In this document: positions 1 through 52,888 of the stretch, one piece after another
Position numbering within the stretch: position 1 is the stretch's first letter
Layout of the letters: the number at the start of each line of letters is the position of its first letter
Assembly: GCA_049517335.1 (NCBI GenBank)
Contig: JBEKSD010000009.1
Span: 1 to 52,888 of the forward strand
DNA: 52,888 nucleotides
Direction of reading: 5' to 3'
Origin: Candidatus Omnitrophota bacterium
GTDB lineage: Bacteria > Omnitrophota > Gorgyraeia > Gygaellales > Profunditerraquicolaceae
Notes under the pieces: model-generated
Databases searched by the model: none
The model's input: the letters and a program-made list of their open reading frames with translations, nothing else
What the model was told of the DNA's origin: nothing
Position numbers and translations under genes: made by a program

Positions 1-2
1 TT

Positions 3-512
3 TCGTCACAATATAAAGGGGGAGCACCGACCTATATAGGAAATGCACCGGAGTTTGAAGCGATTCCTGACTTGGTGCTTTCCAACGTAGCTACGGAAAA
101 TGCTGATAGTGTACTGATTACATGGACAATGAGAATTGAAGGCAGCGGCAAGGCAATAAATCCTCAGACAAACATTTGTGGCATGAGGTGGGGTGGGACA
201 GTTACCGAGACATTCAAGGGTGGGCAGGTTTATTCGCAGGCTTATGTTGATTATGGAAATGGTTTCCAGGCCGTAGGTCGAGAAGCTGGTATGACCATAC
301 CTGACGCCGGGGCAGTTGTAGAAAAGGTTGTAATGGACCCGACGCATTCAGGAAGCTGTGTATTGAAAGCGGCAGATGCTCCGGGAGGAAAATTCCCTGC
401 TACGATCAAGGTCCAAATTTATTGGAAAAACGACTCATCTTTGCTAGTAACCAGCAAGGCTGATTATCGCAGCCTTATAGTTACGGTGCTCCCAGCGAGC
501 AGTAATAATTAA
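3..512 (+). CDS. 5'-truncated hypothetical protein of a pilin/pseudopilin-like cluster
   Basis: Frame is open from position 3 (SSQYKGGAPTYIGNAPEF...) to TAA at 510-512, so the gene starts left of the window. Beta-rich sequence directly upstream of prepilin-motif genes. Confidence 0.6.
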   Translation, partial: SSQYKGGAPTYIGNAPEFEAIPDLVLSNVATENADSVLITWTMRIEGSGKAINPQTNICGMRWGGTVTETFKGGQVYSQAYVDYGNGFQAVGREAGMTIPDAGAVVEKVVMDPTHSGSCVLKAADAPGGKFPATIKVQIYWKNDSSLLVTSKADYRSLIVTVLPASSNN

Positions 513-593
513 AAAATTGATCGAGAATTAAAACCAAGGGAAGTCAGGCCTTTCGGCTTTACATTAGTCGAGGTTCTGATTTCCCTTATTTTA

Positions 594-1400
594 ATGGGGA
601 TAGGCATTTCTTTCTGTACAAAGGTATTTGTTACAAGTAAATACTTTATGAAGGAATCAGAGAATAAATCCCGGGCTATGGAAATCGCCGATATGCATAT
701 GAATGAGTATTTGACTCAGTCTTATGAAAGTTTAGTTGCCGGTGCGACCAACCCGGTAACTGATGCTAATGGCTTTACCTGGACAGCTACAGTTACGGAT
801 CAGACGATGAGCCCGGTAGCCCCTAAAGTAAACATTATCCCTTATAAAGAAATTGAGGTCATATGCAGTTATAATGAACAAAATGCCAACGGACTGACTG
901 TAACAAAATATGTCAGGCTGCTAAATATGGTGCCGTATCCATATATGCATCTTTTTAGCGAGGCATATTCGCCGAGCGCCGAAGCTAAATGTTATGGTAA
1001 CCCCGGCTCCTGTATAGTTAATGCTGGTCAGGTTTATAATAATTTCGCTTCCGCTTCCGTTGTTATTGAGTATTCGCCTTTTTCTACGCAGGTGCGAAGC
1101 GACCTGTTGATTTTCTATAATATATCTATAGATATTACAGATAGCACGGGTATAGGTGCCTCAGATCTGATTTTTTCGAAATGTTTTATTATTCCTACTA
1201 ATCCGGTTGGTCCTGCGCAGGCATATAACATACAGACAGGGACCCCCGTTCTTACCCAGCCGACCATCAGCAATACAGTTAGTGTTCAGGATTTACCCAA
1301 AGGTGAGTACACTTTAGAAGTTATCTGGTTTAAAGACCATGACGCCGGAACGATTATGGCAAAAAGAACGAACGTAATTATCTTCCAGGTTGAAAAGTAG
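594..1400 (+). CDS. Prepilin-type N-terminal cleavage/methylation domain protein (minor pilin/pseudopilin)
   Basis: The frame is open upstream of ATG 594 back to 513 and encodes ...RPFG|FTLVEVLISLILMGIG, a class III signal peptide. The true start is therefore upstream of 555 (see findings). Confidence 0.75.
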   Translation: MGIGISFCTKVFVTSKYFMKESENKSRAMEIADMHMNEYLTQSYESLVAGATNPVTDANGFTWTATVTDQTMSPVAPKVNIIPYKEIEVICSYNEQNANGLTVTKYVRLLNMVPYPYMHLFSEAYSPSAEAKCYGNPGSCIVNAGQVYNNFASASVVIEYSPFSTQVRSDLLIFYNISIDITDSTGIGASDLIFSKCFIIPTNPVGPAQAYNIQTGTPVLTQPTISNTVSVQDLPKGEYTLEVIWFKDHDAGTIMAKRTNVIIFQVEK

Positions 1401-1404
1401 GTTT

Positions 1405-2010
1405 ATGTATAAAAAAGCGATGACTCTGTTAGAGATCATAATAGTCTTAATAGTTATGAGCGGGATTATTTTTTTTGTATCCGCAAGTTCAATCTTCTTT
1501 GTGGATCAGACTCAGGCTAATTTAGAAAGAAGCAATATTTATACCGAGATAAATTATGCTATGCAGGATATGAAAATACGCTGCGTAAGCGCCGTAGATT
1601 TAAACCCTATGTTTTCGGTTAAAAACGCGGCTAATGACCCAGACGGACAAGATATAAAGACCGCGCTTATTTTTCAAGGCGAGGCGGATATATATAATAT
1701 TAATCCGGATGACACAACCGATAAATCCTGGTATAAATATTATCTTACTAATCCCGATGCATCTAACCCGCCTAAGCAAGATTTGGTGCTTATGACTTGT
1801 TCAGACTCAAGTTGCTCAACCGGCAAGGAAGAGGTCTTAATAGACAAGATTTTTAATCCCAACGTATCATTCATTTACGAGCAGGGTTCTCCGCCTAATT
1901 TGCTCACAGTAGAATTGACAGCGGAAAGCAATAAAATCCCGCTGGGAGCTAATCAACAGGTTGCCAAAGAAGGAGGCATCAGGTTCTGGTTTATTGATAT
2001 AGCCCAATGA
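1405..2010 (+). CDS. Type IV pilin/T2SS pseudopilin-like protein
   Basis: From ATG 1405: MYKKA|MTLLEIIIVLIVMSGII, a basic leader with Glu at +5 and a hydrophobic helix. Confidence 0.75.
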   Translation: MYKKAMTLLEIIIVLIVMSGIIFFVSASSIFFVDQTQANLERSNIYTEINYAMQDMKIRCVSAVDLNPMFSVKNAANDPDGQDIKTALIFQGEADIYNINPDDTTDKSWYKYYLTNPDASNPPKQDLVLMTCSDSSCSTGKEEVLIDKIFNPNVSFIYEQGSPPNLLTVELTAESNKIPLGANQQVAKEGGIRFWFIDIAQ

Positions 2011-2324
2011 TTGCTGTTATATCTTCTATAATTATTGTAATTACTTCTTTAGCTGTTACTTTAGTTACCGCTAGCCCCAATTACCATAACATCATGGAAA
2101 GTGATTTTATGCGTTCTGCTAAGAATAATGCTTATTTATACAGCTGGGAACTGGCACAGATCAATGTGCGCGCAGGCGAACTCAGCGCAAACAAGACGAC
2201 GATTAATAATATCTCGCTCGGATATTTGAGTAAAAAAAATACTACTGAAACGCAGAAATTACAAACTAATATTACTTTAAACCCGTCAGATTCGAGTCTT
2301 ACCATTGTAGTAAATAAAGAATGA
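2007..2324 (+). CDS. Small membrane-anchored pilus-associated protein
   Basis: ATGA overlap with the preceding gene, N-terminal hydrophobic helix, last gene of the pilin-like cluster. Confidence 0.55.
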   Translation: MIAVISSIIIVITSLAVTLVTASPNYHNIMESDFMRSAKNNAYLYSWELAQINVRAGELSANKTTINNISLGYLSKKNTTETQKLQTNITLNPSDSSLTIVVNKE

Positions 2325-2365
2325 TTATACAAAGCCAGATTATGCCACCGTTTTAAGTTTTACCC

Positions 2366-2394
2366 TTGACCCCGCCTGTTTTAGACAGTATACT
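2366..2394 (+). promoter_or_regulatory. sigma70-type promoter of the Lrp-aminotransferase-ANTAR operon
   Basis: TTGACC-17 nt-TATACT, followed by SD GGAGG at 2420-2424. Confidence 0.7.
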
Positions 2395-2428
2395 AAGAAT
2401 CTGCTTTACAAATAAAAATGGAGGCTGA

Positions 2429-2917
2429 ATGATGAATGAAATAATCGAAATACTAGAAAAGGACGCGCGGACAACGCCGGAAGAGATCGCCAAGATGCTT
2501 AAGAAAAAGCCGGTAGCGATAAAAGAGACGATTAAAAAACTGGAGAAAGAGGGGATAATCCTGAAATATAAGACGGTAATTAATAAAGATTTACTTAAAG
2601 CTCAGGAGCCGCCTGTCAGGGCTTTGATAGAAGTAAGTATTGTGCCGCAGAAAGATTTGGGCTTTGACCATATTGCCGAGCGCATATATTCTTTTCCTGA
2701 GGTTTCCAGCTGCTATTTGATTTCAGGCACTTATGACCTTCTGGTGATAGTGGAAGGCAAGAACATTCATACGGTTTCCAGCTTTGTCGCGGAGAAATTG
2801 TCATGCCTTGAGAATGTACGCAGGACTACAACGCATTTTTTGCTTAAGAAATATAAGGAAGACGGAGTGATCTTAAAACATAAGGAAGAGAATAAGAGGA
2901 TAGCAATTTCGTATTAA
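2429..2917 (+). CDS. Lrp/AsnC family transcriptional regulator (Bacillus AlaR/YugG-like)
   Basis: N-terminal HTH (ILEKDARTTPEEIAKML) and C-terminal RAM domain (FPEVSSCYLISGTYDLLV). Paired with a YugH-like aminotransferase. Confidence 0.9.
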   Translation: MMNEIIEILEKDARTTPEEIAKMLKKKPVAIKETIKKLEKEGIILKYKTVINKDLLKAQEPPVRALIEVSIVPQKDLGFDHIAERIYSFPEVSSCYLISGTYDLLVIVEGKNIHTVSSFVAEKLSCLENVRRTTTHFLLKKYKEDGVILKHKEENKRIAISY

Positions 2918-2944
2918 ACTGTAACTAATAAATTGGAAAGATAA

Positions 2945-4099
2945 ATGAAAGACCTAGTTTCTACAACGGTTAAAAACATGCAGCCGTCCGGCATCCGGGC
3001 CTTTTTTGATTTAGTCCTGGGGATGAAGGACGTTATTTCCCTTGGAGTGGGCGAGCCGGATTTTGTCACTCCTTGGGCTATACGGGAAGCGGGGATTTAT
3101 TCTCTTGAGCAGGGTTTTACCTCTTATACCTCCAATAAGGGCTTATATAAACTCCGCCTCGGTATCGCGCGCTATTTAAAAAATAAATGCGGCCTTGAAT
3201 ATTCTCCGGATAGTGAGATCTTAATTACTGTCGGCGTAAGCGAAGGCGTGGATTTGGTCTTACGGAGCATAATTAACCCGCAGGACAAGGTTCTCATACC
3301 TGTGCCAAGCTATGTTTCTTACGGCCCGGTTACCGAACTGGCAGGAGGTGCGCCGGTTTATATTGATACGACTAAGTACGGTTTTAAGCTGACTCCTGAA
3401 AATTTGTCCAGGCATCTTGATAAGAAGCCTAAGGCAATTATCTTAAATTACCCCTCGAACCCTACGGGGGTTTCCTATAGCAAAAAAGAACTCTCGGAGA
3501 TTAACAGGATTTTATTAAAGCATAATATCTTTACAATAACAGATGAGGTTTACGGCGATTTAACTTATGATTTTGAGCATACGCATTTTGCGACCCTGCA
3601 CAAAGCAAAAGAGAATACCGTCTATTTAGATGGTTTTTCAAAAAGCTATGCGATGACCGGCTGGCGCGTGGGTTTTGCCTGCGGACCGGAAGAGATAATC
3701 TCCGCGATGACCAAGATCCATCAATATACGATTATGTGCGTTCCCATAACCGCTCAAATGGCAGCTTATGAGGCGCTTGAGGGAGGAAGAAAATCCGTTG
3801 AAGAGATGAAACGCGAATACAAAAGGCGCAGGGAATTCGTAATTGACGCTTTAAACAATTTAGGGCTTATTTGTTCTAAGCCTCAAGGGGCTTTTTATGC
3901 CTATCCGTCGCTTAAAAAAACAGGAATGCGCTCAATGGAGTTTGCTAAAAAGCTTCTTAAGGAGCAAAAGGTGGCGGTTGTCCCGGGGACTGCCTTTGGC
4001 GGAGAGAACGGTAAAGATTATATGCGCATATCCTATGCTGCAAGTTTTGAAAACTTAAAAGAAGCATTAAACAGGATAAAAGTTTTTTTAAGGAAATAA
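2945..4099 (+). CDS. PLP-dependent class I/II aminotransferase (AlaT/YugH-like)
   Basis: ISLGVGEPDF, NYPSNPTG, DEVY and the PLP lysine motif GFSKSYAMTGWRVG. Confidence 0.93.
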   Translation: MKDLVSTTVKNMQPSGIRAFFDLVLGMKDVISLGVGEPDFVTPWAIREAGIYSLEQGFTSYTSNKGLYKLRLGIARYLKNKCGLEYSPDSEILITVGVSEGVDLVLRSIINPQDKVLIPVPSYVSYGPVTELAGGAPVYIDTTKYGFKLTPENLSRHLDKKPKAIILNYPSNPTGVSYSKKELSEINRILLKHNIFTITDEVYGDLTYDFEHTHFATLHKAKENTVYLDGFSKSYAMTGWRVGFACGPEEIISAMTKIHQYTIMCVPITAQMAAYEALEGGRKSVEEMKREYKRRREFVIDALNNLGLICSKPQGAFYAYPSLKKTGMRSMEFAKKLLKEQKVAVVPGTAFGGENGKDYMRISYAASFENLKEALNRIKVFLRK

Positions 4100-4100
4100 T

Positions 4101-4823
4101 ATGGCTAAGCAAAAGAAAGAACATTATGAGATTTACGTAAAGCAGATTGAGGCGCTTTCAAAAGTAGCTAACTTGATCACATCAGGAATGTATTTAGAGG
4201 AACTTTTACGCCTCATCGTGCACGTGACTGCGGAAATAATGAATTCCAAGATTTCTTCGCTTATGCTGCTTGACCCAAACACAAAGGAACTGGTAGTGCG
4301 CGCCACCCAGTCCATATCCGAAGCGTATAATAAAAAGCCGAACATAAAATTGGGGGATGGTATTGCCGGGATCGTGGCGAAAGAAAACAAGCCCATTTAT
4401 GTTCTGAATGTTAAAGATGATGTGCGCTATCTTAATCAGGATATTGCCCGAAAAGAAGGGCTTTGCTCGCTGGCAAGCGTTCCTTTAACAGTAAAGGGCA
4501 GAATGATTGGCGTTCTTAACTGTTACACCTCCAAGAAACACAAGTTTTCCAAACATGAACAAGACCTCCTGACTACTCTGGCAAATCAGGCAGCTATTGC
4601 CATTGAGAATGCAGAGCTGGATTTAAGGGCGCGCAGCGCTGAAGAAGCCCTAACTACCCGTAAACTTGTGGAGCGCGCCAAAGAGATGCTTGCGCAGGAA
4701 GCAAATATCCTTCCGCAGGAAGCTTACCGCCTTATTCAGAAGCAGAGTATGGACTCAAGAAAATCCATGCGCGAGATTGCCGAAGCAATCATTCTTGCAC
4801 AGCAAGTTAAAGGCAAAACTTAA
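4101..4823 (+). CDS. GAF-ANTAR RNA-binding transcription antiterminator
   Basis: GAF domain (LGDGIAGIVA...SLASVPL...IGVLNCY...LANQAAIAIENA) followed by an ANTAR domain (RKLVERAKEML...EAYRLIQKQSMDSRKSMREIAEAII). Confidence 0.92.
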   Translation: MAKQKKEHYEIYVKQIEALSKVANLITSGMYLEELLRLIVHVTAEIMNSKISSLMLLDPNTKELVVRATQSISEAYNKKPNIKLGDGIAGIVAKENKPIYVLNVKDDVRYLNQDIARKEGLCSLASVPLTVKGRMIGVLNCYTSKKHKFSKHEQDLLTTLANQAAIAIENAELDLRARSAEEALTTRKLVERAKEMLAQEANILPQEAYRLIQKQSMDSRKSMREIAEAIILAQQVKGKT

Positions 4824-4827
4824 AGGC

Positions 4828-4852
4828 AAGACCAGGGTGGGACCTTGGTTTT
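4828..4852 (+). terminator. Probable intrinsic terminator after the GAF-ANTAR gene
   Basis: AAGACCAGGGT-GGG-ACCTTGGTTTT hairpin 4 nt after the stop codon. Confidence 0.55.
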
Positions 4853-4854
4853 AC

Positions 4855-4882
4855 TTGACAACATCCGGGTTTTTGTTAAAAT
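4855..4882 (+). promoter_or_regulatory. sigma70-type promoter of the hydrogenase operon
   Basis: TTGACA-16 nt-TAAAAT with an extended TGn -10. Confidence 0.7.
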
Positions 4883-4905
4883 ACTACCCATTAATGTACT
4901 AGTAA

Positions 4906-4949
4906 GAGACATAGAAGTCTTCTAGCAGCACTACTAGGAGGCTTTTTTT
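4906..4949 (+). promoter_or_regulatory. ANTAR-type attenuator in the hydrogenase leader
   Basis: Hexaloop hairpin AGAC-ATAGAA-GTCT (loop A1/G4) overlaps the 5' arm of terminator AAGTCTTCTAG...CTAGGAGGCTT plus T-run. The terminator 3' arm contains the SD AGGAGG. Confidence 0.65.
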
Positions 4950-4950
4950 A

Positions 4951-6402
4951 TTGAATATGAACACAAACTTATTACTTTTAGCCGCTGTTTTTATCCCTAC
5001 ACTTCTTGCGTTTATCCTGCCTTTGGCAGGTAAATTATCCGAGAAGTTAAGGAATTACTTGGCGTTATTGCTGGTGGCTGCCCCTTTGGCTGCATCTTTA
5101 GCCTTAATTCCTGCGGTTTTAAGGCAAGAGAGTATTACTTTAAGTAGGCAGCTCGGCTTAGGGATTAATTTTGTCTTTACCGCCGATGCTTTAGCCTTAT
5201 TTGTCGCCTCTGTTTCTTCTTTTATCAGCGCCATAATCGTAATCTATTCTTTCGCTTACATAGCCCACTATGAGAATAGGAACGAATATTACTTTTTTGT
5301 GGTTTTGTTCTTGGGTTCAATGATGGGCCTTATTTATGCGGGTAACCTTATATTCCTCTACATATTCTGGGAACTTACCGCGATCTCAAGCTGGCGCCTG
5401 ATAGGGTTTTTCCGGGAGAAGTATCAGGTGGAGCGGGCGGATAAGGCGTTTCTGGTTACGGTATTCGGCGCCCTGTGCATGCTTCTGGGGTTTATTTGTT
5501 TATACCATGAAACCGGCTCATTTGACCTTTTAGTTATCAAAGAAGCGGTTAAAACGCATCCTATTTCCAATTTAGCAATATGTCTTATTTTAGCCGGAAT
5601 ACTTTCCAAGTCCGCAACCTTACCGTTTCATACCTGGCTTCCCGATGCCGGTGTTGCGCCTTCGCCTGTTACCGCGCTCCTGCATGCGGCAGTACTGGTT
5701 AAAATAGGCGTATATGTTTTTGCCCGCATTTTTGTGGCGACTATTCCCCTCGGAATAAACTGGCAGGTAGTTGTGTCTTTAATAGCCGGTATAAGCGCGC
5801 TGGTTGCAGCAGGGGCGGCATTGATTGAGACGGATTTAAAGAGAATCATCGCTTATTCTACTATCAGCCAGATCGGTTTTATATTTTTAGGGTTTGCTAT
5901 CGGTGGGGAAATCGGGATTGCCGGCGCTCTTTTATTTATTTTGATGCACGGCTTAGGCAAGGCCGGCCTTTTCCTTTGCGCGGGGATCGTAGAGCAGAAA
6001 ACCCATACTAAGGATATCACCAAACTCGGCGGGCTTATTTCGAGTATGCCCTTAACTGCTATTTCGTTCTTATTCTGCGCTTTTTCCATAATGGGCATTC
6101 CGCCGTTCGGAGGTTTTTTTAGTAAATATATGGTTATGGCCGAAGCTTTCCGCAGCGGCCATTTAGTGATAGCTTCTTTTTTCTTACTCTGCGCATTTCT
6201 GACCATACTTTATCTCTTTAGGGTCTTTAATCTGGTTTTTTTAGGCTCGGCTAAAGGCGAATTAGCCAAAGAAGGTCAGCCGCTGATGGTGGGTAGCGTT
6301 TTAACTCTGGCCATACTTTCTTTGGCAAGCGGCTTTTTAATTTGGTATCCTAATGCCTTTGCTAAAATCGCGGCAATTAGGATGTTAGGGTTAACAAAAT
6401 GA
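4951..6402 (+). CDS. Group 4 hydrogenase antiporter-like membrane subunit (NuoL/MrpA-like)
   Basis: YIFWELT, KSATLPFHTWLPDAGVAPSPVTALLHAAVLVK, DLKRIIAYSTISQIG, GIPPFGGFFSK. TTG start lies 9 nt after AGGAGG. Confidence 0.88.
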   Translation: MNMNTNLLLLAAVFIPTLLAFILPLAGKLSEKLRNYLALLLVAAPLAASLALIPAVLRQESITLSRQLGLGINFVFTADALALFVASVSSFISAIIVIYSFAYIAHYENRNEYYFFVVLFLGSMMGLIYAGNLIFLYIFWELTAISSWRLIGFFREKYQVERADKAFLVTVFGALCMLLGFICLYHETGSFDLLVIKEAVKTHPISNLAICLILAGILSKSATLPFHTWLPDAGVAPSPVTALLHAAVLVKIGVYVFARIFVATIPLGINWQVVVSLIAGISALVAAGAALIETDLKRIIAYSTISQIGFIFLGFAIGGEIGIAGALLFILMHGLGKAGLFLCAGIVEQKTHTKDITKLGGLISSMPLTAISFLFCAFSIMGIPPFGGFFSKYMVMAEAFRSGHLVIASFFLLCAFLTILYLFRVFNLVFLGSAKGELAKEGQPLMVGSVLTLAILSLASGFLIWYPNAFAKIAAIRMLGLTK

Positions 6403-8237
6403 TGTTTCCGATAATCCTTTTACCTATATTAATACCTTTAACAGCTGCGCTAACAGTTATATTTTTACCGAAGAATTCCCGCAGCTTTCAAGGCTCGCTA
6501 ACATTCGTTGCCGCAGCCTTTAATTTCGTTCTCACAGCGAAACTGTTTAATAAGGAGCTACTTTTTAACCTTCCCTGGCTGGGAAAGGGAATGGATTTCT
6601 CCTTACGCCTCTATCAATTCAGCGGTTTTATTATGCTCTCCGCCGGATTCTTCGCGTTATTAATCTCGCTTTATTCTTTGAGTTTCCTGCGCGATAAAAA
6701 TTACGCCAAGCATTTTTACGCTTATTTTTTAGTTACGCTTGCCTTTGTCAACGGCGCTTTGCTTTCCGATAACCTTATCCTCTTGTTGTTCTTCTGGGAA
6801 GGGTTATTGCTGACTTTGTTCGGAATGATCGCTATTACGAAGCCTGAAAGTTTTAAGACTGCTACAAAGGCATTTATAATCGTAGGCATTACCGACCTTT
6901 GCTTAATGTCCGGCATTGCTCTAGCGTGGTTTCTTTCCGGCACTTTAACTATTTCAAAAATCCACCTTTCCTCCGGTTCACTCGCCAGCCTTGCTTTTAT
7001 ATTTTTAATTATAGGTGCAATATCCAAAGCAGGTTCAATGCCGTTTCACAGCTGGATCCCCGATGCTGCGGATGATGCATCTCTTCCTTTTATGGCCTTC
7101 CTGCCTGCGGCAGTAGAAAAATTACTTGGCATTTATTTTCTGACCAGGATAACGCTAGACATGTTTGCCCTCAAGCCCGGCTCATGGCTGAGCCCGCTAT
7201 TGATGATTATCGGCTCGCTTACGATTATTCTGGCGGTAATGATGGCCTTGGTGCAGAAAGAGTACAAACGCCTGCTTTCATATCACGCCATCAGCCAGGT
7301 CGGCTACATGATTTTAGGCATAGGCACCTGTGTGCCTGTGGGGATTATCGGCGGCTTGTTCCATATGGTCAATAATGCGCTGTATAAATCCTGCTTATTC
7401 CTTACCGGCGGTTCGGTTGAAAAACAAACCGGCACTACGGACTTGGAAAATTTAGGCGGGCTACGCTTAAAGATGCCGGTAACCTGCGCCTGTTTTATTA
7501 TTACTGCGTTAGCCATTTCCGGGGTGCCGCCTTTTAACGGATTCTTTTCCAAGGAGCTTGTTTATGAGGGTGCCCTGGAGAGGGGCAAGATTTTTTACCT
7601 GGCGGCAATATTAGGGTCATTTTTTACCGCGGCATCATTCCTGAAATTAGGGCATGCCGCGTTTTTCGGAAAGATAAGAGAAGAGCACAAAAAGACAAAA
7701 GAGGCACCTTTAGCAATCCTTATTCCCATGATTGTAATAGCCCTCACCTGTATAATCTTCGGGCTCTTTAATTACATCCCTATTAGAGGTTTCATCCAGC
7801 CGGTGTTGGGAGAAAGGTTGGAAGGCCATAACTTTTCCGGATTTCCAGCCAATATAATGCTTACTATAGCTACGGTTTTAGTTTTACTGGCAGCGCTTAT
7901 CCATCATTTGCTTGCAGTTAAGATTAAGGGGAGTGCTTTAAAGGCAGCTGACCATATCCGTTATGCCCCTATGCTTGGCGCTATCTATGACGCAGCAAAG
8001 AAAAGGTTTTTTGACCCTTACGAGATCTGGCTTAAAATATCAACAGTTATCGCAAAATTTTCTTTCCGGATTGACCGCGGTATTGACTGGGTTTATGAAA
8101 GTTTTAGCGTAGGCCTTGCTAGCATTGCTTCAATGAAAATAAGGAAGCTGCACGATGGCTCTTACGCGAGATATATAAGCTGGGCATTTTTGGGCCTGAT
8201 TTTAGTTATTATTTTCTTCTTTAAGGGAATAAAATGA
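6399..8237 (+). CDS. Group 4 hydrogenase antiporter-like membrane subunit (NuoL-like, long)
   Basis: FFWEG, KAGSMPFHSWIPDA, YKRLLSYHAISQVGY, GVPPFNGFFSK, and a C-terminal lateral-helix region ending LHDGSYARY. Confidence 0.88.
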   Translation: MMFPIILLPILIPLTAALTVIFLPKNSRSFQGSLTFVAAAFNFVLTAKLFNKELLFNLPWLGKGMDFSLRLYQFSGFIMLSAGFFALLISLYSLSFLRDKNYAKHFYAYFLVTLAFVNGALLSDNLILLLFFWEGLLLTLFGMIAITKPESFKTATKAFIIVGITDLCLMSGIALAWFLSGTLTISKIHLSSGSLASLAFIFLIIGAISKAGSMPFHSWIPDAADDASLPFMAFLPAAVEKLLGIYFLTRITLDMFALKPGSWLSPLLMIIGSLTIILAVMMALVQKEYKRLLSYHAISQVGYMILGIGTCVPVGIIGGLFHMVNNALYKSCLFLTGGSVEKQTGTTDLENLGGLRLKMPVTCACFIITALAISGVPPFNGFFSKELVYEGALERGKIFYLAAILGSFFTAASFLKLGHAAFFGKIREEHKKTKEAPLAILIPMIVIALTCIIFGLFNYIPIRGFIQPVLGERLEGHNFSGFPANIMLTIATVLVLLAALIHHLLAVKIKGSALKAADHIRYAPMLGAIYDAAKKRFFDPYEIWLKISTVIAKFSFRIDRGIDWVYESFSVGLASIASMKIRKLHDGSYARYISWAFLGLILVIIFFFKGIK

Positions 8238-9598
8238 CGTCTTTACTTGTATTAGTGCCTTTTTTTAGCCTTATTGTTTTAAACTTCCCCTTTAAGGGCT
8301 TAATGCGTACCTTTGCCTTTTTTTGGGCGGCTTTATTGTCGCTTGCGCAAATTGCTTTGACCGTTTTTCATCCGGCGTGGTTTTGGGAAGGTAGAGCGGA
8401 TAATCTTTCTTCTGTTATGTTCCTTTCCATAGGCATAGTGGTTTTTATATCTTTGTTCGTTGCCCGCGCTCTTATAACAGATGAGGCGCAAAGGGCAAAT
8501 TTCGTAAATTTACTCTTTGTAGCGCTTATCGGAATGAACGCGACGGTTATGGTCACTGATATTTTCTCTCTCTATGTTTTCATAGAGATTACGGCGGTTT
8601 CCTCTTTCGTAATGATCGCCTTACAGAAAGACAGGCTGGCTCTGGAAGGAGCTTTTAAATATTTTATCATGTCCGCGGTAGCCACAGCGATGATCTTGAG
8701 CGCCATTGCCCTGATGTTCTTCGTATCTGGCTCTACCTCTTTTTCCGCAGTTTCCGCAGGCCTGATCAATTCCGCAGGAAGCGGCTTAACCCGTACGGCA
8801 ATTGCTTTATTTATCTGCGGCCTGCTGATTAAATCGGGGATTGTGCCTTTTCATGGCTGGCTGCCGGATGCGTATTCTGCAGCCCCTACCCCGGTTTCGG
8901 TGCTTTTGGCGGGGATTATTACCAAAGCCTCTGGAGTTTACGTGCTTATGCGCCTGGTAATTTCGGTTTTCGGCATAATACCTTCTCTGCAGAACCTTTT
9001 AATGTTTAGCGGCGCTTTATCAATTATTGTCGGAGCGCTAGCTGCTTTAACGCAAAGCGATTTTAAGAGAATGCTTGCTTATTCAAGCATCAGCCAGATT
9101 GGTTACATTATACTGGCTTTGGGTTGCGGAACTCCGCTTGCGCTATTCGGTGCGGCATTCCATATTTTTAACCATGCGACATTTAAATCCTTACTTTTTG
9201 TAAACGCGGCTGCAGTTGAGAAACAATTAGGCACGTTGGATATGGATAAGATGGGTGGACTTTCTGCAAAAATGCCGGTCACCGGAACAACTTCCGTCAT
9301 CGCGGCCCTTTCTACTGCGGGCATTCCTCCTCTATCGGGATTTTGGAGCAAGTTAATCATTATCCTCGCTTTATGGAATGCAGGAAATTTCATCTATGCG
9401 ACGGTTGCGCTCTTGGCAAGCATTCTCACCCTGGCGTATTTCTTGACCCTACAGCGTAAGGTTTTCTTCGGTAAATTAGCCAAGGGTCTGGAGAACGTAG
9501 AAGAAGCGGACTTAAATCTGGTTATTCCGCAGCTGATATTGGCTGTTTTAATAATAGGAGTAGGGTTAATATTCCCCTTTATTTTTGTATGGCATTAG
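8234..9598 (+). CDS. Group 4 hydrogenase antiporter-like membrane subunit (NuoN/MrpD-like)
   Basis: LYVFIEI, ALEGAFKY, KSGIVPFHGWLPDAYSAAP, FKRMLAYSSISQIG. Confidence 0.88.
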   Translation: MTSLLVLVPFFSLIVLNFPFKGLMRTFAFFWAALLSLAQIALTVFHPAWFWEGRADNLSSVMFLSIGIVVFISLFVARALITDEAQRANFVNLLFVALIGMNATVMVTDIFSLYVFIEITAVSSFVMIALQKDRLALEGAFKYFIMSAVATAMILSAIALMFFVSGSTSFSAVSAGLINSAGSGLTRTAIALFICGLLIKSGIVPFHGWLPDAYSAAPTPVSVLLAGIITKASGVYVLMRLVISVFGIIPSLQNLLMFSGALSIIVGALAALTQSDFKRMLAYSSISQIGYIILALGCGTPLALFGAAFHIFNHATFKSLLFVNAAAVEKQLGTLDMDKMGGLSAKMPVTGTTSVIAALSTAGIPPLSGFWSKLIIILALWNAGNFIYATVALLASILTLAYFLTLQRKVFFGKLAKGLENVEEADLNLVIPQLILAVLIIGVGLIFPFIFVWH

Positions 9599-10077
9599 AT
9601 TTAATCCTCTTAATTGTTTTACTAATAGCCGCGCTTTGGACGGTAATGACAACAAGGCTGATTAGGGCGGTGGTGGGGCTGGCATTAACCAGCGCTATAC
9701 TTTCTATCATCATCTTCAGATTGAATTCTCCACTTGCCGCAGTCTTTGAGCTTTCTGTCTGCGCCGGCCTTATCCCGGTTATCTTTATTACTACCATCAG
9801 TTTTACTGAGCGCGTCAACAAAGAACGTTTCGCTTCGCTTAGGATTGAGAGGTTCGGGAAATACTGGTTACTGCCGGTAATTATAGTAATCTGCGCTATT
9901 GCGCTTTCCCTGGTTAAGTTTAGAATAAATTTTAACGTGCCCCGGGCAATAATTGATACGGATGCGCGCAATATCATCTGGTATTTAAGGCATATGGATT
10001 TATTGGGGCAGGTGTTAATACTCTTGGCAGGAGCTTTTGCCGTGGTCGTATTATTCAAGGAGCCTTTAAAAAAATGA
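9589..10077 (+). CDS. Hydrogenase membrane subunit (NuoJ-like)
   Basis: Five hydrophobic segments, LAAVFELSVCAGLIPV motif, operon position. Confidence 0.75.
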   Translation: MALDLILLIVLLIAALWTVMTTRLIRAVVGLALTSAILSIIIFRLNSPLAAVFELSVCAGLIPVIFITTISFTERVNKERFASLRIERFGKYWLLPVIIVICAIALSLVKFRINFNVPRAIIDTDARNIIWYLRHMDLLGQVLILLAGAFAVVVLFKEPLKK

Positions 10078-10394
10078 GTTTTGATCTAGCGGGAATTTTT
10101 TGGCTTTTTAGTATTTTTGTCATTCTGCTTGGTATCGCAGGCGCCTATTGTATTCTGGTAACCTTTAATTTAATCCGTGCACTCCTGGGTCTTGAGCTGC
10201 TGATCAAAGCGGCAACACTTTTAATAATCCTCGCAGGTTATCTGACGCACTCCACCGGCCTTGCGCAGGCGCTTGTCGTTACTTTAATCGTTATTGAAGT
10301 TGTGGTCATGGTTGTAGCAGGCGGGATTATCTTAAGTTTATTTCGGCATTATAAAACAATAGATGCAAGGAAACTTACGCAGTTAAAAGGATAA
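10074..10394 (+). CDS. Hydrogenase membrane subunit (NuoK/MrpC-like)
   Basis: NLIRALLGLELL, LIVIEVVV, C-terminal TIDARKLTQLKG. Confidence 0.85.
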   Translation: MSFDLAGIFWLFSIFVILLGIAGAYCILVTFNLIRALLGLELLIKAATLLIILAGYLTHSTGLAQALVVTLIVIEVVVMVVAGGIILSLFRHYKTIDARKLTQLKG

Positions 10395-10400
10395 GTTAAT

Positions 10401-10736
10401 ATGCAAGGCACACAATTATTGATACCGCCGGTAGCATTTATAGTGGTCCTCTTGGCGCTCGTTATCTTAAGCCGCATTTTTTCTTTTTTAGCTTTTAAGA
10501 AGAAACAGTCCGAAGAGTCCGGGGAGTCATACGCCTGCGGAGAGGATTTTCAGGAGCATGTGGTGCAGCCGGATTACAGCCAGTTTTTTCCTTTTGCTTA
10601 TTTCTTTACGATATTACACGTGGTCGTTCTGGTGATTGCTACTATCCCGGAAGTAAATATCCCGATATTTAGCGCAGCGCTTATTTACATACTGGGAGCG
10701 GTGTTAGGACTTATTACACTTTTAAGGAGGCAGTAA
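10401..10736 (+). CDS. Hydrogenase membrane subunit (NuoA-like)
   Basis: Three TM segments with the ESYACGE loop (compare NuoA YECG). Confidence 0.75.
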   Translation: MQGTQLLIPPVAFIVVLLALVILSRIFSFLAFKKKQSEESGESYACGEDFQEHVVQPDYSQFFPFAYFFTILHVVVLVIATIPEVNIPIFSAALIYILGAVLGLITLLRRQ

Positions 10737-10744
10737 GCTTAAAA

Positions 10745-11191
10745 ATGGGAGTAGTTAAAAGAATAGTCAATTGGGCGCGGCTTAAGTCGCCGTGGGTGCT
10801 GCATTTTAATACCGGGGCCTGCAATGCCTGCGATATAGAAATAGTCGCATCCTTAACGCCAAGGTACGATATAGAGCGTTTCGGCGCAGTGCTTAAAGGC
10901 ACTCCCCGCCATGCGGATATACTTTTATGCTCCGGGCCGGTGACCAAGCAGATTGAATGCCGTTTAAAGAGGGTCTATGAGCAGATGGCTGAGCCGAAAT
11001 TCGTAGTGGCGATAGGTACCTGCGCCTGCAGTGGAGGAGTTTTTAACGGCTGTTATAATGTAAAGGCGGGTATCAATTCGGTAATCCCTGTTTCAGCTTA
11101 TATCCCGGGATGTCCGGCTAGCCCTAAGGCGCTAATTGACGGCGTGGTTAAATTATTAAAGAGCTTGGAAGAAAGCGATGCAAAAAAATAG
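10745..11191 (+). CDS. [NiFe]-hydrogenase group 4 small subunit (NuoB/EchC-like)
   Basis: GACNACDIE, PRHADIL, AIGTCACSGG, YIPGCP. Confidence 0.92.
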   Translation: MGVVKRIVNWARLKSPWVLHFNTGACNACDIEIVASLTPRYDIERFGAVLKGTPRHADILLCSGPVTKQIECRLKRVYEQMAEPKFVVAIGTCACSGGVFNGCYNVKAGINSVIPVSAYIPGCPASPKALIDGVVKLLKSLEESDAKK

Positions 11192-11193
11192 AG

Positions 11194-11652
11194 GTGCTTA
11201 TGCTGGAAGAAAATATTAAACAGGAATTGGAAAAAAAATTCGGCTCTTTAAAGGATAAGATAACTATTCAGAGGCCACGAAGGATTTTTGTTGAGGCGCT
11301 TCAGGCTGATTTTTTTGAAATACTTGATTATCTGGTGAAAGAGATGGGCTTTTCTGCGCTATCGGCAATTACCGGCATGGATGAAGGCGCAACCTTCGGC
11401 GTTATTTACCATTTAAACAGGCAGGGAAGCATAATTTTAAATTTAAGGATTCATCTTACAAGAGAAAACCTTAAGATAAAGACAGTAACCGGCTATTTTT
11501 TGGAAGCAGATGCTTACGAAAGAGAGCTTGAAGATTTATTAGGGATTAAGGTTGAAGGTCTTGCCCCCGGCCACAGGTACCCGCTTCCGGATAACTGGCC
11601 GCAAGGAGAACATCCTTTACGTAAAGACTGGAAGGAGAGCCCGCATGCATAA
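11194..11652 (+). CDS. Hydrogenase subunit (NuoC/EchD-like)
   Basis: LSAITGMD, ADAYERELEDLLGI, HPLRKDW. Confidence 0.88.
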   Translation: MLMLEENIKQELEKKFGSLKDKITIQRPRRIFVEALQADFFEILDYLVKEMGFSALSAITGMDEGATFGVIYHLNRQGSIILNLRIHLTRENLKIKTVTGYFLEADAYERELEDLLGIKVEGLAPGHRYPLPDNWPQGEHPLRKDWKESPHA

Positions 11653-12874
11653 TTCAGGAGATGTAACAGTTCCTTTTGGCCCGCAGCATCCGGCGTTAAA
11701 AGAGCCGGAGAGTTTTTTAATCACGCTGCGCGGAGAGAAGATTACCGCAGCATCGGTGAGAATCGGCTATAACCACCGCGGCATAGAGAAGGCCTGCGAA
11801 GAAAGAACCTATATTCAGGATTTGTACCTTATTGAGAGAATATGTGGCATATGTTCGCATTCGCACTCAACCGCATTTGTGCAGGCAGTTGAGGAAATCG
11901 CTCAATTAGCCGTACCCAGGCGCGCATTGTATATCCGCACCCTGATAGCGGAGCTGGAAAGGGTGCACAGCCATTTATTGTGGTTGGGTGTTGCCGGGCA
12001 TGAGATCGGGTTTGACACTTTGCTTATGTACACCTGGCGCGACCGCGAAGCGGTAATGGATGTTTTAAGCATCTTAACCGGAAACCGCGTCAACTACGGT
12101 ATTAATACTATCGGAGGCGTACGCCGAGATATCAACAAGGAGCAGATTGATGAGGTATTAAAAGCAGTTGCTTTACTTGAAGAGAGGACCAAATATTATA
12201 TCCAGATCGGGACAGAAGAGACGACAATCGTCAAGAGGCTTTCGGGCGTAGGCATACTTTCTAAGGAGGACGCCTTAAAGTTGGGCGCGGTCGGCCCCAC
12301 TGCGCGCGCTTCTAGCATTAAACGCGATGTGCGTAAGGATGACCCCTATGCTGCGTATGCAGAGCTGGATTTTGAAGTAATCGTTGATGATAAATGCGAC
12401 GTTTACGGCAGGACGATTGTGCGCTTAAAAGAACTGCTGCAGTCGTATAATCTGGTGCGCCAGATTCTAAAACAACTTCCCGAAGGCCCTATTACAATCA
12501 AGGCACCGCGCAAGATTCCCGCGGGTGAAGCAGTCAGCCGCTATGAGGCGCCGCGCGGAGAGGATATGCATTATGTGCGCGCCAACGGCACAGACAAGCC
12601 GGACAGGGTCAAGGTCAGGCCGCCTACTTTGGCTAATGTTCAGGCAGTCTCAAAAATGCTTGAAGACAGGTACTTGGCGGATATGCCCATCGTGATTGCG
12701 GCAATTGATCCCTGTTTTTCCTGCACGGACAGGCTGATTTCAATTAAAGAGGCAAAAGCCAAGAAGACAAGAATTATCCCCTGGGAAATCCTGCACATTC
12801 AAAGCATTGAGTGGCATAAAAGCAGGGGAATAGATTTTTCAGGTTTGAACAAACGATTAGCGGAAAAATTCTAA
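11645..12874 (+). CDS. [NiFe]-hydrogenase group 4 large (catalytic) subunit
   Basis: From ATG 11645: FGPQHP, L1 motif ERICGICSHSH and L2 motif DPCFSCTDR (all four Ni-ligating Cys present), plus a cleavable C-terminal extension. Confidence 0.93.
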   Translation: MHNSGDVTVPFGPQHPALKEPESFLITLRGEKITAASVRIGYNHRGIEKACEERTYIQDLYLIERICGICSHSHSTAFVQAVEEIAQLAVPRRALYIRTLIAELERVHSHLLWLGVAGHEIGFDTLLMYTWRDREAVMDVLSILTGNRVNYGINTIGGVRRDINKEQIDEVLKAVALLEERTKYYIQIGTEETTIVKRLSGVGILSKEDALKLGAVGPTARASSIKRDVRKDDPYAAYAELDFEVIVDDKCDVYGRTIVRLKELLQSYNLVRQILKQLPEGPITIKAPRKIPAGEAVSRYEAPRGEDMHYVRANGTDKPDRVKVRPPTLANVQAVSKMLEDRYLADMPIVIAAIDPCFSCTDRLISIKEAKAKKTRIIPWEILHIQSIEWHKSRGIDFSGLNKRLAEKF

Positions 12875-12875
12875 T

Positions 12876-13814
12876 ATGGCAAAAGCATTGTTTAATATCC
12901 TGGTTTTCCCGGGCCTATCTTTTCTTTTTGTCTTCGCTTTGGCGGCAGAGTTTATTGACCGCAAGATAAGTGCCCGCCTGCAAAACAGGGTCGGCCCGCC
13001 GTGGTTCCAGCCGCTGGCTGATTTTATAAAGCTTTTAGCTAAAGAAGATATTCTGCCCAGAGAAGCCGATAAGGCGGTATTTAAACTGATGCCCGTTATT
13101 GCCTTAACGGCAACAGTCACTGCTTTCTTCTATATCCCGCTCTTTACGAAAGAGGCGTTATTTTATTTTAAAGGGGATGTGATCGTGGTCCTCTATTTAT
13201 TAACCATTCCTACCTTAACCTTTTTTCTCGGCGGATGGTATTCAAGGTCAGTTTATTCCATGCTCGGCGCAGTGCGCGCGCTTATCCAGCTATTTGCTTA
13301 TGAAGTGCCTTTGTTTATGAGCATACTCGCCGCAGCTCTGCTTGCCAACACCTGGTCGCTTACTGAGATGGTCCGCTTTTACTCATTACGCCCCTGGTTT
13401 TGGTGCTTAAACCTTATTGGTTTCGCGGTGGCTTTAGTCTCTTTGCTGGGAAAATTAGAAAGGACGCCGTTTGACATCCCTGAAGCGGAAACTGAAATTG
13501 TCGCCGGAGCCTTTACGGAATACAGCGGTAGGCTGCTGGCGTTGTTCAGGCTCGCCGTTAGTATTGAAATGATCGTAGGCGCGTCATTGTTAGTCGCGGT
13601 GTTTTTCCCGTTCTGGCTTGGGGCCGGGCCGGTTTTAGGCTTTATAATTTATTTAGGCAAGATCCTCTTCATAGTCGCATTAATTTCGCTTCTGCGCTCG
13701 GTCCTTGCGCGTTTGAGATTAGACCAGATGATAAATCTCTGCTGGAAGTTCCTTGCGCCCATTGCCCTTATTCAAGTGGTGCTTAATCTGGTTTTAAAGG
13801 GGGTTATACACTGA
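12876..13814 (+). CDS. Hydrogenase membrane subunit (NuoH/EchB-like)
   Basis: DRKISARLQNRVGPPWFQPLADFIKLLAKE, RTPFDIPEAETEIVAGAFTEYSG. Confidence 0.92.
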   Translation: MAKALFNILVFPGLSFLFVFALAAEFIDRKISARLQNRVGPPWFQPLADFIKLLAKEDILPREADKAVFKLMPVIALTATVTAFFYIPLFTKEALFYFKGDVIVVLYLLTIPTLTFFLGGWYSRSVYSMLGAVRALIQLFAYEVPLFMSILAAALLANTWSLTEMVRFYSLRPWFWCLNLIGFAVALVSLLGKLERTPFDIPEAETEIVAGAFTEYSGRLLALFRLAVSIEMIVGASLLVAVFFPFWLGAGPVLGFIIYLGKILFIVALISLLRSVLARLRLDQMINLCWKFLAPIALIQVVLNLVLKGVIH

Positions 13815-13815
13815 T

Positions 13816-14193
13816 ATGAAAAGGCCGGGGAAAATGATAAAAGAGATGCTGGAAAGTTTCCTGAAGAAGCCGGCTACCTTGAATTATCCTGCTGAGAAGT
13901 ATCCTATGCCTAAGGGTTTTCGCGGAAAGCTTAAGTTTAATCCCTCTGCATGCATAGGCTGCCTTATGTGTATGAAGGACTGCCCTACGGGCGCAATAAA
14001 GATAAATAAGGTAGGCGATAAGAAATTTGAATGCGAAATTGACTTGAGTAAATGTATTTACTGCGCGCAATGCGTGGATTCCTGCCCTAGAAAAGCCCTC
14101 GCCATAACCGATGAATATGAGCTCGCAAAGCTGGATACTAAATCACTCAAAATAGTTTATCATGCAGAACCTGAAAAACCTGCTGAAAAGTAA
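13816..14193 (+). CDS. 2x[4Fe-4S] ferredoxin-like subunit (NuoI/EchF-like)
   Basis: TLNYP...FRG, CIGCLMCMKDCP and CIYCAQCVDSCP. Confidence 0.92.
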   Translation: MKRPGKMIKEMLESFLKKPATLNYPAEKYPMPKGFRGKLKFNPSACIGCLMCMKDCPTGAIKINKVGDKKFECEIDLSKCIYCAQCVDSCPRKALAITDEYELAKLDTKSLKIVYHAEPEKPAEK

Positions 14194-14659
14194 ATTAAAT
14201 AAAGCAGAAAGGATTGCTCTTCTGGGGGTCGGCTCTGAATTCAGGGGCGATGATCTGGCCGGGATGCTTGTAGCAAAGAAGCTTGCCGCAAGAATTAAAA
14301 GCCGCAAATTTAAGGTATTTTTAGGCTCTACCGCTCCGGAAAACCTTACCGGCGAAATCAGGAAATTTAAACCCACCCATTTATTGATTGTTGATGCCGC
14401 GGACATAGGAAAAAAGGGAGGCTCCGTGACTATCTTGTGCGCCAAGGAGATAGCTGGGGCGACATTCTCTACGCACCGCCTGCCCGTGAAGTTAATTGCG
14501 GATTATCTTTCCTGCTCCATTGCCTGTGATACAATAGTTTTAGGCGTTCATCCGCAATCATTCGCATTCGGCAAAGAGCCTTCGCTAAAAATTAAAAAAG
14601 CGGTTAAGGATCTTTCGCAAATATTAGAAGAGGTGATATGTATTTCTCTCCAGATATGA
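14162..14659 (+). CDS. hycI: Hydrogenase maturation endopeptidase (HycI-like)
   Basis: LGVGSEFRGDDLAG, APEN, LIVDAAD, STHRLP. Confidence 0.88.
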   Translation: MQNLKNLLKSKLNKAERIALLGVGSEFRGDDLAGMLVAKKLAARIKSRKFKVFLGSTAPENLTGEIRKFKPTHLLIVDAADIGKKGGSVTILCAKEIAGATFSTHRLPVKLIADYLSCSIACDTIVLGVHPQSFAFGKEPSLKIKKAVKDLSQILEEVICISLQI

Positions 14660-15228
14660 CGGATTTGATATACGGCTTAAAGGACTTCGGCGTTTTTGTG
14701 GCGATGTTCCTCGAGTCGAGTGTTCTGCCTATACCTTCCGAGGTTATTATAATCGGGGCAGGTGCAATAGGGGTCTCTATTTTTTCTATAGTATTTTTTG
14801 GCACTCTGGGCTCTACGCTTGGCGCTATGCTCGGTTATGCTTTAGGTAGGTACGCAGCGATGCCCCTGGTGCTGAAGTTTGGTAAGTTCATACTAATTAA
14901 GCCCCACCATATCTATAAAGCAGAACAGTTTGCCAAGAAACACGGTACACGAAGCGTTTTAATCGGTAGGATCCTGCCGGTAGTCCCTTTTAAGGTATTC
15001 TCAATTGCCGCAGGCATTACGAAAATCCCATTTATACCTTTTGTGTTCTTTACTTTAGCAGGGGTAATACCAAGGATCATTATCTTAGTGGTTTTCGGTA
15101 TATCTATAGTAAAATACACCAAGCCTGTATTCTTGCTTATTGCATGCGCCATTGTTATATTCCTTGGCGTTAAGCTCACGGTTAAACTTTCAGCAAAAAA
15201 CAAGAAACAGCGCTTGACAAAGAAGTAA
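14638..15228 (+). CDS. DedA/VTT family membrane protein
   Basis: FLESSVLPIPSEVII, GAMLGYALGRY, LIGRILPVV. An alternative start at ATG 14656 overlaps the hycI stop. Confidence 0.88.
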   Translation: MYFSPDMTDLIYGLKDFGVFVAMFLESSVLPIPSEVIIIGAGAIGVSIFSIVFFGTLGSTLGAMLGYALGRYAAMPLVLKFGKFILIKPHHIYKAEQFAKKHGTRSVLIGRILPVVPFKVFSIAAGITKIPFIPFVFFTLAGVIPRIIILVVFGISIVKYTKPVFLLIACAIVIFLGVKLTVKLSAKNKKQRLTKK

Positions 15229-15241
15229 TTTGTGTTATATT
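15214..15241 (+). promoter_or_regulatory. sigma70-type promoter of the alternative sigma factor gene
   Basis: TTGACA-16 nt-TATATT with TGn extension. Confidence 0.7.
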
Positions 15242-15256
15242 TATATTGTAACTGGT

Positions 15257-15377
15257 AAGACGAAGATGTCTTCTAAGGCAAGCAGGTCGCTGAAGAAGGC
15301 ATTTTTTTTGCCCGCCTAGGGCGGGAAAGGACTAAGGCGTCCTTAATTTTCAAATACGAAAATTGAGGGCGTTTTTT
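15257..15377 (+). promoter_or_regulatory. Tandem ANTAR-type attenuators in the sigma gene leader
   Basis: AAGAC-GAAGAT-GTCTT overlaps terminator 1 (ATGTCTTCT...AGAAGGCAT plus T-run, 15266-15309). AAGGAC-TAAGGC-GTCCTT overlaps terminator 2 (GCGTCCTTAATTTTC-AAATAC-GAAAATTGAGGGCGT plus T-run, 15337-15377). Confidence 0.72.
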
Positions 15378-15447
15378 ATTATCGACACAGTTAGGGAATT
15401 GACCCTAAACAAGATAAGCATTGAATACGGGAGTGGCCTAGGAAGAA

Positions 15448-15972
15448 ATGTCATACGAACAACTGCTAAAAAAAATATCCCCGACCTTGAAGAGGATAAG
15501 CTATAAGTTAAATAAACAGGTTTCTTTTTGCAGTGCGGACGATTTATACCAGGAAGCCCTGATCCATCTTTGGCTTGATTTTTCTGCCGGTAAGTTAGCG
15601 GATAAGACAGATAGCTATATTTTGCAGGGTTGTTACTTTTATTTAAAGAACCATATACGTAAGAATAACGATAAAGTAAGGCTAATCAGCATTGACCCTA
15701 TGGATAGCGAAAGGGAAGATACGGCTAGGATTGATGAGATACGCTATCTAAGCTCAGCAGACTCTACTTTTGAAGATACCTATTGTAAAATGTTGATTGA
15801 GCAGATTAATAATAATGGTTTGACAATCCGGGAAAAGCAAGTTTTCAATTTTGCTTTAAAAGGGCTTACGGTAAGAGAAATAGGTGGTAGGTTAGGGATA
15901 TCCCATGTCCGGGTAGTTAAACTTCGCCGTTCAATTGCGGAGAAATGCTTAAAACACATTGATAAAATATGA
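15448..15972 (+). CDS. Alternative (ECF-like) sigma70-family RNA polymerase sigma factor
   Basis: 174 aa with only region 2 (SADDLYQEALIHLW) and a region 4 HTH (LTIREKQVF...GLTVREIGGRLGISHVRV). No adjacent anti-sigma gene. Confidence 0.85.
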   Translation: MSYEQLLKKISPTLKRISYKLNKQVSFCSADDLYQEALIHLWLDFSAGKLADKTDSYILQGCYFYLKNHIRKNNDKVRLISIDPMDSEREDTARIDEIRYLSSADSTFEDTYCKMLIEQINNNGLTIREKQVFNFALKGLTVREIGGRLGISHVRVVKLRRSIAEKCLKHIDKI

Positions 15973-16009
15973 AATTAGGGACGAGTAACTAAAGAAACGT
16001 CTCTAATTT
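15972..16009 (+). terminator. Hairpin closing the sigma gene transcript
   Basis: 12-bp stem AAATTAGGGACG / CGTCTCTAATTT directly after the stop codon and directly before promoter motif copy 1. The U-tail is weak. Confidence 0.5.
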
Positions 16010-16012
16010 GTG

Positions 16013-16042
16013 GTTACCAAAAATAAGGTATTTTTACTTGTA
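16013..16042 (+). promoter_or_regulatory. Conserved bipartite promoter motif, copy 1 (GTTACCA-N16-ACTTGTA)
   Basis: GTTACCA-AAAATAAGGTATTTTT-ACTTGTA. Both 7-mers and the spacing are identical in 4 intergenic regions. Confidence 0.85.
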
Positions 16043-16062
16043 CTAATGTAAGAGAAGTTCAA

Positions 16063-16200
16063 ACACATTGCTGTGTAAGCAGTAATACAATGGCGTTCCT
16101 TAAAAGAGTAAGTAAGGAACGCTTTTATTTTTTTAAGTCTTTTTAAGACGCAGACGTCTTTTGTATCCCATTGATGGGGATGAAAAGGCGTCTTTTTTTT
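16063..16200 (+). promoter_or_regulatory. ANTAR dual-hairpin leader with two terminators (permease-PII operon)
   Basis: P1 ACAC-ATTGCT-GTGT. P2 AC-AATGGC-GT overlaps terminator GGCGTTCCTTA...TAAGGAACGCT plus T-rich tail. A third hexaloop, AAGAC-GCAGAC-GTCTT, overlaps a second terminator (16152-16200). Confidence 0.8.
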
Positions 16201-16229
16201 GTGAATTAAATTACGAGGGAGGCTTAAAG

Positions 16230-18098
16230 ATGGCTCAAAATCAGAATGATTCTTCTCTAGTAAAACCAAAACTTGGTTTGTTGGGCGCTGCGATGAACGC
16301 CATGGCCTTGATTGCCCCAGGTGCTTTTTTGTGGATTACCTTTCAGCTTCAAGCTGCTGCTACAGCGCCAAGTGGTGCTTCCGTTGCAAGCGATCTCTGG
16401 GCAGGAATTGCGCTTGCTTTGGCTGTCTGTTTCTTAACCGCATTATCCTATTCGGAACTGGCAAAAATTTATCCTGAGGCAGGTTTTGCCAGCTGCACCT
16501 ATTTTGCGGAGAAGGCCTTCTTGGATAGCCGTAAAGAAAAAGTAAGCGGTCCCACTTCAATGGCCCGCGTAGCCAAACTTACTACCGGGTGGGCTGCCCA
16601 TCTTTTTTATTGGGTCTATCCGGGTGTAATGGTAGCCATGATGGCGACGTTAATCGGCTATATTTATAACCAATTTACAGGCCAGTCATTATCACTAACG
16701 AATTTAACTATAATAGGTGTCATATTTACGGTTGTGACCGGATATATTGCCTACCGGGGGGTGACCGGCTCAACCTTAACGGCGATTTGGATTAATATTA
16801 TCCAGTGGGTCACTCTGGTAATTTTTACCAGCCTGGCTATATGGTACCGTATTGCTAACCCCCAACACGTAACGCAGTGGGCTTTTAGCGGGGGCTTGGA
16901 TATTATTAAGATACATTCCTTACAGGGTATTTTGGTTCAGTCTACTATAGCTATTTTGATCCTCGTCGGTTTTGAAAGCTGCACAGCTTTAGCAGCTGAA
17001 ACAAAAGATCCTAAAACAACAATCCCTAAGGCGATTATCATTTCTCTTATTGTCCAGGGGTTGTTTGCTTATTTGTTTGAGTATTTTGGTGCCGGATTTA
17101 TGCTGAGTGAAAAGTTAGTCAATACGACAGGCACGACTACGCTAACCGGCATGGCTGCTGCTGCGGCATCGGGTGCCCCAATTGGAGACCTTGCCAAGTT
17201 GATTGGAGATTCTCTCTTTCATGGCTTGGGATTCGGTTTAATGATTACTATGGCAATTACCGTTGCTATAGCGGTAATCGGAACAACCTTAAGCTGTATG
17301 AATACGGCTATGCGGGTCAGCGCGGGCATGGCCGAGGATCGGGAACTGCCCTCTTCCTTAAGCTTCATACACACTAAGTATATTACGCCACATGTTTCTC
17401 TTGCTACCTTGATCCTGGTTACTTCAGTAATCGGGGCTATTGGTGTGCGTTCCGTTGTAGGGCTGATTGGTATTACGCTTGCCTCAAACCTGGGGACATT
17501 CATACTCTATGGCCTCACTTGTATATGGACTATTGTGGCGTTTAAGGATAGGAAAGATTTCAATGTTTTAAAACACGGCATCATACCTGCTCTGGGCGTT
17601 ATCGCTAACGTTGTTATGACCATAGGTATTTTGTACCTTTATATTATTGGTAACGCTGATGCCAAGTCAGAAGCAAAAATTTGTTTCATGATCGCCGGAG
17701 GGTGGGCACTGATAAGTATTATATATATTGCCGTGACTACCGTACGCAAGACTTATCGTTTGAAGATAGTATCAGGCATGATCCGGCCAGAGCAGCTTAA
17801 TGTTGTTGTGCAGGCCCTTAAAGAAGATGAATGTATCTTAGGTATGACGGTCACAAAAGTAAAAGGATTCGGCAGGCAAAAAGGCCACCTTGATGGGGAG
17901 CCAGCAAGTGACAAGATTACTTTTATCCCCAAGGTAAGAGTTGATGTTGTAGTAAAGGAATGGGACGTTCCCCAGATTATGGATATTATCAGTGAGGCTG
18001 CGCGTACTGGTAATGTAGGTGACGGTAAGATCTTTGTTACGGATGCTTCAGAAGCGATGCGTATCCGCACAGGAGAAACCGGTGTTTGGGCGATATAG
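16230..18098 (+). CDS. APC-family amino acid/amine permease fused to a C-terminal PII domain
   Basis: ATG 16230 after GGAGG. About 12 TM segments with LVGFESCTALAAETKDPKTTIPKA and MAEDRELP. The C-terminal ~110 aa are PII-like (MIRPEQL, GMTVTKVKGFGRQKG, ARTGNVGDGKIFV, RIRTGE). Confidence 0.9.
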   Translation: MAQNQNDSSLVKPKLGLLGAAMNAMALIAPGAFLWITFQLQAAATAPSGASVASDLWAGIALALAVCFLTALSYSELAKIYPEAGFASCTYFAEKAFLDSRKEKVSGPTSMARVAKLTTGWAAHLFYWVYPGVMVAMMATLIGYIYNQFTGQSLSLTNLTIIGVIFTVVTGYIAYRGVTGSTLTAIWINIIQWVTLVIFTSLAIWYRIANPQHVTQWAFSGGLDIIKIHSLQGILVQSTIAILILVGFESCTALAAETKDPKTTIPKAIIISLIVQGLFAYLFEYFGAGFMLSEKLVNTTGTTTLTGMAAAAASGAPIGDLAKLIGDSLFHGLGFGLMITMAITVAIAVIGTTLSCMNTAMRVSAGMAEDRELPSSLSFIHTKYITPHVSLATLILVTSVIGAIGVRSVVGLIGITLASNLGTFILYGLTCIWTIVAFKDRKDFNVLKHGIIPALGVIANVVMTIGILYLYIIGNADAKSEAKICFMIAGGWALISIIYIAVTTVRKTYRLKIVSGMIRPEQLNVVVQALKEDECILGMTVTKVKGFGRQKGHLDGEPASDKITFIPKVRVDVVVKEWDVPQIMDIISEAARTGNVGDGKIFVTDASEAMRIRTGETGVWAI

Positions 18099-18150
18099 TA
18101 AAGGCCAAAAGTATAACCAGGAGTCATTTAGAGAGGGGGGGGATATTTTA

Positions 18151-19488
18151 ATGAATAAATCCTACAGCAGAAACAAAGACTTTATAGTTAGTGGCGCGGC
18201 AATTTTAATCCTGGGATTTTGTTTGCTTGGAGCCAACATTCCTTCTCTCTTGGCAGACGATGCCAGTAGTGTAGCGACAAAGACAGCCCAGGGGGCAACG
18301 CCGCCAGCTGCTGCATCTGCGCCAGTAACTGAACCGACGCTTAGTCTGTTGATGAGCGCTTTGGATAAGTTAGGGTTGGCTAAACCTTTAAGCAAATTTG
18401 GGATTAACATCTACGGCTATATCGAAGGCGGTTTCATGCATGACTTCTCAGCGCCTCACAAAGGAGGCGCAACTTTCATCGGTTATAACAGTTTCAAAAA
18501 CAGTGGCGTCCTTGACAAGGCTGATTTGAGCATCGAGCGCACGGTCGATGCCACGAAGAAGCAATTTGACATAGGCTTCCACCTGGAAGGTCTCTATGGT
18601 GCGGATGCTGATTTAATTCATTCCAATGGTATGTGGGCTAAGCAAACGGGCCACTATCAAGGGGATCTTCTCCAAGCTTATGTGGATGTAGCCCTTCCTG
18701 ATATGCCGGTAAAAATCCGCGTGGGAAAATGGATTGAGCTGGCCGGTTTCGAGCAGTACAGTGCTAATATCTACGGGGCTTTTGGTGATCCGAGCAAGGC
18801 GCTTTATTCTTATAGTTATCAGTTTATGTATGCTGAACCTGGTACGCAGACAGGCGCTTTTGCTACCTATATATTGAATCCCCAATGGACGTTTGACGCT
18901 GGTCTTACGCGGGGTTGGAACCAATCAACGCGTGACTCCAACAGTACTTCGGACTTCTTGGGCCGCGTGACCTTTACGCCTAGTGATAAGACTAGCATTA
19001 TTTTTGTAATGACGGAAGGGCCAGAATATCCTACGGGCGTCGGAAGCAATCTGCCTCCCGGCGACAACAGCCACTGGTGGACCGCTTTGGATTTGGTTGC
19101 CACCCAGAAGATCAATGACAAATTAAACCTCGGTATGGGTCTTGACTATGTTGAGACTCCACAAATTCCCAATTTAAAGGACGGGGCCAAGCAGTGGGGC
19201 GGTTTGGCTGGTTACGCCAGCTACGCCTTTGATCCGCATTTCACACTGAATACCAGGCTGGAGTGGTATAAAGACGCTGCCGATGGTTTCTCTACTGGTG
19301 CACCCGTAAGTGCTAACTACTATGAAACCACGGTGGGAGTGGCTATCAAGCCGTTTCCAAAAGATAAGATCTTCTCTAACTTGCTGTTCCGGCCAGAAGT
19401 TCGCTATGACTGCTCTAACCGCTCGGTCTTTAACAGCGATGAACGTAACCAGTGGACATTCAGCGTAGATACTCTCTTCACCTTCTAG
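18151..19488 (+). CDS. Outer-membrane beta-barrel porin (BBP2/OmpL-like)
   Basis: Signal peptide, IYGYIEGG, LLQAYVDV, RVGKW, RLEWYKD, RPEVRYD and a C-terminal Phe. Confidence 0.8.
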   Translation: MNKSYSRNKDFIVSGAAILILGFCLLGANIPSLLADDASSVATKTAQGATPPAAASAPVTEPTLSLLMSALDKLGLAKPLSKFGINIYGYIEGGFMHDFSAPHKGGATFIGYNSFKNSGVLDKADLSIERTVDATKKQFDIGFHLEGLYGADADLIHSNGMWAKQTGHYQGDLLQAYVDVALPDMPVKIRVGKWIELAGFEQYSANIYGAFGDPSKALYSYSYQFMYAEPGTQTGAFATYILNPQWTFDAGLTRGWNQSTRDSNSTSDFLGRVTFTPSDKTSIIFVMTEGPEYPTGVGSNLPPGDNSHWWTALDLVATQKINDKLNLGMGLDYVETPQIPNLKDGAKQWGGLAGYASYAFDPHFTLNTRLEWYKDAADGFSTGAPVSANYYETTVGVAIKPFPKDKIFSNLLFRPEVRYDCSNRSVFNSDERNQWTFSVDTLFTF

Positions 19489-19555
19489 TAGGATGCTGAA
19501 AGTAACTTTCACTGTAAAAGGAATTTACGTATTCAAATAAAGAGTGGAGGATGTT

Positions 19556-19894
19556 ATGAAAAAAATAGAAGCGGTAATACGTCCGACAAAACTTGGAGAT
19601 GCGCTTGATGCCTTAAATAAAGCGGGACACCCGGGTGTTATGATTACCGAGATTGAGGGGCACGGAAAACAAAGAGGCATAGAGCAGGAGTTTCGCGGCA
19701 AAACATATAAGACAGAACTGCTCACGAAAGCTAAAATTGAGATCGTGGTCAATAACGCGGATGTTGAGAAAATAGTTCAAGTCATACGCGAGGCTGCTTT
19801 AACGGGAAAGGTAGGAGATGGCAAGATATTCGTTTATCCTATCGATGATGTTGTCAGGATCCGCACTGCCGAACATGGTGATATTGCGATATAA
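19556..19894 (+). CDS. glnB: PII nitrogen regulatory protein (Tyr51-containing)
   Basis: MKKIEAVIRP, GHGKQRG...FRGKTY51, TGKVGDGKIFV, RIRT. ATG 19556 follows GGAGG. Confidence 0.9.
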   Translation: MKKIEAVIRPTKLGDALDALNKAGHPGVMITEIEGHGKQRGIEQEFRGKTYKTELLTKAKIEIVVNNADVEKIVQVIREAALTGKVGDGKIFVYPIDDVVRIRTAEHGDIAI

Positions 19895-19911
19895 GGGACC
19901 GTAGGTTAATT

Positions 19912-20091
19912 ATGATAGATAATGAATTAATTAGTAAACTTTTACAATTTAAAGAGGCTGAAGGATATACTCTGCACGATTTATCCAAAAAGCTAGACCT
20001 TCAGGTTACCACTATCGAAAGATGGTTTAAAACTGGGCGCATTAATAAGATTTATGCGCGTATGGTAAAAGAGAAATTACATTTGGATTAG
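19912..20091 (+). CDS. Small XRE/Cro-like helix-turn-helix protein (59 aa, absent from ORF track)
   Basis: Hand translation: MIDNELISKLLQFKEAEGYTLHDLSKKLDLQVTTIERWFKTGRINKIYARMVKEKLHLD. GYTLHDLSKKLDLQVTTIERW fits an XRE HTH pattern. Confidence 0.75.
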   Translation: MIDNELISKLLQFKEAEGYTLHDLSKKLDLQVTTIERWFKTGRINKIYARMVKEKLHLD

Positions 20092-20207
20092 GTAATTTAA
20101 AACAAGATTGAAGGGGGGGATTTTTTGTATTCTTATTTGCACAATTGTCTAATCAAAAGTAGGGATGACCTATTATTAACAGAAACAAAGAAAAGGAGGA
20201 AGTAGAA

Positions 20208-21437
20208 ATGATTAACACAGGTGATACGGCGTGGGTTTTGATCTCATCGGCTCTTGTGCTGCTGATGACCCCGGGATTGGCTTTTTTCTACGGAGGTATG
20301 GTCAGGCGTAAGAATATGCTTAGTATCCTTATGCAGTGTTTCATTATTATGTGTGTTTTAAGCGTGCAATGGGTACTTTTCGGTTACAGCCTTTCTTTTG
20401 CCCCTAGTAAAGGCTTTTGGGGCGGATTAAGCTGGTTAGGTTTGAATGGCGTAGGCTTAGAACCTTACGCGGATTACGCTGCGACAATTCCTCATCAGGC
20501 GTTTATGATTTTTCAGGCAATGTTCGCGATTATTACGCCAGCCCTGATTATCGGCGCATTTGCCGAAAGGATGAAGTTTTCGGCGTTTTTGATTTTTACT
20601 TTACTTTGGGCGACATTTGTTTATGACCCATTATGCCACTGGGTTTGGGGTGTTGGCGGGTTCTTGCGTAATTTGGGTGTTTTGGATTTTGCCGGAGGCA
20701 CAGTTGTCCATATTAATGCCGGGATTGCGGCGTTGGTTACTGCTATAATTATCGGACGCAGGAAGAATTTAGATGAAAATATTCCCGCTCCGCATAATTT
20801 ACCTTTTATCGTTCTAGGTACAGGGTTGCTTTGGTTTGGCTGGTTTGGTTTTAATGCCGGCAGTGCCCTAGCTGCCAATGGTTTAGCTGTTAACGCATTT
20901 GTCGTTACCAATACCGCTGCAGCTGCCGCTGGCTTAAGCTGGGCGCTTATTGAGTGGTCGCGTAACGGAAAACCAACGATGTTCGGCGTGGCATCAGGCG
21001 CTGTTGCCGGGCTTGTTGCTATTACTCCCGCAGCAGGTTTTGTAAATGTAACCTCAGCGCTCATTATCGGATTTCTAGTTAGTATATTCTGTTTTATTGC
21101 CGTAAGTATAATAAAGCCAAAATTCGGCTATGATGATTCCTTGGATGCTTTTGGCGTGCACTGTATCGGTGGGATCTGGGGTGCGCTCGCTACCGGTTTG
21201 TTTGCTTCTAAGGCAGTGAACGCAGCCGGAGCGGATGGTTTATTTTTCGGTAACCCGAAACAGCTATTAATTCAAGGGGCAGCAGTATTGGTAACTATTC
21301 TTTACACCGGAGTGGTTACTTTCTTAATCTACAAGCTTGTCGATATCTTTGTAGGGGTAAGGGTGAACGAAAAAGAGGAGCTTATGGGTTTGGATCTTAC
21401 CCAACACCACGAAAGGGCTTACACGGTATTGGAATAA
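20208..21437 (+). CDS. amtB: Ammonium transporter Amt (copy 1)
   Basis: LMTPGLAFFYGG, FQAMFAIIT, DFAGGTVVH, WFGWFGFNAGS, DDSLDAFGVH (twin His intact). Confidence 0.96.
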   Translation: MINTGDTAWVLISSALVLLMTPGLAFFYGGMVRRKNMLSILMQCFIIMCVLSVQWVLFGYSLSFAPSKGFWGGLSWLGLNGVGLEPYADYAATIPHQAFMIFQAMFAIITPALIIGAFAERMKFSAFLIFTLLWATFVYDPLCHWVWGVGGFLRNLGVLDFAGGTVVHINAGIAALVTAIIIGRRKNLDENIPAPHNLPFIVLGTGLLWFGWFGFNAGSALAANGLAVNAFVVTNTAAAAAGLSWALIEWSRNGKPTMFGVASGAVAGLVAITPAAGFVNVTSALIIGFLVSIFCFIAVSIIKPKFGYDDSLDAFGVHCIGGIWGALATGLFASKAVNAAGADGLFFGNPKQLLIQGAAVLVTILYTGVVTFLIYKLVDIFVGVRVNEKEELMGLDLTQHHERAYTVLE

Positions 21438-21445
21438 TTCATACA

Positions 21446-21479
21446 TTGACTTACTCACACTAGCGTGTTCGTAAGTCAA
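21446..21479 (+). repeat. Intergenic palindrome between amtB1 and glnK1
   Basis: TTGACTTAC-TC-ACAC-TAGC-GTGT-TC-GTAAGTCAA. Absent from the paralogous amtB2-glnK2 spacer. Confidence 0.6.
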
Positions 21480-21499
21480 GTGTTCATTAAGGAGGAAAA

Positions 21500-21841
21500 A
21501 TGAAGTTAATCATTGCAATAATCCAGCCTTACAAGTTAGAGGAAGTAAAGGAGGAACTTTATAAGGCCGATGTAAATCTTATTACGGTTAGCGAAGTATT
21601 GGGCCACGGCCGACAGAAGGGGATAACAGAATTCTACCGTGGAGCCAAGGAAACAGGCAATCTTTTGCGAAAAATCCGTCTTGAGATTGCAGTAAACGAG
21701 GATTTTGTTGAACCGACTATAAAAGCCATAGTTAAAGGAGCAAAAACGGGACAGACAGGTGACGGCAAGATTTTTGTTCTAGACATGCATGAATGCGTAC
21801 GCATTAGGACAGGTGAGAAAGGGCACTTGGCTATAGGATAA
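21500..21841 (+). CDS. glnK: PII protein GlnK (copy 1)
   Basis: PII motifs GHGRQKG, YRG, TGDGKIFV, RIRTGE. Adjacent to amtB. Confidence 0.93.
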   Translation: MKLIIAIIQPYKLEEVKEELYKADVNLITVSEVLGHGRQKGITEFYRGAKETGNLLRKIRLEIAVNEDFVEPTIKAIVKGAKTGQTGDGKIFVLDMHECVRIRTGEKGHLAIG

Positions 21842-21848
21842 TTATTGA

Positions 21849-21880
21849 CAGGGGTAAGCCGAAATTTGGGCTCGCCCCTG
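21849..21880 (+). terminator. GC-rich hairpin after glnK1
   Basis: CAGGGGTAAGCC / GGCTCGCCCCTG stem with a poor U-tail. Confidence 0.45.
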
Positions 21881-21965
21881 CTTGTAAAAAACCATTCCCT
21901 CAAATACGGTTGCTCTTTCTTAAAAACTGGTACAACTTATATGAGCGGGTCAATATAAAGTCATC

Positions 21966-22028
21966 TTGACAAAGCGTTATCAATAGTGTACACTTTTATT
22001 GTAAGTAAGAATGTAAGGAAGTAAGAAT
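21966..22028 (+). promoter_or_regulatory. sigma70 promoter and probable operator repeats of the TA module
   Basis: TTGACA-17 nt-TACACT (21966-21994), followed by GTAAG direct repeats at 22001, 22005, 22013 and 22021. Confidence 0.65.
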
Positions 22029-22081
22029 ACATTGTTTTATCATATAGGCAGGTGTTTACTGTTGTGAAAGGAGTAATTAAA

Positions 22082-22345
22082 ATGACTGTTCTTGAAACCG
22101 CTAAAATTACCTCAAAAGGCCAGGTTACTATACCCAACCGCATAAGGAAGCTTCTGCGTGTAGAGACAGGCGCCTCTTTAGCCTTTGGTTTAAGCAAGGA
22201 AGGAGTGGTTTTGCTTCCTTGCAAAGTCACCGCAGAATCGCCTTATACTGCTAGTGAATGGGCGAAAATTGAAAAGTTAGCCTCAGCCAAAGGCAAGGCC
22301 TACAAAAGCGCCAAAAGAGCCAAAAAGCATATTGAGGCATTATGA
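22082..22345 (+). CDS. AbrB/MazE/SpoVT-family antitoxin
   Basis: AKITSKGQVTIPNRIRKLL motif. ATG 22082 follows AAAGGAG. Confidence 0.88.
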   Translation: MTVLETAKITSKGQVTIPNRIRKLLRVETGASLAFGLSKEGVVLLPCKVTAESPYTASEWAKIEKLASAKGKAYKSAKRAKKHIEAL

Positions 22346-22620
22346 GATTTGAATTTAAATCTTCCTTTGACCGTTCGCTCAAGAGTTTTTATGGCAGAGA
22401 AAAAGAAGGGATAAAGAAAGTTGCTCTCCAAGCGATAGATATACTCTCTCAGGACCGGATACTCCATAAAAGGATCGGTCTGAAACGTCTTAAAGATGAT
22501 TTCTGGGAGATAAGACACGGTCTTAAGGCAAGGATTCTATTCCGCTGGGAAGGAGATTTAGTGGAATTTATTCTTGCTGGTGACCACAATGATATTAAGC
22601 GTTATCTGAAGAATATTTGA
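22342..22620 (+). CDS. RelE/ParE-superfamily toxin-like protein
   Basis: 92 aa, basic, ATGA-coupled to the antitoxin. F.KSSFDRSLK...LKRLKDDFWEIR...RILF...AGDHNDI pattern. Confidence 0.72.
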   Translation: MRFEFKSSFDRSLKSFYGREKEGIKKVALQAIDILSQDRILHKRIGLKRLKDDFWEIRHGLKARILFRWEGDLVEFILAGDHNDIKRYLKNI

Positions 22621-22678
22621 ACTTAATATTATCTTCAGATGCTGTTTCTAGAAGTCTCCCCTTGTGGAATATTTCTGG

Positions 22679-22708
22679 GTTACCAAAAATACCATATTTT
22701 TACTTGTA
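22679..22708 (+). promoter_or_regulatory. Conserved bipartite promoter motif, copy 2
   Basis: GTTACCA-AAAATACCATATTTTT-ACTTGTA upstream of amtB2. Confidence 0.85.
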
Positions 22709-22721
22709 TATATAATTGTAG

Positions 22722-22810
22722 TATAAACACGTTGTCGTGTTTATATGATTAGTAGCCAATGCAGGCGTCCAATACAGCTATAGTTTGTAGTTGTTTATGG
22801 GCGCTTTTTT
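22722..22810 (+). promoter_or_regulatory. ANTAR dual-hairpin leader plus terminator (amtB2-glnK2)
   Basis: P1 TATAAACAC-GTTGTC-GTGTTTATA. P2 GCC-AATGCA-GGC (alternative register AT-GCAGGC-GT) overlaps terminator GGCGTCCA...TGGGCGCT plus T-run. Confidence 0.8.
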
Positions 22811-22882
22811 ATTAACCGAGTTTTGGGATATTTTTTTAACCATTATTTACACAATTGATGAGCCAGTTGTGAAAGAGGAGGG

Positions 22883-24115
22883 ATGATGATTAATCCTGCT
22901 GATACAGTATTTGTTTTATTTTCAACAGCCTTTGTTATGCTGATGACCCCAGGGTTGGCTTTTTTCTATGGTGGTATGGTACGTAGAAAGAATATCTTAA
23001 GTGTTTTAATGCAGTGTTTTATACTCCTATGTTTACTTACTGTATACTGGATGCTTTTTGGGTACAGCCTTTGTTTTGCTCCCTCAAAAGGTTTTTGGGG
23101 TGGTTTAGCATGGTTTGGTTTAAATGGCGTGGGCCTAGAGCCCTATGTAGGATATTCCGCAACTATACCGCATCAGGCTTTTATGATATTTCAAGCGATG
23201 TTTGCAATTATCACACCGGCCCTGATTATCGGCGCATTTGCCGAAAGGATGAAGTTTTCGGCATTCTTGGTTTTTAGCCTTCTTTGGGCGACTTTTGTTT
23301 ATGCCCCGCTATGCCACTGGGTGTGGGGTATCGGTGGGTTCTTGCGTAATTTGGGTGTGCTTGATTTTGCCGGAGGTATTGTCGTGCATACCTCAGCCGG
23401 TATCGCGGCCCTTGCTGTTGCCTTAATCATCGGTAGGAGGAAAAATCTCGAGCATAATGTTCCTGCCCCGCATAATTTGCCCTTTGTAGTGTTAGGAACA
23501 TCCTTACTTTGGTTTGGCTGGTTTGGTTTTAATGCCGGTAGTGCCCTGGCTGCCAATGCTTTAGCAATTAGTGCTTTTGTGACTACGAATGCCGCTGCGG
23601 CATGCGCAGGTTTAACCTGGGCGGTTTTAGAGTGGATTCGTAATGGCAAGCCAACGGTTTTCGGAGTGGTAACAGGTTCTATCGCCGGTCTTGCGACGGT
23701 TACGCCTGCGTCGGGTTTTGTAAGCCCTATCTCGGGGTTAATAATAGGGATGCTCGCAAGCATAGTTTGTTTTATTGCCGTGGCGGTAGTTAAGCCTAAA
23801 TTCGGCTATGATGATTCACTCGATGCTTTTGGCGTGCATGGCGTAGGGGGAATATTAGGTACGCTGGCTACCGGTTTGTTTGCTTCGAAACTAATAAATC
23901 CTCAAGGTGCCGATGGGCTATTTTTCGGAAATCCCAAGCAGTTTCTAATTCAGTTAGCCGCTGTTTTGGTGGCCACAGTTTATACTTTTGCAGTTACCTA
24001 CGGGTTATACAAATTCGTGGATATATTTTTCAGAATCCGTGTTACGGAAAAAGAGGAACTTATGGGTCTAGATCTTACCCAGCACCGCGAAAGAGCTTAT
24101 ACAGTATTGGAATAA
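22883..24115 (+). CDS. amtB: Ammonium transporter Amt (copy 2)
   Basis: Same Amt motifs (DFAGGIVVH, DAFGVH). Close paralog of copy 1. Confidence 0.96.
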   Translation: MMINPADTVFVLFSTAFVMLMTPGLAFFYGGMVRRKNILSVLMQCFILLCLLTVYWMLFGYSLCFAPSKGFWGGLAWFGLNGVGLEPYVGYSATIPHQAFMIFQAMFAIITPALIIGAFAERMKFSAFLVFSLLWATFVYAPLCHWVWGIGGFLRNLGVLDFAGGIVVHTSAGIAALAVALIIGRRKNLEHNVPAPHNLPFVVLGTSLLWFGWFGFNAGSALAANALAISAFVTTNAAAACAGLTWAVLEWIRNGKPTVFGVVTGSIAGLATVTPASGFVSPISGLIIGMLASIVCFIAVAVVKPKFGYDDSLDAFGVHGVGGILGTLATGLFASKLINPQGADGLFFGNPKQFLIQLAAVLVATVYTFAVTYGLYKFVDIFFRIRVTEKEELMGLDLTQHRERAYTVLE

Positions 24116-24142
24116 TAAAAGTTTCATTAACAAGGGGGTTTT

Positions 24143-24484
24143 ATGAAGTTAATCATTGCAATAATCCAGCCTTACAAGTTAGAGGAAGTAAAGGAGGAAC
24201 TTTATAAGGTCGATGTAAATCTTATTACGGTTAGCGAAGTATTGGGCCACGGCCGGCAAAAAGGGATAACCGAATTCTACCGCGGAGCCAAGGAAACAGG
24301 TAATCTTTTGCGAAAAATCCGTCTTGAGATTGCAGTAAACGAGGATTTTGTTGAACCGACTATAAAAGCGATAATTAAAGGAGCAAAAACAGGCCAAACC
24401 GGAGACGGCAAGATTTTCGTATTGGACCTGAAGGAATGCGTGCGTATCAGAACCGAAGAGCGCGGTTCTCTTGCCATAGGCTAG
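24143..24484 (+). CDS. glnK: PII protein GlnK (copy 2)
   Basis: Near-identical to 21500-21841 and adjacent to amtB2. Confidence 0.93.
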   Translation: MKLIIAIIQPYKLEEVKEELYKVDVNLITVSEVLGHGRQKGITEFYRGAKETGNLLRKIRLEIAVNEDFVEPTIKAIIKGAKTGQTGDGKIFVLDLKECVRIRTEERGSLAIG

Positions 24485-24560
24485 ACGTCTTCAGGCCTGA
24501 GGGGGATCCTGCGTTTCACTTAAGATGCATTTGCCGATTAATAAAAATATGAAAAATAGA

Positions 24561-24590
24561 GTTACCAAAAACAGGGGAATTTTACTTGTA
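24561..24590 (+). promoter_or_regulatory. Conserved bipartite promoter motif, copy 3
   Basis: GTTACCA-AAAACAGGGGAATTTT-ACTTGTA upstream of glnA. Confidence 0.85.
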
Positions 24591-24609
24591 TGTTTAAGAG
24601 AAGAAGTTT

Positions 24610-24694
24610 GCGTACAAGGTCGCGCTAATTTAAGGAAGAAGAACAGGGGCGTTCATTCAGACGGTAAAAATTGTTAAAATGAACGCTTTTTTTT
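24610..24694 (+). promoter_or_regulatory. ANTAR-type leader plus terminator (glnA)
   Basis: Weak P1 (C-AAGGTC-G). P2 GAAC-AGGGGC-GTTC overlaps terminator GGCGTTCATT...AATGAACGCT plus T-run. Confidence 0.75.
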
Positions 24695-24711
24695 AATTAA
24701 AGGAGGACAAG

Positions 24712-26211
24712 ATGCCTAAGAATAAAGTAGCGGAAGTGAAAACCAGCAATCCTTTGAAAAACGGCTCTTTTGACGAGAAAGCGGCGAGAGATGTCCTGAA
24801 AATGGTCAAGGACAAAGACATCCAGATTATTGATCTGAAATTCAATGATCTTCCCGGATTATGGCAGCATTTTTCTATCCCTGCCAGAGAATTATTAGAA
24901 ATGGATGATATTACCCGCTCTATCTGGGTAGATGGTATCGGGTTTGACGGTTCATCCATCCGTGGTTTTCAAAAGATACAAGAGTCGGATATGATTTTGA
25001 TTCCAGATCCATCCAGCGCAATAGTTGATCCTATATGTGAAGTGCCTACTCTAAGTTTAATCTGCGATATTTATGATCCTCTGACCCGTAAAGCTTATTC
25101 TAGAGACCCGCGTTATATCGCCAAAAAAGCGGAAAAATACCTAAAGGATTCCGGTATTGCTGATTCGGTTTACTTTGGCCCTGAAGCAGAGTTTTTTATT
25201 TTTAACAGCATACGCTTTGACCAAACCGAAAATTCTGGTTATTATTTTATTGATTCTCAAGAAGCGGACTGGAATACCGGAAGGGATGAAAATCCTAACC
25301 TCGGATACAAAATACGTTTTAAAGAAGGCTATTTCCCGGTTCCTCCCCATGATTCAATTCAGGATTTAAGAAGCAGAATAATCCTGAAGATGATAGAATC
25401 TGGGATCAATGTAGAAGTGCATCATCATGAAGTGGCCACTGCCGGTCAGTGTGAAATCGATATGAAGTTTGACAAGCTTACAAAAATGGGCGATAACCTG
25501 CTTCTTTACAAGTACATCATCAAGAATATGGCTAAGAAAGCAGGGATGGTCGCAACCTTTATGCCCAAGCCGCTCTTTGCGGATAACGGCTCAGGTATGC
25601 ATTGCCATCAGAGCCTTTGGAAGAACGGCGTGAACCTTTTCTATGATAAAAATGGGTACGCCCTTATTTCCCAGACTGCGAAATACTACATCGGCGGGTT
25701 ATTAAAACACGCCAATAGCCTTATGGCTTTTTGCGCGCCGACGACTAACTCTTATAAGAGACTGGTTCCTGGGTATGAAGCCCCGGTTAACCTGGTTTAT
25801 TCTGCCAGAAACCGTTCCGCAGCAGTAAGAATCCCGATGTATTCGGATAGCCCGAAATCAAAAAGAATTGAATTCCGTCCCCCGGATCCGGCTTGTAACG
25901 GTTATCTGGCATTCAGCGCCATGCTTATGGCCGGTCTCGACGGCATACAGAACAAAATTAATCCCGGTGAACCATTGGATGTTGATTTATTTGACCTGAG
26001 TGAAGAAGAAATGAGTAAGATAGCCACAGTTCCTTCTTCTTTACGCCGGGCAGTTGACGCCTTGGAAGCAGACCACGATTACCTCTTAAAAGGCGGAGTA
26101 TTTACCAAAGACGTAATCGACATCTGGCTTGAGTATAAGCGTAAAAAAGAGATAGACCCGGTAAGGATGCGCCCGCATCCCTATGAGTTTTATCTTTACT
26201 TTGACATTTAA
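24712..26211 (+). CDS. glnA: Glutamine synthetase type I (beta)
   Basis: [38 protein letters not shown]...[33 protein letters not shown]. The GSI-beta insertion is present. Confidence 0.97.
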
Positions 26212-26225
26212 GGCCTTAAAGTAAT

Positions 26226-26262
26226 AAAGCAGGGGGCTTTCTTTGAAAATGCCCCCTGCTTT
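26226..26262 (+). terminator. Intrinsic terminator after glnA
   Basis: AAAGCAGGGGGC...GCCCCCTGCTTT perfect GC-rich stem. Confidence 0.8.
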
Positions 26263-26364
26263 CGGAATTCCGTTGATTAATTTTTAGGCAATTAGGTATT
26301 AAAAATACGGCTTTATTTTCCTCTTAGTTTGTAGTAAAATAGAGCAACTAAAACAGGAGGATCA

Positions 26365-28560
26365 ATGAGCATCAGGCAAGAACTTTTATCAAGGATCAAA
26401 GGTGTGGAATTAACCAAGATTAATACCCCTAAGAAAGTTTCTACGTATTTCGGAAAGAACACCTTTAGTATGGAGACTATGCAGAAGCATATCTCCAAGC
26501 CTACCTTTAAAGCGTTTAAGGACTGGCTCAATGAAGGCAAGACCATATCCTTAGAGCAGGCCAATGAAATCGCCGGCGCCATGAAGGATTGGGCGATTGC
26601 CAAAGGCGCAACTTATTATACGCACTGGTTTCAGCCTATGACCGGGCTTACGGCCGAGAAACACGATAGCTTCATTTCCATTACTGGCCCGGGCAAGGTA
26701 ATTGAAAAATTTTCCGGGAATAAACTTATTCAGGGTGAGCCTGACGCTTCAAGTTTTCCTTCCGGAGGCATCCGGGCAACCTTTGAAGCCCGCGGTTATA
26801 CTGCCTGGGATCCGTCAAGCCCGGCATTTATCATTGAAAGCGCCTTAGGTAAGACCCTCTGTATCCCCACTATTTTCATCTCCTATCACGGAGAAGCGCT
26901 GGACAAGAAATTACCGCTTCTGCGTTCTGATGAGGCCTTAAACAGAGCGGCAGTAAATCTCCTAAAATTATTCGGACATAAGGATATAAAAAAGATATTC
27001 TCAACCTGCGGCCCGGAACAAGAATACTTTTTGATTGATAAGAATTACTACAACCTGCGCCAGGACCTGCTTTTGGCTGGACGCACCCTGGTGGGCGCAC
27101 CTTCGCCAAAGGGCCAGCAACTGGAAGACCAGTATTTCGGCACCATCAAAGAGCGCGTGGTTAACTTTATGTTTGATGTGGCTGAGGAAGCGTACAAATT
27201 GGCTATTCCTCTGATGACCCGCCATAATGAAGTCGCGCCGCATCAATACGAATTCGCGCCCATTTTTGAAGACTCGAATATCGCCGCAGACCACAACCAA
27301 CTGCTTATGGAATTGATGAAGAAGGTGGCCTTAAAGCATAACCTGGTTTGCCTTCTGCATGAGAAACCTTTCGCCGGGATCAACGGTAGCGGCAAACATT
27401 TAAACTGGTCGCTTGCCGATGATTTGGGGAATAACCTTTTAAATCCGGGCGAAACACCGGAAGATAATTTACAATTTCTGGCTATGCTAGCTGCTGTATT
27501 AAGAGCGGTTTATCTGCACGCCGACCTTTTAAGGGCAAGCGTGGCCATGGCCGGCAACGAGCACCGCTTAGGCGCGAACGAAGCCCCGCCTGCGATTATC
27601 AGTGTCTTCTTAGGCGATCAGTTATCCAAAATACTGGACATGATTGAGAAAGGTATCAAAGGCAAGGTTTCCAAGCGCGACATCATTGATTTAGGAATTG
27701 GCCATCTTCCTAAATTCAATAAGGACATGACCGACAGGAACCGTACTTCGCCTTTTGCCTTTACGGGAAATAAATTCGAATTCCGCGCAGTCGGCTCATC
27801 CCAAAATATATCCACGCCTATAACCATGCTTAATACTATTATCGCCGACAGCCTTGATTATGTCGCCGGAGAGATTAAGAAAGAGCAGCAGGCGAATAAG
27901 GGTTTAAGCTCGGCGGTAATGAAGGTCATCGCAAAACTTGTCAAGGAAACCAAGGATATCCGCTTCGAAGGCAATAACTACGCCGAGGAGTGGCTTAAAG
28001 AGGCGAAAAAGAGGGACCTGCCTAATGTCGCTTCTACCTATGAGGCCCTCGAGGCGTTGATTGTAAAAGAGAATATCGCCCTTTTTGAAAAATATAAGAT
28101 ATTTTCTAAGGAAGAGATTGTTGCGCGCTACCATATCTGGATTCACCTTTATAACCTCACTCTTGAAATTGAGGCGAATACCTTAAATGAAATGGTTAAT
28201 GCCAGCGTGGTCCCTGCCGGGTTAAAGTACCAGAAACTTCTTTCGGATAACCTTGCGGTGTTGACCGAGCTTAAAAAGGGCGCCGGGGTTAAACTGGATA
28301 CGGCTGTGGTCAATGATTTAAAAGAGCATTTGGCCGATGTCTCCAGCAAGATTTATTATGTTCGCCGCAATACCAAAGTAATGCTCAATCTTATGGATAA
28401 AGCCAAGAGCGTAAGTGACGAAAAGCGGGCCAAGGTATATTACGAAGAACTAAGACCTTTAATGGAGCATATCCGCAGGCATGTCGATGATTTAGAATGC
28501 GTAGTCTCGGATGAAACTTGGGATCTTCCCAAATACAGGGAGATGCTCTTTGTGAAATAA
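26365..28560 (+). CDS. glnN: Glutamine synthetase type III
   Basis: 731 aa; THWFQPMTGLTAEKHDSF, GEPDASSFPSGG.RATFEARGYTAWD, HNEVAPHQYE, HEKPFAGINGSGKH, DRNRTSPFAFTGNKFEFR. Confidence 0.95.
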   Translation: MSIRQELLSRIKGVELTKINTPKKVSTYFGKNTFSMETMQKHISKPTFKAFKDWLNEGKTISLEQANEIAGAMKDWAIAKGATYYTHWFQPMTGLTAEKHDSFISITGPGKVIEKFSGNKLIQGEPDASSFPSGGIRATFEARGYTAWDPSSPAFIIESALGKTLCIPTIFISYHGEALDKKLPLLRSDEALNRAAVNLLKLFGHKDIKKIFSTCGPEQEYFLIDKNYYNLRQDLLLAGRTLVGAPSPKGQQLEDQYFGTIKERVVNFMFDVAEEAYKLAIPLMTRHNEVAPHQYEFAPIFEDSNIAADHNQLLMELMKKVALKHNLVCLLHEKPFAGINGSGKHLNWSLADDLGNNLLNPGETPEDNLQFLAMLAAVLRAVYLHADLLRASVAMAGNEHRLGANEAPPAIISVFLGDQLSKILDMIEKGIKGKVSKRDIIDLGIGHLPKFNKDMTDRNRTSPFAFTGNKFEFRAVGSSQNISTPITMLNTIIADSLDYVAGEIKKEQQANKGLSSAVMKVIAKLVKETKDIRFEGNNYAEEWLKEAKKRDLPNVASTYEALEALIVKENIALFEKYKIFSKEEIVARYHIWIHLYNLTLEIEANTLNEMVNASVVPAGLKYQKLLSDNLAVLTELKKGAGVKLDTAVVNDLKEHLADVSSKIYYVRRNTKVMLNLMDKAKSVSDEKRAKVYYEELRPLMEHIRRHVDDLECVVSDETWDLPKYREMLFVK

Positions 28561-28583
28561 AGTTTCGGATGCGGGAATGGTTA

Positions 28584-28613
28584 GTTACCATAACCTCGTA
28601 TTTTTTACTTGTA
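28584..28613 (+). promoter_or_regulatory. Conserved bipartite promoter motif, copy 4
   Basis: GTTACCA-TAACCTCGTATTTTTT-ACTTGTA upstream of the Fis-like/gltB/gltD unit. Confidence 0.85.
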
Positions 28614-28623
28614 TAATAAATAA

Positions 28624-28716
28624 TATAGATACAGCGTTGTATCTATAAAACTAAATAGAAAGAACAAAGGCGTTCATTCCGAAGGAATTTTTCTGCTTTG
28701 GGATGAACGTTTTTTT
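28624..28716 (+). promoter_or_regulatory. ANTAR dual-hairpin leader plus terminator (gltBD operon)
   Basis: P1 TATAGATAC-AGCGTT-GTATCTATA. P2 GAAC-AAAGGC-GTTC overlaps terminator GCGTTCATTCCGAAG...CTTTGGGATGAACGT plus T-run. Both loops are A1/G4. Confidence 0.85.
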
Positions 28717-28749
28717 AACTGATTTGCATGATTAAATTCTAGGCAGAAT

Positions 28750-29130
28750 ATGATTACCATAGTTATCGCGGATGACGAAACAAAAATAAGAGAGGCTTTA
28801 AGCAAGGTGCTTAAAGAAGAGGGCTATGCTTTGGCCGACTCGCTTGGGAACGGTAATGTAATCCGCCTGGTGAAGAAGGACTGTATAAGGGATCTTGCTT
28901 TTATAAAAGATAAGGTTGTGGAGTTTGGAGATTCCTTGATAAATGAGAAAAAAGGCGTATTATATAAATCTATTTTAGAGGCAATTGAGAAACCCCTTAT
29001 TGAGCATATCTTAGAGCGTACTGAAGGCAACCAGTTGAAAGCCGCGCGCATTTTAGGCATTAACCGCAACACTATGCGCGCAAAAATCAAGAAGTTTGGG
29101 ATAAATCCGGAAAAATGGAAGATAAGTTAA
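28750..29130 (+). CDS. Fis/NtrC-type HTH protein with a vestigial receiver N-terminus
   Basis: N-terminus [23 protein letters not shown] (receiver beta1-alpha1). C-terminus [40 protein letters not shown] (Fis HTH). No AAA+ domain. Confidence 0.85.
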
Positions 29131-32100
29131 CCCCTTGTAATAATATTGTTAAGAAGCAGGGACTTTATGACCCGCAATTTGAGCATGATTCTTGCGGCGT
29201 AGGGTTTGTCTGCGACATTAAGGGAAGAAGGTCCAATGAAAACATCAGGCAGGGCTTAGAGGTATTGCGTTCACTTGCCCATCGCGGCGCAACCGGGGCT
29301 GACCCTAAGACAGGCGACGGTGCGGGTATCCTAATCCAAATCCCCCATGAATTCTTACTAAGGGTATGTCAAAAGGATGAAATAAATTTACCTTCCTCTG
29401 GCGAATACGGGACAGGACTTGTGTTTTTACCCACCAATAAAGAAGACCGCGCTTTCTGCAAAGACGCATTCTTAAAAATAATCGAAGAAGAAAAACAAGT
29501 GCTTCTTGGCTGGCGTAAGGTGCCGGTTGATAACTTGCATATCGGTAAAACCGCTCAGGAAACCGAGCCGGCGATAGAGCAGATTTTTATCCAGAAATCA
29601 AAAAGCATTAAAACCCAACTGGATTTTGAGCGCAAGCTTTATTTAATACGCAAGCAGGTTGAAAATAAGATACGCGCCTCTAAATTAAAACAGAAATCCT
29701 TCTTCTATATTACCAATATTTCCAGCCGCACCCTTTCCTATAAAGGCCTCTTAATGCCGCATCAGCTAGAAAGTTTCTTTCTTGATTTGCAGGATAACAG
29801 CTTAAGAAGCGCTTTATGCCTTGTGCATTCGCGTTACAGCACAAACACTTTTCCCACCTGGGATCTTGCCCAGCCATTCAGATTCTTGGCTCACAACGGG
29901 GAAATAAATACTTTGCGCGGCAACATTAACTGGATGCAGGCCCGGCAAAGCCTCCTAGCAAGTGAAATTTTCGGGAAAGATATAGAGAAGCTTAAGCCTG
30001 TGATTGTCCCCGGAGGAAGCGATTCGGCGACAATTGATAATGCCTTTGAGCTCCTCACTCTTTCCGGTAGGTCACTGCAGCATGCGATGATGATGCTTAT
30101 CCCGGCGGCCTGGGAACAGAATAATTTGATGGATGAGAACTTAAGGAGCTTTTACAAATACCACGCCTGTTTTATGGAGCCTTGGGATGGCCCGGCAGCC
30201 ATTGCTTTTACCGATGGGACGAGAATAGGTGCAGTACTTGATCGGAACGGTCTGCGCCCGGCAAGGTATCTTATTACAAGACAGGAACAGGTGGTCATGG
30301 CTTCTGAAGTCGGGGTTCTTGACATTAAACCTTCTGATATTACTGTTTCAGGAAGGCTTGAACCGGGTAAGATGTTTTTTATTGACACCGAGGCTAGCCG
30401 GATCATTCATGATGAGGAGTTAAAGAAAACTGTTTCCAGTGAAAAACCCTATTCTTTATGGCTAAAAGATAATTTATTGAGCCTGGATAAAGTTTCAGCC
30501 GCTAAATCTGCTAAGAAAGAAAAAGCAGATATCTTAACATCTTTAAAAACATTCGGTTACACGCATGAAGACCTGAAATTCATCATAAAACCCATGGCTG
30601 AAGAAGGCAAGGAACCTGTGGGTTCAATGGGTAATGATACCCCGCATGCAATCCTTTCGGCTCAGCCGCAGATTTTGTATAATTATTTTAAACAATTATT
30701 CGCTCAGGTAACTAATCCGGCAATTGACCCTATCCGCGAAGAGCTGGTAATGAGTTTGGAAAGTTTTGTCGGCTCTCAAAAGAATATACTTACCGAAACC
30801 CCGGAACACGCGCATAAACTTCTGGTAAAACATCCCATTTTAAGCAATGAAGAGTTCGATAAAATACGTTCGATCAAAGAAGGGGGCTTTAAAACTAAGG
30901 TAATCTCTGTATTATTTAACGCAAATAATGAAAAAGATTTTCTAAATACCCTAGATAAGATTTGCGAAGAGGCAAGTTTAGCTATCTCCAAGGGGTATAG
31001 TTTTATTATTTTAAGCGATAAAGGAATAAATAAGTCAAAAGCAGCTTTGCCTATTCTTATGGCCGTAGCTGCGGTGCACCACCATTTGGTCAAAAAGGCC
31101 CTCAGGACCCAGATAGGTATAATTCTCGAAACAGGGGAGCCCAGAGAGGTACATCATTTTGCGCTGCTTTTTGGCTATGGCGCTGATTGTATTAATCCAT
31201 ACCTTGCTTATGAAAGCGTAGAATATTTGATTAAAGAAGGAATGCTTAATCTGGATCTAAAGAGCGCACTTAAAAATTACCATAAGGCAGTATATGCCGG
31301 GTTATTGAAGATACTTTCCAAGATGGGTATTTCGACCCTGCAGAGTTATCGCGGGGCGCAGATATTCGAAGCCTTAGGGTTAGCGCAGGATGTAATTAAT
31401 AAATGTTTCTGTGGCACTGTTTCGCGTATCGGAGGCGTTGGCTTAAAGGGGCTCGTAAAAGAAACATTAGCCCGTCATCACGAGGCTTATTTTGGCAGAA
31501 TATCGGCTTCGTCATTTTTGGGCGTAGGGGGAGTTTATCAGTGGAAGCGCGACGGGGAATTCCATCTTTGGAATCCGGAAACAGTCTCCAGCTTACAGGA
31601 CGCCGCCAGGAATAATGACTATATAAAATATAAGGAATTTGCCCGGTTAATTAATGACCAATCCGGAAATCCCACTACTTTAAGAAGCTTGCTTAAGTTT
31701 AAAACACAAAAGCCTATCCCAATAGAAGAAGTTGAGCCGGTTGAATCTATTTTTAAGCGTTTTGCTACGGGTGCCATGAGCTTTGGCTCAATTTCAAGGG
31801 GCGCGCATGAGACTTTAGCTATCGCTATGAATAGAATTGGAGGCAGATCTAATACCGGAGAAGGCGGAGAAGATCCCACAAGGTTTATCCCGTTACCTAA
31901 CGGAGATTCCAGAAGGAGTGCAATTAAACAGGTTGCTTCAGGAAGGTTTGGCGTGACCGCAAATTATCTGGTTAATGCCGACGAAATTCAGATTAAGATA
32001 GCACAAGGAGCGAAGCCGGGTGAAGGCGGGCAGCTGCCTGGGCATAAGGTAAGCGTAATTATTGCCAGAACCCGTTATACTACTCCAGGCGTTACCTTGA

Positions 32101-33656
32101 TTTCTCCTCCTCCACACCATGATATTTATTCTATTGAGGACTTAGCCCAACTCATTTTCGACTTAAAAAATGCCAACCCCCGCGCACGCATCAGCGTAAA
32201 GCTTGTTTCCGAAGTAGGCGTTGGTACTATTGCCGCCGGTGTTGCCAAAGGGCATGCCGATATGATTCTTATATCCGGAGGAGACGGCGGGACGGGCGCC
32301 TCCCCGATAAGCTCGATTAAACACGCTGGGCTTCCCTGGGAGCTGGGTATTTCTGAAACGCACCAGACACTGGTGTTGAATGACTTGCGTAGTCGTGTTC
32401 GGCTGCAGACCGATGGGCAAATGCGTACCGGCCGGGATGTGGCAATTGCCGCTATTTTAGGAGCTGAAGAATACGGTTTTTGTACCGCGGCGTTAATTAT
32501 TTCAGGATGCGTGATGCTTCGGCACTGCCATTTAAATACCTGTTCTGTTGGAGTTGCCACGCAGGATGAAACTCTGGAGAAGAGGTTTAGCGGTAAGCCA
32601 GAATTTATTGTTAGTTATTTCCATTTCGTTGCCAAAGAGTTACGCGAGATTATGAGCAGTTTGGGGATAAGAAAACTCGATGATATGATAGGCTCTACCG
32701 AGCTCTTGGAAGTTAACCCCGATATTATCCCTGAGAAGGCAAAAGGCATTGATTATTCTAAGATCCTTTATAAACCGGAAGTTCCTAAAAATGTAGGCAC
32801 GCATTGCCTCATTGCCCAGGATCACGGGATTGATAAAATTATAGATTTGGAATTAATTAAGTTAGCGCAAAATACACTGACAAAAAGAGAGCCGGTTAAG
32901 ATTGAAATGCCAATTAAAAATAACAATAGGACCACAGGTGCAATGCTTAGCGGTGAAATTTGCAGGTGTTTTGGGGAAGAGGGATTGGATGATGACACGG
33001 TGCATTGTAAATTTAACGGGGTAGCCGGACAGAGTTTCGGCGCATTTTTAGCCAAGGGTATCACTTTTGAGCTTGAAGGGATGAGCAATGATTATATTGG
33101 TAAGGGGATATCCGGAGGAAGGATTATTGTTTATCCCGATAAAACGGCTGCTTTTAAGGCAAATGAGAATATTATTATAGGTAATACTACTTTTTACGGC
33201 GCCATCTCTGGGGAGGCATTTATTAGGGGAGTTGCAGGAGAAAGATTTTGCATCCGTAATTCCGGATTATTCGCAGTCGTGGAAGGGGTTGGGGATCATG
33301 CCTGTGAGTATATGACCGGAGGCAGGGTTATAGTTTTAGGTAAAACCGGAAGGAATTTTGCCGCAGGTATGTCCGGAGGTATTGCTTATGTCTGGGATAG
33401 AGACGGTGATTTTAAAGATAAGTGCAATTTAAGTATGGTTCAGCTTGAAAAAGTGTATGCTGATGATGAGATGGTGCTTAGTGATTTGATTCGTAGGCAC
33501 CATTTATATACTAAAAGTAATATTGCCAAGAAGGTCTTGGATAATTTCCATATGGAGCTAAAGAAATTCGTTAAAGTGATGCCGCTGGAATATAAGCGTA
33601 TTCTGGAGCAGAAGACATTTGAAAAAAGGCTGGATTTAACGGAGGTTTCTGACTAG
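29115..33656 (+). CDS. gltB: Glutamate synthase large subunit
   Basis: EHDS|[50 protein letters not shown], 3Fe-4[13 protein letters not shown], and GXGXG repeats. Confidence 0.98.
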
Positions 33657-35117
33657 GTGGCAACCGACATAAAAGGTTTTTTGAAGATTAAAAAGCAGAC
33701 ATGGGGCTACAGGCCGGTTTGCGAAAGGGTGAAAGATTATTCGCAAGTCTTCATAATCAGGCCTGAAAAAGATTCTAAGGAGCAGGGTTTGCGCTGTATG
33801 GATTGCGGCACGCCTTTTTGCCATTGGGGTTGCCCCGTGGGTAATTATATTCCTGAATGGAATGAATTTATGTCTGCCGGGCATTGGCAGAAGGCTTTCC
33901 AACTTTTGGATGATACGAATAATCTGCCGGAGATAACCGGTAGAATTTGTCCTGCGTCTTGCGAGTATGCTTGTGTTTTAGGTATTAATGATGACCCGGT
34001 TACGGTAAGAGAAAATGAATTGGGTGTCATCGAATACGCATTTTCCAATAATTTGATCAAAGCAAAGCCGCCTAAAAAGCGTACCGGTAAAAAAGTCGCG
34101 ATAGTAGGTTCTGGTCCTTCCGGTCTTTCCTGCGCAGCCCAGTTAAATAAAGCAGGACATAAGGTCACGGTGTTTGAAAAAGATGATGCCATAGGCGGGA
34201 TATTAAGGTACGGGATACCGGATTTTAAGTTGGAGAAATGGGTTTTAGACAGGCGGATTAAGATATGGAAGGAAGAGGGGATAGAATTCAGGGCCTCGGT
34301 TAATGTCGGCAAAGACTACTTTGCTTCAAAGTTATTAAAGGATTTTGACGCCGTATGCCTTTGCGGAGGCTCACGCTTCCCCCGCGACCTGAAGATCGAA
34401 GGAAGGGAATTAGGCGGAATTCATTTTGCCATGGATTACCTTACTCAATCCAATAAGAGGGTGGCAAAAGTAAAATTTGCCCAAAACGAATTAATTGACG
34501 CCAAAGGAAAGAAAGTTTTGATCGTAGGTGGTGGAGATACCGGTGCTGACTGCGTGGGGACCGCGCATAGGCAGGGTGCCTTCTGCGTTATGCAGATAGA
34601 AGTTCTGCCTCAGCCTTCTGCTTGTAGGACCAAAGATATGGCCTGGCCCAAATACCCACTTTTACTTAAAACTTCTTCAAGCCATGAGGAAGGCGGGGAG
34701 CGTAAGTGGGCGGTATTAACTAAGGAATTTATCGGTGAAAAAGGCAAGGTAAAGAAAGTTTCCTGTGCCCAGGTTGATTTTAGCGAAAAAGACCCTAAGG
34801 GATGCCCGATTATGAAAGAGGTCCCGGGAAGCGAATTCGTTATTGAAGCGGACCTTGTGATTTTGGCTATAGGATTCTTGCATCCGGAGCACAATAATTT
34901 ATTATCTGACTTAAAAGTTGAATTTGATAACCGTGGAAACGTTTTGACCGATATGAATTACATGACTTCGGTTAAGAACGTATTTTCCGCAGGTGATATG
35001 CATAGAGGTCAATCGCTAGTTGTTTGGGCGATTTCAGAAGGAAGGCGCGCGGCCCATTGTATTGACAAGCATCTTAATAAAGAGTCAAACTTACCTTTAT
35101 TACCCGCCGTTCGCTAG
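33657..35117 (+). CDS. gltD: Glutamate synthase small subunit
   Basis: RCMDCGTPFC...CP, GRICPASCE..C, GSGPSG, GGGDTGADC, AGDMHRGQSLVVWAISEGR. The GTG start abuts the gltB stop. Confidence 0.97.
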   Translation: MATDIKGFLKIKKQTWGYRPVCERVKDYSQVFIIRPEKDSKEQGLRCMDCGTPFCHWGCPVGNYIPEWNEFMSAGHWQKAFQLLDDTNNLPEITGRICPASCEYACVLGINDDPVTVRENELGVIEYAFSNNLIKAKPPKKRTGKKVAIVGSGPSGLSCAAQLNKAGHKVTVFEKDDAIGGILRYGIPDFKLEKWVLDRRIKIWKEEGIEFRASVNVGKDYFASKLLKDFDAVCLCGGSRFPRDLKIEGRELGGIHFAMDYLTQSNKRVAKVKFAQNELIDAKGKKVLIVGGGDTGADCVGTAHRQGAFCVMQIEVLPQPSACRTKDMAWPKYPLLLKTSSSHEEGGERKWAVLTKEFIGEKGKVKKVSCAQVDFSEKDPKGCPIMKEVPGSEFVIEADLVILAIGFLHPEHNNLLSDLKVEFDNRGNVLTDMNYMTSVKNVFSAGDMHRGQSLVVWAISEGRRAAHCIDKHLNKESNLPLLPAVR

Positions 35118-35427
35118 AAAATTTAGTTTAAACTCCAGATAGTGATAGGAATTATGCATACCTCAAAGAAATTGCCAGAATAAGAGAAGCAATTATTGAT
35201 TATTTCGCCGGGGTAAACCAGTTTATGTCCTCTGAAAGCTCTCGGCGGAATTATTTCTTGCCTTTTACCTACGCTTCACGTAAAAATCGTTAATTTTTAA
35301 AGCAGTCTTACTTATAAACTTATCTCAAAGCTTGCAGGTTACTTGGTATCTATTGGATCTGTTATTTAAATGTTTGACAGGGGTAGACTGCATACTATCC
35401 GTACTATTAATTTTTTTACCGCTAACC

Positions 35428-35480
35428 TTGACAAACTACTTTTCACAGTGTATACTTAAAATGATTTTATACGATTTTAA
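35428..35480 (+). promoter_or_regulatory. sigma70 promoter of the polysaccharide locus with a 10-bp tandem repeat
   Basis: TTGACA-17 nt-TATACT (35428-35456), then ATGATTTTAT-ACGATTTTAA (35461-35480). Confidence 0.7.
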
Positions 35481-35526
35481 ATACTTTTAGTTGAGATTAT
35501 ACGATAATTAGAATATTATTCTGCGT

Positions 35527-35604
35527 CTCTCAATTATGGAGGTAATTGGGAGATTACCAAGTTAAGTTTAGCCGGATTGACAAAGGGTCAATTCGGTTTT
35601 TTTT
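35527..35604 (+). promoter_or_regulatory. Leader element copy A: GGAGG-loop hairpin plus intrinsic terminator
   Basis: CTCTCAATTA-TGGAGG-TAATTGGGAG, then GCCGGATTGAC-AAAGG-GTCAATTCGGT plus T-run. Homologous to 37415-37487. Confidence 0.6.
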
Positions 35605-35660
35605 CGATTGCCGAAGATTTTTTAAAAAGCCTTAGGAGCAGATTTATAACTTTTATTTTT

Positions 35661-35843
35661 ATGACCAAGAGAAGAAATAACTTCAAAGAAATCTACTTAA
35701 CACCTATTCAGGCAGCTCAGTTTCTTAATGTCAGTCTGTCAACCCTTAAGAAATTTATCTATACAGGGAAATTAAAAACCCTTAAAACCCCCGGCGGCCA
35801 TCATCGGATTCTCAAAAAAAAATTATTGAAGCTGGGCGATTGA
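35661..35843 (+). CDS. Excisionase-like (HTH_17/MerR-type) DNA-binding protein
   Basis: YLTPIQAAQFLNVSLSTLKKFIYTGKLKTLKTPGGHHRI. Confidence 0.85.
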   Translation: MTKRRNNFKEIYLTPIQAAQFLNVSLSTLKKFIYTGKLKTLKTPGGHHRILKKKLLKLGD

Positions 35844-35847
35844 AAAT

Positions 35848-35943
35848 ATGAAAACAAAAGCCATAAAAGAAATCGAAAGAAACTCAGGTACTCAGTTTGA
35901 TCCAGAAATAACAGAGGCTTTCTTAAGGAAGTATAAAGAATAA
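35848..35943 (+). pseudogene. C-terminal remnant of an HD-GYP domain
   Basis: Hand translation MKTKAIKEIERNSGTQFDPEITEAFLRKYKE matches the HD-GYP terminal motif (A..E.....GTQFDP..V.AF). Confidence 0.7.
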
Positions 35944-35959
35944 ATGAGGCAATTCTGAT

Positions 35960-37366
35960 ATGCTAAAAGAACTTAATTCAGTATTCAGGAAACTAGTAAT
36001 ATTTGTTGACTTTTGCATGGTGACAGTAGCTTTTTTCCTGGGGTATTTTTTTCGGTCACAAATTAGCGGTCTCTACCCTTTAAGCGCATATATCGGTTTA
36101 TTACCAATATTGCTTATTATATGGTTGGGCTTGCTTTATTCTTTTGGGATGTATAAGTCTTTTCGGACCAAGGAGGCAGTAGATATTGTAATTATTGTAT
36201 TTAAGGCAACTTTTTTAGGATTTATCATTTTTGCTACCTATACTTATCTTTTTAAATTAGATTATATCAGCAGGGCATTTATAGCCTTCGTATTCATTTT
36301 TTCGGCGATCCTTATTACCTTTGAAAAAATTATCCTGATACTGTTTACTAGATATATTCGTAAGAAAGGGTACAATTTTAGATGTGTTTTAATCGTGGGA
36401 ACAGGCGAGAGGGCGCAGTATTTTATTGATTTGATCCGCGAACACGCTGAATGGGGCCTTAAAATTGTCGGACTTATAGATGAGGATATCGACAAGATAG
36501 GAAAGGTTATTTGTGGTTGCGAAGTAATCGGCTCTTTTAAGAATATGCCTGATATAATTCATAATAATATCATAGATGAGGTGGTCTTTGTTGTGCCGCG
36601 TTCATGGCTCAACAAAATAGAAGAAATAATGCATTTCTGTGAAACCGAAGGGCTAAAGGTAAGTGTCGCGGTTGATTATTTTAAGCTTAAATTATCCCAA
36701 GGAAAGCAAGAAGAATTAGGCGGGTTTCCTTTGCTTACCTTCGAAAGCACATCGGATAAACTATGGCAACTTTTATTTAAACGTCTCCTTGATTTAATTT
36801 TTTGCATAGTTGCTCTTGTTCTGTTGATACCGGTTTTTATAATTGTGTCCATAATTATAAAAGTAACATCAGAAGGTCCGGTATTTTTTAGACAAGAAAG
36901 ATGCGGTTTAAATGGTAGGAAATTTACTCTGTATAAGTTTAGGACGATGATTAGAGACGCAGAAGATAAGCTTGACTCCTTGATGGAACATAACGAGATG
37001 AAGGGGCCTGTTTTTAAAATAGAAAATGACCCCCGCCTGACAAAAGTAGGTAAATTCTTAAGAAAATCTAGTATAGATGAACTGCCTCAGTTATGGAATG
37101 TGTTGATGGGTGATATGAGCGTGGTCGGACCAAGGCCTCCTATACCGGCAGAAGTCAAAAAATATGATAACTGGCAGAGAAGGCGGCTTAGTATGAGGCC
37201 AGGAATTACTTGTTTTTGGCAAATTAATGGAAGGAATAAAATAGTAGATTTTAATGAATGGATGCGCCTTGATCTTGAATATATAGACAACTGGTCTTTA
37301 TGGCTTGATTTTAAGATTTTATTTAAAACAGTACCGGTTGTATTGTTCGGTATCGGCGCAAAATAA
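35960..37366 (+). CDS. Polyprenyl-phosphate glycosylphosphotransferase (priming sugar transferase, WcaJ/CpsE-like)
   Basis: VLIVGTG, KRLLDL, FFRQER.G.NGRKF..YKFRTM, DPRLTKVGKFLRKSSIDELPQL.NVL.GDMS.VGPRP. Confidence 0.93.
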   Translation: MLKELNSVFRKLVIFVDFCMVTVAFFLGYFFRSQISGLYPLSAYIGLLPILLIIWLGLLYSFGMYKSFRTKEAVDIVIIVFKATFLGFIIFATYTYLFKLDYISRAFIAFVFIFSAILITFEKIILILFTRYIRKKGYNFRCVLIVGTGERAQYFIDLIREHAEWGLKIVGLIDEDIDKIGKVICGCEVIGSFKNMPDIIHNNIIDEVVFVVPRSWLNKIEEIMHFCETEGLKVSVAVDYFKLKLSQGKQEELGGFPLLTFESTSDKLWQLLFKRLLDLIFCIVALVLLIPVFIIVSIIIKVTSEGPVFFRQERCGLNGRKFTLYKFRTMIRDAEDKLDSLMEHNEMKGPVFKIENDPRLTKVGKFLRKSSIDELPQLWNVLMGDMSVVGPRPPIPAEVKKYDNWQRRRLSMRPGITCFWQINGRNKIVDFNEWMRLDLEYIDNWSLWLDFKILFKTVPVVLFGIGAK

Positions 37367-37379
37367 CCCCTGCCTTACC

Positions 37380-37408
37380 TTGATAATTATAATAATATAT
37401 GTTATATT
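37380..37408 (+). promoter_or_regulatory. sigma70-type promoter
   Basis: TTGATA-17 nt-TATATT with TGn, in an AT-rich context. Confidence 0.5.
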
Positions 37409-37414
37409 TTTAAC

Positions 37415-37487
37415 TCTTAATAGGGAGGTAATTAGGAAAATCAGATTATAGCTAGATTGACAAGAAAAAGGGTCAGTCTGGTTTTTT
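37415..37487 (+). promoter_or_regulatory. Leader element copy B: GGAGG-loop hairpin plus intrinsic terminator
   Basis: TCTTAATA-GGGAGG-TAATTAGGA, then GCTAGATTGAC-AAGAAAAAGG-GTCAGTCTGGT plus T-run. Confidence 0.6.
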
Positions 37488-37558
37488 ATTCGCTCTACAT
37501 ATTGTAATAAAGTTTATTAAATTGTAATAAAAAATACGTAAAAGAAGAGGCGATAGAA

Positions 37559-37741
37559 GTGGCGCAGAAAAAATTGTTATTGACCAAAGAGGCCGCGAAA
37601 GTTCTAAGGATTAGTGAAGAATACCTGCGTTCTCTTATCAGAAGAAAAAAAATACTGGCTTATAAAGAAGGCCGCCGCGGTGGTTACCGGATTCCAGCGC
37701 AGGAAATCGACAATTATATTTCTCGTAGGTATCAGGCATAA
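37559..37741 (+). CDS. Excisionase-like (HTH_17) DNA-binding protein
   Basis: LLLTKEAAKVLRISEEYLRSLIRRKKILAYKEGRRGGYRIP. GTG start after GAGG. Confidence 0.85.
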   Translation: MAQKKLLLTKEAAKVLRISEEYLRSLIRRKKILAYKEGRRGGYRIPAQEIDNYISRRYQA

Positions 37742-37784
37742 TGATAAGAAAACGTTGATTTACGGTTTAAAGGAGAAAATAAAA

Positions 37785-38306
37785 ATGAAAAAAGTAATGA
37801 TTAGGATGGGACTAATAATTCTGCTGGCATTATTAATCAGCGGGGGAATCTGGTTGGCTATGGAATTCAATAATAAAAATCTTGAAATTAAAGATATGCG
37901 GGCTGGACTTGCTCTAGAGCGTGCAATAAAGTCGAACTTACAAAGAAAACTTTCCTTTACGCAAAGGGAACTTGATAAGATAAGAGAAGAACTGGATACT
38001 ACCCAGAAGCAACTCAACGAAGTCAATAGCAAGCTTGTAGCATCCGAGACTAATAATGCTAAATTAGTCAGTGAAAAAAGGACTCTTGAAGCTAGACTTC
38101 ACTCTTTAAAAGAGTTAAAAAAGGCGATCAGGCAGGTTAAGATAGAGATGTATAATGAAAGGCAGCAGCAGTCATTGGCAAAAAGGCAACTGCGAAAAGA
38201 AATTGATGCCACTAAGCTGCTTACGGGAAACCGCGGCCTTCTCTGTAAAGATGGCAAGTCAACATATAAGCCCATAGTCAAAATTGAAGTTCATCCGGGG
38301 GATTAA
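37785..38306 (+). CDS. Membrane-anchored coiled-coil hypothetical protein
   Basis: ATG 37785 after AAGGAG, one TM helix, then heptad-rich ELDKIREELDTTQKQLNEV. Confidence 0.7.
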   Translation: MKKVMIRMGLIILLALLISGGIWLAMEFNNKNLEIKDMRAGLALERAIKSNLQRKLSFTQRELDKIREELDTTQKQLNEVNSKLVASETNNAKLVSEKRTLEARLHSLKELKKAIRQVKIEMYNERQQQSLAKRQLRKEIDATKLLTGNRGLLCKDGKSTYKPIVKIEVHPGD

Positions 38307-38313
38307 AGTAAGA

Positions 38314-38403
38314 ATAGAAAAAGAAGAAATATCCATTTATAAAGAAGGCCACCGCAGAAGATACCATATCCCAGACTTAACTAAAGCGGTAATTCAGGGA
38401 TAG
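38314..38403 (+). pseudogene. Degenerate fragment of a third excisionase-like HTH gene
   Basis: IEKEEISIYKEGHRRRYHIPD aligns with IRRKKILAYKEGRRGGYRIPA of 37559-37741. Shared DNA: TTATAAAGAAGGCC.CCGC. Confidence 0.6.
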
Positions 38404-38647
38404 TTAAGTAATGTATCCCCAGGACTCGGGAGAAGAAAACTGAGTAAACCATGAAGAAAAAAATAGCTATCTTAAGAGTTGCTTTTGACTGTGTTTTATA
38501 TGTCTCGGAAGTTTTCGATAGATGTCTATAGTTAAAAAGAGATGGGAGGCTAAGCTTTAAGACTGTAACAGTTGCAATAAAGCCAATAGTCCAGTTTTAT
38601 TAAAATATAGATTACAGAGATAAAAACAATAACGAATTAAATAATAA

Positions 38648-39955
38648 ATGAATGAAGCAAAATTGATATTTAAGAATTCTTTATGGCTTGTTATCGGTGA
38701 GATTATAAGTAAAATAGCAATTTTTTTTCTTATGGTTATTTTAGCTAGAAAAGTAGAAGTTTCTGATTTTGGAAAATATAACCTTGCAGTTTCTGTTGCT
38801 ACGATTTTTTCTTTTATAGGGGACTTGGGATTGAATATATTTTTATTTAGGGAAACCGCCAGGAATAGAGGACTGCTTTCTAAATATGTGAGCAATATTT
38901 TAGCAATGAGACTTATTCTATCTATTATATTTTTAGCAATAGTCTATTTTTTTACGAAAATATTTCATTATTCTTCAGATGTAGCAAGATTAATTTATCT
39001 ATTTTCTGGATGGCTATGTTTTATGAACCTTACCTTTGTTTTTCGAACAAGTTTTAAAGCTATGGAGATAATGAAATGGGATGCAATTGCTAATATCTTG
39101 GATAACATACTTCGGCTTGCAATCACTGTTGTCTTATTAAGTATAGGACTAAATGTGCTTGGCGTTGGCATAGCCTATTTTCTATCTGGGGTTATGGCTT
39201 TTTTGTTTTGTTTATTTATATTTATTCGTTATTTTACAAAGTTTAATTTTAAATTAGATTTTTCCCTTTGGTTTGTAGCTTTAAAAGAAATGCCTTCCTT
39301 ATCTTTAGTGGCGATTTTAATACCTATGTTCGGTATGTTTGATTTAATTATACTTGCTCATTTTAAAGGCGAGGAAGCGGTTGGATTATACGGCGCATCT
39401 CTCAAGTTAGTTTTAATGTTGATATTGATCCCGGGACTTATTACTCAGGCAGCTTTCCCTAAGCTATCGCAGCAAGCTTTTAAGAATGAGGATAAATTCA
39501 GAAGCTCAGTTAGCTATTTAGTAAAAACAATTTTTATTTTTAGCACTTTAGCTTCTTTGGTAATTTTTTTATTATCTAATTACATAATTCACTTAGTTTA
39601 TGGAGCCAAGTATCTTACCTCTGCTCGGGTGTTACAGATTTTAATTTGGTGTTTCCCTTTGCATGCGCTTAATGGCGTATTTATTTATGGTCTAAATGCG
39701 AGAAATAAGCAAAATGTTAACACAATTTTTATAGGTAGCTCTATTTTGTTGAATATATTATTAGCCATAGTACTTGCTCCAAAGTTTAGCTATATTGGAG
39801 TATCTTTTGCTACTTTAAGCAGTTTAATTGTATTGTCTATATTGTTCAATTTTTATTATAGTAAAAAAAATTATGTTAGCTTAAAGGAATTGAAGCTTAC
39901 TTACAAAGATTTATTTATGATTAAGAATATTTTTTCAAGTGAGGTTGCGCCTTGA
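38648..39955 (+). CDS. wzx: Polysaccharide flippase (Wzx)
   Basis: KNSLWL...ILAR....DFGKY, DLGL, D.IIL......AVGLY.A; about 12 TM segments. Confidence 0.88.
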   Translation: MNEAKLIFKNSLWLVIGEIISKIAIFFLMVILARKVEVSDFGKYNLAVSVATIFSFIGDLGLNIFLFRETARNRGLLSKYVSNILAMRLILSIIFLAIVYFFTKIFHYSSDVARLIYLFSGWLCFMNLTFVFRTSFKAMEIMKWDAIANILDNILRLAITVVLLSIGLNVLGVGIAYFLSGVMAFLFCLFIFIRYFTKFNFKLDFSLWFVALKEMPSLSLVAILIPMFGMFDLIILAHFKGEEAVGLYGASLKLVLMLILIPGLITQAAFPKLSQQAFKNEDKFRSSVSYLVKTIFIFSTLASLVIFLLSNYIIHLVYGAKYLTSARVLQILIWCFPLHALNGVFIYGLNARNKQNVNTIFIGSSILLNILLAIVLAPKFSYIGVSFATLSSLIVLSILFNFYYSKKNYVSLKELKLTYKDLFMIKNIFSSEVAP

Positions 39956-41103
39956 TTAAGGTAGCTTCTATTGTCCGGATATGCCCGCATTATAGGGTTT
40001 CTACCTTTGAACATCTGGCTAAACACGTTGATTTAACTCTTTATTACGGCAGAGGTGAGAAAAGCGGTTCTAATCAAAATGCCAAGGTCATCGATGGGTT
40101 CAAGCATAAAAGACTATTCACGTTAACTTGTAGCCTTCATCTAAAGACAAAAAGTTATTATTTAACTTGGTTTCCATCACTTATTTTACATTTGATTAAA
40201 AATAGGCCCCAAGTAATAATTTCTGAAGGGACAACAAATATTATAAATAATATTCCAGTCTATATTTTTGCTAAATTGGCCAGAATCCCTTTTGTTTGGG
40301 GCGAAGCCGGAAGGAATATGAATTTAGCAAAGAATAAAGTGCGAAGAGTGATAGAGCCTATCTTGACTTTTTTCATGAGGCAATCGGATGCTTGCATTGG
40401 CTATACAGAAATGTCAAGGCAATATTTTCTTTCGATAGGCGTTCCAAACGAAAGGATATTTATTACCTATAATACTGTAGATTTCGGTGATAGCGAGGAA
40501 ACAAAAAAACAATATTCCAGTATATTAAATCAAGAAAAAGAAAAATTGTCACTTACTAGTAAAAAGATAATTTTGTATGTAGGCTCGATTGAAAAACGAA
40601 AAAGGTTAGGTATCTTATTAAAAGCTTTTAGGCAAATAAAGCTAGAATATAAAAATGTGTCTCTGTTAATAATTGGCGATGGACCTGAAAAAAGTAATAT
40701 AGAGGCAATGGTTATAACAGAACATATAGAGGATGTGCATATTTTAGGTAGGATAGTAGAAAGAATAGGTCTTTATTTTATGCTTAGTGATGTATTAGTT
40801 TTACCCGGTAGTAGTAGTCTAGCAATTAATCAAGCCATGCTTTACGGAAAACCGGTAATTACTGTTGCTTATGGGGGCCCCGAGTATGAGTTTATAAAAG
40901 ATGGGGAAAGCGGTTTTATTTTAAAAAGAGGTGACGATGAAGAGCTTAAAGAGGCTATTTTAAAAGTCATTCTTAATGATAATCTAAGAATCAAAATGGG
41001 AGAAACGGCATTGAGTCTGATAAAGAAAACTAACGTCGAAAGTATGGTAGATAATATTATTCGTGCGATTCACTATGCATATAATAGAGGTAATTTAAAT
41101 TAA
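39952..41103 (+). CDS. Glycosyltransferase family 4
   Basis: PHYR, ILYVGSIEKRKRL, IIGDGPE, SDVLVLP...LAINQAM.YGKPVI. Confidence 0.88.
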   Translation: MIKVASIVRICPHYRVSTFEHLAKHVDLTLYYGRGEKSGSNQNAKVIDGFKHKRLFTLTCSLHLKTKSYYLTWFPSLILHLIKNRPQVIISEGTTNIINNIPVYIFAKLARIPFVWGEAGRNMNLAKNKVRRVIEPILTFFMRQSDACIGYTEMSRQYFLSIGVPNERIFITYNTVDFGDSEETKKQYSSILNQEKEKLSLTSKKIILYVGSIEKRKRLGILLKAFRQIKLEYKNVSLLIIGDGPEKSNIEAMVITEHIEDVHILGRIVERIGLYFMLSDVLVLPGSSSLAINQAMLYGKPVITVAYGGPEYEFIKDGESGFILKRGDDEELKEAILKVILNDNLRIKMGETALSLIKKTNVESMVDNIIRAIHYAYNRGNLN

Positions 41104-41124
41104 TTCTCAGGGATATAACAGAAT

Positions 41125-42549
41125 ATGGTAAAAGAAAAATTTGAACGAAAAAATATTACAACTTTACTTATTGTTTTTTCGGTCTTAATTGGTTTGCTAA
41201 CTTTGATATCTGGCGCGATGATAATTCCGATATTATTTTTCTTTATAACTATTCTTTATATTTTTTTTAATCTTAAAAATTCTATAATTTTAGCAATTGG
41301 CATTACACCAATGATGAACATATGTGTGTTCCATTCAACCATTGCTGATATTAGGATCAGCCAGTTAATTTGGGGGTCAATTTTAGTCGTAGCACTGATT
41401 AATAGGATGCTTTATTTTGGCATGGATAAACTGAGAATAGATGCAAAAATATGGCTGACTTTATTTATCTTGATTGGTATCAGCTTTTTATCAATAATCC
41501 CGTCAGGCTATAAACTTATTACATTACGAAAATCTATACAATTGGTTTATTTAGCTGCGATATTCATTATTATCTTAACCGAGATTAACAGCATACAAAT
41601 GTTAAATAAAGCAGTTCTTGCATTATTACTGTCTTCAATAATATTCATTGGTTTTGGTTTTTTAAAAGTAATCTTGGGTTATTCCATTCTCCCATTTATT
41701 GAAATAGACAGTTTGCACTCAGTTTCATTTACTAAAACTCCACTTATGGAGCAATATGCTTTTAGTGGGACAGCATTATTTAAGAGAGCGGATGCTTTTT
41801 TTTGGGGGCCTGTAGCTACTGCTGCTTATTTGATTCCGATTATAATTCTTTCGATATCTTTATTATTTGACAAAGACATTCTTGCTCCAAAGATAAAAAG
41901 ATTATGTTATTTTTGTTCATTATTCGGTCCGCTTTTACTTTTACTAACTTTTTCAAGAGCAGGATTTATTATTTTTTCATTACTTTTATTATTTCTTTAT
42001 TTCCTAAAACACCGTATCCCTAAACAATTACTAATAATCTTGATTATTATAATTGCTGTTTTTACTATCAGCATGTCACAGAGATCACGTCTTTTAGAAA
42101 TTGCCTCTTTAGGAGAAGCATCAACACAGTCACATTTTCGTCTCTGGATGCAGGCGATTGTTATGTTTTTAAATAAGCCAATACTTGGATATGGGGCAGG
42201 AACATTTTCTCTTCAAAGATTCATTATAAATGTCCCTACTTTTTTATCAGGTGAAAACATAGACACTTTACCTCATAATATGTTTTTATTGATGGCTGCA
42301 GAAACTGGGATAGTTGGATTATTTTCACTAGTTATTTTTTTGTTTTTGGTTATAAAGAATATTTGGATTCGTTTATCCTTAGAACAGGATAGGTATTTAT
42401 ACAATATTAATCTTGGTTTTTTCTTGGGTATAATTGGAGTAATTCTAATGAATTTAACAATGAATTTTTTTACTATCGAAATATTCTGGGTATTTTTGGG
42501 CTTAGGTTACGTCTCCTCCAATATAATCAATAATAAGAAATTTGCTTAA
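41125..42549 (+). CDS. O-antigen ligase/Wzy-like polymerase
   Basis: Multi-TM; LLLTFSRAGF, R..LW......F..KPILGYG.G, PHNMFL..AAETGIVG. Confidence 0.85.
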   Translation: MVKEKFERKNITTLLIVFSVLIGLLTLISGAMIIPILFFFITILYIFFNLKNSIILAIGITPMMNICVFHSTIADIRISQLIWGSILVVALINRMLYFGMDKLRIDAKIWLTLFILIGISFLSIIPSGYKLITLRKSIQLVYLAAIFIIILTEINSIQMLNKAVLALLLSSIIFIGFGFLKVILGYSILPFIEIDSLHSVSFTKTPLMEQYAFSGTALFKRADAFFWGPVATAAYLIPIIILSISLLFDKDILAPKIKRLCYFCSLFGPLLLLLTFSRAGFIIFSLLLLFLYFLKHRIPKQLLIILIIIIAVFTISMSQRSRLLEIASLGEASTQSHFRLWMQAIVMFLNKPILGYGAGTFSLQRFIINVPTFLSGENIDTLPHNMFLLMAAETGIVGLFSLVIFLFLVIKNIWIRLSLEQDRYLYNINLGFFLGIIGVILMNLTMNFFTIEIFWVFLGLGYVSSNIINNKKFA

Positions 42550-42558
42550 AATAATGAA

Positions 42559-43707
42559 ATGGAAATAAAAAGGATATCGAAAGAAGAAGATTTTTTAAAA
42601 TTAAAAGACTGCTGGAATTCTCTTTTATTTAAAAGCAATTTAGGCAATATTTTTCTTACCTGGGAATGGTTGTATAATTGGTGGCAGGTATTTAAGGGGA
42701 GCAGGGATAAACTGTTTATCTTGGTAGGTATGGATAATGATGAAGTAGTCGGGATAGCGCCCTGCTACATAAACGGTAGATTCTATAAAAAAATTCGTTT
42801 TTTGGGTTCAGGGATAGTTTGTTCTGAGTATCTATCATTTATTGCAAATTCAGAAAAAATGGTTACTTTTTGTGCCGGCGTATGCGAATATTTGAGTACC
42901 AACAGTGATAAATGGGATTTATTATATTTGGAGTCGTTAGAAGTCGATAATATTACAGCATTTTTTTTAAAGAATAGCGTCAATACAATAAAATGGAAAT
43001 GGCTGCAGTTAAGGGAGCATTCTTGTTTTTACTTACCGTTATCTTCTATAGATAAACTTAAACAGACAATGAGTCCTTCTTTGCTCAAAAATGCTTTGAC
43101 TGGGGAAAAGAGGTTATCTCTAAAAGGGCAGGTTGTATCTAAAGAGCTAGATCTTAATTGCCAAGAGCTGTCTTTAAATTTTGATATAGTAGTCTCGCTT
43201 CACCAAAATAGATGGCAGAATAAGGGGCACAAAAGTGCTGGTGTATTCAGTAATAAACTTATGCTTCAATTCTTGAGAAAGATTACAGAGGAATTTTATA
43301 AAAATGGCTGGTTAAGCATATATTGTATTCTTTTTAATGGTAAACCAATTGCTGCGGATTATAATTTTAAATTCCAGAATAAGATTTGGATTTATGTGAG
43401 GGGGCTTGATTCTTCCTATAGGTATTATACTCCTGGATTGATTTGTCTTTGGGAAAGTCTGCAATTTTATATAAAAAGCGGTTATCGAGAGTACGATTTT
43501 TTAAGAGGAGACGAAGTCTATAAGAATAAAGCCACAGGCGCACTTCATAAAGAAATGGATATGTTAATCATGAAGAGTAATCTTAAATGCTTCCTGTTTT
43601 TAGTTTACATATCATCCATAGCCATATTAAAGAAAATTCTTAAAAAGATGTTTTCACCGCGGGTCTATCTTTATTTAAAAACTCTTAAATTTAATAGAAG
43701 CAGGTAG
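42559..43707 (+). CDS. GNAT-family acyltransferase (CelD/BcsL-like)
   Basis: FLTWEWLYNWW, VGIAP, LHQNRW, YTPG, EYDFLRGDEVYK. Confidence 0.85.
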   Translation: MEIKRISKEEDFLKLKDCWNSLLFKSNLGNIFLTWEWLYNWWQVFKGSRDKLFILVGMDNDEVVGIAPCYINGRFYKKIRFLGSGIVCSEYLSFIANSEKMVTFCAGVCEYLSTNSDKWDLLYLESLEVDNITAFFLKNSVNTIKWKWLQLREHSCFYLPLSSIDKLKQTMSPSLLKNALTGEKRLSLKGQVVSKELDLNCQELSLNFDIVVSLHQNRWQNKGHKSAGVFSNKLMLQFLRKITEEFYKNGWLSIYCILFNGKPIAADYNFKFQNKIWIYVRGLDSSYRYYTPGLICLWESLQFYIKSGYREYDFLRGDEVYKNKATGALHKEMDMLIMKSNLKCFLFLVYISSIAILKKILKKMFSPRVYLYLKTLKFNRSR

Positions 43708-43717
43708 GAGCCGATGC

Positions 43718-44875
43718 ATGAATGAGGATAGCAATTTACGTTTGAAGCTTTTTAGAGGTAAGGCAGGATTAAACCAGCTTGCTACAGATTGGAGATGCTT
43801 AACAGATCGCATAGATAAGAAAAGTTTTTATCATCTTGTTGAGTGGTATGAGTGTTATATGGATGCACTGGAAAATGAACCTGAGAAGATGTTCTTCTGC
43901 GTCCTTTATGATGGTGACAAGGCGGAGGCGATTTTCCCTTTTCGTAAAATAAAATATCACCTACTGGGTCTACAAATTAATATTCTTGAGCTCCCCAATC
44001 ACTCCCATGTATTATTTAACGATTTTATTTTTGTTAATAACGAAAGTCCAAGTGTTTTTTTAAAAACGTTATTTGAACAACTAAAGAATTTTCCGGATTT
44101 ACACTGGGACATTATTCGTCTTTATAATATTCCAGATAATTCTTCTGCAGCCTCTGTCATTTTAACTCTAGGAAACTCGTTGATCATCAGTGAAAAAAAA
44201 CGGCAATGTAGTTATATTACACTATCTCCTTATGAACAGTTATCCAAAAGATTCTCTGATAATTTCAAGAGAAACCTGCAAAAGGAAAGAAAAAGGCTTT
44301 CTAGGTTGGATTCAATTTCGTATGTCTTTGTTCATACGTTACCAGAATTAGAACAGGCCTATCTAGAGTTCTTAGATTTAGAGTCCTCGGGATGGAAAGG
44401 AGCAGAAGGGACAGCTATAAAACTAAACGATAGGCTCACTTTGTTTTATCGTCTTTTGCTTAATCGCTATTCAGTAATAGGAAAATGCGAAATTGAGATA
44501 TTAAGGCATAAAAATAAGGCAATCGCAATGGCTCTTTCTTTTTTTACCGAAGATACATGCTATGGTTATAAAATAGGATTTGATGAGTCTTATAAATATG
44601 TTGCTCCCGGGAATATGTTAATAGAGCATTTATTGCAGACATGGGGTAATAAAGGTAACATTAAGTTTTTTAATTTTGTTTCGGATTCACCTTGGCTAGA
44701 TAAATGGATGCCATTACGCTATAATATTTTTGATTTCTTTATATTTAATAAAACTTTAATAGGTATTTTAGCATATCCGTTATTTATGTTGAAGAAATTA
44801 TTACGCATAACATATCGGTCAATTATAAAACCTATAATTAAAAGTATGCACAAAAATAAAAGTCGTGGGACATGA
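43718..44875 (+). CDS. GNAT-family acyltransferase (CelD/BcsL-like)
   Basis: FLDLESSGWKG..GTA, YKIGFDESYKYVAPG. Confidence 0.82.
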   Translation: MNEDSNLRLKLFRGKAGLNQLATDWRCLTDRIDKKSFYHLVEWYECYMDALENEPEKMFFCVLYDGDKAEAIFPFRKIKYHLLGLQINILELPNHSHVLFNDFIFVNNESPSVFLKTLFEQLKNFPDLHWDIIRLYNIPDNSSAASVILTLGNSLIISEKKRQCSYITLSPYEQLSKRFSDNFKRNLQKERKRLSRLDSISYVFVHTLPELEQAYLEFLDLESSGWKGAEGTAIKLNDRLTLFYRLLLNRYSVIGKCEIEILRHKNKAIAMALSFFTEDTCYGYKIGFDESYKYVAPGNMLIEHLLQTWGNKGNIKFFNFVSDSPWLDKWMPLRYNIFDFFIFNKTLIGILAYPLFMLKKLLRITYRSIIKPIIKSMHKNKSRGT

Positions 44876-45684
44876 AGAAAAACTTAAAGAAATTTATTGG
44901 TTTTTTACTCGGGAATAATCTTAGTTTTAACTTCCTTAGGTTTATAAATAGGGAAAAGTTACTTATTTTATACTATCATCAAGTAGTAAAAAAGATGGAA
45001 TTAGCAAACACAGATGATATCAATATGTATACTGATTTTGACAATTTTAATAAGCAAATGATATTTTTAAAAGAACACTATCGTTTAATTAGTGAGAAGG
45101 AAGTTGTTACTTTTATGGAACGCGGAAAATTTCCTGATTATTCGGTTTGGGTAACTTTTGATGATGGATGGAAAGATAATTATACAAATGCTTTTCCGAT
45201 TCTAAAAAAGTACAATATCCCAGTTACTTTCTTTGTGACAGCCGGATATGTGAATAAAACAGTAATTCCAGATGTTGTTTCTGAGAACGATATTTTTATG
45301 AATTGGCAAGAAATCAAAGAAGTAGCGGAATGCGGTATTTCTATAGGGTCACATACAATAAGCCATAGAATATTATCCAATTTGTCAGATGCAGAATTGG
45401 AAAAAGAGATTGTTGGATCAAAAAATGAGATTGAACAAAGATTGGGTAAGAGCGTTATTTCATTTGCCTATCCGGTAGGAAAGAAACAGCATTTTTCTTT
45501 AGATAAATGCGGTTCTGTATTAAATAAAAACAATTTCAAGCTAGCAGTTACTACAGTTGGTGGTTTTAATGCAATAGAATCTAAGAGAGACTGTTTCAAT
45601 CTCAGACGTATGGGTTTAAGTTATGAGGACACATTAAATATTTTTAAATTCAAGATTAGTTTGGGTAGTTTTTGGCAGAAATAG
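44872..45684 (+). CDS. Polysaccharide deacetylase (CE4/NodB)
   Basis: ILYYH, VTFDDGWKDNY..AFPILKKY..P.TFF, IGSHTISH, FAYPVG. Confidence 0.92.
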   Translation: MKKNLKKFIGFLLGNNLSFNFLRFINREKLLILYYHQVVKKMELANTDDINMYTDFDNFNKQMIFLKEHYRLISEKEVVTFMERGKFPDYSVWVTFDDGWKDNYTNAFPILKKYNIPVTFFVTAGYVNKTVIPDVVSENDIFMNWQEIKEVAECGISIGSHTISHRILSNLSDAELEKEIVGSKNEIEQRLGKSVISFAYPVGKKQHFSLDKCGSVLNKNNFKLAVTTVGGFNAIESKRDCFNLRRMGLSYEDTLNIFKFKISLGSFWQK

Positions 45685-45690
45685 GTCAAT

Positions 45691-46917
45691 ATGAAAATCC
45701 TCATGGCAAATAAATTCTTTTATCTTAAAGGCGGATCAGAGTATGTTTTTTTTGAAACAGCCCAGCTTCTGAGGAATAAAGGGCATACTGAAACCTTCTT
45801 TTCTATGGACGATTTACGTAATTTAGATTCAGAATACAAGAAATATTTTGTCAGAAGTATCAATTATGATGCTAGAGGGATACTAAACCAACTAAACAAC
45901 GTTTCCAAACTTTTTTATTCATTTGAGGCGAAAAAGAAAATAAAGGAATTACTGCAGGATGAGCATCCTGATATAGCACATCTTCACAATATCTATCATC
46001 AGATTTCGCCCTCCATTTTACACGCTTTAAAGGAATTCAATGTTCCCGTAGTTATGACATTGCACGATTATAAAATGGTATGCGCTTCTCATGCTCTTTT
46101 GGCTAATGGTAAGATTTGTGAGGCCTGTAAGGACGGTAGGTATTATAAATGCTTTATTAAAAGGTGCGTTATGAGTTCGAGACTAAAGAGTCTAATCAAT
46201 ACCATAGAAATGTACCTACATCATAAGATTTTACATATTTATGATTTGGTAGATATTTTTATCGCTCCAAGCAGATTTTTAAAGTTAAAATTGGAGGAGC
46301 TAGGCTTTAAGGGTCAAATTATACATCTTCCGAATTTTGTTAATCTAGATGAATTTATACCACAATTTACATGGGAAGAAAAAACGATTGTTTATATTGG
46401 TCGGCTATCATTAGAAAAGGGGCTACTTACGTTATTAGAAGCGGCAAAAAAAACAAAAGGAGTTAGTTTTAAACTAATTGGAGATGGCTCTATGAGGCAT
46501 ACATTGGAAGAAAAGATTAAGAAAGAGAATATAGGGAACGTTAATTTGTTGGGCTACATGATTGGTGAGGAGTTGAAAGAAGAGATAAGGAAATCCATGT
46601 TTATTGTGCTTCCTTCCGAATGTTACGAAAATAATCCTCGTTCTATAATAGAAGGTTTTGCCTTAGGAAAACCGGCCGTTGCTTCAAGGATTGGTGGAGT
46701 ACCCGAATTAATTATGGATAACCGGACAGGACTGACTTTTGATGCAGGTAATAAGAATGATCTGTGTGCTAAAATAGAATCCTTAGTGAATAATCCTGAT
46801 AAAATTATTGAAATGGGTAGGAATGCAAGAGCATACGTTGAGCACGAATTAAATAGCGAAAAACATTATCAGAGATTAACGGAAATATATAATCAACTTA
46901 TAAAATCTAAGGTTTAG
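45691..46917 (+). CDS. Glycosyltransferase family 4
   Basis: GGSE, HLHNIYHQISPS, TLHDYK..C, YIGRLS.EKG, PSECYENNPRSIIE.FA.GKP. Confidence 0.92.
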   Translation: MKILMANKFFYLKGGSEYVFFETAQLLRNKGHTETFFSMDDLRNLDSEYKKYFVRSINYDARGILNQLNNVSKLFYSFEAKKKIKELLQDEHPDIAHLHNIYHQISPSILHALKEFNVPVVMTLHDYKMVCASHALLANGKICEACKDGRYYKCFIKRCVMSSRLKSLINTIEMYLHHKILHIYDLVDIFIAPSRFLKLKLEELGFKGQIIHLPNFVNLDEFIPQFTWEEKTIVYIGRLSLEKGLLTLLEAAKKTKGVSFKLIGDGSMRHTLEEKIKKENIGNVNLLGYMIGEELKEEIRKSMFIVLPSECYENNPRSIIEGFALGKPAVASRIGGVPELIMDNRTGLTFDAGNKNDLCAKIESLVNNPDKIIEMGRNARAYVEHELNSEKHYQRLTEIYNQLIKSKV

Positions 46918-46922
46918 GAAAA

Positions 46923-48491
46923 ATGGACCTTCTTGTTAAAAGAATTATCTCGATTTTATTTCTCATATCATCACTAAGTCTTTTAAATCCTATAGACTTG
47001 TTTGCTGAAAATAATGTGATTACCGTGTATTATAATAAAGAGATTGGCCAGATGAATAAAAATATTTTTGGAAATAACTTTCTAGGTTATGAAAGAAATG
47101 GACATAGATACCATGGCGAAGAATGTTACGATTATTCTGATTATGGAGCAGGTCTATGGGACTCCGTAATAAAAGAACCGATTAAAGAAGTGATAGATTT
47201 AGCTAAGGAATCAGGAATGGCAGTAGCAAGGTTCCCTGGCGGATGCGGAACTTACCATTATAATTGGAAGAATGCTATTGGAAAATACAGGAAGCATTTC
47301 TTATATGGGTTAAATGAATTTTTAAAAACCTGTAAAGATATAGGTGTAGAACCTATTATTACTATTAGTTATTTTGAAGGAGACGAATCGGATGCTGCTA
47401 ATTTGGTTGAATATCTTAATACAATTGATGATAGTAAGCATAGATGGTCTGCGATTAGAACTAAAAATGGTCATAAAGAACCATATAATGTGAAATACTT
47501 TGAGATTGGCAATGAAGATTGGCAGGGGGATCATGAAAATATAAAAAAAGTTTTACCCAATGAATATGCGAATAGATATTTGAAATACTATAATGCGATT
47601 AAAGCAATCGATTCCTCTGTTAAAATAGGGGTAATTTTAGATGGACGATATTGGAATAGAGGTGTTTTAGGAGTAATAAAAGATAAGTTAGATTTTGGAA
47701 TCATTCACATTTATCCCTCGCCAGAGGTATCCGATTACGTGCTAGAGATGATGAATGCAAAAGATATTTTTAGTATAACATTAGGGCCAGCAGTTCTAAA
47801 AGGAGAGCGCGATCTTCAGGAAGCCTTAAAACTTTTAAAAGAAAAATCAGGTAAAAATGTACCTTTGGCTATTACAGAATACAATGGGGGATTTGTTCAA
47901 GAGAAGCCGGTACCTTATCGGTATTGTCTCGGGACAGCGCTTATTAATGCGGAATTATTAAGAATTTTTATGAAGCCCGAAAACAACATTTTGATGGCAA
48001 ACTATTGGAATTTTTGTAATGAATACTGGGGGATGGTTGCAAACGGGTTTGATGGTGAATACAAGGGTTTATATAAACCATATTATAAGAGGTCAAGCTA
48101 CTATATATTTGAGCTGTATCATAAACATTTCGGTGACATTTTGCTGGGAGTCGACGTAAGGTGCGATTCATATAGAATAGGTATGTACAATATTCCATAC
48201 CTATCCGTCAATGTTAGCAAAAGTAAAGATGGTAAAAAAATTTTTCTCATGGTTGTTAATAAAAATATATATAAGAGCATATCTGCTGATTTGAAACTCG
48301 AGGGGTTTGTTTCAGCCAAAAAAGTGGATGCATGGACTTTAAATGGTCCGAGCGTAGATGCGACTAATGAACAGAATCATGACAACATAAAAGTTGCATA
48401 TAAGACATTTGAGATTAATAATAATCCTTTTGAGTTTAATTTTGAGCCGCATTCTTTAACCGCGATTGAGATAACGAAAAAGGAAGAATAA
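46923..48491 (+). CDS. Secreted glycoside hydrolase (GH51 alpha-L-arabinofuranosidase-like)
   Basis: Signal peptide, RFPGG, AANLVEY, VKYFEIGNE (acid/base), AITEYN (nucleophile), C-terminal beta-sandwich ending PHSLTAI. Confidence 0.8.
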   Translation: MDLLVKRIISILFLISSLSLLNPIDLFAENNVITVYYNKEIGQMNKNIFGNNFLGYERNGHRYHGEECYDYSDYGAGLWDSVIKEPIKEVIDLAKESGMAVARFPGGCGTYHYNWKNAIGKYRKHFLYGLNEFLKTCKDIGVEPIITISYFEGDESDAANLVEYLNTIDDSKHRWSAIRTKNGHKEPYNVKYFEIGNEDWQGDHENIKKVLPNEYANRYLKYYNAIKAIDSSVKIGVILDGRYWNRGVLGVIKDKLDFGIIHIYPSPEVSDYVLEMMNAKDIFSITLGPAVLKGERDLQEALKLLKEKSGKNVPLAITEYNGGFVQEKPVPYRYCLGTALINAELLRIFMKPENNILMANYWNFCNEYWGMVANGFDGEYKGLYKPYYKRSSYYIFELYHKHFGDILLGVDVRCDSYRIGMYNIPYLSVNVSKSKDGKKIFLMVVNKNIYKSISADLKLEGFVSAKKVDAWTLNGPSVDATNEQNHDNIKVAYKTFEINNNPFEFNFEPHSLTAIEITKKEE

Positions 48492-48495
48492 TCTT

Positions 48496-49458
48496 ATGAA
48501 ACCGAAGCTGCACGGTTCCATCATAGTAACCTACCGCTGCAACGCCAAATGCAATATGTGCGATGTGTGGCATTATCCTACCAAACCTTCAGAAGAAATA
48601 GGTCTGGATGTTATAAAAAAACTTCCGGAGATGTTTTTTGTTAACGTCACGGGAGGGGAACCATTCGTAAGGCAAGATTTGCCTCAAATAATAAGCGAGC
48701 TTGGTAAGAAAGCAAAACGAATAGTTATAAGCACGAACGGATATTTTACAGATAGGATCATCGAGTTGTGCAAAAAATTACCCGGTTTAGGAATCCGCAT
48801 CAGCGTAGAAGGGTCTCCAGAATCAAATGACAAGATACGCGGCATACTCGATGGATATAGACGGACACAGGAGACTTTGCGCAAACTTCAGGAAATAGGG
48901 GTAAAAGATATAGGTTTTGCTATGACTGTGCAAGATATAAATTATAAGGATCTGGTTGGATTGTATAAAATGGCAAAGAAACTGGATTATGAATTCGCGA
49001 CCGCGACTCTGCACAATTCCCACTATTTCTATAAGTTCGATAATAAGATTGAGAACAAAGAGGCGGTTATAACTGAGTTTGAGCGGTTAATAAAAGAACT
49101 TCTGAGATCGCGGAAGATAAAGGAATGGTTCCGGGCATATTTTAATTATGGCTTGATAAATTATATAAAAGACAATCCTCGGTTACTGCCATGTGAAATG
49201 GGTAGGGACGGTTTCTTTCTCGACCCGTGGGGAGACGTTCTTGCATGTAACGGCATGGACGAGAAAATACCGATGGGAAACCTTAAAGAGCAGAGTTGGG
49301 ATGAGATATGGAAAGGTAAAAGGGCACAGGAAGTGCGTAGTATGGTAAGAGACTGTAAAAAGAACTGTTGGATGATTGGAAGCGTAGCACCCGCAATGTG
49401 GCAGCATCCTATTAAACCGATTCTGTGGGTATTAAAGAATAAAATAAGGCAAAGATGA
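48496..49458 (+). CDS. Radical SAM protein with SPASM/twitch domain
   Basis: CNAKCNMC, TGGEPF, ISTNG, C-terminal PC...GDVLAC...CKKNC. Confidence 0.9.
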   Translation: MKPKLHGSIIVTYRCNAKCNMCDVWHYPTKPSEEIGLDVIKKLPEMFFVNVTGGEPFVRQDLPQIISELGKKAKRIVISTNGYFTDRIIELCKKLPGLGIRISVEGSPESNDKIRGILDGYRRTQETLRKLQEIGVKDIGFAMTVQDINYKDLVGLYKMAKKLDYEFATATLHNSHYFYKFDNKIENKEAVITEFERLIKELLRSRKIKEWFRAYFNYGLINYIKDNPRLLPCEMGRDGFFLDPWGDVLACNGMDEKIPMGNLKEQSWDEIWKGKRAQEVRSMVRDCKKNCWMIGSVAPAMWQHPIKPILWVLKNKIRQR

Positions 49459-50597
49459 AAGTTGTAGTTTTAGGAACGCGCGGTTTCCCTAATGTGCAGG
49501 GAGGGGTAGAGAAACACTGCGAGCATCTGTATTCGGAGCTCATAAAGAGAGGCTGTGAGGTTACGGTTTTTACGAGAATGCCTTACATGGAACCGTCAAA
49601 AAACGAATATAAAGGTGTAAAACTTATTTCCTTGAAGTGCCCGCGTTCAAAACATCTTGAGGCGTTTGTCCATACGTTTCAAGGTGTGCTCGCTGCAAAG
49701 AGACTTAAACCGGATATTTTGCATATACATGCTGTGGGACCTTCTTTGTTTGTGCCTTTAGCATATATGATGGGATTTAAAGTAATCATGACCCATCATG
49801 GGCCAGATTATGAGCGTAAGAAATGGAACTTAGTAGCTAAATTTATTCTAAGGTTGGGGGAGAAGTGGGGTTGCAGGGGAGCAAACAGGGTAATTTGTGT
49901 GTCTAGCGTTATTGCTGAAAATATAAAGAAGAAGTTTAATGTTGAGGCTAAGGTTATTCCTAATGGGGTTATAATTTCCGAAACACTAAAAACCGATAAA
50001 ATCTTAAAAAAATTTAACTTAGAAAAAAGTAGGTATATTCTTGCGGTAGGAAGGTTTGTACCTGAGAAGGGATTTGTTGAATTAATAGAGGCTTTTAGGC
50101 AAGTGCAGTCCTCTAAAAATGGTAATAACTCTTGCTCAAATTGGAAGTTAGTGATTGCGGGAGATGCTGATCATGAAGATAAGTATAGCTTAGGGCTGAA
50201 GGAGTTGGCTAAAAAAACACCCGGAGTAATTATGACAGGATTTTTGTACGGACAGGACCTGCAAGAGTTGTATAGCCATGCGGGATTATTTATGCTGCCA
50301 TCTTATTATGAGGGATTGCCGATAGTACTTCTTGAAGCAATGGGCTATGGGTTATCCTGTTTAGCAAGCGATATCCCGGCGAACAGAAGCGTAGAGTTAT
50401 CTGTAAATAGGTTTTTTACTCCGGGAGATATCGGGATGATGGCAGAAAAAATCAAGCATTTCATAGATAAACCCTTAACCGAAGAAGAAAGGACTACGCA
50501 GATTAAAATATTAACCGAGAAATATAACTGGGATAAAATCGCAGAACAAACACTAGAAGTATATAAAAGTGTTATAGCTAATGAAAAAGACCGTTAA
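49455..50597 (+). CDS. Glycosyltransferase family 4
   Basis: GTRGFP...GGVE, VGRFVPEKG, PSYYEGLPIVLLEAM. Confidence 0.92.
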   Translation: MKVVVLGTRGFPNVQGGVEKHCEHLYSELIKRGCEVTVFTRMPYMEPSKNEYKGVKLISLKCPRSKHLEAFVHTFQGVLAAKRLKPDILHIHAVGPSLFVPLAYMMGFKVIMTHHGPDYERKKWNLVAKFILRLGEKWGCRGANRVICVSSVIAENIKKKFNVEAKVIPNGVIISETLKTDKILKKFNLEKSRYILAVGRFVPEKGFVELIEAFRQVQSSKNGNNSCSNWKLVIAGDADHEDKYSLGLKELAKKTPGVIMTGFLYGQDLQELYSHAGLFMLPSYYEGLPIVLLEAMGYGLSCLASDIPANRSVELSVNRFFTPGDIGMMAEKIKHFIDKPLTEEERTTQIKILTEKYNWDKIAEQTLEVYKSVIANEKDR

Positions 50598-51615
50598 CTT
50601 TATTTTAATTATATTTTTTATCTTCTTGGCAACTGTGGTAATTTTTTTGTTTTCCGCAGACTGGCAGTTTAATTCCGTAAAACGGCTTGAATCTGGTTAT
50701 CTCTGGCAAAGAGCGGAAGAGAAATACCAGTTAGCAATAAGCCTTGATCCGTTTAACGCACAATACTTTGCCGGATATGGAGATTTTCTAAGAAATAAGA
50801 GTGTTTATCAAAAAGACAGGACGGATTGGCTTATGAGTGCGGAAAAATTATACGCGCATGCCTTAAGGCTAAATCCTTATAGCGCAGATTATGCTTTAAA
50901 TTCAGGGATAACCAAGTTGCAATTATTTTTGTTGGATAAGGATAAATTTAAAAATAGGCTTTACTCCGGATTAAATGATTTGAAGAGAGCGGTTAAAAAT
51001 GATCCGAATGGCTCTGATACAAACTATACTGCAGGTTGTACTGGGATACTGATATGGAATGATCTTCACGCACCTGATAAAGAATGGGTTTTGTCTGTAT
51101 TGAAGCAGAATCTTAAAACTATGCCTGAAAACGAAGAGTATATCTATTCGCAATTATGGAAAATTGCAAAAGACTATAGCGCCTTGCGAAAAATAAGACC
51201 TATAGAATCTGCCCAAGAGAAGAAAGAAAAATTAAAAAGAATAGAAAAAATCAGACAGGGTAACTCCGGCCAAGCCTGGCAAGGTAAGTCTAAGGATGGG
51301 GTTAATGTTTATGAAAATGGAAATATGTATTGGACAGGAACAGTTGATATGCTAATAAATCTGCCTAATGCTAAATCAACTATCAAAATCCAAGCCAAGG
51401 GTTCACCAACAGATGATATCTGGCCTCATATGATTGTAGAATTAGATGGTGAAGAAATCGGAGAAATATTCGTGGAAAGCCCGGAATGGAAAGAATACGT
51501 TTTTCAGGTAGACACAAAGGGGGGAGGCAAAGTGTTAAGTGTTACCTTTGCCAATGACGGCGGAAATGCGAAAGAAGATAGAAACCTCTATCTAGGAGAT
51601 GTAAGCATTGAGTGA
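50581..51615 (+). CDS. Membrane-anchored TPR-like protein with a C-terminal carbohydrate-binding-like domain
   Basis: N-terminal TM, TPR-like AISLDPFNA / ALRLNPYSA / AVKNDPN, C-terminal VTFAND...EDRNLY (CBM60-like). Confidence 0.65.
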   Translation: MKKTVNFILIIFFIFLATVVIFLFSADWQFNSVKRLESGYLWQRAEEKYQLAISLDPFNAQYFAGYGDFLRNKSVYQKDRTDWLMSAEKLYAHALRLNPYSADYALNSGITKLQLFLLDKDKFKNRLYSGLNDLKRAVKNDPNGSDTNYTAGCTGILIWNDLHAPDKEWVLSVLKQNLKTMPENEEYIYSQLWKIAKDYSALRKIRPIESAQEKKEKLKRIEKIRQGNSGQAWQGKSKDGVNVYENGNMYWTGTVDMLINLPNAKSTIKIQAKGSPTDDIWPHMIVELDGEEIGEIFVESPEWKEYVFQVDTKGGGKVLSVTFANDGGNAKEDRNLYLGDVSIE

Positions 51616-52840
51616 TAAACATAGACGTATCTTATTTTATGGAATTGTAGCGCTATTGATATTTACGCCGCTTGCCCGGGGCACGGTCAAAATATGGTCT
51701 CAGGCCCCATTTTTATTGATTTCTTATTCTCTGATTTTTCTTTGGTTAAAGTCAGATTTGAAATCATCGACAGACAACGCATACAGTTTTTCAGTATCTT
51801 TAGCGATTGCCCTCTTTGGCCTGCTTGCAGTCCTTTCCTTTATCTTTTCCATCTATAAACACGACAGTTTATTAGCCCTGCTCAGGCTATTTTCTTATAT
51901 CGGTATTTTTTATCTTTTAATAAAGAGTTTTAGCGGAGATATGTTCAGAAAATTACTGGGCATGGTGGTCATAATCGGAACAGTTCTTTCTTTATATAGC
52001 ATCTTCCAGTATCTTGATTTCTTTGAACACTCCTGGTGGATCCCCAGCCAATTTCCTGCCGCAAGCTACGTAAACCACAATCATTTCGCCGGCTATCTTG
52101 AGCTCACAATACCCCTAACCCTAGGCTTTATCTTCTCGCACCTTGCGGAATCAAAACCTAAGAAAATAATCTTGACCCTAGCCATATCTATTCAGGCTGC
52201 GGCTTTTATCCTTACCCAGTCGCGGGGAGGATGGCTCAGCCTGCTAATAGCGCTCCTGATTATGGGAGTGGTGCTTATTAAAAATAAAGAATTAAAAGTA
52301 AAATATTTTATTATTTCTATTATCCTGCTTGCGCTATTGTTTGGTTTCATCACATTTAATGAAAAGGAAGTTTTACAACGCGTAGGGACTATGGGTAGTG
52401 CAGTATTTAAGCCTCAGGGGCTGGAGCTATCTTTGGAGGGCCGTAATAAAATCTGGGAAGGCGCTCTGGGAATGATTAAAGATAAGCCTCTGTTGGGGGT
52501 AGGGATAGGAGACTTTGATGCCGGTTTTTATCGCTTCTGCCCAGAAGGATTTGCTATGCGTGCGGTCTATGCCCACAATGATTACCTGCAGATGGCCGCG
52601 GAAATGGGGCTCCTGGCGCCCTTATTGATGCTCTTAATATTCGCAACGATCATTAGCGCAGGCATACGTCAGGGTGAACACCCGCTTCTCTTGGGGTGTG
52701 CAATAGGGGTGTTAAGTTTAGCCCTACATGGGTTTGTTGATTTTAATTTCCATATTCCCGCTAATATGCTATTATTTAGTGTATGCGCCGCTTACGTGAT
52801 GCGGCTGCGTAAAGCTGGAAATCTTAAAAATACAGTTTAA
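51608..52840 (+). CDS. O-antigen ligase family protein
   Basis: YVNHNHFAGYLEL, LTQSRGG, R..IW......I..KPLLGVG.G.F, AHNDYLQMAAEMG, HGFVDFNFHIPAN. Confidence 0.9.
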   Translation: MSDKHRRILFYGIVALLIFTPLARGTVKIWSQAPFLLISYSLIFLWLKSDLKSSTDNAYSFSVSLAIALFGLLAVLSFIFSIYKHDSLLALLRLFSYIGIFYLLIKSFSGDMFRKLLGMVVIIGTVLSLYSIFQYLDFFEHSWWIPSQFPAASYVNHNHFAGYLELTIPLTLGFIFSHLAESKPKKIILTLAISIQAAAFILTQSRGGWLSLLIALLIMGVVLIKNKELKVKYFIISIILLALLFGFITFNEKEVLQRVGTMGSAVFKPQGLELSLEGRNKIWEGALGMIKDKPLLGVGIGDFDAGFYRFCPEGFAMRAVYAHNDYLQMAAEMGLLAPLLMLLIFATIISAGIRQGEHPLLLGCAIGVLSLALHGFVDFNFHIPANMLLFSVCAAYVMRLRKAGNLKNTV

Positions 52841-52850
52841 GGAGGTCGAT

Positions 52851-52888
52851 ATGAAAGGCATTAAAAATCTAGGAATCATAGCTATTTT
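52851..52888 (+). CDS. Start of the next gene (3'-truncated)
   Basis: AAGGAGG SD then ATG 52851 (MKGIKNLGIIAI...), running off the window. Confidence 0.6.
   Translation, partial: MKGIKNLGIIAI

Follow-up and report, generated by a model that had tools for sequence, protein, structure and literature searches.

Eight conserved transcription attenuators of probable ANTAR type in the leaders of nitrogen-assimilation, sigma factor and hydrogenase genes of a Candidatus Omnitrophota bacterium

Eight leader switches, in each of which a hexaloop hairpin overlaps an intrinsic terminator, occur in the window (the whole stretch of 52,888 nucleotides that was analysed, from a Candidatus Omnitrophota bacterium), and these switches are real and conserved in related genomes. 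The leaders are likely (a probability of roughly 80%) to be ANTAR-type attenuators of transcription that depend on a protein, with a single GAF-ANTAR protein as their most likely reader. Nitrogen genes under ANTAR control have been described before (Ramesh 2012, PMC3369931), and the system is one of a known kind with unusual wiring, its variants being the GAF sensor, the single-hexaloop attenuators, a conserved class of loops with U at position 1 and targets among energy genes.

An earlier note, made from the letters of the sequence, had listed eight terminator-overlapping hexaloops and four upstream P1 loops, and purpose-written scripts for hairpin and terminator detection recovered every one of them in place (Table 1). 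The invariance of G4 that it claimed extends to all 12 hexaloops of the window (8 P2 and 4 P1), and the closing AC...GT that it ascribed to most loops is kept in 10. Its description of position 1 as relaxed is accurate as a tally (A in 8 of the 12 loops, G in 3 and U, written T in the DNA, in 1), but the choice is specific to leader class and not random. Each of the eight terminators also has the competing stem assigned to it, with 3–11 nt in common between the P2 hairpin and the terminator 5' arm. Folding energies are -13.4 to -21.5 kcal/mol for the terminators, each of which is followed by a U-run (8/8), and +2.2 to -6.4 kcal/mol for the P2 hairpins folded alone. Several hairpins are marginal when taken alone: the P2 stem of L3a has 2 bp and that of L5 has 3 or 2 bp, the AGCGTT, ATTGCT and GCAGAC loops can form one more pair and are then predicted as tetraloops (L3b favouring a 6-bp stem), and the imperfect P1 of L6 has a single closing pair followed by an A.C mismatch, with a minimum-energy fold of a 4-bp stem and an 8-nt loop.

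Table 1. Features of the attenuator system in the window (U-runs follow the terminators).
Feature	Position	Strand	Details
GAF-ANTAR one-component regulator, proposed antiterminator	4101..4823	+	240 aa; Pfam GAF_2 83.2 bits, ANTAR (PF03861) 62.5 bits
L1 promoter, sigma-70-type	4855..4882	+	TTGACA, 16 nt, TAAAAT, with TG; 11/12 consensus positions
L1 single-hexaloop attenuator	4906..4952	+	hairpin 4906-4921, loop ATAGAA at 4911, 5-bp stem; terminator 4914-4945 + U-run
L2 promoter, sigma-70-type	15214..15241	+	TTGACA, 16 nt, TATATT, with TG; 11/12 consensus positions
L2a attenuator	15257..15310	+	hairpin 15257-15272, loop GAAGAT at 15262, 5 bp; terminator 15266-15302, then U8
Small GC hairpin between L2a and L2b	15311..15325	+	6 bp, triloop
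L2b attenuator	15327..15382	+	hairpin 15327-15344, loop TAAGGC at 15333, 6 bp; terminator 15334-15375 + U-run
ECF-type sigma factor gene, controlled by L2	15448..15972	+	174 aa; TIGR02937 53.6 bits (cut-off 42.9), residues 3-170
L3 conserved box	16013..16042	+	GTTACC-N14-TTTTACTTGTA
L3a dual attenuator	16063..16133	+	P1 16063-16076, loop ATTGCT at 16067, 4 bp; P2 16087-16096, loop AATGGC at 16089, 2 bp; terminator 16092-16123 + U-run
L3b single-hexaloop attenuator	16145..16201	+	hairpin 16145-16160, loop GCAGAC at 16150, 5 bp; terminator 16152-16193 + U8
L5 conserved box	22679..22708	+	
L5 (amtB2-PII)	22721..22812	+	P1 22721-22746, loop GTTGTC at 22731, 10 bp; terminator 22764-22805 + U-run
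L5 P2 alternatives	22755-22766 or 22759-22768	+	AATGCA at 22758, 3 bp; or GCAGGC at 22761, 2 bp
L6 conserved box	24561..24590	+	
L6 (glnA)	24610..24696	+	P1 24610-24625, loop AAGGTC at 24616; P2 24641-24654, loop AGGGGC at 24645, 4 bp; terminator 24648-24687 + U8
L7 conserved box	28584..28613	+	
L7 (HTH8-gltB)	28624..28717	+	P1 28624-28647, loop AGCGTT at 28633, 9 bp; P2 28662-28675, loop AAAGGC at 28666, 4 bp; terminator 28670-28710 + U7

All eight attenuators lie in 5' leaders, behind sigma-70-type promoters or the conserved box, and fall into two architectures: four dual-hexaloop attenuators behind the box and four single-hexaloop attenuators, two of them behind sigma-70-type promoters and two as the second of a tandem pair. 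The L1 and L2 promoters are the two best promoter matches in 4000-23999; L1 lies upstream of a group-4 hydrogenase operon (4951-15228) and L3b upstream of an operon of permease-PII, porin, PII, amtB1 and PII genes. ANTAR targets have been described as two adjacent stem-loops with six-nucleotide loops and a linker of 2–25 nt (Ramesh 2012; PMC8164766), and a dual motif of this kind is present in L3a, L5, L6 and L7 (linkers of 10, 8, 15 and 14 nt). The overlap of the hairpin 3' arm with the 5' arm of an intrinsic terminator, also expected of such targets, is found in all eight. Between the promoter (or preceding terminator) and P2 there is no second hexaloop hairpin in L1, L2a, L2b or L3b; these four are not the canonical dual motif because they lack P1, and they match only the single-hexaloop minimal site as described for EutV (PMC8934654).

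A covariance-model search of related genomes had been proposed in the earlier note and bore out the family. Model R1, made from the window leaders (which it scores at 30.1 bits for L3a, 39.7 for L5, 44.2 for L6 and 46.7 for L7), gave 46 matches in 34 of the 65 genomes of the family, which are related and therefore non-independent samples. At all 29 of the loci examined the match precedes a nitrogen gene (glnA 15, GSIII 6, HTH8-gltB 6, amtB 2), with the box upstream in 25/29 and a U-run after the match in 28/29; homologous glnA leaders are present at 8 of the 9 other glnA loci from relatives. In the R1 alignment G4 is present in 32/32 P1 and 31/31 P2 loops, although the use of G4 loops to build the model biases its matches towards G4; at position 1, 27 of the 32 P1 loops have A and 5 have G, and 25 of the 31 P2 loops have A and 6 have G. 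The covariation expected in homologous leaders was found in part. It is weak in the R1 alignment, with both-side changes in 2 of 8 pairs (across 6 cells), because the stems there are nearly invariant. The outer two P2 pairs occur in four Watson-Crick versions according to leader class (AGAC/GTCT, GGAC/GTCC, GAAC/GTTC and AAAC/GTTT), and in the P1 helix of the pyrG leaders all but one of the 7 pairs have changed on both sides (14 cells), a score reached by 0 of 500 shuffles. The pyrG set comprises 14 of 24 leaders chosen for a P1 of at least 5 bp, so that the percentage paired holds by construction. Of 16 pyrG leaders of relatives, 6 have a P1 loop without G4. Overall, conserved elements precede glnA, GSIII, gltB, amtB, the sigma-factor gene, pyrG-carAB, the group-4 hydrogenase operon and the ATP-synthase operon.

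The gene behind L2a and L2b encodes an ECF-type sigma factor and not a LuxR protein; its TIGR02937 match is above cut-off and nearly full length, and against Pfam it gave only weak GerE and Sigma70 r2/r4 matches. The gene is present in 38 of the 65 family genomes (together with R1 matches in 29, without them in 9; R1 matches alone occur in 5 and neither in 22). Hexaloop and terminator units precede it in 19 of 30 loci, two in series in 13. An AGAC-N6-GTCT hairpin with terminator likewise occupies the L2a position in relatives, and its loops keep G4, outside the terminator stem, in 13/13 cases. GCCC...GGGC hairpins recur between the two attenuators in several relatives. Sites of the L2b class, GGAC-N6-GTCC, are found at 17 of the 30 sigma-gene loci, that of the present genome included, and keep U at position 1 in 14 of the 17. 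The box, GTTACC-N14-TTTTACTTGTA, has five copies in the genome, four of them inside the window (L3, L5, L6 and L7), and is a candidate promoter for recognition by this sigma factor. The position of the ECF-type sigma gene downstream of two successive attenuators suggests a cascade in which the antiterminator would control the sigma factor and the sigma factor the box promoters.

The proposed antiterminator exceeds the PF03861 cut-off of 27.3 bits and is the sole ANTAR gene found in the genome, which is 92% complete; the 8% missing from the assembly may hold a second paralog. Its Arg, Lys, Tyr and Met align with EutV Arg142, Lys149, Tyr164 and Met172 (chain numbers 144, 151, 166 and 174), the four positions described as hexaloop contacts (PMC8934654), and the solved or named GAF domains nearest to its own are those of Aquifex Nlh1, PtsP (EI-Ntr) and NifA. 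Orthologs with 71–85% identity occur in 28 related genomes. ANTAR genes of 240–275 aa are present in 59 of the 65 family genomes (two paralogs in many), including 33 of 34 R1-positive and 26 of 31 R1-negative genomes, and with genes so widespread their co-occurrence with the R1 motif carries little information. The assignment of the leaders to the ANTAR type in the earlier note is thus supported by the sole ANTAR gene, the EutV residues and the conservation of R1, but has to be amended for the four attenuators without P1, which are non-canonical.

Could the hairpins be chance neighbours of ordinary terminators? Among 2622 terminator-like hairpins of the whole genome, loosely defined, a G4 hexaloop hairpin of at least 4 bp lies over the 5' arm in 125 (4.8%), and one of at least 3 bp in 306 (11.7%), so about 5–12% have such a neighbour anyway, and two of the eight stems here reach merely 2–3 bp. 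Yet all eight leader sites have the hairpin and six of the eight have P2 stems of at least 4 bp, in agreement with the earlier note that the overlap is hardly accidental. Because the hairpins are conserved, at homologous sites over dozens of genera and with G4 invariant, chance is very unlikely, to the point of being negligible. Metabolite-sensing riboswitches or leader-peptide attenuators acting free of protein would be another explanation. Glutamine riboswitches occur on nitrogen genes of other bacteria, and the glnA leader holds a 12-codon ORF that starts inside the box. This ORF is not kept in the glnA leaders of relatives, however, the conserved parts are just two 4-bp hairpins and their loops, too small for a ligand pocket, and no Rfam family was hit, either in the whole window (gathering thresholds) or in 4700-29200 (E up to 5); a protein-free mechanism is highly improbable.

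More weight attaches to the alternative that ANTAR targets are the dual-hexaloop leaders behind the box only, and that the single hairpins of the AGAC and GGAC classes (the hydrogenase, sigma, L3b and atp leaders) are read by another factor or are leaky terminators with a non-regulatory neighbouring hairpin. The 2012 target definition, as given in PMC3369931, has two hairpins, both necessary for EutV, whereas the 2022 EutV-RNA structure sets one hexaloop as the minimal site (PMC8934654). Loop consensus depends on class (NNNGAN in the AGAC class, NNNGGC in the others), the second paralog of many relatives offers another potential reader, and 5 of 21 orthologous hydrogenase loci have a different, short hairpin-terminator leader. 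Opposed to this, the L1-like single-hexaloop design is present at 7 of the 21 loci and its loops keep G4 outside the terminator stem in 7/7, as do those of the first sigma-leader attenuator; dual and single forms interchange at one homologous sigma-leader site in 13 relatives (P1 present in 7, absent in 5); in relatives the GAF-ANTAR gene has, immediately downstream, a hydrogenase or atp operon with a leader of this type; and only one ANTAR gene was found in the present genome. A separate reader for the single hairpins therefore appears unlikely, and a common ANTAR reader remains the preferred explanation for both architectures.

Comparison with described systems places the leaders near the targets of EutV/EutW in Enterococcus faecalis. 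The eutP, eutG, eutS and eutA leaders likewise carry a G4 hexaloop hairpin whose 3' arm is common with an intrinsic terminator (PMC3369931, PMC8934654); the dual P1-P2 motif of four leaders here, with linkers of 8–15 nt, resembles those targets (PMC3369931), and the ANTAR domain has the same four RNA-contacting residues (PMC8934654). The A1 of the hexaloop is described as making no contact to EutV (PMC8934654). Unlike the EutV/EutW system as described, in which a phosphorylated receiver domain and a kinase control ethanolamine use, the GAF domain here is on the same polypeptide, four attenuators have single hairpins, 4 of the 12 loops begin with G or U and the genes serve nitrogen assimilation and energy. 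A predicted ANTAR nitrogen regulon in Desulfotomaculum acetoxidans (13 elements in six units) likewise has many attenuators in one genome before PII, ammonium transporter, glutamine synthetase and glutamate synthase genes (PMC3369931). A word search of seven supplementary text files of Ramesh 2012 (PMC3369931) returned no hydrogenase, ATP synthase, CTP synthase, carbamoyl or sigma. The present system differs from that of D. acetoxidans, as far as the latter is described there, in lineage and regulator architecture, and in having a dedicated promoter box and an attenuated sigma gene.

Promoter control of nasF in Klebsiella is exerted by sigma-54 and NtrC, and the present system would similarly combine an alternative sigma factor at the promoter with a further control step after initiation. 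NasR, likewise a one-component protein, joins a sensor to an ANTAR domain and acts on a leader hairpin with A1 and G4, though its sensor is the NIT nitrate sensor in place of GAF (PMC7496416), and it is described for one operon, whereas here there are many targets and an ECF-type sigma factor that is itself under the antiterminator. GnfK/GnfR of Geobacter sulfurreducens is another case of an ANTAR regulator within a cascade controlling nitrogen genes, GnfR being a response regulator with a kinase, unlike the kinase-free arrangement here (PMC2995071).

The default state of the leaders would be termination, because the hexaloop hairpin is much the weaker of the two folds that compete for the terminator 5' arm. 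The ANTAR domain of active GAF-ANTAR is predicted to grip the nascent hexaloop hairpin, the flipped-out G4 stacking onto the conserved tyrosine as in EutV, and the held hexaloop would block the terminator and let RNA polymerase read through. The signal would be sensed directly by the GAF domain, kinase-free, and the ligand is most likely a metabolite of nitrogen status, such as 2-oxoglutarate or glutamine. Control may be arranged in two layers. In the first, sigma-70-type promoters and single-hexaloop attenuators would govern the group-4 hydrogenase operon and the ECF-type sigma gene; in the second, the sigma factor would probably read the box before the permease-PII/amtB1, amtB2-PII, glnA and gltB units, whose leaders carry the canonical dual-hexaloop attenuators. 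With the antiterminator acting on both the sigma leader and the second-layer leaders, full expression would need it twice, a coherent feed-forward.

A wider reading is put forward tentatively, as possible but rather doubtful: that one GAF-ANTAR protein alone, largely via single-hexaloop attenuators, links a metabolite signal to nitrogen assimilation (through the ECF sigma feed-forward), the glutamine-consuming pyrG-carAB, the ion-translocating group-4 hydrogenase and the F-type ATP synthase. Should this be true, GAF-ANTAR would be a global carbon, nitrogen and energy switch acting at termination, the leaders would offer natural proof that antitermination of a transcribing polymerase takes no more than one hexaloop, and loops with U or G in the first position would be functional.

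The eight attenuator leaders of the window lie at the hydrogenase operon (L1), the sigma gene (L2a and L2b), the permease-PII/amtB1 genes (L3a and L3b), amtB2-PII (L5), glnA (L6) and HTH8-gltB (L7), in a gene order assigned with Pfam and NCBIfam. All twelve hexaloops listed in the earlier note were found where it had placed them, some in an upstream hairpin (P1) and the others in a hairpin that overlaps the 5' arm of the terminator (P2). Its description of them also holds: position 4 is G (G4) in 12/12 loops, position 1 is A in eight, G in three and U in one, AC...GT closes 10/12, and at all eight terminators the hexaloop stem has 3-11 nt in common with the 5' arm. Each terminator is followed by a U-run and has a folding energy of -13.4 to -21.5 kcal/mol, far below that of the P2 hairpins (just +2.2 to -6.4 kcal/mol), so that termination would be the default state. 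Several of the hexaloop hairpins are weak: P2 of L3a has 2 bp, P2 of L5 has 3 bp in the AATGCA register and 2 bp in the GCAGGC register (the latter lines up with GGCGTYC of the other leaders), and P1 of L6 contains an A.C mismatch. Three window loops, each folded alone, are predicted to gain an extra pair and become tetraloops.

Genes of the window and their coordinates (nt)
Feature	Coordinates
AsnC-type regulator	2429
Aminotransferase	2945
GAF-ANTAR protein, 240 aa	4101-4823
Complex-I/Mrp-like group-4 [NiFe] hydrogenase operon, with HycI protease	4951-15228
ECF-type sigma factor, 174 aa	15448-15972
Amino-acid permease-PII fusion	16230-18098
BBP2 porin	18019
PII	19544
amtB1	20208
PII	21500
MazE-like pair	22052-22620
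amtB2	22883
PII	24143
glnA (GSI)	24712
GSIII	26365
Fis-type HTH protein, 126 aa	28750
gltB	29115

Two of these genes merit a further remark. The permease-PII reading frame, called from 16161, carries the Pfam domain AA_permease at residues 78-535 and a C-terminal PII domain, and its product is by these predicted domains a transporter that carries its own nitrogen signal protein. The MazE-like pair is located between the amtB1-PII and amtB2-PII units; one gene resembles MazE/PrlF antitoxin genes, and its partner, of 92 aa, had no match in a Pfam search.

The earlier note had considered it unlikely that the hexaloop stems overlap the terminators by chance. A scan of the whole genome (1.45 Mb in 31 contigs, of which the window is contig C9; 42% G+C, rated 92% complete) with our own script, using a loose definition of terminator-like hairpins (n = 2622), gives this judgement a background: the 5' arm is overlapped by a G4 hexaloop hairpin with 4 bp or more in 125 (4.8%) and with 3 bp or more in 306 (11.7%), as against 4 bp or more at six of the eight window leader terminators. 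Such hairpins do occur beside other terminators, but at these frequencies mere chance neighbourhood is no serious explanation for the window. In the intergenic subset (282 hairpins), 25 rows have a G4 hexaloop hairpin, and these include five window sites and three further candidates, at two loci on contig C8 and one on contig C2. The C2 site (C2:142356-142397, minus strand) consists of AAAC-AGGGGC-GTTT and a terminator; a clear promoter was looked for at this site and not found, and an ordinary 3'-end terminator of a gene may account for it. Searches of Rfam returned no match at gathering thresholds with the whole window, nor at E values up to 5 with 4700-29200. A leader peptide was considered for the glnA leader, where a 12-codon reading frame (24588-24626) starts inside the upstream box described below and ends within the P1 3' arm; it lacks a ribosome-binding site and is not conserved in the glnA leaders of relatives, and is thus probably due to chance.

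Two leader architectures can be distinguished. L3a, L5, L6 and L7 are led by a candidate promoter element, the box GTTACC-N14-TTTTACTTGTA (of which TTACTTGTA is a part), followed by P1 and, after a linker of 8-15 nt, by P2 with the terminator, an arrangement that is the canonical ANTAR design (PMC3369931, PMC8164766). The box has a two-block promoter geometry, and its 3' end lies ~12 nt before P1. Three known kinds of site, judged by eye from their consensus sequences, do not account for it: the GG-GC spacing is unsuitable for sigma-54, the 21-nt spacer is unsuitable for sigma-70 with TATAAT, and GTA-N8-TAC, the consensus of NtcA sites, is missing. The genome holds only five copies, the fifth (contig C1:7705-7735) ~570 nt upstream of kdpA-kdpB and with no evident hexaloop attenuator downstream, so the box regulon may extend to potassium uptake. 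L1, L2a, L2b and L3b have one hexaloop hairpin each, and folding of the RNA upstream of these four gave no second one. L1 and L2 are downstream of the region's two best sigma-70-like promoters (each matching 11/12 positions, with TG), while L2b and L3b are the second attenuators of tandem pairs.

The earlier note had proposed a covariance model as a check, and the model of dual-hexaloop leaders built here (R1) bears out their presence in related genomes, with 46 matches in 34/65 genomes of the family, though covariation within its alignment is weak (both-side changes in 2/8 pairs, 6 cells) because the stems, GCAC/GTGC and GAAC/GTTC, are nearly invariant. R1 was seeded with the four box leaders and eight homologous leaders of relatives (seven glnA leaders among them), and within the window's own genome it recovers the four seeds and one weak match at E 0.05, nothing else. 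At 29 loci the gene after the match is glnA (15), GSIII (6), HTH8-gltB (6) or amtB (2); the box is upstream at 25/29, and a U-run follows the match at 28/29. Among the 33 aligned sequences, position 1 is A in 27 and G in 5 of 32 P1 loops and A in 25 and G in 6 of 31 P2 loops, and G4 is found in 32/32 and 31/31, respectively, a base that R1 favours since all of its seeds have it. In a sample of the phylum, R1 matched 13/151 genomes, with 7/9 in the window's own family, 5/7 in a second family of its class and 0/134 in other families, the last being no evidence of absence for so narrow a model. GSIII in six relatives has the box and a dual-hexaloop leader, unlike the window, where glnA is followed by a plain terminator and the region upstream of GSIII (26212-26364) contains neither box nor attenuator. 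The glnA leaders of relatives (loci L032-L039) also carry TAGGCA twice, in the P1 5' flank and 4-6 nt after P1; this motif is conserved across genera and absent from the window glnA leader.

The single-hexaloop leaders can be followed at the sigma gene, which is present in 38/65 family genomes. Hexaloop-plus-terminator units precede it at 19/30 loci, and at 13 of the sigma-gene loci two units stand in series, AGAC-N6-GTCT and then GGAC-N6-GTCC. The first unit has G4 at 13/13 loci and A (9), G (3) or U (1) at position 1; inspected by eye, seven of the 13 possess a P1 of the TTAC-N6-GTAA type, five including the window have none, and one is cut by a contig end, which argues that dual and single forms interchange at one homologous site. 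In the second unit U occupies position 1 in 14/17, so that the U of the window TAAGGC loop is a conserved feature of its class and not noise. A small GC-rich hairpin (15311-15325) comes directly after the U-run of the first sigma-leader terminator; at that point the sigma-gene leaders of four relatives (loci L108, L119, L122 and L124) have a GCCC...GGGC hairpin with a tri- or tetraloop, and in some relatives longer repeated hairpin units come next.

Similar units occur at three further operons. The first, pyrG-carAB, is on C8 and not in the window; pyrG leaders show AAAC-N6-GTTT (once TAAC) and a terminator at 24/30 loci. Sixteen have a P1 of 5-12 bp, and of these P1 loops 14 begin with A and no more than 10 have G4. 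For 14 leaders chosen because their P1 had 5 bp or more (loci L078 and L101, with mismatched stems, were excluded), which fixes the share of paired cells by construction, both sides change in 6/7 P1 pairs (14 cells); 0/500 shuffles scored as high, and slid controls were far lower. The hydrogenase operon has an AGAC-type hairpin (once AGAT) with a terminator at 7/21 orthologous loci, its own included, and all seven loops have A1 and G4. At five others (loci L139, L140, L142, L144 and L149) the leader differs: a short hairpin of the TCACTC...GAGTGA type and a U-run come immediately after a sigma-70-type promoter, and may be another kind of attenuator. The atp operon on C8 of the same genome carries GGAC-TAAGGC-GTCC and a terminator, GGAC-type units occur at 5/24 atp loci within a fixed extracted stretch, and in three genomes the operon is directly downstream of the GAF-ANTAR gene. 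Across the leader classes the closing AC/GT is constant and the two outer pairs are AG/CT, GG/CC, GA/TC or AA/TT; these four Watson-Crick versions amount to covariation between paralogous sites.

The GAF-ANTAR protein is the sole ANTAR match in its genome. Its ANTAR domain aligns with EutV (6WSH/6WW6), Rv1626 (1S8N) and NasR (4AKK), and the four positions through which EutV contacts the hexaloop hold Arg, Lys, Tyr and Met. In the EutV structure G4 stacks on Tyr164, A1 is without protein contact and one hexaloop forms the minimal site (PMC8934654), which fits the invariant G4, the loose position 1 and the single hairpins seen here. Among GAF domains that have a structure or a curated name, the closest belong to Aquifex Nlh1, PtsP (EI-Ntr) and NifA, and these only hint at a nitrogen-status ligand. 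The 174-aa protein was read as LuxR from a Pfam GerE match, a reading dropped after a full-length match to TIGR02937 above its cut-off. Across the 65 genomes the sigma gene and R1 matches occur together in 29, R1 alone in 5, the sigma gene alone in 9 and neither in 22, a co-occurrence that is suggestive only, given the relatedness of the genomes and the incompleteness of many of them.

These findings are best explained by a one-component GAF-ANTAR antiterminator whose regulon in this genome would count ten attenuators or more, namely the eight of the window and those at pyrG-carAB and atp, with a cascade through an ECF sigma factor that would itself be attenuated. The sequences directly show the leader anatomy, its conservation, the genes present and the domain features; we infer the hexaloop binding, ligand and dimeric state of the GAF-ANTAR protein, and the promoter that the sigma factor would read. 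The main rival has some other factor reading the single-hexaloop classes. Many relatives do encode a second GAF-ANTAR paralog, ~55-60% identical to the window protein and often adjoining the sigma gene or pyrG (G010:C9, G083:C13, G077:C7, G086:C91, G033:C100, G003:C19, G026:C21 and G085:C8), while the ortholog of the window protein tends to adjoin the hydrogenase or atp operon; the two paralogs may split the loop classes between them. The window's own genome shows one ANTAR gene only.

A 2012 study (PMC3369931) predicted, for many bacteria, attenuators of the ANTAR type in front of PII, amt, GS and GOGAT genes, so this kind of control is already known. The system described here differs from those predictions in its GAF sensor domain, in single-hexaloop attenuators on real terminators, in a loop class with conserved U1, in a sigma factor within the cascade that is itself attenuated, and in targets that include pyrG-carAB, hydrogenase and ATP synthase, none of which is mentioned in the searchable supplementary text of the 2012 study. 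A characterised GAF-ANTAR protein is not described in the accessible text of a 2020 paper (PMC7496416) or a 2025 review (PMC12591593), and further literature searches returned none.

To our knowledge, few ANTAR regulators have been studied so far. The locus offers a compact, testable system, with a 240-aa one-component sensor, a dedicated sigma factor and, within 25 kb, eight short RNA targets that come with one hairpin or two and with A, G or U as the first loop base. It could settle whether one hexaloop is enough for antitermination, a question raised by the 2022 EutV structure (PMC8934654), as well as the role of loop position 1 and what a GAF-ANTAR protein senses. Should the link to hydrogenase and ATP synthase be real, the way in which this little-known, uncultivated lineage conserves energy would be tied to its nitrogen status.

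Follow-up and report, generated by a model that had tools for sequence, protein, structure and literature searches.

The closest described counterparts of the locus studied here are leaders controlled by ANTAR proteins. According to the available part of one paper, these proteins target hexaloop mini-hairpins whose loops have A in first place (A1) and G in fourth (G4); the second hairpin overlaps a terminator, and most such sites precede PII, amt, GS, GOGAT, and nif genes (PMC3369931). The minimal ANTAR binding unit, as given in the accessible text of a later paper, is one hexaloop, and the sole base-specific contact is with G4; in vivo, EutV needs both hairpins, and 20 added linker bases abolished antitermination (PMC8934654). 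In the nitrogen-fixation cascade of Geobacter sulfurreducens (RpoN with GnfL/GnfM, and the ANTAR response regulator GnfR), expression of nitrogen genes depends on a specialised sigma-dependent promoter as well as on ANTAR antitermination at leader terminators, and the excerpts of that work place the GnfR site CAGGCAANGGCGCC over the leader terminators of nifH, glnK, and amtB (PMC2995071).

Both the ANTAR attenuation of nitrogen genes and small alternative sigma factors are already known. The ECF (group 4) sigma factors consist of sigma2 and sigma4 only, without region 1.1 or 3, and comprise about 170–200 aa. Their promoters are typically of the AAC / CGT type. ECF sigmas of the HrpL type are controlled only through their own transcription, and their activity is set by the amount made. 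It is also known from tandem riboswitches or attenuators that two serial gates sharpen a response. In the literature searched, which was available in part, no description was found of protein-dependent antitermination of a sigma factor gene, or of a sigma gene that lies behind ANTAR-type terminators and feeds forward into an identically gated regulon.

The window analysed here is a stretch of 52,888 nucleotides from a Candidatus Omnitrophota bacterium (contig JBEKSD010000009.1), and all of the features described below lie on its + strand. The open reading frame at 15448–15972, preceded by the ribosome-binding site AGGAAG, encodes a sigma-70-family factor of 174 aa. Profile, structure-model, and structural-match evidence identifies it as an ECF-like sigma factor, as the sequence-only reading of this DNA had claimed, with two domains (sigma2 + sigma4) and without region 1.1 or 3. 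It matches the NCBIfam model TIGR02937 over its full length (residues 3–170), scoring 53.6 bits where the cutoff is 42.9, and its predicted structure consists of helices at 3–73 and 107–173 joined by a disordered linker at 77–102. The top Foldseek matches of this model are sigma factors, and its structural matches include SigL, SigH, SigE, AlgU, SigK, and SigW. The protein differs from the ECF group in that no NCBIfam ECF subfamily model passes and in that, among solved structures, it comes closest in sequence to group-3 factors, namely FliA, SigB-type, and SigF chains, which match both halves of the protein. The models TIGR02985 (28.6 against 126.4) and Sigma_B (27.5 against 315) fail. The nearest homologue is 86% identical, and a region-2-like block, DLYQEAL..LW / SYILQGCYFHLKNYIRK, shows no or almost no variation.

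The sigma gene is preceded by a sigma-70-type promoter at 15214–15241 (TTGACA at 15214–19, a 16-nt spacer, and TGnTATATT), which overlaps the stop codon (15226–28) of the upstream DedA/VTT gene. The match covers 11 of 12 consensus positions, plus the TG, and agrees with the earlier claim of a housekeeping-type promoter. Five promoter-like sites were found in 14500–16500 against 4.4 expected, and the match in the window, taken alone, is weak evidence; of the 81 sources, 54 have a similar site, TTGAC[AT]-N15-19-TAnnnT, in the 320 nt before sigma.

The leader that starts at this promoter is about 200 nt long and contains two intrinsic terminators, whose U-runs end at 15309 and 15377, respectively. 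The first, T1 (15266–15309, −12.6 to −13.8 kcal/mol), has a 9-bp outer stem in which 15266–74 pairs with 15294–15302, an inner stem, and U8 at 15302–09. The second, T2 (15337–15377, −19.7 kcal/mol), has a 15-bp stem formed by 15337–51 and 15358–72 and is followed by U6 at 15372–77. A simple terminator scan found T2 (15334–15375, 18 pairs) and missed T1 because the loop of T1 exceeds the size limit of the scan. Each terminator has its own alternative hairpin with a six-base loop: P_A (15257–15272, AAGAC-GAAGAU-GUCUU, 5 bp, −3.2 kcal/mol) overlaps T1, and P_B (15327–15344, AAGGAC-UAAGGC-GUCCUU, 6 bp, −6.4 kcal/mol) overlaps T2. The loop of each hexaloop hairpin, together with its 3′ arm, also serves as the 5′ arm of the corresponding terminator, so the hairpin and terminator folds are mutually exclusive. 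The CCCGC/GCGGG stem that had been proposed as a separator of the two gates is present as a spacer hairpin (CCCGCC-UAG-GGCGGG, 15310–15325, −10.5 kcal/mol); it occupies a variable spacer and is absent beyond the closest loci. The whole leader folds with −66.1 kcal/mol (z = −4.19), and none of 200 shuffles folds as well.

A generic detector of G4 hexaloops with an overlapping terminator gave 28 hits over the whole window, whereas 20 shuffles averaged 20. This number does not exceed chance, and for the window by itself it is given no weight. The narrower core GAC-NNNGNN-GTC occurs four times in the window against 1.07 expected, with 4 of 100 shuffles also reaching four. All four copies lie on the + strand, directly 5′ of leader terminators.

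The main weight of the evidence is the conservation of these modules across relatives. The module detector demanded that the hairpin overlap the 5′ side of a terminator, and with this demand the real leaders stand far above shuffled ones. At least one hairpin/terminator module was found upstream of sigma in 58 of 81 sources, and two or more in 46. Counted over 78 leaders, there are 110 modules, with at least one in 57 leaders and two or more in 45; ten rounds of dinucleotide shuffling of these leaders gave totals of only 2–14, and 4 of 72 control segments contained a module. Among the 23 module-less sources, 13 have a module one gene farther away, upstream of the neighbour that precedes sigma, and in 10 of these 13 loci, no more than 8 nt separate the end of this neighbour from the sigma start. 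The two serial terminators, each with one hexaloop alternative, are present in the sequence as first described, and their arrangement is conserved in the family. At the position of the spacer stem, other loci have nothing or unrelated repeat-like insertions, and the sequence between modules varies freely.

The upper-stem pairs of T1 vary in a compensatory way across loci in single-sequence folds, which favour pairing. Covariation of the hairpins is weak because their stems are nearly invariant in sequence, and the classification was partly selected on the stems. RNAalifold on one MAFFT module alignment recovered only an invariant 4-bp hairpin and no covariation, with the 3′ terminator arms out of register, as they are in both MAFFT module alignments.

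The hexaloops fall into two types. Type A (AGAC-N6-GUCU) is represented by the window and 44 loci and has the loop consensus A-N-W-G-A-N, while type B (GGAC-N6-GUCC) is represented by the window and 46 loci; its loop has UAAGGC as the commonest base at every position, at 36–40 of 47 for positions 1, 2, 3, 5, and 6. Without any filter, G4 is present in 105 of 110 GAC-N6-GTC sites upstream of sigma. Both window loops carry G4 and overlap their terminators, as in the published ANTAR targets. This arrangement, in which the 3′ side of a G4 hexaloop hairpin is the 5′ side of a terminator, resembles EutV/eut of Enterococcus faecalis, NasR/nasF, and AmiR/amiE, so far as the accessible descriptions of these systems go. 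The strong association with nitrogen genes, the presence of an encoded ANTAR protein, and the possibility of several serial terminators per locus are further common points in the available text of the two papers (PMC3369931, PMC8934654). The 3′ half of the GnfR site resembles the AAGGCGUCC present here, and this terminator-overlapping site is likewise similar to NAAGGCGUCC (PMC2995071).

There are also departures from the dual-hexaloop systems. Loop position 1 in the window is G in P_A and U in P_B rather than A. Across the family, A1 is found in 34 of 45 type A loops and in none of the 47 type B loops, 36 of which have U. No closely spaced tandem hexaloops were found in the window, where 54 nt separate P_A from P_B and each is coupled to a separate terminator, unlike the close pair of the described systems; an upstream hairpin of the recruitment type within 12 nt of type A, seen in 40 of 53 other leaders, is absent in the window. 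Overall, the hairpins look like ANTAR antiterminator targets rather than parts of a riboswitch.

A candidate for the trans-acting antiterminator is encoded in the same window. The gene at 4101–4823 specifies a GAF-ANTAR protein of 240 aa, with GAF_2 at 83.2 bits and ANTAR (PF03861) at 62.5 bits against a cutoff of 27.3. Its ANTAR part matches the solved chains Rv1626, EutV, and NasR, and its GAF part matches NifA-like and PtsP GAF domains; the sensor thus differs from the receiver or NIT domains of the described dual-hexaloop systems, as does the regulated gene, which here is a sigma factor. A homologue of the protein is present in 42 of 80 related loci, in all 42 upstream of sigma on the same strand and in 24 within 450 nt of it. 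Among the nearest upstream open reading frames of sigma, 21 of 75 combine GAF and ANTAR.

It had been proposed that the attenuators act on this sigma instead of an anti-sigma factor or autoregulation. In the window, the gene just downstream of sigma encodes an amino-acid permease-PII fusion, and the claim that no anti-sigma gene can be recognised next to sigma was borne out: none of the 72 downstream neighbours scanned gave a hit to a Pfam anti-sigma domain at E ≤ 1e-12, with 25 being nitrogen-related or other and 47 having no match. Five of the common neighbours of about 265 aa were rescanned at E ≤ 1, which left four without a credible match and one with Gcw_chp, a family of unknown function that we take to be located in the outer membrane. 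The word “instead” is nevertheless unproven, because an anti-sigma could be trans-encoded. The absence of the GTTACCA motif upstream of sigma was confirmed for the window, and just 1 of 81 sources has GTTACC-N17-19-CTTGT in the 320 nt before sigma. In lacking both an adjacent anti-sigma and an autoregulatory promoter, the window sigma differs from the ECF group.

Downstream of sigma, a promoter-like motif, GTTACC-N18-CTTGT, was located by motif search at 16013–16041, in front of the permease-PII operon, with further copies at 22679–22707, 24561–24589, and 28584–28612. It was found in 74 of 80 loci, in every case on the + strand. In 65 of the 80, it begins no more than 400 nt past the sigma stop, and in 54, no more than 20 nt past it. 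The last figure makes it unlikely that the 12-bp hairpin after the sigma stop codon, which had been noted as a sign of a monocistronic gene, is conserved; the hairpin does exist (15972–16009, −11.5 kcal/mol), though without a U-tail. The spacing of the motif is fixed, and the consensus from 117 sites is gGTTACCAgaa-N7-tTtTTTACTTGTA. The downstream genes encode Amt, PII, GS-I, GS-III, NifH, porins, and NadE. The motif is likely the promoter recognised by the sigma factor, and as a promoter, GTTACC / TTTACTTGTA would be unlike the AAC / CGT type. It could also be the site of another regulator, e.g., the Fis-type HTH protein encoded at 28750. Two other readings were rejected by eye: TTTACTTGTAGTAAT taken as a sigma-70 extended −10 has no register with the A2 and T6 of the consensus hexamer, and the motif is neither GG-N10-GC-like nor palindromic, as a sigma-54 or NtcA-type site would be.

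The leaders behind these promoters contain the same kind of modules. In the permease-PII leader, a first terminator at 16093–16122 is followed by a second attenuator (16145–16200, −21.7 kcal/mol) that comprises AAGAC-GCAGAC-GUCUU, a terminator, and U8. The amtB-2 leader (22722–22810) has a hexaloop hairpin (GUUGUC, 22722–45), a terminator at 22766–22804, and a U-run. In the glnA leader (24641–24694, −17.1 kcal/mol), GAAC-AGGGGC-GUUC overlaps a terminator followed by U8, and in the leader of the Fis-HTH/gltBD operon (28662–28716), GAAC-AAAGGC-GUUC overlaps a terminator followed by U7, with a hairpin GAUAC-AGCGUU-GUAUC farther upstream. Across the relatives, at least one terminator lies within 260 nt after the GTTACC promoter in 105 of 108 cases, and two or more in 63. 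G4 is found in 79 of 105 hexaloops that overlap regulon terminators, against a background of 26%. A hexaloop of any kind is present in the first 75 nt of 110 of 111 regulon leaders, a noisy measure given 78–92 in shuffled sequences; only hexaloops that combine A1 and G4 rise clearly above the shuffles, at 39 against 3–11. Because the leaders of the adjacent nitrogen operons carry the same modules, this control is not private to sigma. The proposal of RNA attenuators as the control of the sigma gene is partly supported: two such terminators with alternative hairpins lie upstream of it, but they are most likely sites of an ANTAR protein rather than self-contained sensors.

The best explanation of the whole, and one that we consider probable from the sequence patterns, is an ANTAR-gated sigma that feeds forward to an ANTAR-gated nitrogen regulon. 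The sigma gene would be transcribed from its constitutive-looking promoter, and by default, transcription would end at the two serial terminators, each of which competes with a far weaker upstream hairpin. When its GAF domain reports the nitrogen status, perhaps through 2-oxoglutarate or glutamine as the ligand, which is a guess, the GAF-ANTAR protein may bind and stabilise the hairpins, so that RNA polymerase reads through both terminators. The sigma factor would then direct RNA polymerase to the GTTACC-N18-CTTGT promoters of the neighbouring nitrogen-assimilation operons, which comprise the permease-PII fusion with a porin, amtB-glnK, glnA, a type III glutamine synthetase, and gltBD. As the leaders of these operons carry the same modules, expression of the regulon would need both sigma and active ANTAR. 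Such a circuit would be a coherent feed-forward loop of the AND type, with a quick shut-off without an anti-sigma.

Other explanations have to be weighed against this ANTAR-gated circuit. The hairpins may be bound by a different trans-acting factor, either another ANTAR paralogue elsewhere in the genome or an unrelated RNA-binding protein, with the synteny of the GAF-ANTAR gene being coincidental in a nitrogen neighbourhood. The departure of loop position 1 from the ANTAR rule would fit such a factor, as would the distance of 10.6 kb between the ANTAR gene and sigma in the window, the 38 of 80 loci without an ANTAR homologue within about 5 kb upstream of sigma, and a neighbourhood that is generally rich in nitrogen genes (nadE, Glu_synthase, GDH). 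We regard this as unlikely, though it is the most serious of the alternatives: every one of the 42 homologues has the same placement and orientation, with 24 immediately adjacent; the six-base loop, G4, and the terminator overlap fit both the ANTAR definition and the GnfR site as far as the available text of those papers describes them; and no other RNA-binding protein family was seen to recur among the neighbours of sigma. The terminators might instead be unregulated insulators or leaky brakes that end the upstream transcript or fix a low level of expression, and the hexaloops would then be incidental. The overlap of the promoter with the end of the upstream gene, the weakness of P_A, and the fact that hexaloop-plus-terminator patterns of the generic kind are not rare in AT-rich DNA speak for such a role. 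It becomes quite improbable in view of the position of the modules downstream of the sigma promoter, where they are kept whatever gene lies upstream (ANTAR, nadE, KdpD, DedA, and others). Additionally, conservation of the hairpin sequences and of G4 goes far beyond what terminator function alone would demand, and shuffles and control segments almost never yield modules.

A self-contained attenuator of the riboswitch kind, with direct sensing of a metabolite or ion as implied by the sequence-only reading, would also account for two terminators with alternative folds in a significantly structured leader. This is very doubtful, since Rfam 15 gave no match at the gathering score over the whole window, and a search at E ≤ 10 over 15150–16300 returned sub-threshold hits only, the best being the PyrR binding site with 27.8 against 54 bits. 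The conserved parts are only hairpins of 14–18 nt without an aptamer-sized core, the sequence between them tolerates insertions, and the same mini-hairpins precede many different operons. It is equally hard to sustain that the open reading frame encodes a small LuxR/GerE-type DNA-binding regulator rather than a sigma factor. GerE is its best Pfam match, with 23.5 bits exactly at the cutoff, and the Pfam models Sigma70_r2, r4, and r4_2 all score under their gathering thresholds. The full-length TIGR02937 match, the nearly invariant region-2-like block, the group-3 profile matches across both halves, and top structural matches that are all sigma factors nevertheless argue for a sigma factor.

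If the ANTAR-gated circuit is real, it would be an example of an alternative sigma controlled without an anti-sigma or autoregulation. In contrast to HrpL-type factors, control would be exerted during transcript elongation, by way of protein-dependent antitermination. Compared with Geobacter, as described in the accessible part of that work, the hierarchy would be reversed: there, the sigma-54 system stands above the ANTAR regulator and activates it, and here, ANTAR-type modules would gate the sigma gene. The sigma factor is also a two-domain protein of 174 aa rather than sigma-54 with an enhancer-binding protein. A broader and more tentative extension, to which we give somewhat less than even credence, is that a two-layer nitrogen circuit without a described counterpart elsewhere might be found throughout the phylum Omnitrophota, in which the minimal sigma factor would recognise GTTACC-N18-CTTGT promoters and a GAF-ANTAR protein would gate both sigma, by way of its two serial terminators, and every sigma-dependent operon. 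Attenuation would then serve as a fast off-switch, and the circuit would replace NtrC/sigma-54 or GlnR/NtcA control. The promoter and leader motifs would provide a regulon map for an uncultivated phylum that could be read from metagenomes and checked in metatranscriptomes, and as the parts are short and modular, they would be easy to test in a heterologous host. One more module of this kind is found at 4855–4950, directly before the hydrogenase operon, where a promoter (TTGACA-17-TAAAAT) is followed by the hairpin GAGAC-AUAGAA-GUCUU (4906–21), a terminator, and U7.

The open reading frame at 15448-15972 (forward strand, 174 residues; window from a Candidatus Omnitrophota genome, G+C 40.6%) has 637 homologues at E<=0.001 among 697 candidates, and those named by their source are called 'sigma-70 family RNA polymerase sigma factor [Candidatus Omnitrophota/Omnitrophica]'. 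Residues 3-170 match the NCBIfam model TIGR02937 (sigma70-ECF), whose cutoff is 42.9, with 53.6 bits. None of the NCBIfam ECF subfamily models passes, and the protein could be assigned to no ECF subgroup among those checked. The Pfam models of regions 2 and 4 stay under their gathering scores, and GerE scores exactly its cutoff. In a 29-sequence alignment, the conserved blocks include DLYQEAL..LW and SYILQGCYFHLKNYIRK, invariant or nearly so, in the region-2-like half, as well as a region-4-like helix-turn-helix. The AlphaFold model (mean pLDDT 78.4) consists of helical domains 3-73 and 107-173 with a disordered linker between them. When it is searched against the PDB with Foldseek, every top match is a sigma factor, of ECF type or group 3; the TM-scores are low (0.3-0.37), as expected when a flexible linker joins two domains. 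A sequence-profile comparison puts FliA (1.7e-7), a SigB-type factor and SigF closest among solved chains. Profile, alignment, model and structural matches therefore identify a genuine two-domain sigma factor. Its architecture is ECF-like, and the sequence-only reading had likewise called it an ECF-like sigma.

The leader of this gene follows a promoter on the forward strand (TTGACA at 15214-15219, 16 nt, TGnTATATT to 15241). The small hexaloop hairpin P_A (AAGAC-GAAGAU-GUCUU, 15257-15272, -3.2 kcal/mol) overlaps the intrinsic terminator T1 (15266-15302, -12.6 to -13.8 kcal/mol), which is followed by U8 to 15309. Beyond a spacer stem, CCCGCC/GGCGGG (15311-15325), folding predicts the second hexaloop hairpin, P_B (AAGGAC-UAAGGC-GUCCUU, 15327-15344, -6.4 kcal/mol), and the terminator T2 (15337-15372, -19.7 kcal/mol) with U6 to 15377. 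A further 70 nt lead to the ribosome-binding site AGGAAG and the ATG. The 5' arm of each terminator is the loop and 3' arm of the preceding small hairpin, so the two folds are mutually exclusive. The terminators are far more stable than the competing hexaloop hairpins, and the default state of the leader is thus 'off'. None of 200 shuffles of the leader reaches its degree of structure (z = -4.19). Sequence reading and folding reproduced the earlier description of tandem attenuators nearly base for base. The CCCGC/GCGGG stem that it placed between the terminators does exist in the window, but it is confined to the closest loci; elsewhere there is nothing or a repeat-like insertion.

Taken by itself, the window makes a modest case above chance. 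With a generic detector, 28 matches are obtained against about 20 in shuffles, and the core GAC-NNNGNN-GTC occurs in 4 copies against 1.07 expected, a count reached by 4 of 100 shuffles; all four copies lie on the forward strand, immediately 5' of leader terminators. At the level of sequence, the comparative evidence is decisive. The best 80 of 204 relatives from species-representative genomes were compared with the window. A module was defined as a hexaloop hairpin that has G at loop position 4 (G4) and overlaps a second hairpin ending at a U-run; the 320 nt preceding sigma were searched for it. At least one module was found in 58 of these 81 sources and at least two in 46. In the 78 usable leaders, 110 modules were counted, whereas ten dinucleotide-shuffle rounds gave totals of 2-14; a module is present in only 4 of 72 control segments. 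Two types recur: type A (AGAC-N6-GUCU, loop consensus A-N-W-G-A-N) in the window and 44 loci, and type B (GGAC-N6-GUCC, loop consensus UAAGGC) in the window and 46 loci. With no loop filter applied, G4 is present in 105 of 110 GAC-N6-GTC sites upstream of sigma. The terminator stems vary among loci with pairing kept, as judged by single-sequence folds and unconfirmed by MAFFT and RNAalifold.

Among the 23 module-less sources, 13 have a module upstream of the gene preceding sigma. In 10 of them, this gene, in most cases nadE, has its end no more than 8 nt from the start of sigma, and for this reason the two are probably co-transcribed. Overall, nadE (glutamine-dependent NAD synthetase) immediately precedes sigma in 20 of 75 loci (e.g., L007, L010, L018, L029), the gap often being 1-8 nt. 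In these loci nadE has the modules on its upstream side, which makes it part of the same control unit. In many loci, GC-rich repeat-like hairpins of about 40-50 nt, such as GCCGCAGAAGGCGGCACACCGG...CCGGGTG, are inserted between modules or inside terminator loops (L002, L010, L020, L022, L023, L040, L049, L060, L074). They resemble miniature mobile repeats in behaviour, and the attenuators tolerate them.

The sigma-leader hairpins fit the published description of targets of ANTAR, an RNA-binding antiterminator domain. These targets are described as mini-hairpins with hexanucleotide loops and an essential G at position 4, the terminator-proximal hairpin overlapping the terminator, mostly upstream of PII, ammonium transporter, glutamine/glutamate synthase and nitrogenase genes (PMC3369931). 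Structural work narrowed the minimal binding unit down to one hexaloop, with G4 as the sole base-specific contact (PMC8934654). The Geobacter GnfR site CAGGCAANGGCGCC overlaps leader terminators (PMC2995071), and its 3' half is like the AAGGCGUCC of the leaders described here. The window differs from the canonical motif in two ways: its loops begin with G or U (type B never has A there), and it lacks a pair of hairpins at close spacing. Of 53 other leaders, 40 have a recruitment-type hairpin no more than 12 nt from type A, most commonly with the loop AGCGUU (13 of 40); this hairpin is absent from the window and its closest relatives.

A candidate antiterminator is encoded in the window at 4101-4820 (forward strand) by a gene with ANTAR (62.5 bits, cutoff 27.3) and GAF_2 (83.2 bits) domains. 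Among solved chains, Rv1626, EutV and NasR match its ANTAR part, and its GAF part resembles the GAF domains of NifA-like proteins and PtsP, a likeness that only suggests 2-oxoglutarate or glutamine as the signal. Of the best 80 of 204 loci, 42 encode a homologue upstream of sigma and on its strand, and none was found downstream or on the opposite strand in the 80. The distance is at most 450 nt in 24 of the 42, and 487 nt (one locus) or 1.85-3.7 kb in the rest. Where the ANTAR gene is more distant, the nearest upstream neighbour of sigma is often nadE or a Glu_synthase-domain gene. In L056 (4246-4992), the GAF-ANTAR gene precedes sigma by 8 nt and has a module upstream, so that the predicted antiterminator would gate its own transcript. 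In the window, the gene is directly followed (4855-4950) by a sigma-70-like promoter, a type-A hairpin (GAGAC-AUAGAA-GUCUU), a terminator and U7, and then by a 10-kb Mrp/Mbh-like group-4 NiFe-hydrogenase operon (4951-14659). Since sigma directly follows the ANTAR gene in many relatives, this operon looks as if it had been inserted there and put under the same attenuation control.

The nitrogen cluster downstream of sigma comprises an amino-acid permease-PII fusion, a BBP2 porin and a PII gene; it also contains two amtB-glnK pairs, glnA, a type III glutamine synthetase, and gltB and gltD together with a Fis-type HTH gene. Exact matches to GTTACC-N18-CTTGT head four of its units, all on the forward strand (16013-16041, 22679-22707, 24561-24589, 28584-28612). 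The exact matches number four in all, and the relaxed matches 19 against 9.4 expected. The motif is found in 74 of the best 80 of 204 loci, on the sigma strand without exception; its start is no more than 400 nt from the stop codon of sigma in 65 loci, and no more than 20 nt from it in 54. Its consensus over 117 sites is gGTTACCAgaa-N7-tTtTTTACTTGTA.ta.tgtaag. Because its spacing and orientation are fixed and it is tightly linked to the sigma gene, a sigma-dependent promoter is the likely reading. A DNA-binding regulator could use such a motif as well.

Genes behind this likely promoter include, among the 72 immediate downstream neighbours, Amt (9), PII (7, and one more as a permease fusion), BBP2 porin (4), NifH (1) and NadE (1); a protein of about 265 aa without a Pfam family is also frequent. 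Amt, GS-I and GS-III lie behind more distant sites. Among 108 GTTACC promoters with enough sequence, 105 have at least one terminator within 260 nt, 63 have at least two, and in 78 a hexaloop hairpin overlaps the 5' arm of a terminator. The loop consensus in these leaders is RNAGGC, and 79 of 105 have G4, where the background is 26%. In L025 (1215-2039), the gene after sigma is nifH, preceded by the same promoter and a leader with two modules, which brings nitrogenase into the regulon of some lineages.

In the proposed mechanism, the sigma promoter would fire constitutively and most transcripts would end at T1 and T2. Active GAF-ANTAR protein would hold P_A and then P_B, polymerase would clear both terminators, and two gates in series would multiply the on/off ratio. 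Sigma would then initiate at GTTACC promoters, whose leaders would require the same protein; loss of the signal would therefore stop the regulon at once, even with sigma persisting. ANTAR regulons of nitrogen genes are already known, as is the pairing of sigma-54 with an ANTAR regulator in Geobacter. A literature search that included parts of a 2025 review (PMC12591593) and few subscription journals found neither a sigma gene behind ANTAR-type terminators nor the Omnitrophota sigma/GTTACC-promoter pair.

Several smaller features accompany these loci. In L002 (113-4702), a 1530-aa ORF with SpvB, TcdB-middle, FG-GAP and RHS-repeat domains lies upstream of the sigma leader and seems unrelated to the sigma-attenuator finding. 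The permease-PII fusion of the window (16221-18098) joins AA_permease_2 to a C-terminal PII domain (Pfam P-II, 73.9 bits) and recurs in at least one related locus (L028, 5725-7596). A small ORF between PII and the first amtB (19911-20091) contains a stray GTTACCA, and this amtB is without the full promoter motif and leader terminator present before the second copy. The stretch from glnK to the promoter of the second amtB contains two small ORFs that overlap (22073-22620) and resemble, by eye, an AbrB/SpoVT-type antitoxin and a RelE/ParE-like toxin. Finally, TTATTTRCACAATTG occurs between the leader terminator and the amtB genes' ribosome-binding site (20125-20150 and 22838-22870) and in the leaders of L033, L035, L041 and L048. 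In several loci it is contained in an inverted repeat (ACACAATTGA..TCAATTGTGT), and it may be a further amtB-specific operator or RNA hairpin.

Follow-up and report, generated by a model that had tools for sequence, protein, structure and literature searches.

A bipartite motif upstream of nitrogen-assimilation operons in Omnitrophota as the probable promoter of an ECF-type sigma factor

This study identified GTTACCA-N16-ACTTGTA as the probable promoter of the nitrogen-assimilation regulon, together with the kdp potassium pump, of a Candidatus Omnitrophota bacterium. The motif would be read by RNA polymerase carrying a 174-residue ECF-type sigma factor that is encoded just upstream of the first copy, and we put the probability of this reading, which rests on sequence comparison, at roughly 0.75. 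In the proposed promoter, GTTACCA would be the -35 element and (TTT)ACTTGTA the -10 element, and transcription would start a few bases past the motif, near a conserved TGTAAG box. The features of the window, that is, of the whole stretch of 52,888 nucleotides that was analysed, are listed in Table 1 together with one motif copy from another contig of the 1.45-Mb genome.

Table 1. Positions of the motif copies, leaders, regulatory genes and proposed target operons
Feature	Position	Strand	Description
GAF-ANTAR protein, 240 aa	4101..4823	+	only ANTAR match found in the genome; proposed antiterminator for all leaders
Sigma-gene promoter, sigma70-type	15214..15241	+	TTGACA-N16-TATATT, 11/12
Sigma-gene leader	15257..15381	+	hexaloop hairpin aagacGAAGATgtctt; second hairpin ggacTAAGGCgtcc overlapping a strong intrinsic terminator
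ECF-type sigma factor, 174 aa	15448..15972	+	proposed reader of the motif
Putative promoter, copy 1	16013..16042	+	41 nt past the sigma stop codon; would drive permease-PII fusion, porin, PII, small HTH ORF, amtB1, PII
Leader after copy 1	16043..16208	+	two tandem hairpin/terminator attenuators; likely start codon 16230
Target operon 1	16161..21841	+	amino-acid permease fused to PII, BBP2 porin, PII, amtB1, PII
Putative promoter, copy 2	22679..22708	+	5' of amtB2-PII
Leader after copy 2	22709..22812	+	P1 hairpin, P2 (gccAATGCAggc), terminator
Target operon 2	22883..24484	+	amtB2-PII
Putative promoter, copy 3	24561..24590	+	5' of GS-I (GS-III farther downstream)
Leader after copy 3	24591..24698	+	P2 gaacAGGGGCgttc overlaps terminator
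Target operon 3	24712..28560	+	glutamine synthetase type I, then type III
Putative promoter, copy 4	28584..28613	+	5' of Fis-HTH gene, gltB, gltD
Leader after copy 4	28614..28712	+	P1 atacAGCGTTgtat; P2 gaacAAAGGCgttc overlaps terminator
Fis-HTH protein, 126 aa	28750..29130	+	short receiver-like N-terminus, Fis/NtrC-type HTH_8; regulon member and rival candidate for binding the motif
Target operon 4 (together with the 28750 gene)	29115..35117	+	glutamate synthase large and small subunits
Fifth motif copy	contig C1:7705-7734	+	precedes c-di-AMP riboswitch and kdpABC

A pattern search returned four exact matches in the window, all on the forward strand, against none in 100 dinucleotide-preserving shuffles of it. 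These are the four copies of the preliminary description, at the same coordinates. The whole-genome scan raised the total to five, the fifth copy preceding kdp rather than a nitrogen gene. The two 7-mers and the 16-nt spacer, which had been described as invariant, proved to be so: the genome contains no match with any other spacer of 12-15 or 17-21 nt and no site with one mismatch, and its five sites with two mismatches all lack the T-rich spacer end. A single N14 variant was found in one relative (G015). Among relatives, a profile built from 48 exact sites has two fixed boxes at a constant distance of 16 nt and a variable spacer sequence, while the A-rich start and T-rich end noted earlier for the window are retained. 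A palindrome within the spacer (AAAAT...ATTTT) was considered as a binding element and rejected, being present in the window copies and not conserved in relatives. All four window copies are intergenic and oriented like the genes downstream, and the first leader hairpin begins about 10-25 nt past the motif, as originally reported.

Two conserved, non-symmetrical boxes separated by a fixed distance and a variable spacer are what is expected of a bipartite promoter. ACTTGTA does not repeat GTTACCA in either inverted or direct orientation, and the dyad symmetry or directly repeated half-sites of a dimeric HTH site of the NtrC/Fis, NtcA or TnrA/GlnR type are absent. The claim that the motif is not a sigma54 promoter also holds, given that it lacks the GG-N10-GC core, and a search of this genome (92% complete) gave no Sigma54 DNA-binding domain. 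Sigma54 occurs in 9-10 of 41 relatives. Some of these sigma54-bearing relatives carry the motif too, and the idea of a simple replacement of sigma54 was therefore dropped.

With regard to the downstream genes, 38 of the 40 distinct exact sites are co-oriented with and upstream of a coherent set, namely GS-III, GS-I, amtB/PII, Fis-HTH-gltB, permease-PII, PII or kdpA. The enrichment at nitrogen genes that was anticipated from a genome-wide scan is thereby confirmed, with kdp as an addition. Variant sites in other families have the same gene context. At the fifth copy, a c-di-AMP riboswitch takes the place of the ANTAR leader, which makes the motif a module distinct from the leader RNA.

The 174-residue protein is a sigma70-family factor of the ECF type. 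It matches the curated model TIGR02937 over practically its full length (residues 3-170) with 53.6 bits against a cut-off of 42.9, and it comprises sigma regions 2 and 4, regions 1.1 and 3 being absent. Region 2 is complete and includes the invariant residues D32, L33, Q35 and W42, and the profile of this sigma factor matches region 4 of SigB and FliA. The Sigma70_r2 score of the protein itself (19 bits) lies under the cut-off, none of the specific NCBIfam subfamily models reaches its cut-off, and a GerE HTH is the only Pfam match at E <= 0.001; relatives of the protein have precomputed matches to Sigma70_r2, r4 and r4_2. The AF2 model (pLDDT 81.8, with a disordered linker at 78-100) exhibits the two-domain ECF fold. 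The top Foldseek matches of this model in the PDB are the ECF factors SigL, SigH and sigmaE, plus SigB, with a probability of 1.00 and a TM-score of only about 0.35, which we ascribe to the two domains being free in their relative orientation.

The sigma gene itself is not preceded by the motif. Its upstream region carries a sigma70-type promoter and a terminator leader instead, and in 15 of 23 relatives this place is occupied by a near-consensus sigma70 promoter (10-12 of 12 positions). The sigma gene adjoins a DedA/VTT protein gene (NadE in relatives) and nitrogen genes, with no anti-sigma gene next to it. ECF sigma factors typically, though not obligatorily, come with a co-encoded anti-sigma factor and regulate themselves from their own promoter. 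The lack of both a neighbouring anti-sigma gene and autoregulation from the motif is unusual for a member of this group.

The distribution of the motif across genomes follows that of the sigma factor. Within the family, 19 of 24 further genera have the exact motif. The reversed pattern, used as a control, was found in none of 41 genomes. In these 41 close genomes, 24 have both the sigma factor and the motif, 13 have neither, one has the sigma factor only and three have the motif only; the latter three are 64-75% complete, and the sigma factor was not found in them. In a sample of 251 genomes from the phylum, the raw counts are 46 with both, 7 with the sigma factor only, 6 with the motif only and 192 with neither, and mixed states occur within at least eight families. 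The two are also adjacent: in 15 of 25 sigma loci an exact motif lies at most about 90 nt past the sigma stop codon, and in four more a near-variant does. Co-occurrence and synteny are inherited together, so these counts overstate the number of independent observations, and a nitrogen island that moved or was lost as a block would yield the same table. Individual exceptions exist, including G038, which has the sigma factor without the motif, and the 7 genomes of the phylum sample in which a sigma factor is present and the pattern was not matched.

Genomes that lack the sigma factor provide further evidence. In G024, only a remnant of the sigma ORF is left ahead of amtB-PII-gltB, and the motif is missing. 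Two other genomes without the sigma factor, G021 and G035, have TTGACA-N17-TATACT and TTGACA-N17-TAAACT ahead of a hairpin/terminator leader. The G035 leader opens with the TAATGTAAG box, as do the leaders that follow the motif; the motif boxes would therefore occupy the -35 and -10 positions relative to the transcript, a placement based on these two genomes. The boxes were also compared with the protein. The -35 box and the region-4 helix of the sigma factor (G-I/V-S-H-V) are constant; the -10 box has different forms in two subtypes of the sigma factor, whose region 2 differs as well. This comparison comprises 20 loci chosen for an adjacency already seen, and the covariation may represent a single evolutionary event. 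The initial proposal that the motif is the -35/-10 pair of an alternative sigma factor, probably this one, is supported by comparative evidence, that is, by co-occurrence, adjacency, replacement by sigma70 promoters and the poorer tracking of the motif by rival candidates.

An alternative is that the motif is an activator site, at which either the Fis/NtrC-type HTH protein or the 174-residue protein, as a LuxR/GerE-type regulator, brings the sigma70 holoenzyme to a weak -10 element that adjoins or overlaps ACTTGTA. As had been pointed out, copy 4 is overlapped by TATAAT; so is the fifth copy, in contrast to the other three; TTACCA, within the -35 half, agrees with TTGACA at 4 of 6 positions. 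Given these resemblances, the motif sites may have some sigma70 activity. The Fis-HTH gene is moreover a regulon member whose product resembles the C-terminus of NtrC, and the GerE match of the 174-residue protein is its sole Pfam match at the threshold given above. We nevertheless consider this explanation unlikely. The bases past ACTTGTA are not conserved as those of a sigma70 -10 element would be, the T expected at -7 being missing from the profile of 48 sites, and the motif does not have the symmetry or repeats that a dimeric HTH activator would need. Where sigma70 promoters are present in this lineage, at the sigma gene and in G021 and G035, they are close to consensus. The Fis-HTH gene is present in five motif-less genomes (G021, G025, G028, G035 and G040) and was not found in the well-assembled, motif-bearing G030 and G037, and the full sigma region 2 and ECF-like fold of the 174-residue protein argue against its being a LuxR/GerE-type activator. 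The possibility that the TA of ACTTGTA begins a sigma70 -10 hexamer was ruled out on its own grounds: the position of the -7 T is not conserved, and the distance to the -35 box would be 21 nt.

It appears even less likely that the motif serves another sigma factor, either a 271-residue group-2-like protein (contig C2) or an ECF protein of 162 or more residues (contig C21), and that the 174-residue factor was merely co-inherited in the nitrogen island. The genome does contain three other Sigma70_r2 matches, the assignment of the sigma factor to the motif is a correlation, and the phylum sample includes the 7 and 6 genomes in which one occurs without the other. The six motif-only genomes, however, mostly have single isolated matches, with a frequency close to that of the reversed-pattern control. 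The C21 factor has matches in only 18 of the 41 close genomes and was not found in G010, G015, G026 and G031, which are well assembled and carry the motif, and the 271-residue protein, as read from its sequence, has regions 1.2 to 4, as is typical of factors with sigma70-like specificity. Loss of the 174-residue type, in contrast, goes with loss of the motif, with sigma70 promoters in its place. GAF-ANTAR proteins were found in nine motif-less genomes. From these distributions, the Fis-HTH protein, the GAF-ANTAR protein and the C21 factor all track the motif worse than the 174-residue sigma factor does. The remaining possibility, that the motif is a repressor operator or part of the transcribed leader and that the true promoters lie elsewhere, is in our view very improbable. 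It would account for the constant closeness of the motif to a structured leader. The motif is, however, combined with two unrelated leader types, the ANTAR type and the c-di-AMP riboswitch; the four intergenic regions hold no other candidate promoter, in that no sigma70-like site of at least 9/12 was found on their forward strand; the motif often abuts or overlaps the sigma stop codon, leaving no room for a promoter upstream; and in genomes without the sigma factor its position is taken by a sigma70 promoter.

Initiation at the proposed promoters would be followed by a second control in the leader. In ANTAR leaders, two small hairpins have hexanucleotide loops with A1 and G4, and an intrinsic terminator carries the second of them at its 5' base (PMC3369931). 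The leaders of the window exhibit this arrangement, and an ANTAR protein is encoded in the genome. They fold as P1 plus terminator with z-scores of -3.6 to -5.9, and 34 of 57 leaders pass a strict rule for the dual hexaloops, compared with 5 of 57 on average after shuffling. Some of the hexaloops have G or U at position 1. Rfam, at gathering thresholds, gave no match in the window and does not capture the ANTAR-type leaders. A crude genome-wide regular expression for further leaders of this type returned 27 matches, mostly noise, and was left unused.

A transcript initiated at the motif would thus enter an ANTAR-type leader with two hexaloop hairpins, the second overlapping the terminator, and read-through probably requires the GAF-ANTAR protein, which we infer to bind the leaders. 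Given that the sigma gene has an ordinary sigma70 promoter followed by a similar ANTAR-type leader, a cascade from GAF-ANTAR to sigma factor to regulon is suggested. A presumed nitrogen signal would trigger antitermination by GAF-ANTAR and hence synthesis of the sigma factor, which would then initiate transcription at the special promoters, and every operon would be subject to another antitermination check.

Compared with known systems, the proposed regulon has much in common with the regulons of ECF (group 4) sigma factors, such as sigmaE of E. coli and sigmaW of B. subtilis, which have bipartite promoters. The sigma factor is small, with regions 2 and 4 only and the matching fold and TIGR02937 assignment, and the -35/-10 pair is non-palindromic, has a fixed spacer of about 16-17 nt and heads a compact, dedicated regulon. 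It differs in its functions, which are those of central nitrogen assimilation rather than envelope or stress functions, and in the sigma gene, which has no anti-sigma gene adjoining it and is under a sigma70 promoter and terminator leader rather than under autoregulation. Most ECF promoters have AAC and CGT cores, which GTTACCA and ACTTGTA do not contain. In Proteobacteria, sigma54 and NtrC provide a dedicated alternative-sigma promoter ahead of glnA, amtB-glnK and gltB. The present system is similar in having an alternative-sigma promoter, as proposed, at nitrogen genes and an NtrC-like HTH protein in the cluster; it is dissimilar in its motif, which is not of the GG-N10-GC type, and in the NtrC-like protein, which has no AAA+ domain. 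This NtrC-like stub could be a relic of an older system.

In Geobacter sulfurreducens, both layers are two-component systems, GnfL/GnfM and GnfK/GnfR, and the regulator of initiation activates the genes of the antiterminator (PMC2995071). Like that system, ours would be a two-layer nitrogen cascade in which an initiation regulator is combined with an antiterminator acting at the leader terminators of a subset of genes. In contrast to it, the initiation layer proposed here is a sigma factor and the antiterminator a one-component GAF-ANTAR protein, and the order appears to be reversed, with an antiterminator leader gating the sigma gene. The ANTAR systems EutV/eut, NasR/nasF and AmiR/amiE share with it the A1/G4 hexaloops of the leaders, the second hairpin at the base of the terminator and the encoded ANTAR protein. 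This likeness concerns the leaders and not the motif, and, in comparison with those systems (PMC3369931), the sensor here is GAF rather than a receiver or NIT domain, and the targets are ammonium-assimilation genes together with a sigma factor gene.

In the literature searched, which excluded supplements and subscription journals, nothing was found on the motif, on a sigma factor or ANTAR-based nitrogen system of Omnitrophota, or on an ECF sigma factor dedicated to assimilating ammonium, and control of nitrogen genes by a dedicated small sigma factor was not found described in print. To our knowledge, the designs described for global nitrogen control are few: sigma54/NtrC, NtcA, GlnR/TnrA, actinobacterial GlnR, AmtR and NrpR. 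Next to nothing is known about regulation in the Omnitrophota, an uncultivated phylum of wide distribution. In this organism, the motif is very probably a dedicated-sigma promoter that switches on the genes for ammonium uptake and for glutamine and glutamate synthesis.

We would give even odds to the broader model, in which nitrogen assimilation in Omnitrophota is governed by a self-contained, transferable module. A one-component GAF-ANTAR sensor would release the terminator before the gene of an ECF-type sigma factor without an anti-sigma partner, and this factor would fire the private promoters of amtB, glnA (types I and III), gltBD, the PII genes and kdp. All of these except kdp would be gated again by the same antiterminator, resulting in a feed-forward AND gate of an RNA switch and a sigma factor that does the job performed elsewhere by sigma54/NtrC, NtcA or GlnR/TnrA. 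If true, this would add a further design of nitrogen control, an ECF-type sigma factor for ammonium assimilation that is switched by transcription antitermination. It would also provide a candidate sigma factor with a precise promoter consensus and a defined regulon, all open to testing in vitro or in E. coli with no need to culture the organism. The kdp copy would tie potassium uptake to nitrogen status at the level of the promoter, and as a marker the motif may help to annotate the nitrogen regulons of Omnitrophota in metagenomes.

The motif GTTACCA-N16-ACTTGTA is very probably a promoter (probability about 0.9), and the ECF-type sigma factor candidate encoded at the first copy probably reads it. 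All four exact copies that the preliminary description had reported for the window were recovered, and 100 dinucleotide-preserving shuffles of the window yielded none. That count holds for the window; the whole genome (1.45 Mb, 31 contigs, 41.9% G+C; the window is contig C9) contains five exact copies, the fifth lying on contig C1, beyond the view of that description. Neither a match with another spacer length between 12 and 21 nt nor a site with one mismatch was found anywhere in the genome, and its five two-mismatch sites all lack the T-rich spacer end. Among 40 relatives searched (G numbers denote their genomes, L numbers single loci), the exact motif was found in 19 of the family's 24 other genera and, outside the family but within the order, in 2 of 16 genomes; the reversed pattern, used as a control, matched none of the 41 genomes. 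Over 48 distinct exact sites, the boxes and their spacing are fixed and the spacer sequence varies, being rich in A at its start and strongly rich in T at its end (consensus aaaa...gGTTACCAaaa......ttTtTTTACTTGTAta..Tg.a.g). In other families of the order GTTACCA-N16-ACTT is kept and the last three bases vary, the -10 box being ACTTAAT at both sites of G027 and ACTTATA at both sites of G031 and of G039, again upstream of amtB, GS or gltB.

Features of the window, with gene order from Pfam and NCBIfam scans, and of the fifth motif copy
Feature	Position	Strand	Remarks
Lrp-type regulator, aminotransferase, then GAF-ANTAR protein	4101-4823 (GAF-ANTAR)		Pfam/NCBIfam
Membrane-bound hydrogenase/Mrp-like cluster, then DedA/VTT protein	4951-14659 (cluster)		between GAF-ANTAR and sigma genes; 10 genes, Mrp/complex-I-related [NiFe] hydrogenase with maturation protease
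Sigma70 site TTGACA-N16-TATATT	15214		best in 15100-29200; 5' of sigma gene
174-aa sigma-like protein	15448-15972	+	3' of DedA/VTT gene, 5' of copy 1
Motif copy 1	16013	+	exact; precedes amino-acid permease-PII fusion, BBP2 porin, PII, small HTH ORF, amtB, PII
Permease-PII fusion	16230-18098		PII domain at permease C-terminus (Pfam AA_permease and P-II); likely start codon 16230, not TTG at 16161
ORF of about 59 codons	19913-20092		between PII gene and amtB1; HTH-like by eye; probably the "XRE" protein of the preliminary description
Promoter-like site TTGACA-N17-TACACT	21966-21994		belongs to MazE-like pair
MazE-like antitoxin ORF (97 aa) overlapping a 92-aa ORF	22052-22620		between copy-1 operon and copy 2, hence between two nitrogen operons; 92-aa ORF without Pfam hit; probably a toxin-antitoxin pair
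Motif copy 2	22679	+	exact; precedes amtB-PII
Motif copy 3	24561	+	exact; precedes GS type I, with GS type III farther downstream
TAGTAAAAT	about 26325-26340		at the position of the GS-III extended -10-like box
Motif copy 4	28584	+	exact; precedes 126-aa Fis/NtrC-type HTH protein, gltB, gltD
126-aa Fis/NtrC-type HTH protein	28750-29130		first 30 residues receiver-like (weak NtrX match), then Fis/NtrC HTH_8
Motif copy 5	C1 7705-7734 (L001 2706-2735)		exact; 42 nt 5' of c-di-AMP riboswitch
c-di-AMP riboswitch (RF00379, 70 bits)	L001 2777-2955		followed by kdpA, kdpB, kdpC

When the downstream genes of 40 distinct exact sites were compared by blastx with the proteins of the window, 38 sites were found upstream of GS-III, GS-I, amtB/PII, Fis-HTH-gltB, permease-PII, PII or kdpA, which bears out the predicted enrichment at nitrogen-metabolism genes, with kdp in addition; the other two gave no blastx match, one of them lying at a contig end. 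Given that the fifth copy stands in front of kdpABC, potassium uptake is tied to the nitrogen promoter class, and the kdp operon is gated by an RNA switch different from the leaders of the nitrogen operons. The Fis-HTH protein encoded behind copy 4 has no AAA+ domain, and many relatives keep only its HTH part of about 80 aa; possibly it is what remains of an NtrC-type activator.

Several lines of evidence identify the 174-aa protein as a sigma factor. In Pfam it matches only a GerE HTH, Sigma70_r2 reaching just 19 bits, and in NCBIfam residues 3-170 match the sigma70-ECF superfamily (TIGR02937) with 53.6 bits (cut-off 42.9), with no specific curated subfamily reached. In the PDB, a profile built from 22 aligned orthologues finds region 4 of SigB and of FliA. 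Invariant among these orthologues are D32, L33, Q35 and W42 (N-terminal domain) as well as G150, S152 and H153 (C-terminal HTH). The AlphaFold2 model (pLDDT 81.8) shows two helical domains and a disordered linker. Its closest PDB structures are the ECF sigmas SigL, SigH and sigmaE together with group-3 sigmas (probability 1.00); the global TM-score is low (about 0.35), in keeping with the free orientation of the two domains. The family comprises 1169 clusters at E <= 1e-5 and, where sources name it, is called a sigma-70 family factor of Omnitrophica/Omnitrophota.

Its assignment to the motif, as proposed in the preliminary description, is supported by adjacency, co-occurrence, sigma subtypes and relatives lacking the sigma. 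In close relatives, 15 of 25 sigma loci have an exact motif no more than about 90 nt 3' of the sigma stop codon, often at 0-10 nt. Among the remaining loci, the adjacent copy has one mismatch in G001, a variant -10 box in G026, G027 and G031, and a 14-nt instead of a 16-nt spacer in G015 (C48, L069 247-274), where it directly follows the sigma gene and precedes a c-di-AMP riboswitch-like sequence; no copy was found directly after the sigma gene in G038, G037, G030, G039 and G022. Counting a motif as genuine only upstream of nitrogen genes, 24 of the 41 close genomes have both elements, one has the sigma only (G038), three have the motif only (G002, G007 and G032, all 64-75% complete) and 13 have neither, including G021 (96% complete) and G024 (94%). 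A phylum-wide sample of 251 genomes was queried with GTTACCA-N14-TTACTT (52 genomes) and with the sigma profile at E <= 1e-15 (53 genomes), giving 46 with both, 7 with sigma only, 6 with motif only and 192 with neither; these are raw counts, not independent events, since the genomes are related. The six motif-only genomes mostly hold one isolated match each, about the rate of the reversed control (about 14 of 251 genomes). Both states occur within at least eight families, and the adjacency recurs in other classes (G088, G222).

Other regulators served as controls. The Fis-HTH gene is present in 28 of the 41 genomes, including the motif-less G021, G025, G028, G035 and G040; no match was found in G030 (94% complete) or G037 (89%), both of which bear the motif. 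GAF-ANTAR occurs in 34 of 41, nine of them motif-less. For the second ECF sigma encoded here, on contig C21, 18 of 41 genomes gave matches, and none was found in the motif-bearing G010, G015, G026 and G031. The 15448 sigma itself falls into two subtypes that differ in region 2. The motif copies adjoining the sigma gene were compared between them; 20 of the loci used had been chosen on account of adjacency noted beforehand. All 20 copies next to subtype A (DKTDSYILQGCYFHLKNYIR) read ACTTGTA; in the 11 next to subtype B (GINESYVIKGCEFHIQNFLR-like), the bases after ACTT vary, and only 2 read GTA there. Both subtypes keep GTTACCA and the region-4 helix G(I/V)SHV unchanged, a pattern consistent with recognition of the -10 box by region 2 and of the -35 box by region 4; the covariation may reflect one single split.

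Sigma70 and sigma54 were weighed as alternative readers. A sigma70 consensus scan over 15100-29200 found no site of at least 9/12 on the + strand at the four motif regions. Downstream of ACTTGTA the 48 sites share one well-conserved base, a T five positions on, which fits neither register of a sigma70 -10 element (TAnnnT). Sigma70 promoters are otherwise near consensus in this lineage: the one preceding the sigma gene scores 10-12/12 in 15 of 23 relatives. With regard to sigma54, the GG-N10-GC core is absent from the motif, as had been stated from the sequence alone, and a search of this genome (92% complete) for a Sigma54 DNA-binding domain found none. Among 41 relatives, 9-10 do have sigma54, and these include motif-bearing ones, so the system is not simply a replacement of sigma54.

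Relatives without the sigma point in the same direction as the adjacency. Neither sigma nor motif was found in G021 or G035. The porin-amtB-PII-GS-III operon of G021 begins with TTGACA-N17-TATACT, followed by hairpins and terminators, and the GS operon of G035 begins with TTGACA-N17-TAAACT-tt-TAATGTAAG-gcacAGAGAAgtgc; motif-bearing leaders typically read ACTTGTA-g-TAATGTAAG-acacA..G..gtgt. When aligned on this shared leader start, GTTACC(A) and ACTTGT(A) match the positions of the sigma70 -35 and -10 hexamers within a base or two. In G024, a short in-frame piece of the sigma ORF, its most conserved segment, lies immediately 5' of amtB-PII-gltB (L118, contig C14), and no motif and no sigma, Fis-HTH or GAF-ANTAR match was found anywhere in that genome; the regulatory layer therefore seems to have been removed by deletion.

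Downstream of each copy in the window lie a small hairpin and then a strong intrinsic terminator whose 5' arm starts with GGCGTYC (leader fold z-scores -3.6 to -5.9). Relatives typically have gcac-ATTGTA-gtgc or acac-ATWGAW-gtgt as the first hairpin and gaac-AGAGGC-gttc as the second, which overlaps the terminator. A strict rule (two hairpins, stems of at least 3 bp, hexaloop A..G..) is satisfied by 34/57 leaders against a mean of 5/57 after shuffling; several of those outside it have G at loop position 1. ANTAR antiterminators are described as targeting a pair of hairpins with hexaloops that carry A1 and G4, of which the second stands at the 5' base of a terminator (PMC3369931). The leaders after the motif correspond to this definition. 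The sole ANTAR match in the genome is the GAF-ANTAR protein, whose GAF domain resembles those of PtsP and NifA most closely.

The sigma gene is itself preceded by a sigma70 promoter, a hexaloop hairpin, a second hairpin (ggacTAAGGCgtcc) and a terminator, which suggests that sigma synthesis is gated by antitermination. A similar hairpin/terminator leader is readable in the sequences of the 15 relatives with a 10-12/12 promoter. In G012 (L060), the -10 half of the motif (TTTACTTGTA) lies directly 3' of the -10 hexamer of this promoter, with no -35 half. Eight of 22 GS-III loci (L083, L084, L086, L088, L090, L091, L098, L101) carry an extended -10-like box, TG-n-TAAAAT/TATAAT, 25-45 nt 5' of the start codon and downstream of the attenuator terminator, which could be a second, constitutive promoter.

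Starting from the observed sequences, structures, conservation and co-occurrence, we infer the molecular contacts, start site, signal and direction of regulation as follows. Under nitrogen limitation, GAF-ANTAR would bind the dual hairpins and block termination in the sigma leader; the sigma would build up and guide RNA polymerase to GTTACCA-N16-ACTTGTA, and the target transcripts would need GAF-ANTAR once more to pass their own terminators, with c-di-AMP control in its place at the kdp copy. Both components, an ECF-type sigma regulon and ANTAR attenuation, are of known kinds. The closest logic described is the GnfL/GnfM and GnfK/GnfR cascade of Geobacter (PMC2995071), in which an initiation regulator and an ANTAR antiterminator likewise act on the same nitrogen genes, although both layers there are two-component systems and the wiring is opposite. 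No description of a system such as the present one was found in the literature searched, which excluded most subscription journals and supplements. What appears to be new is a dedicated ECF-type sigma for ammonium assimilation, together with its promoter consensus, its regulation through a terminator leader, and its lack of both an anti-sigma partner and autoregulation; this reading lends itself to direct tests in vitro or in E. coli.
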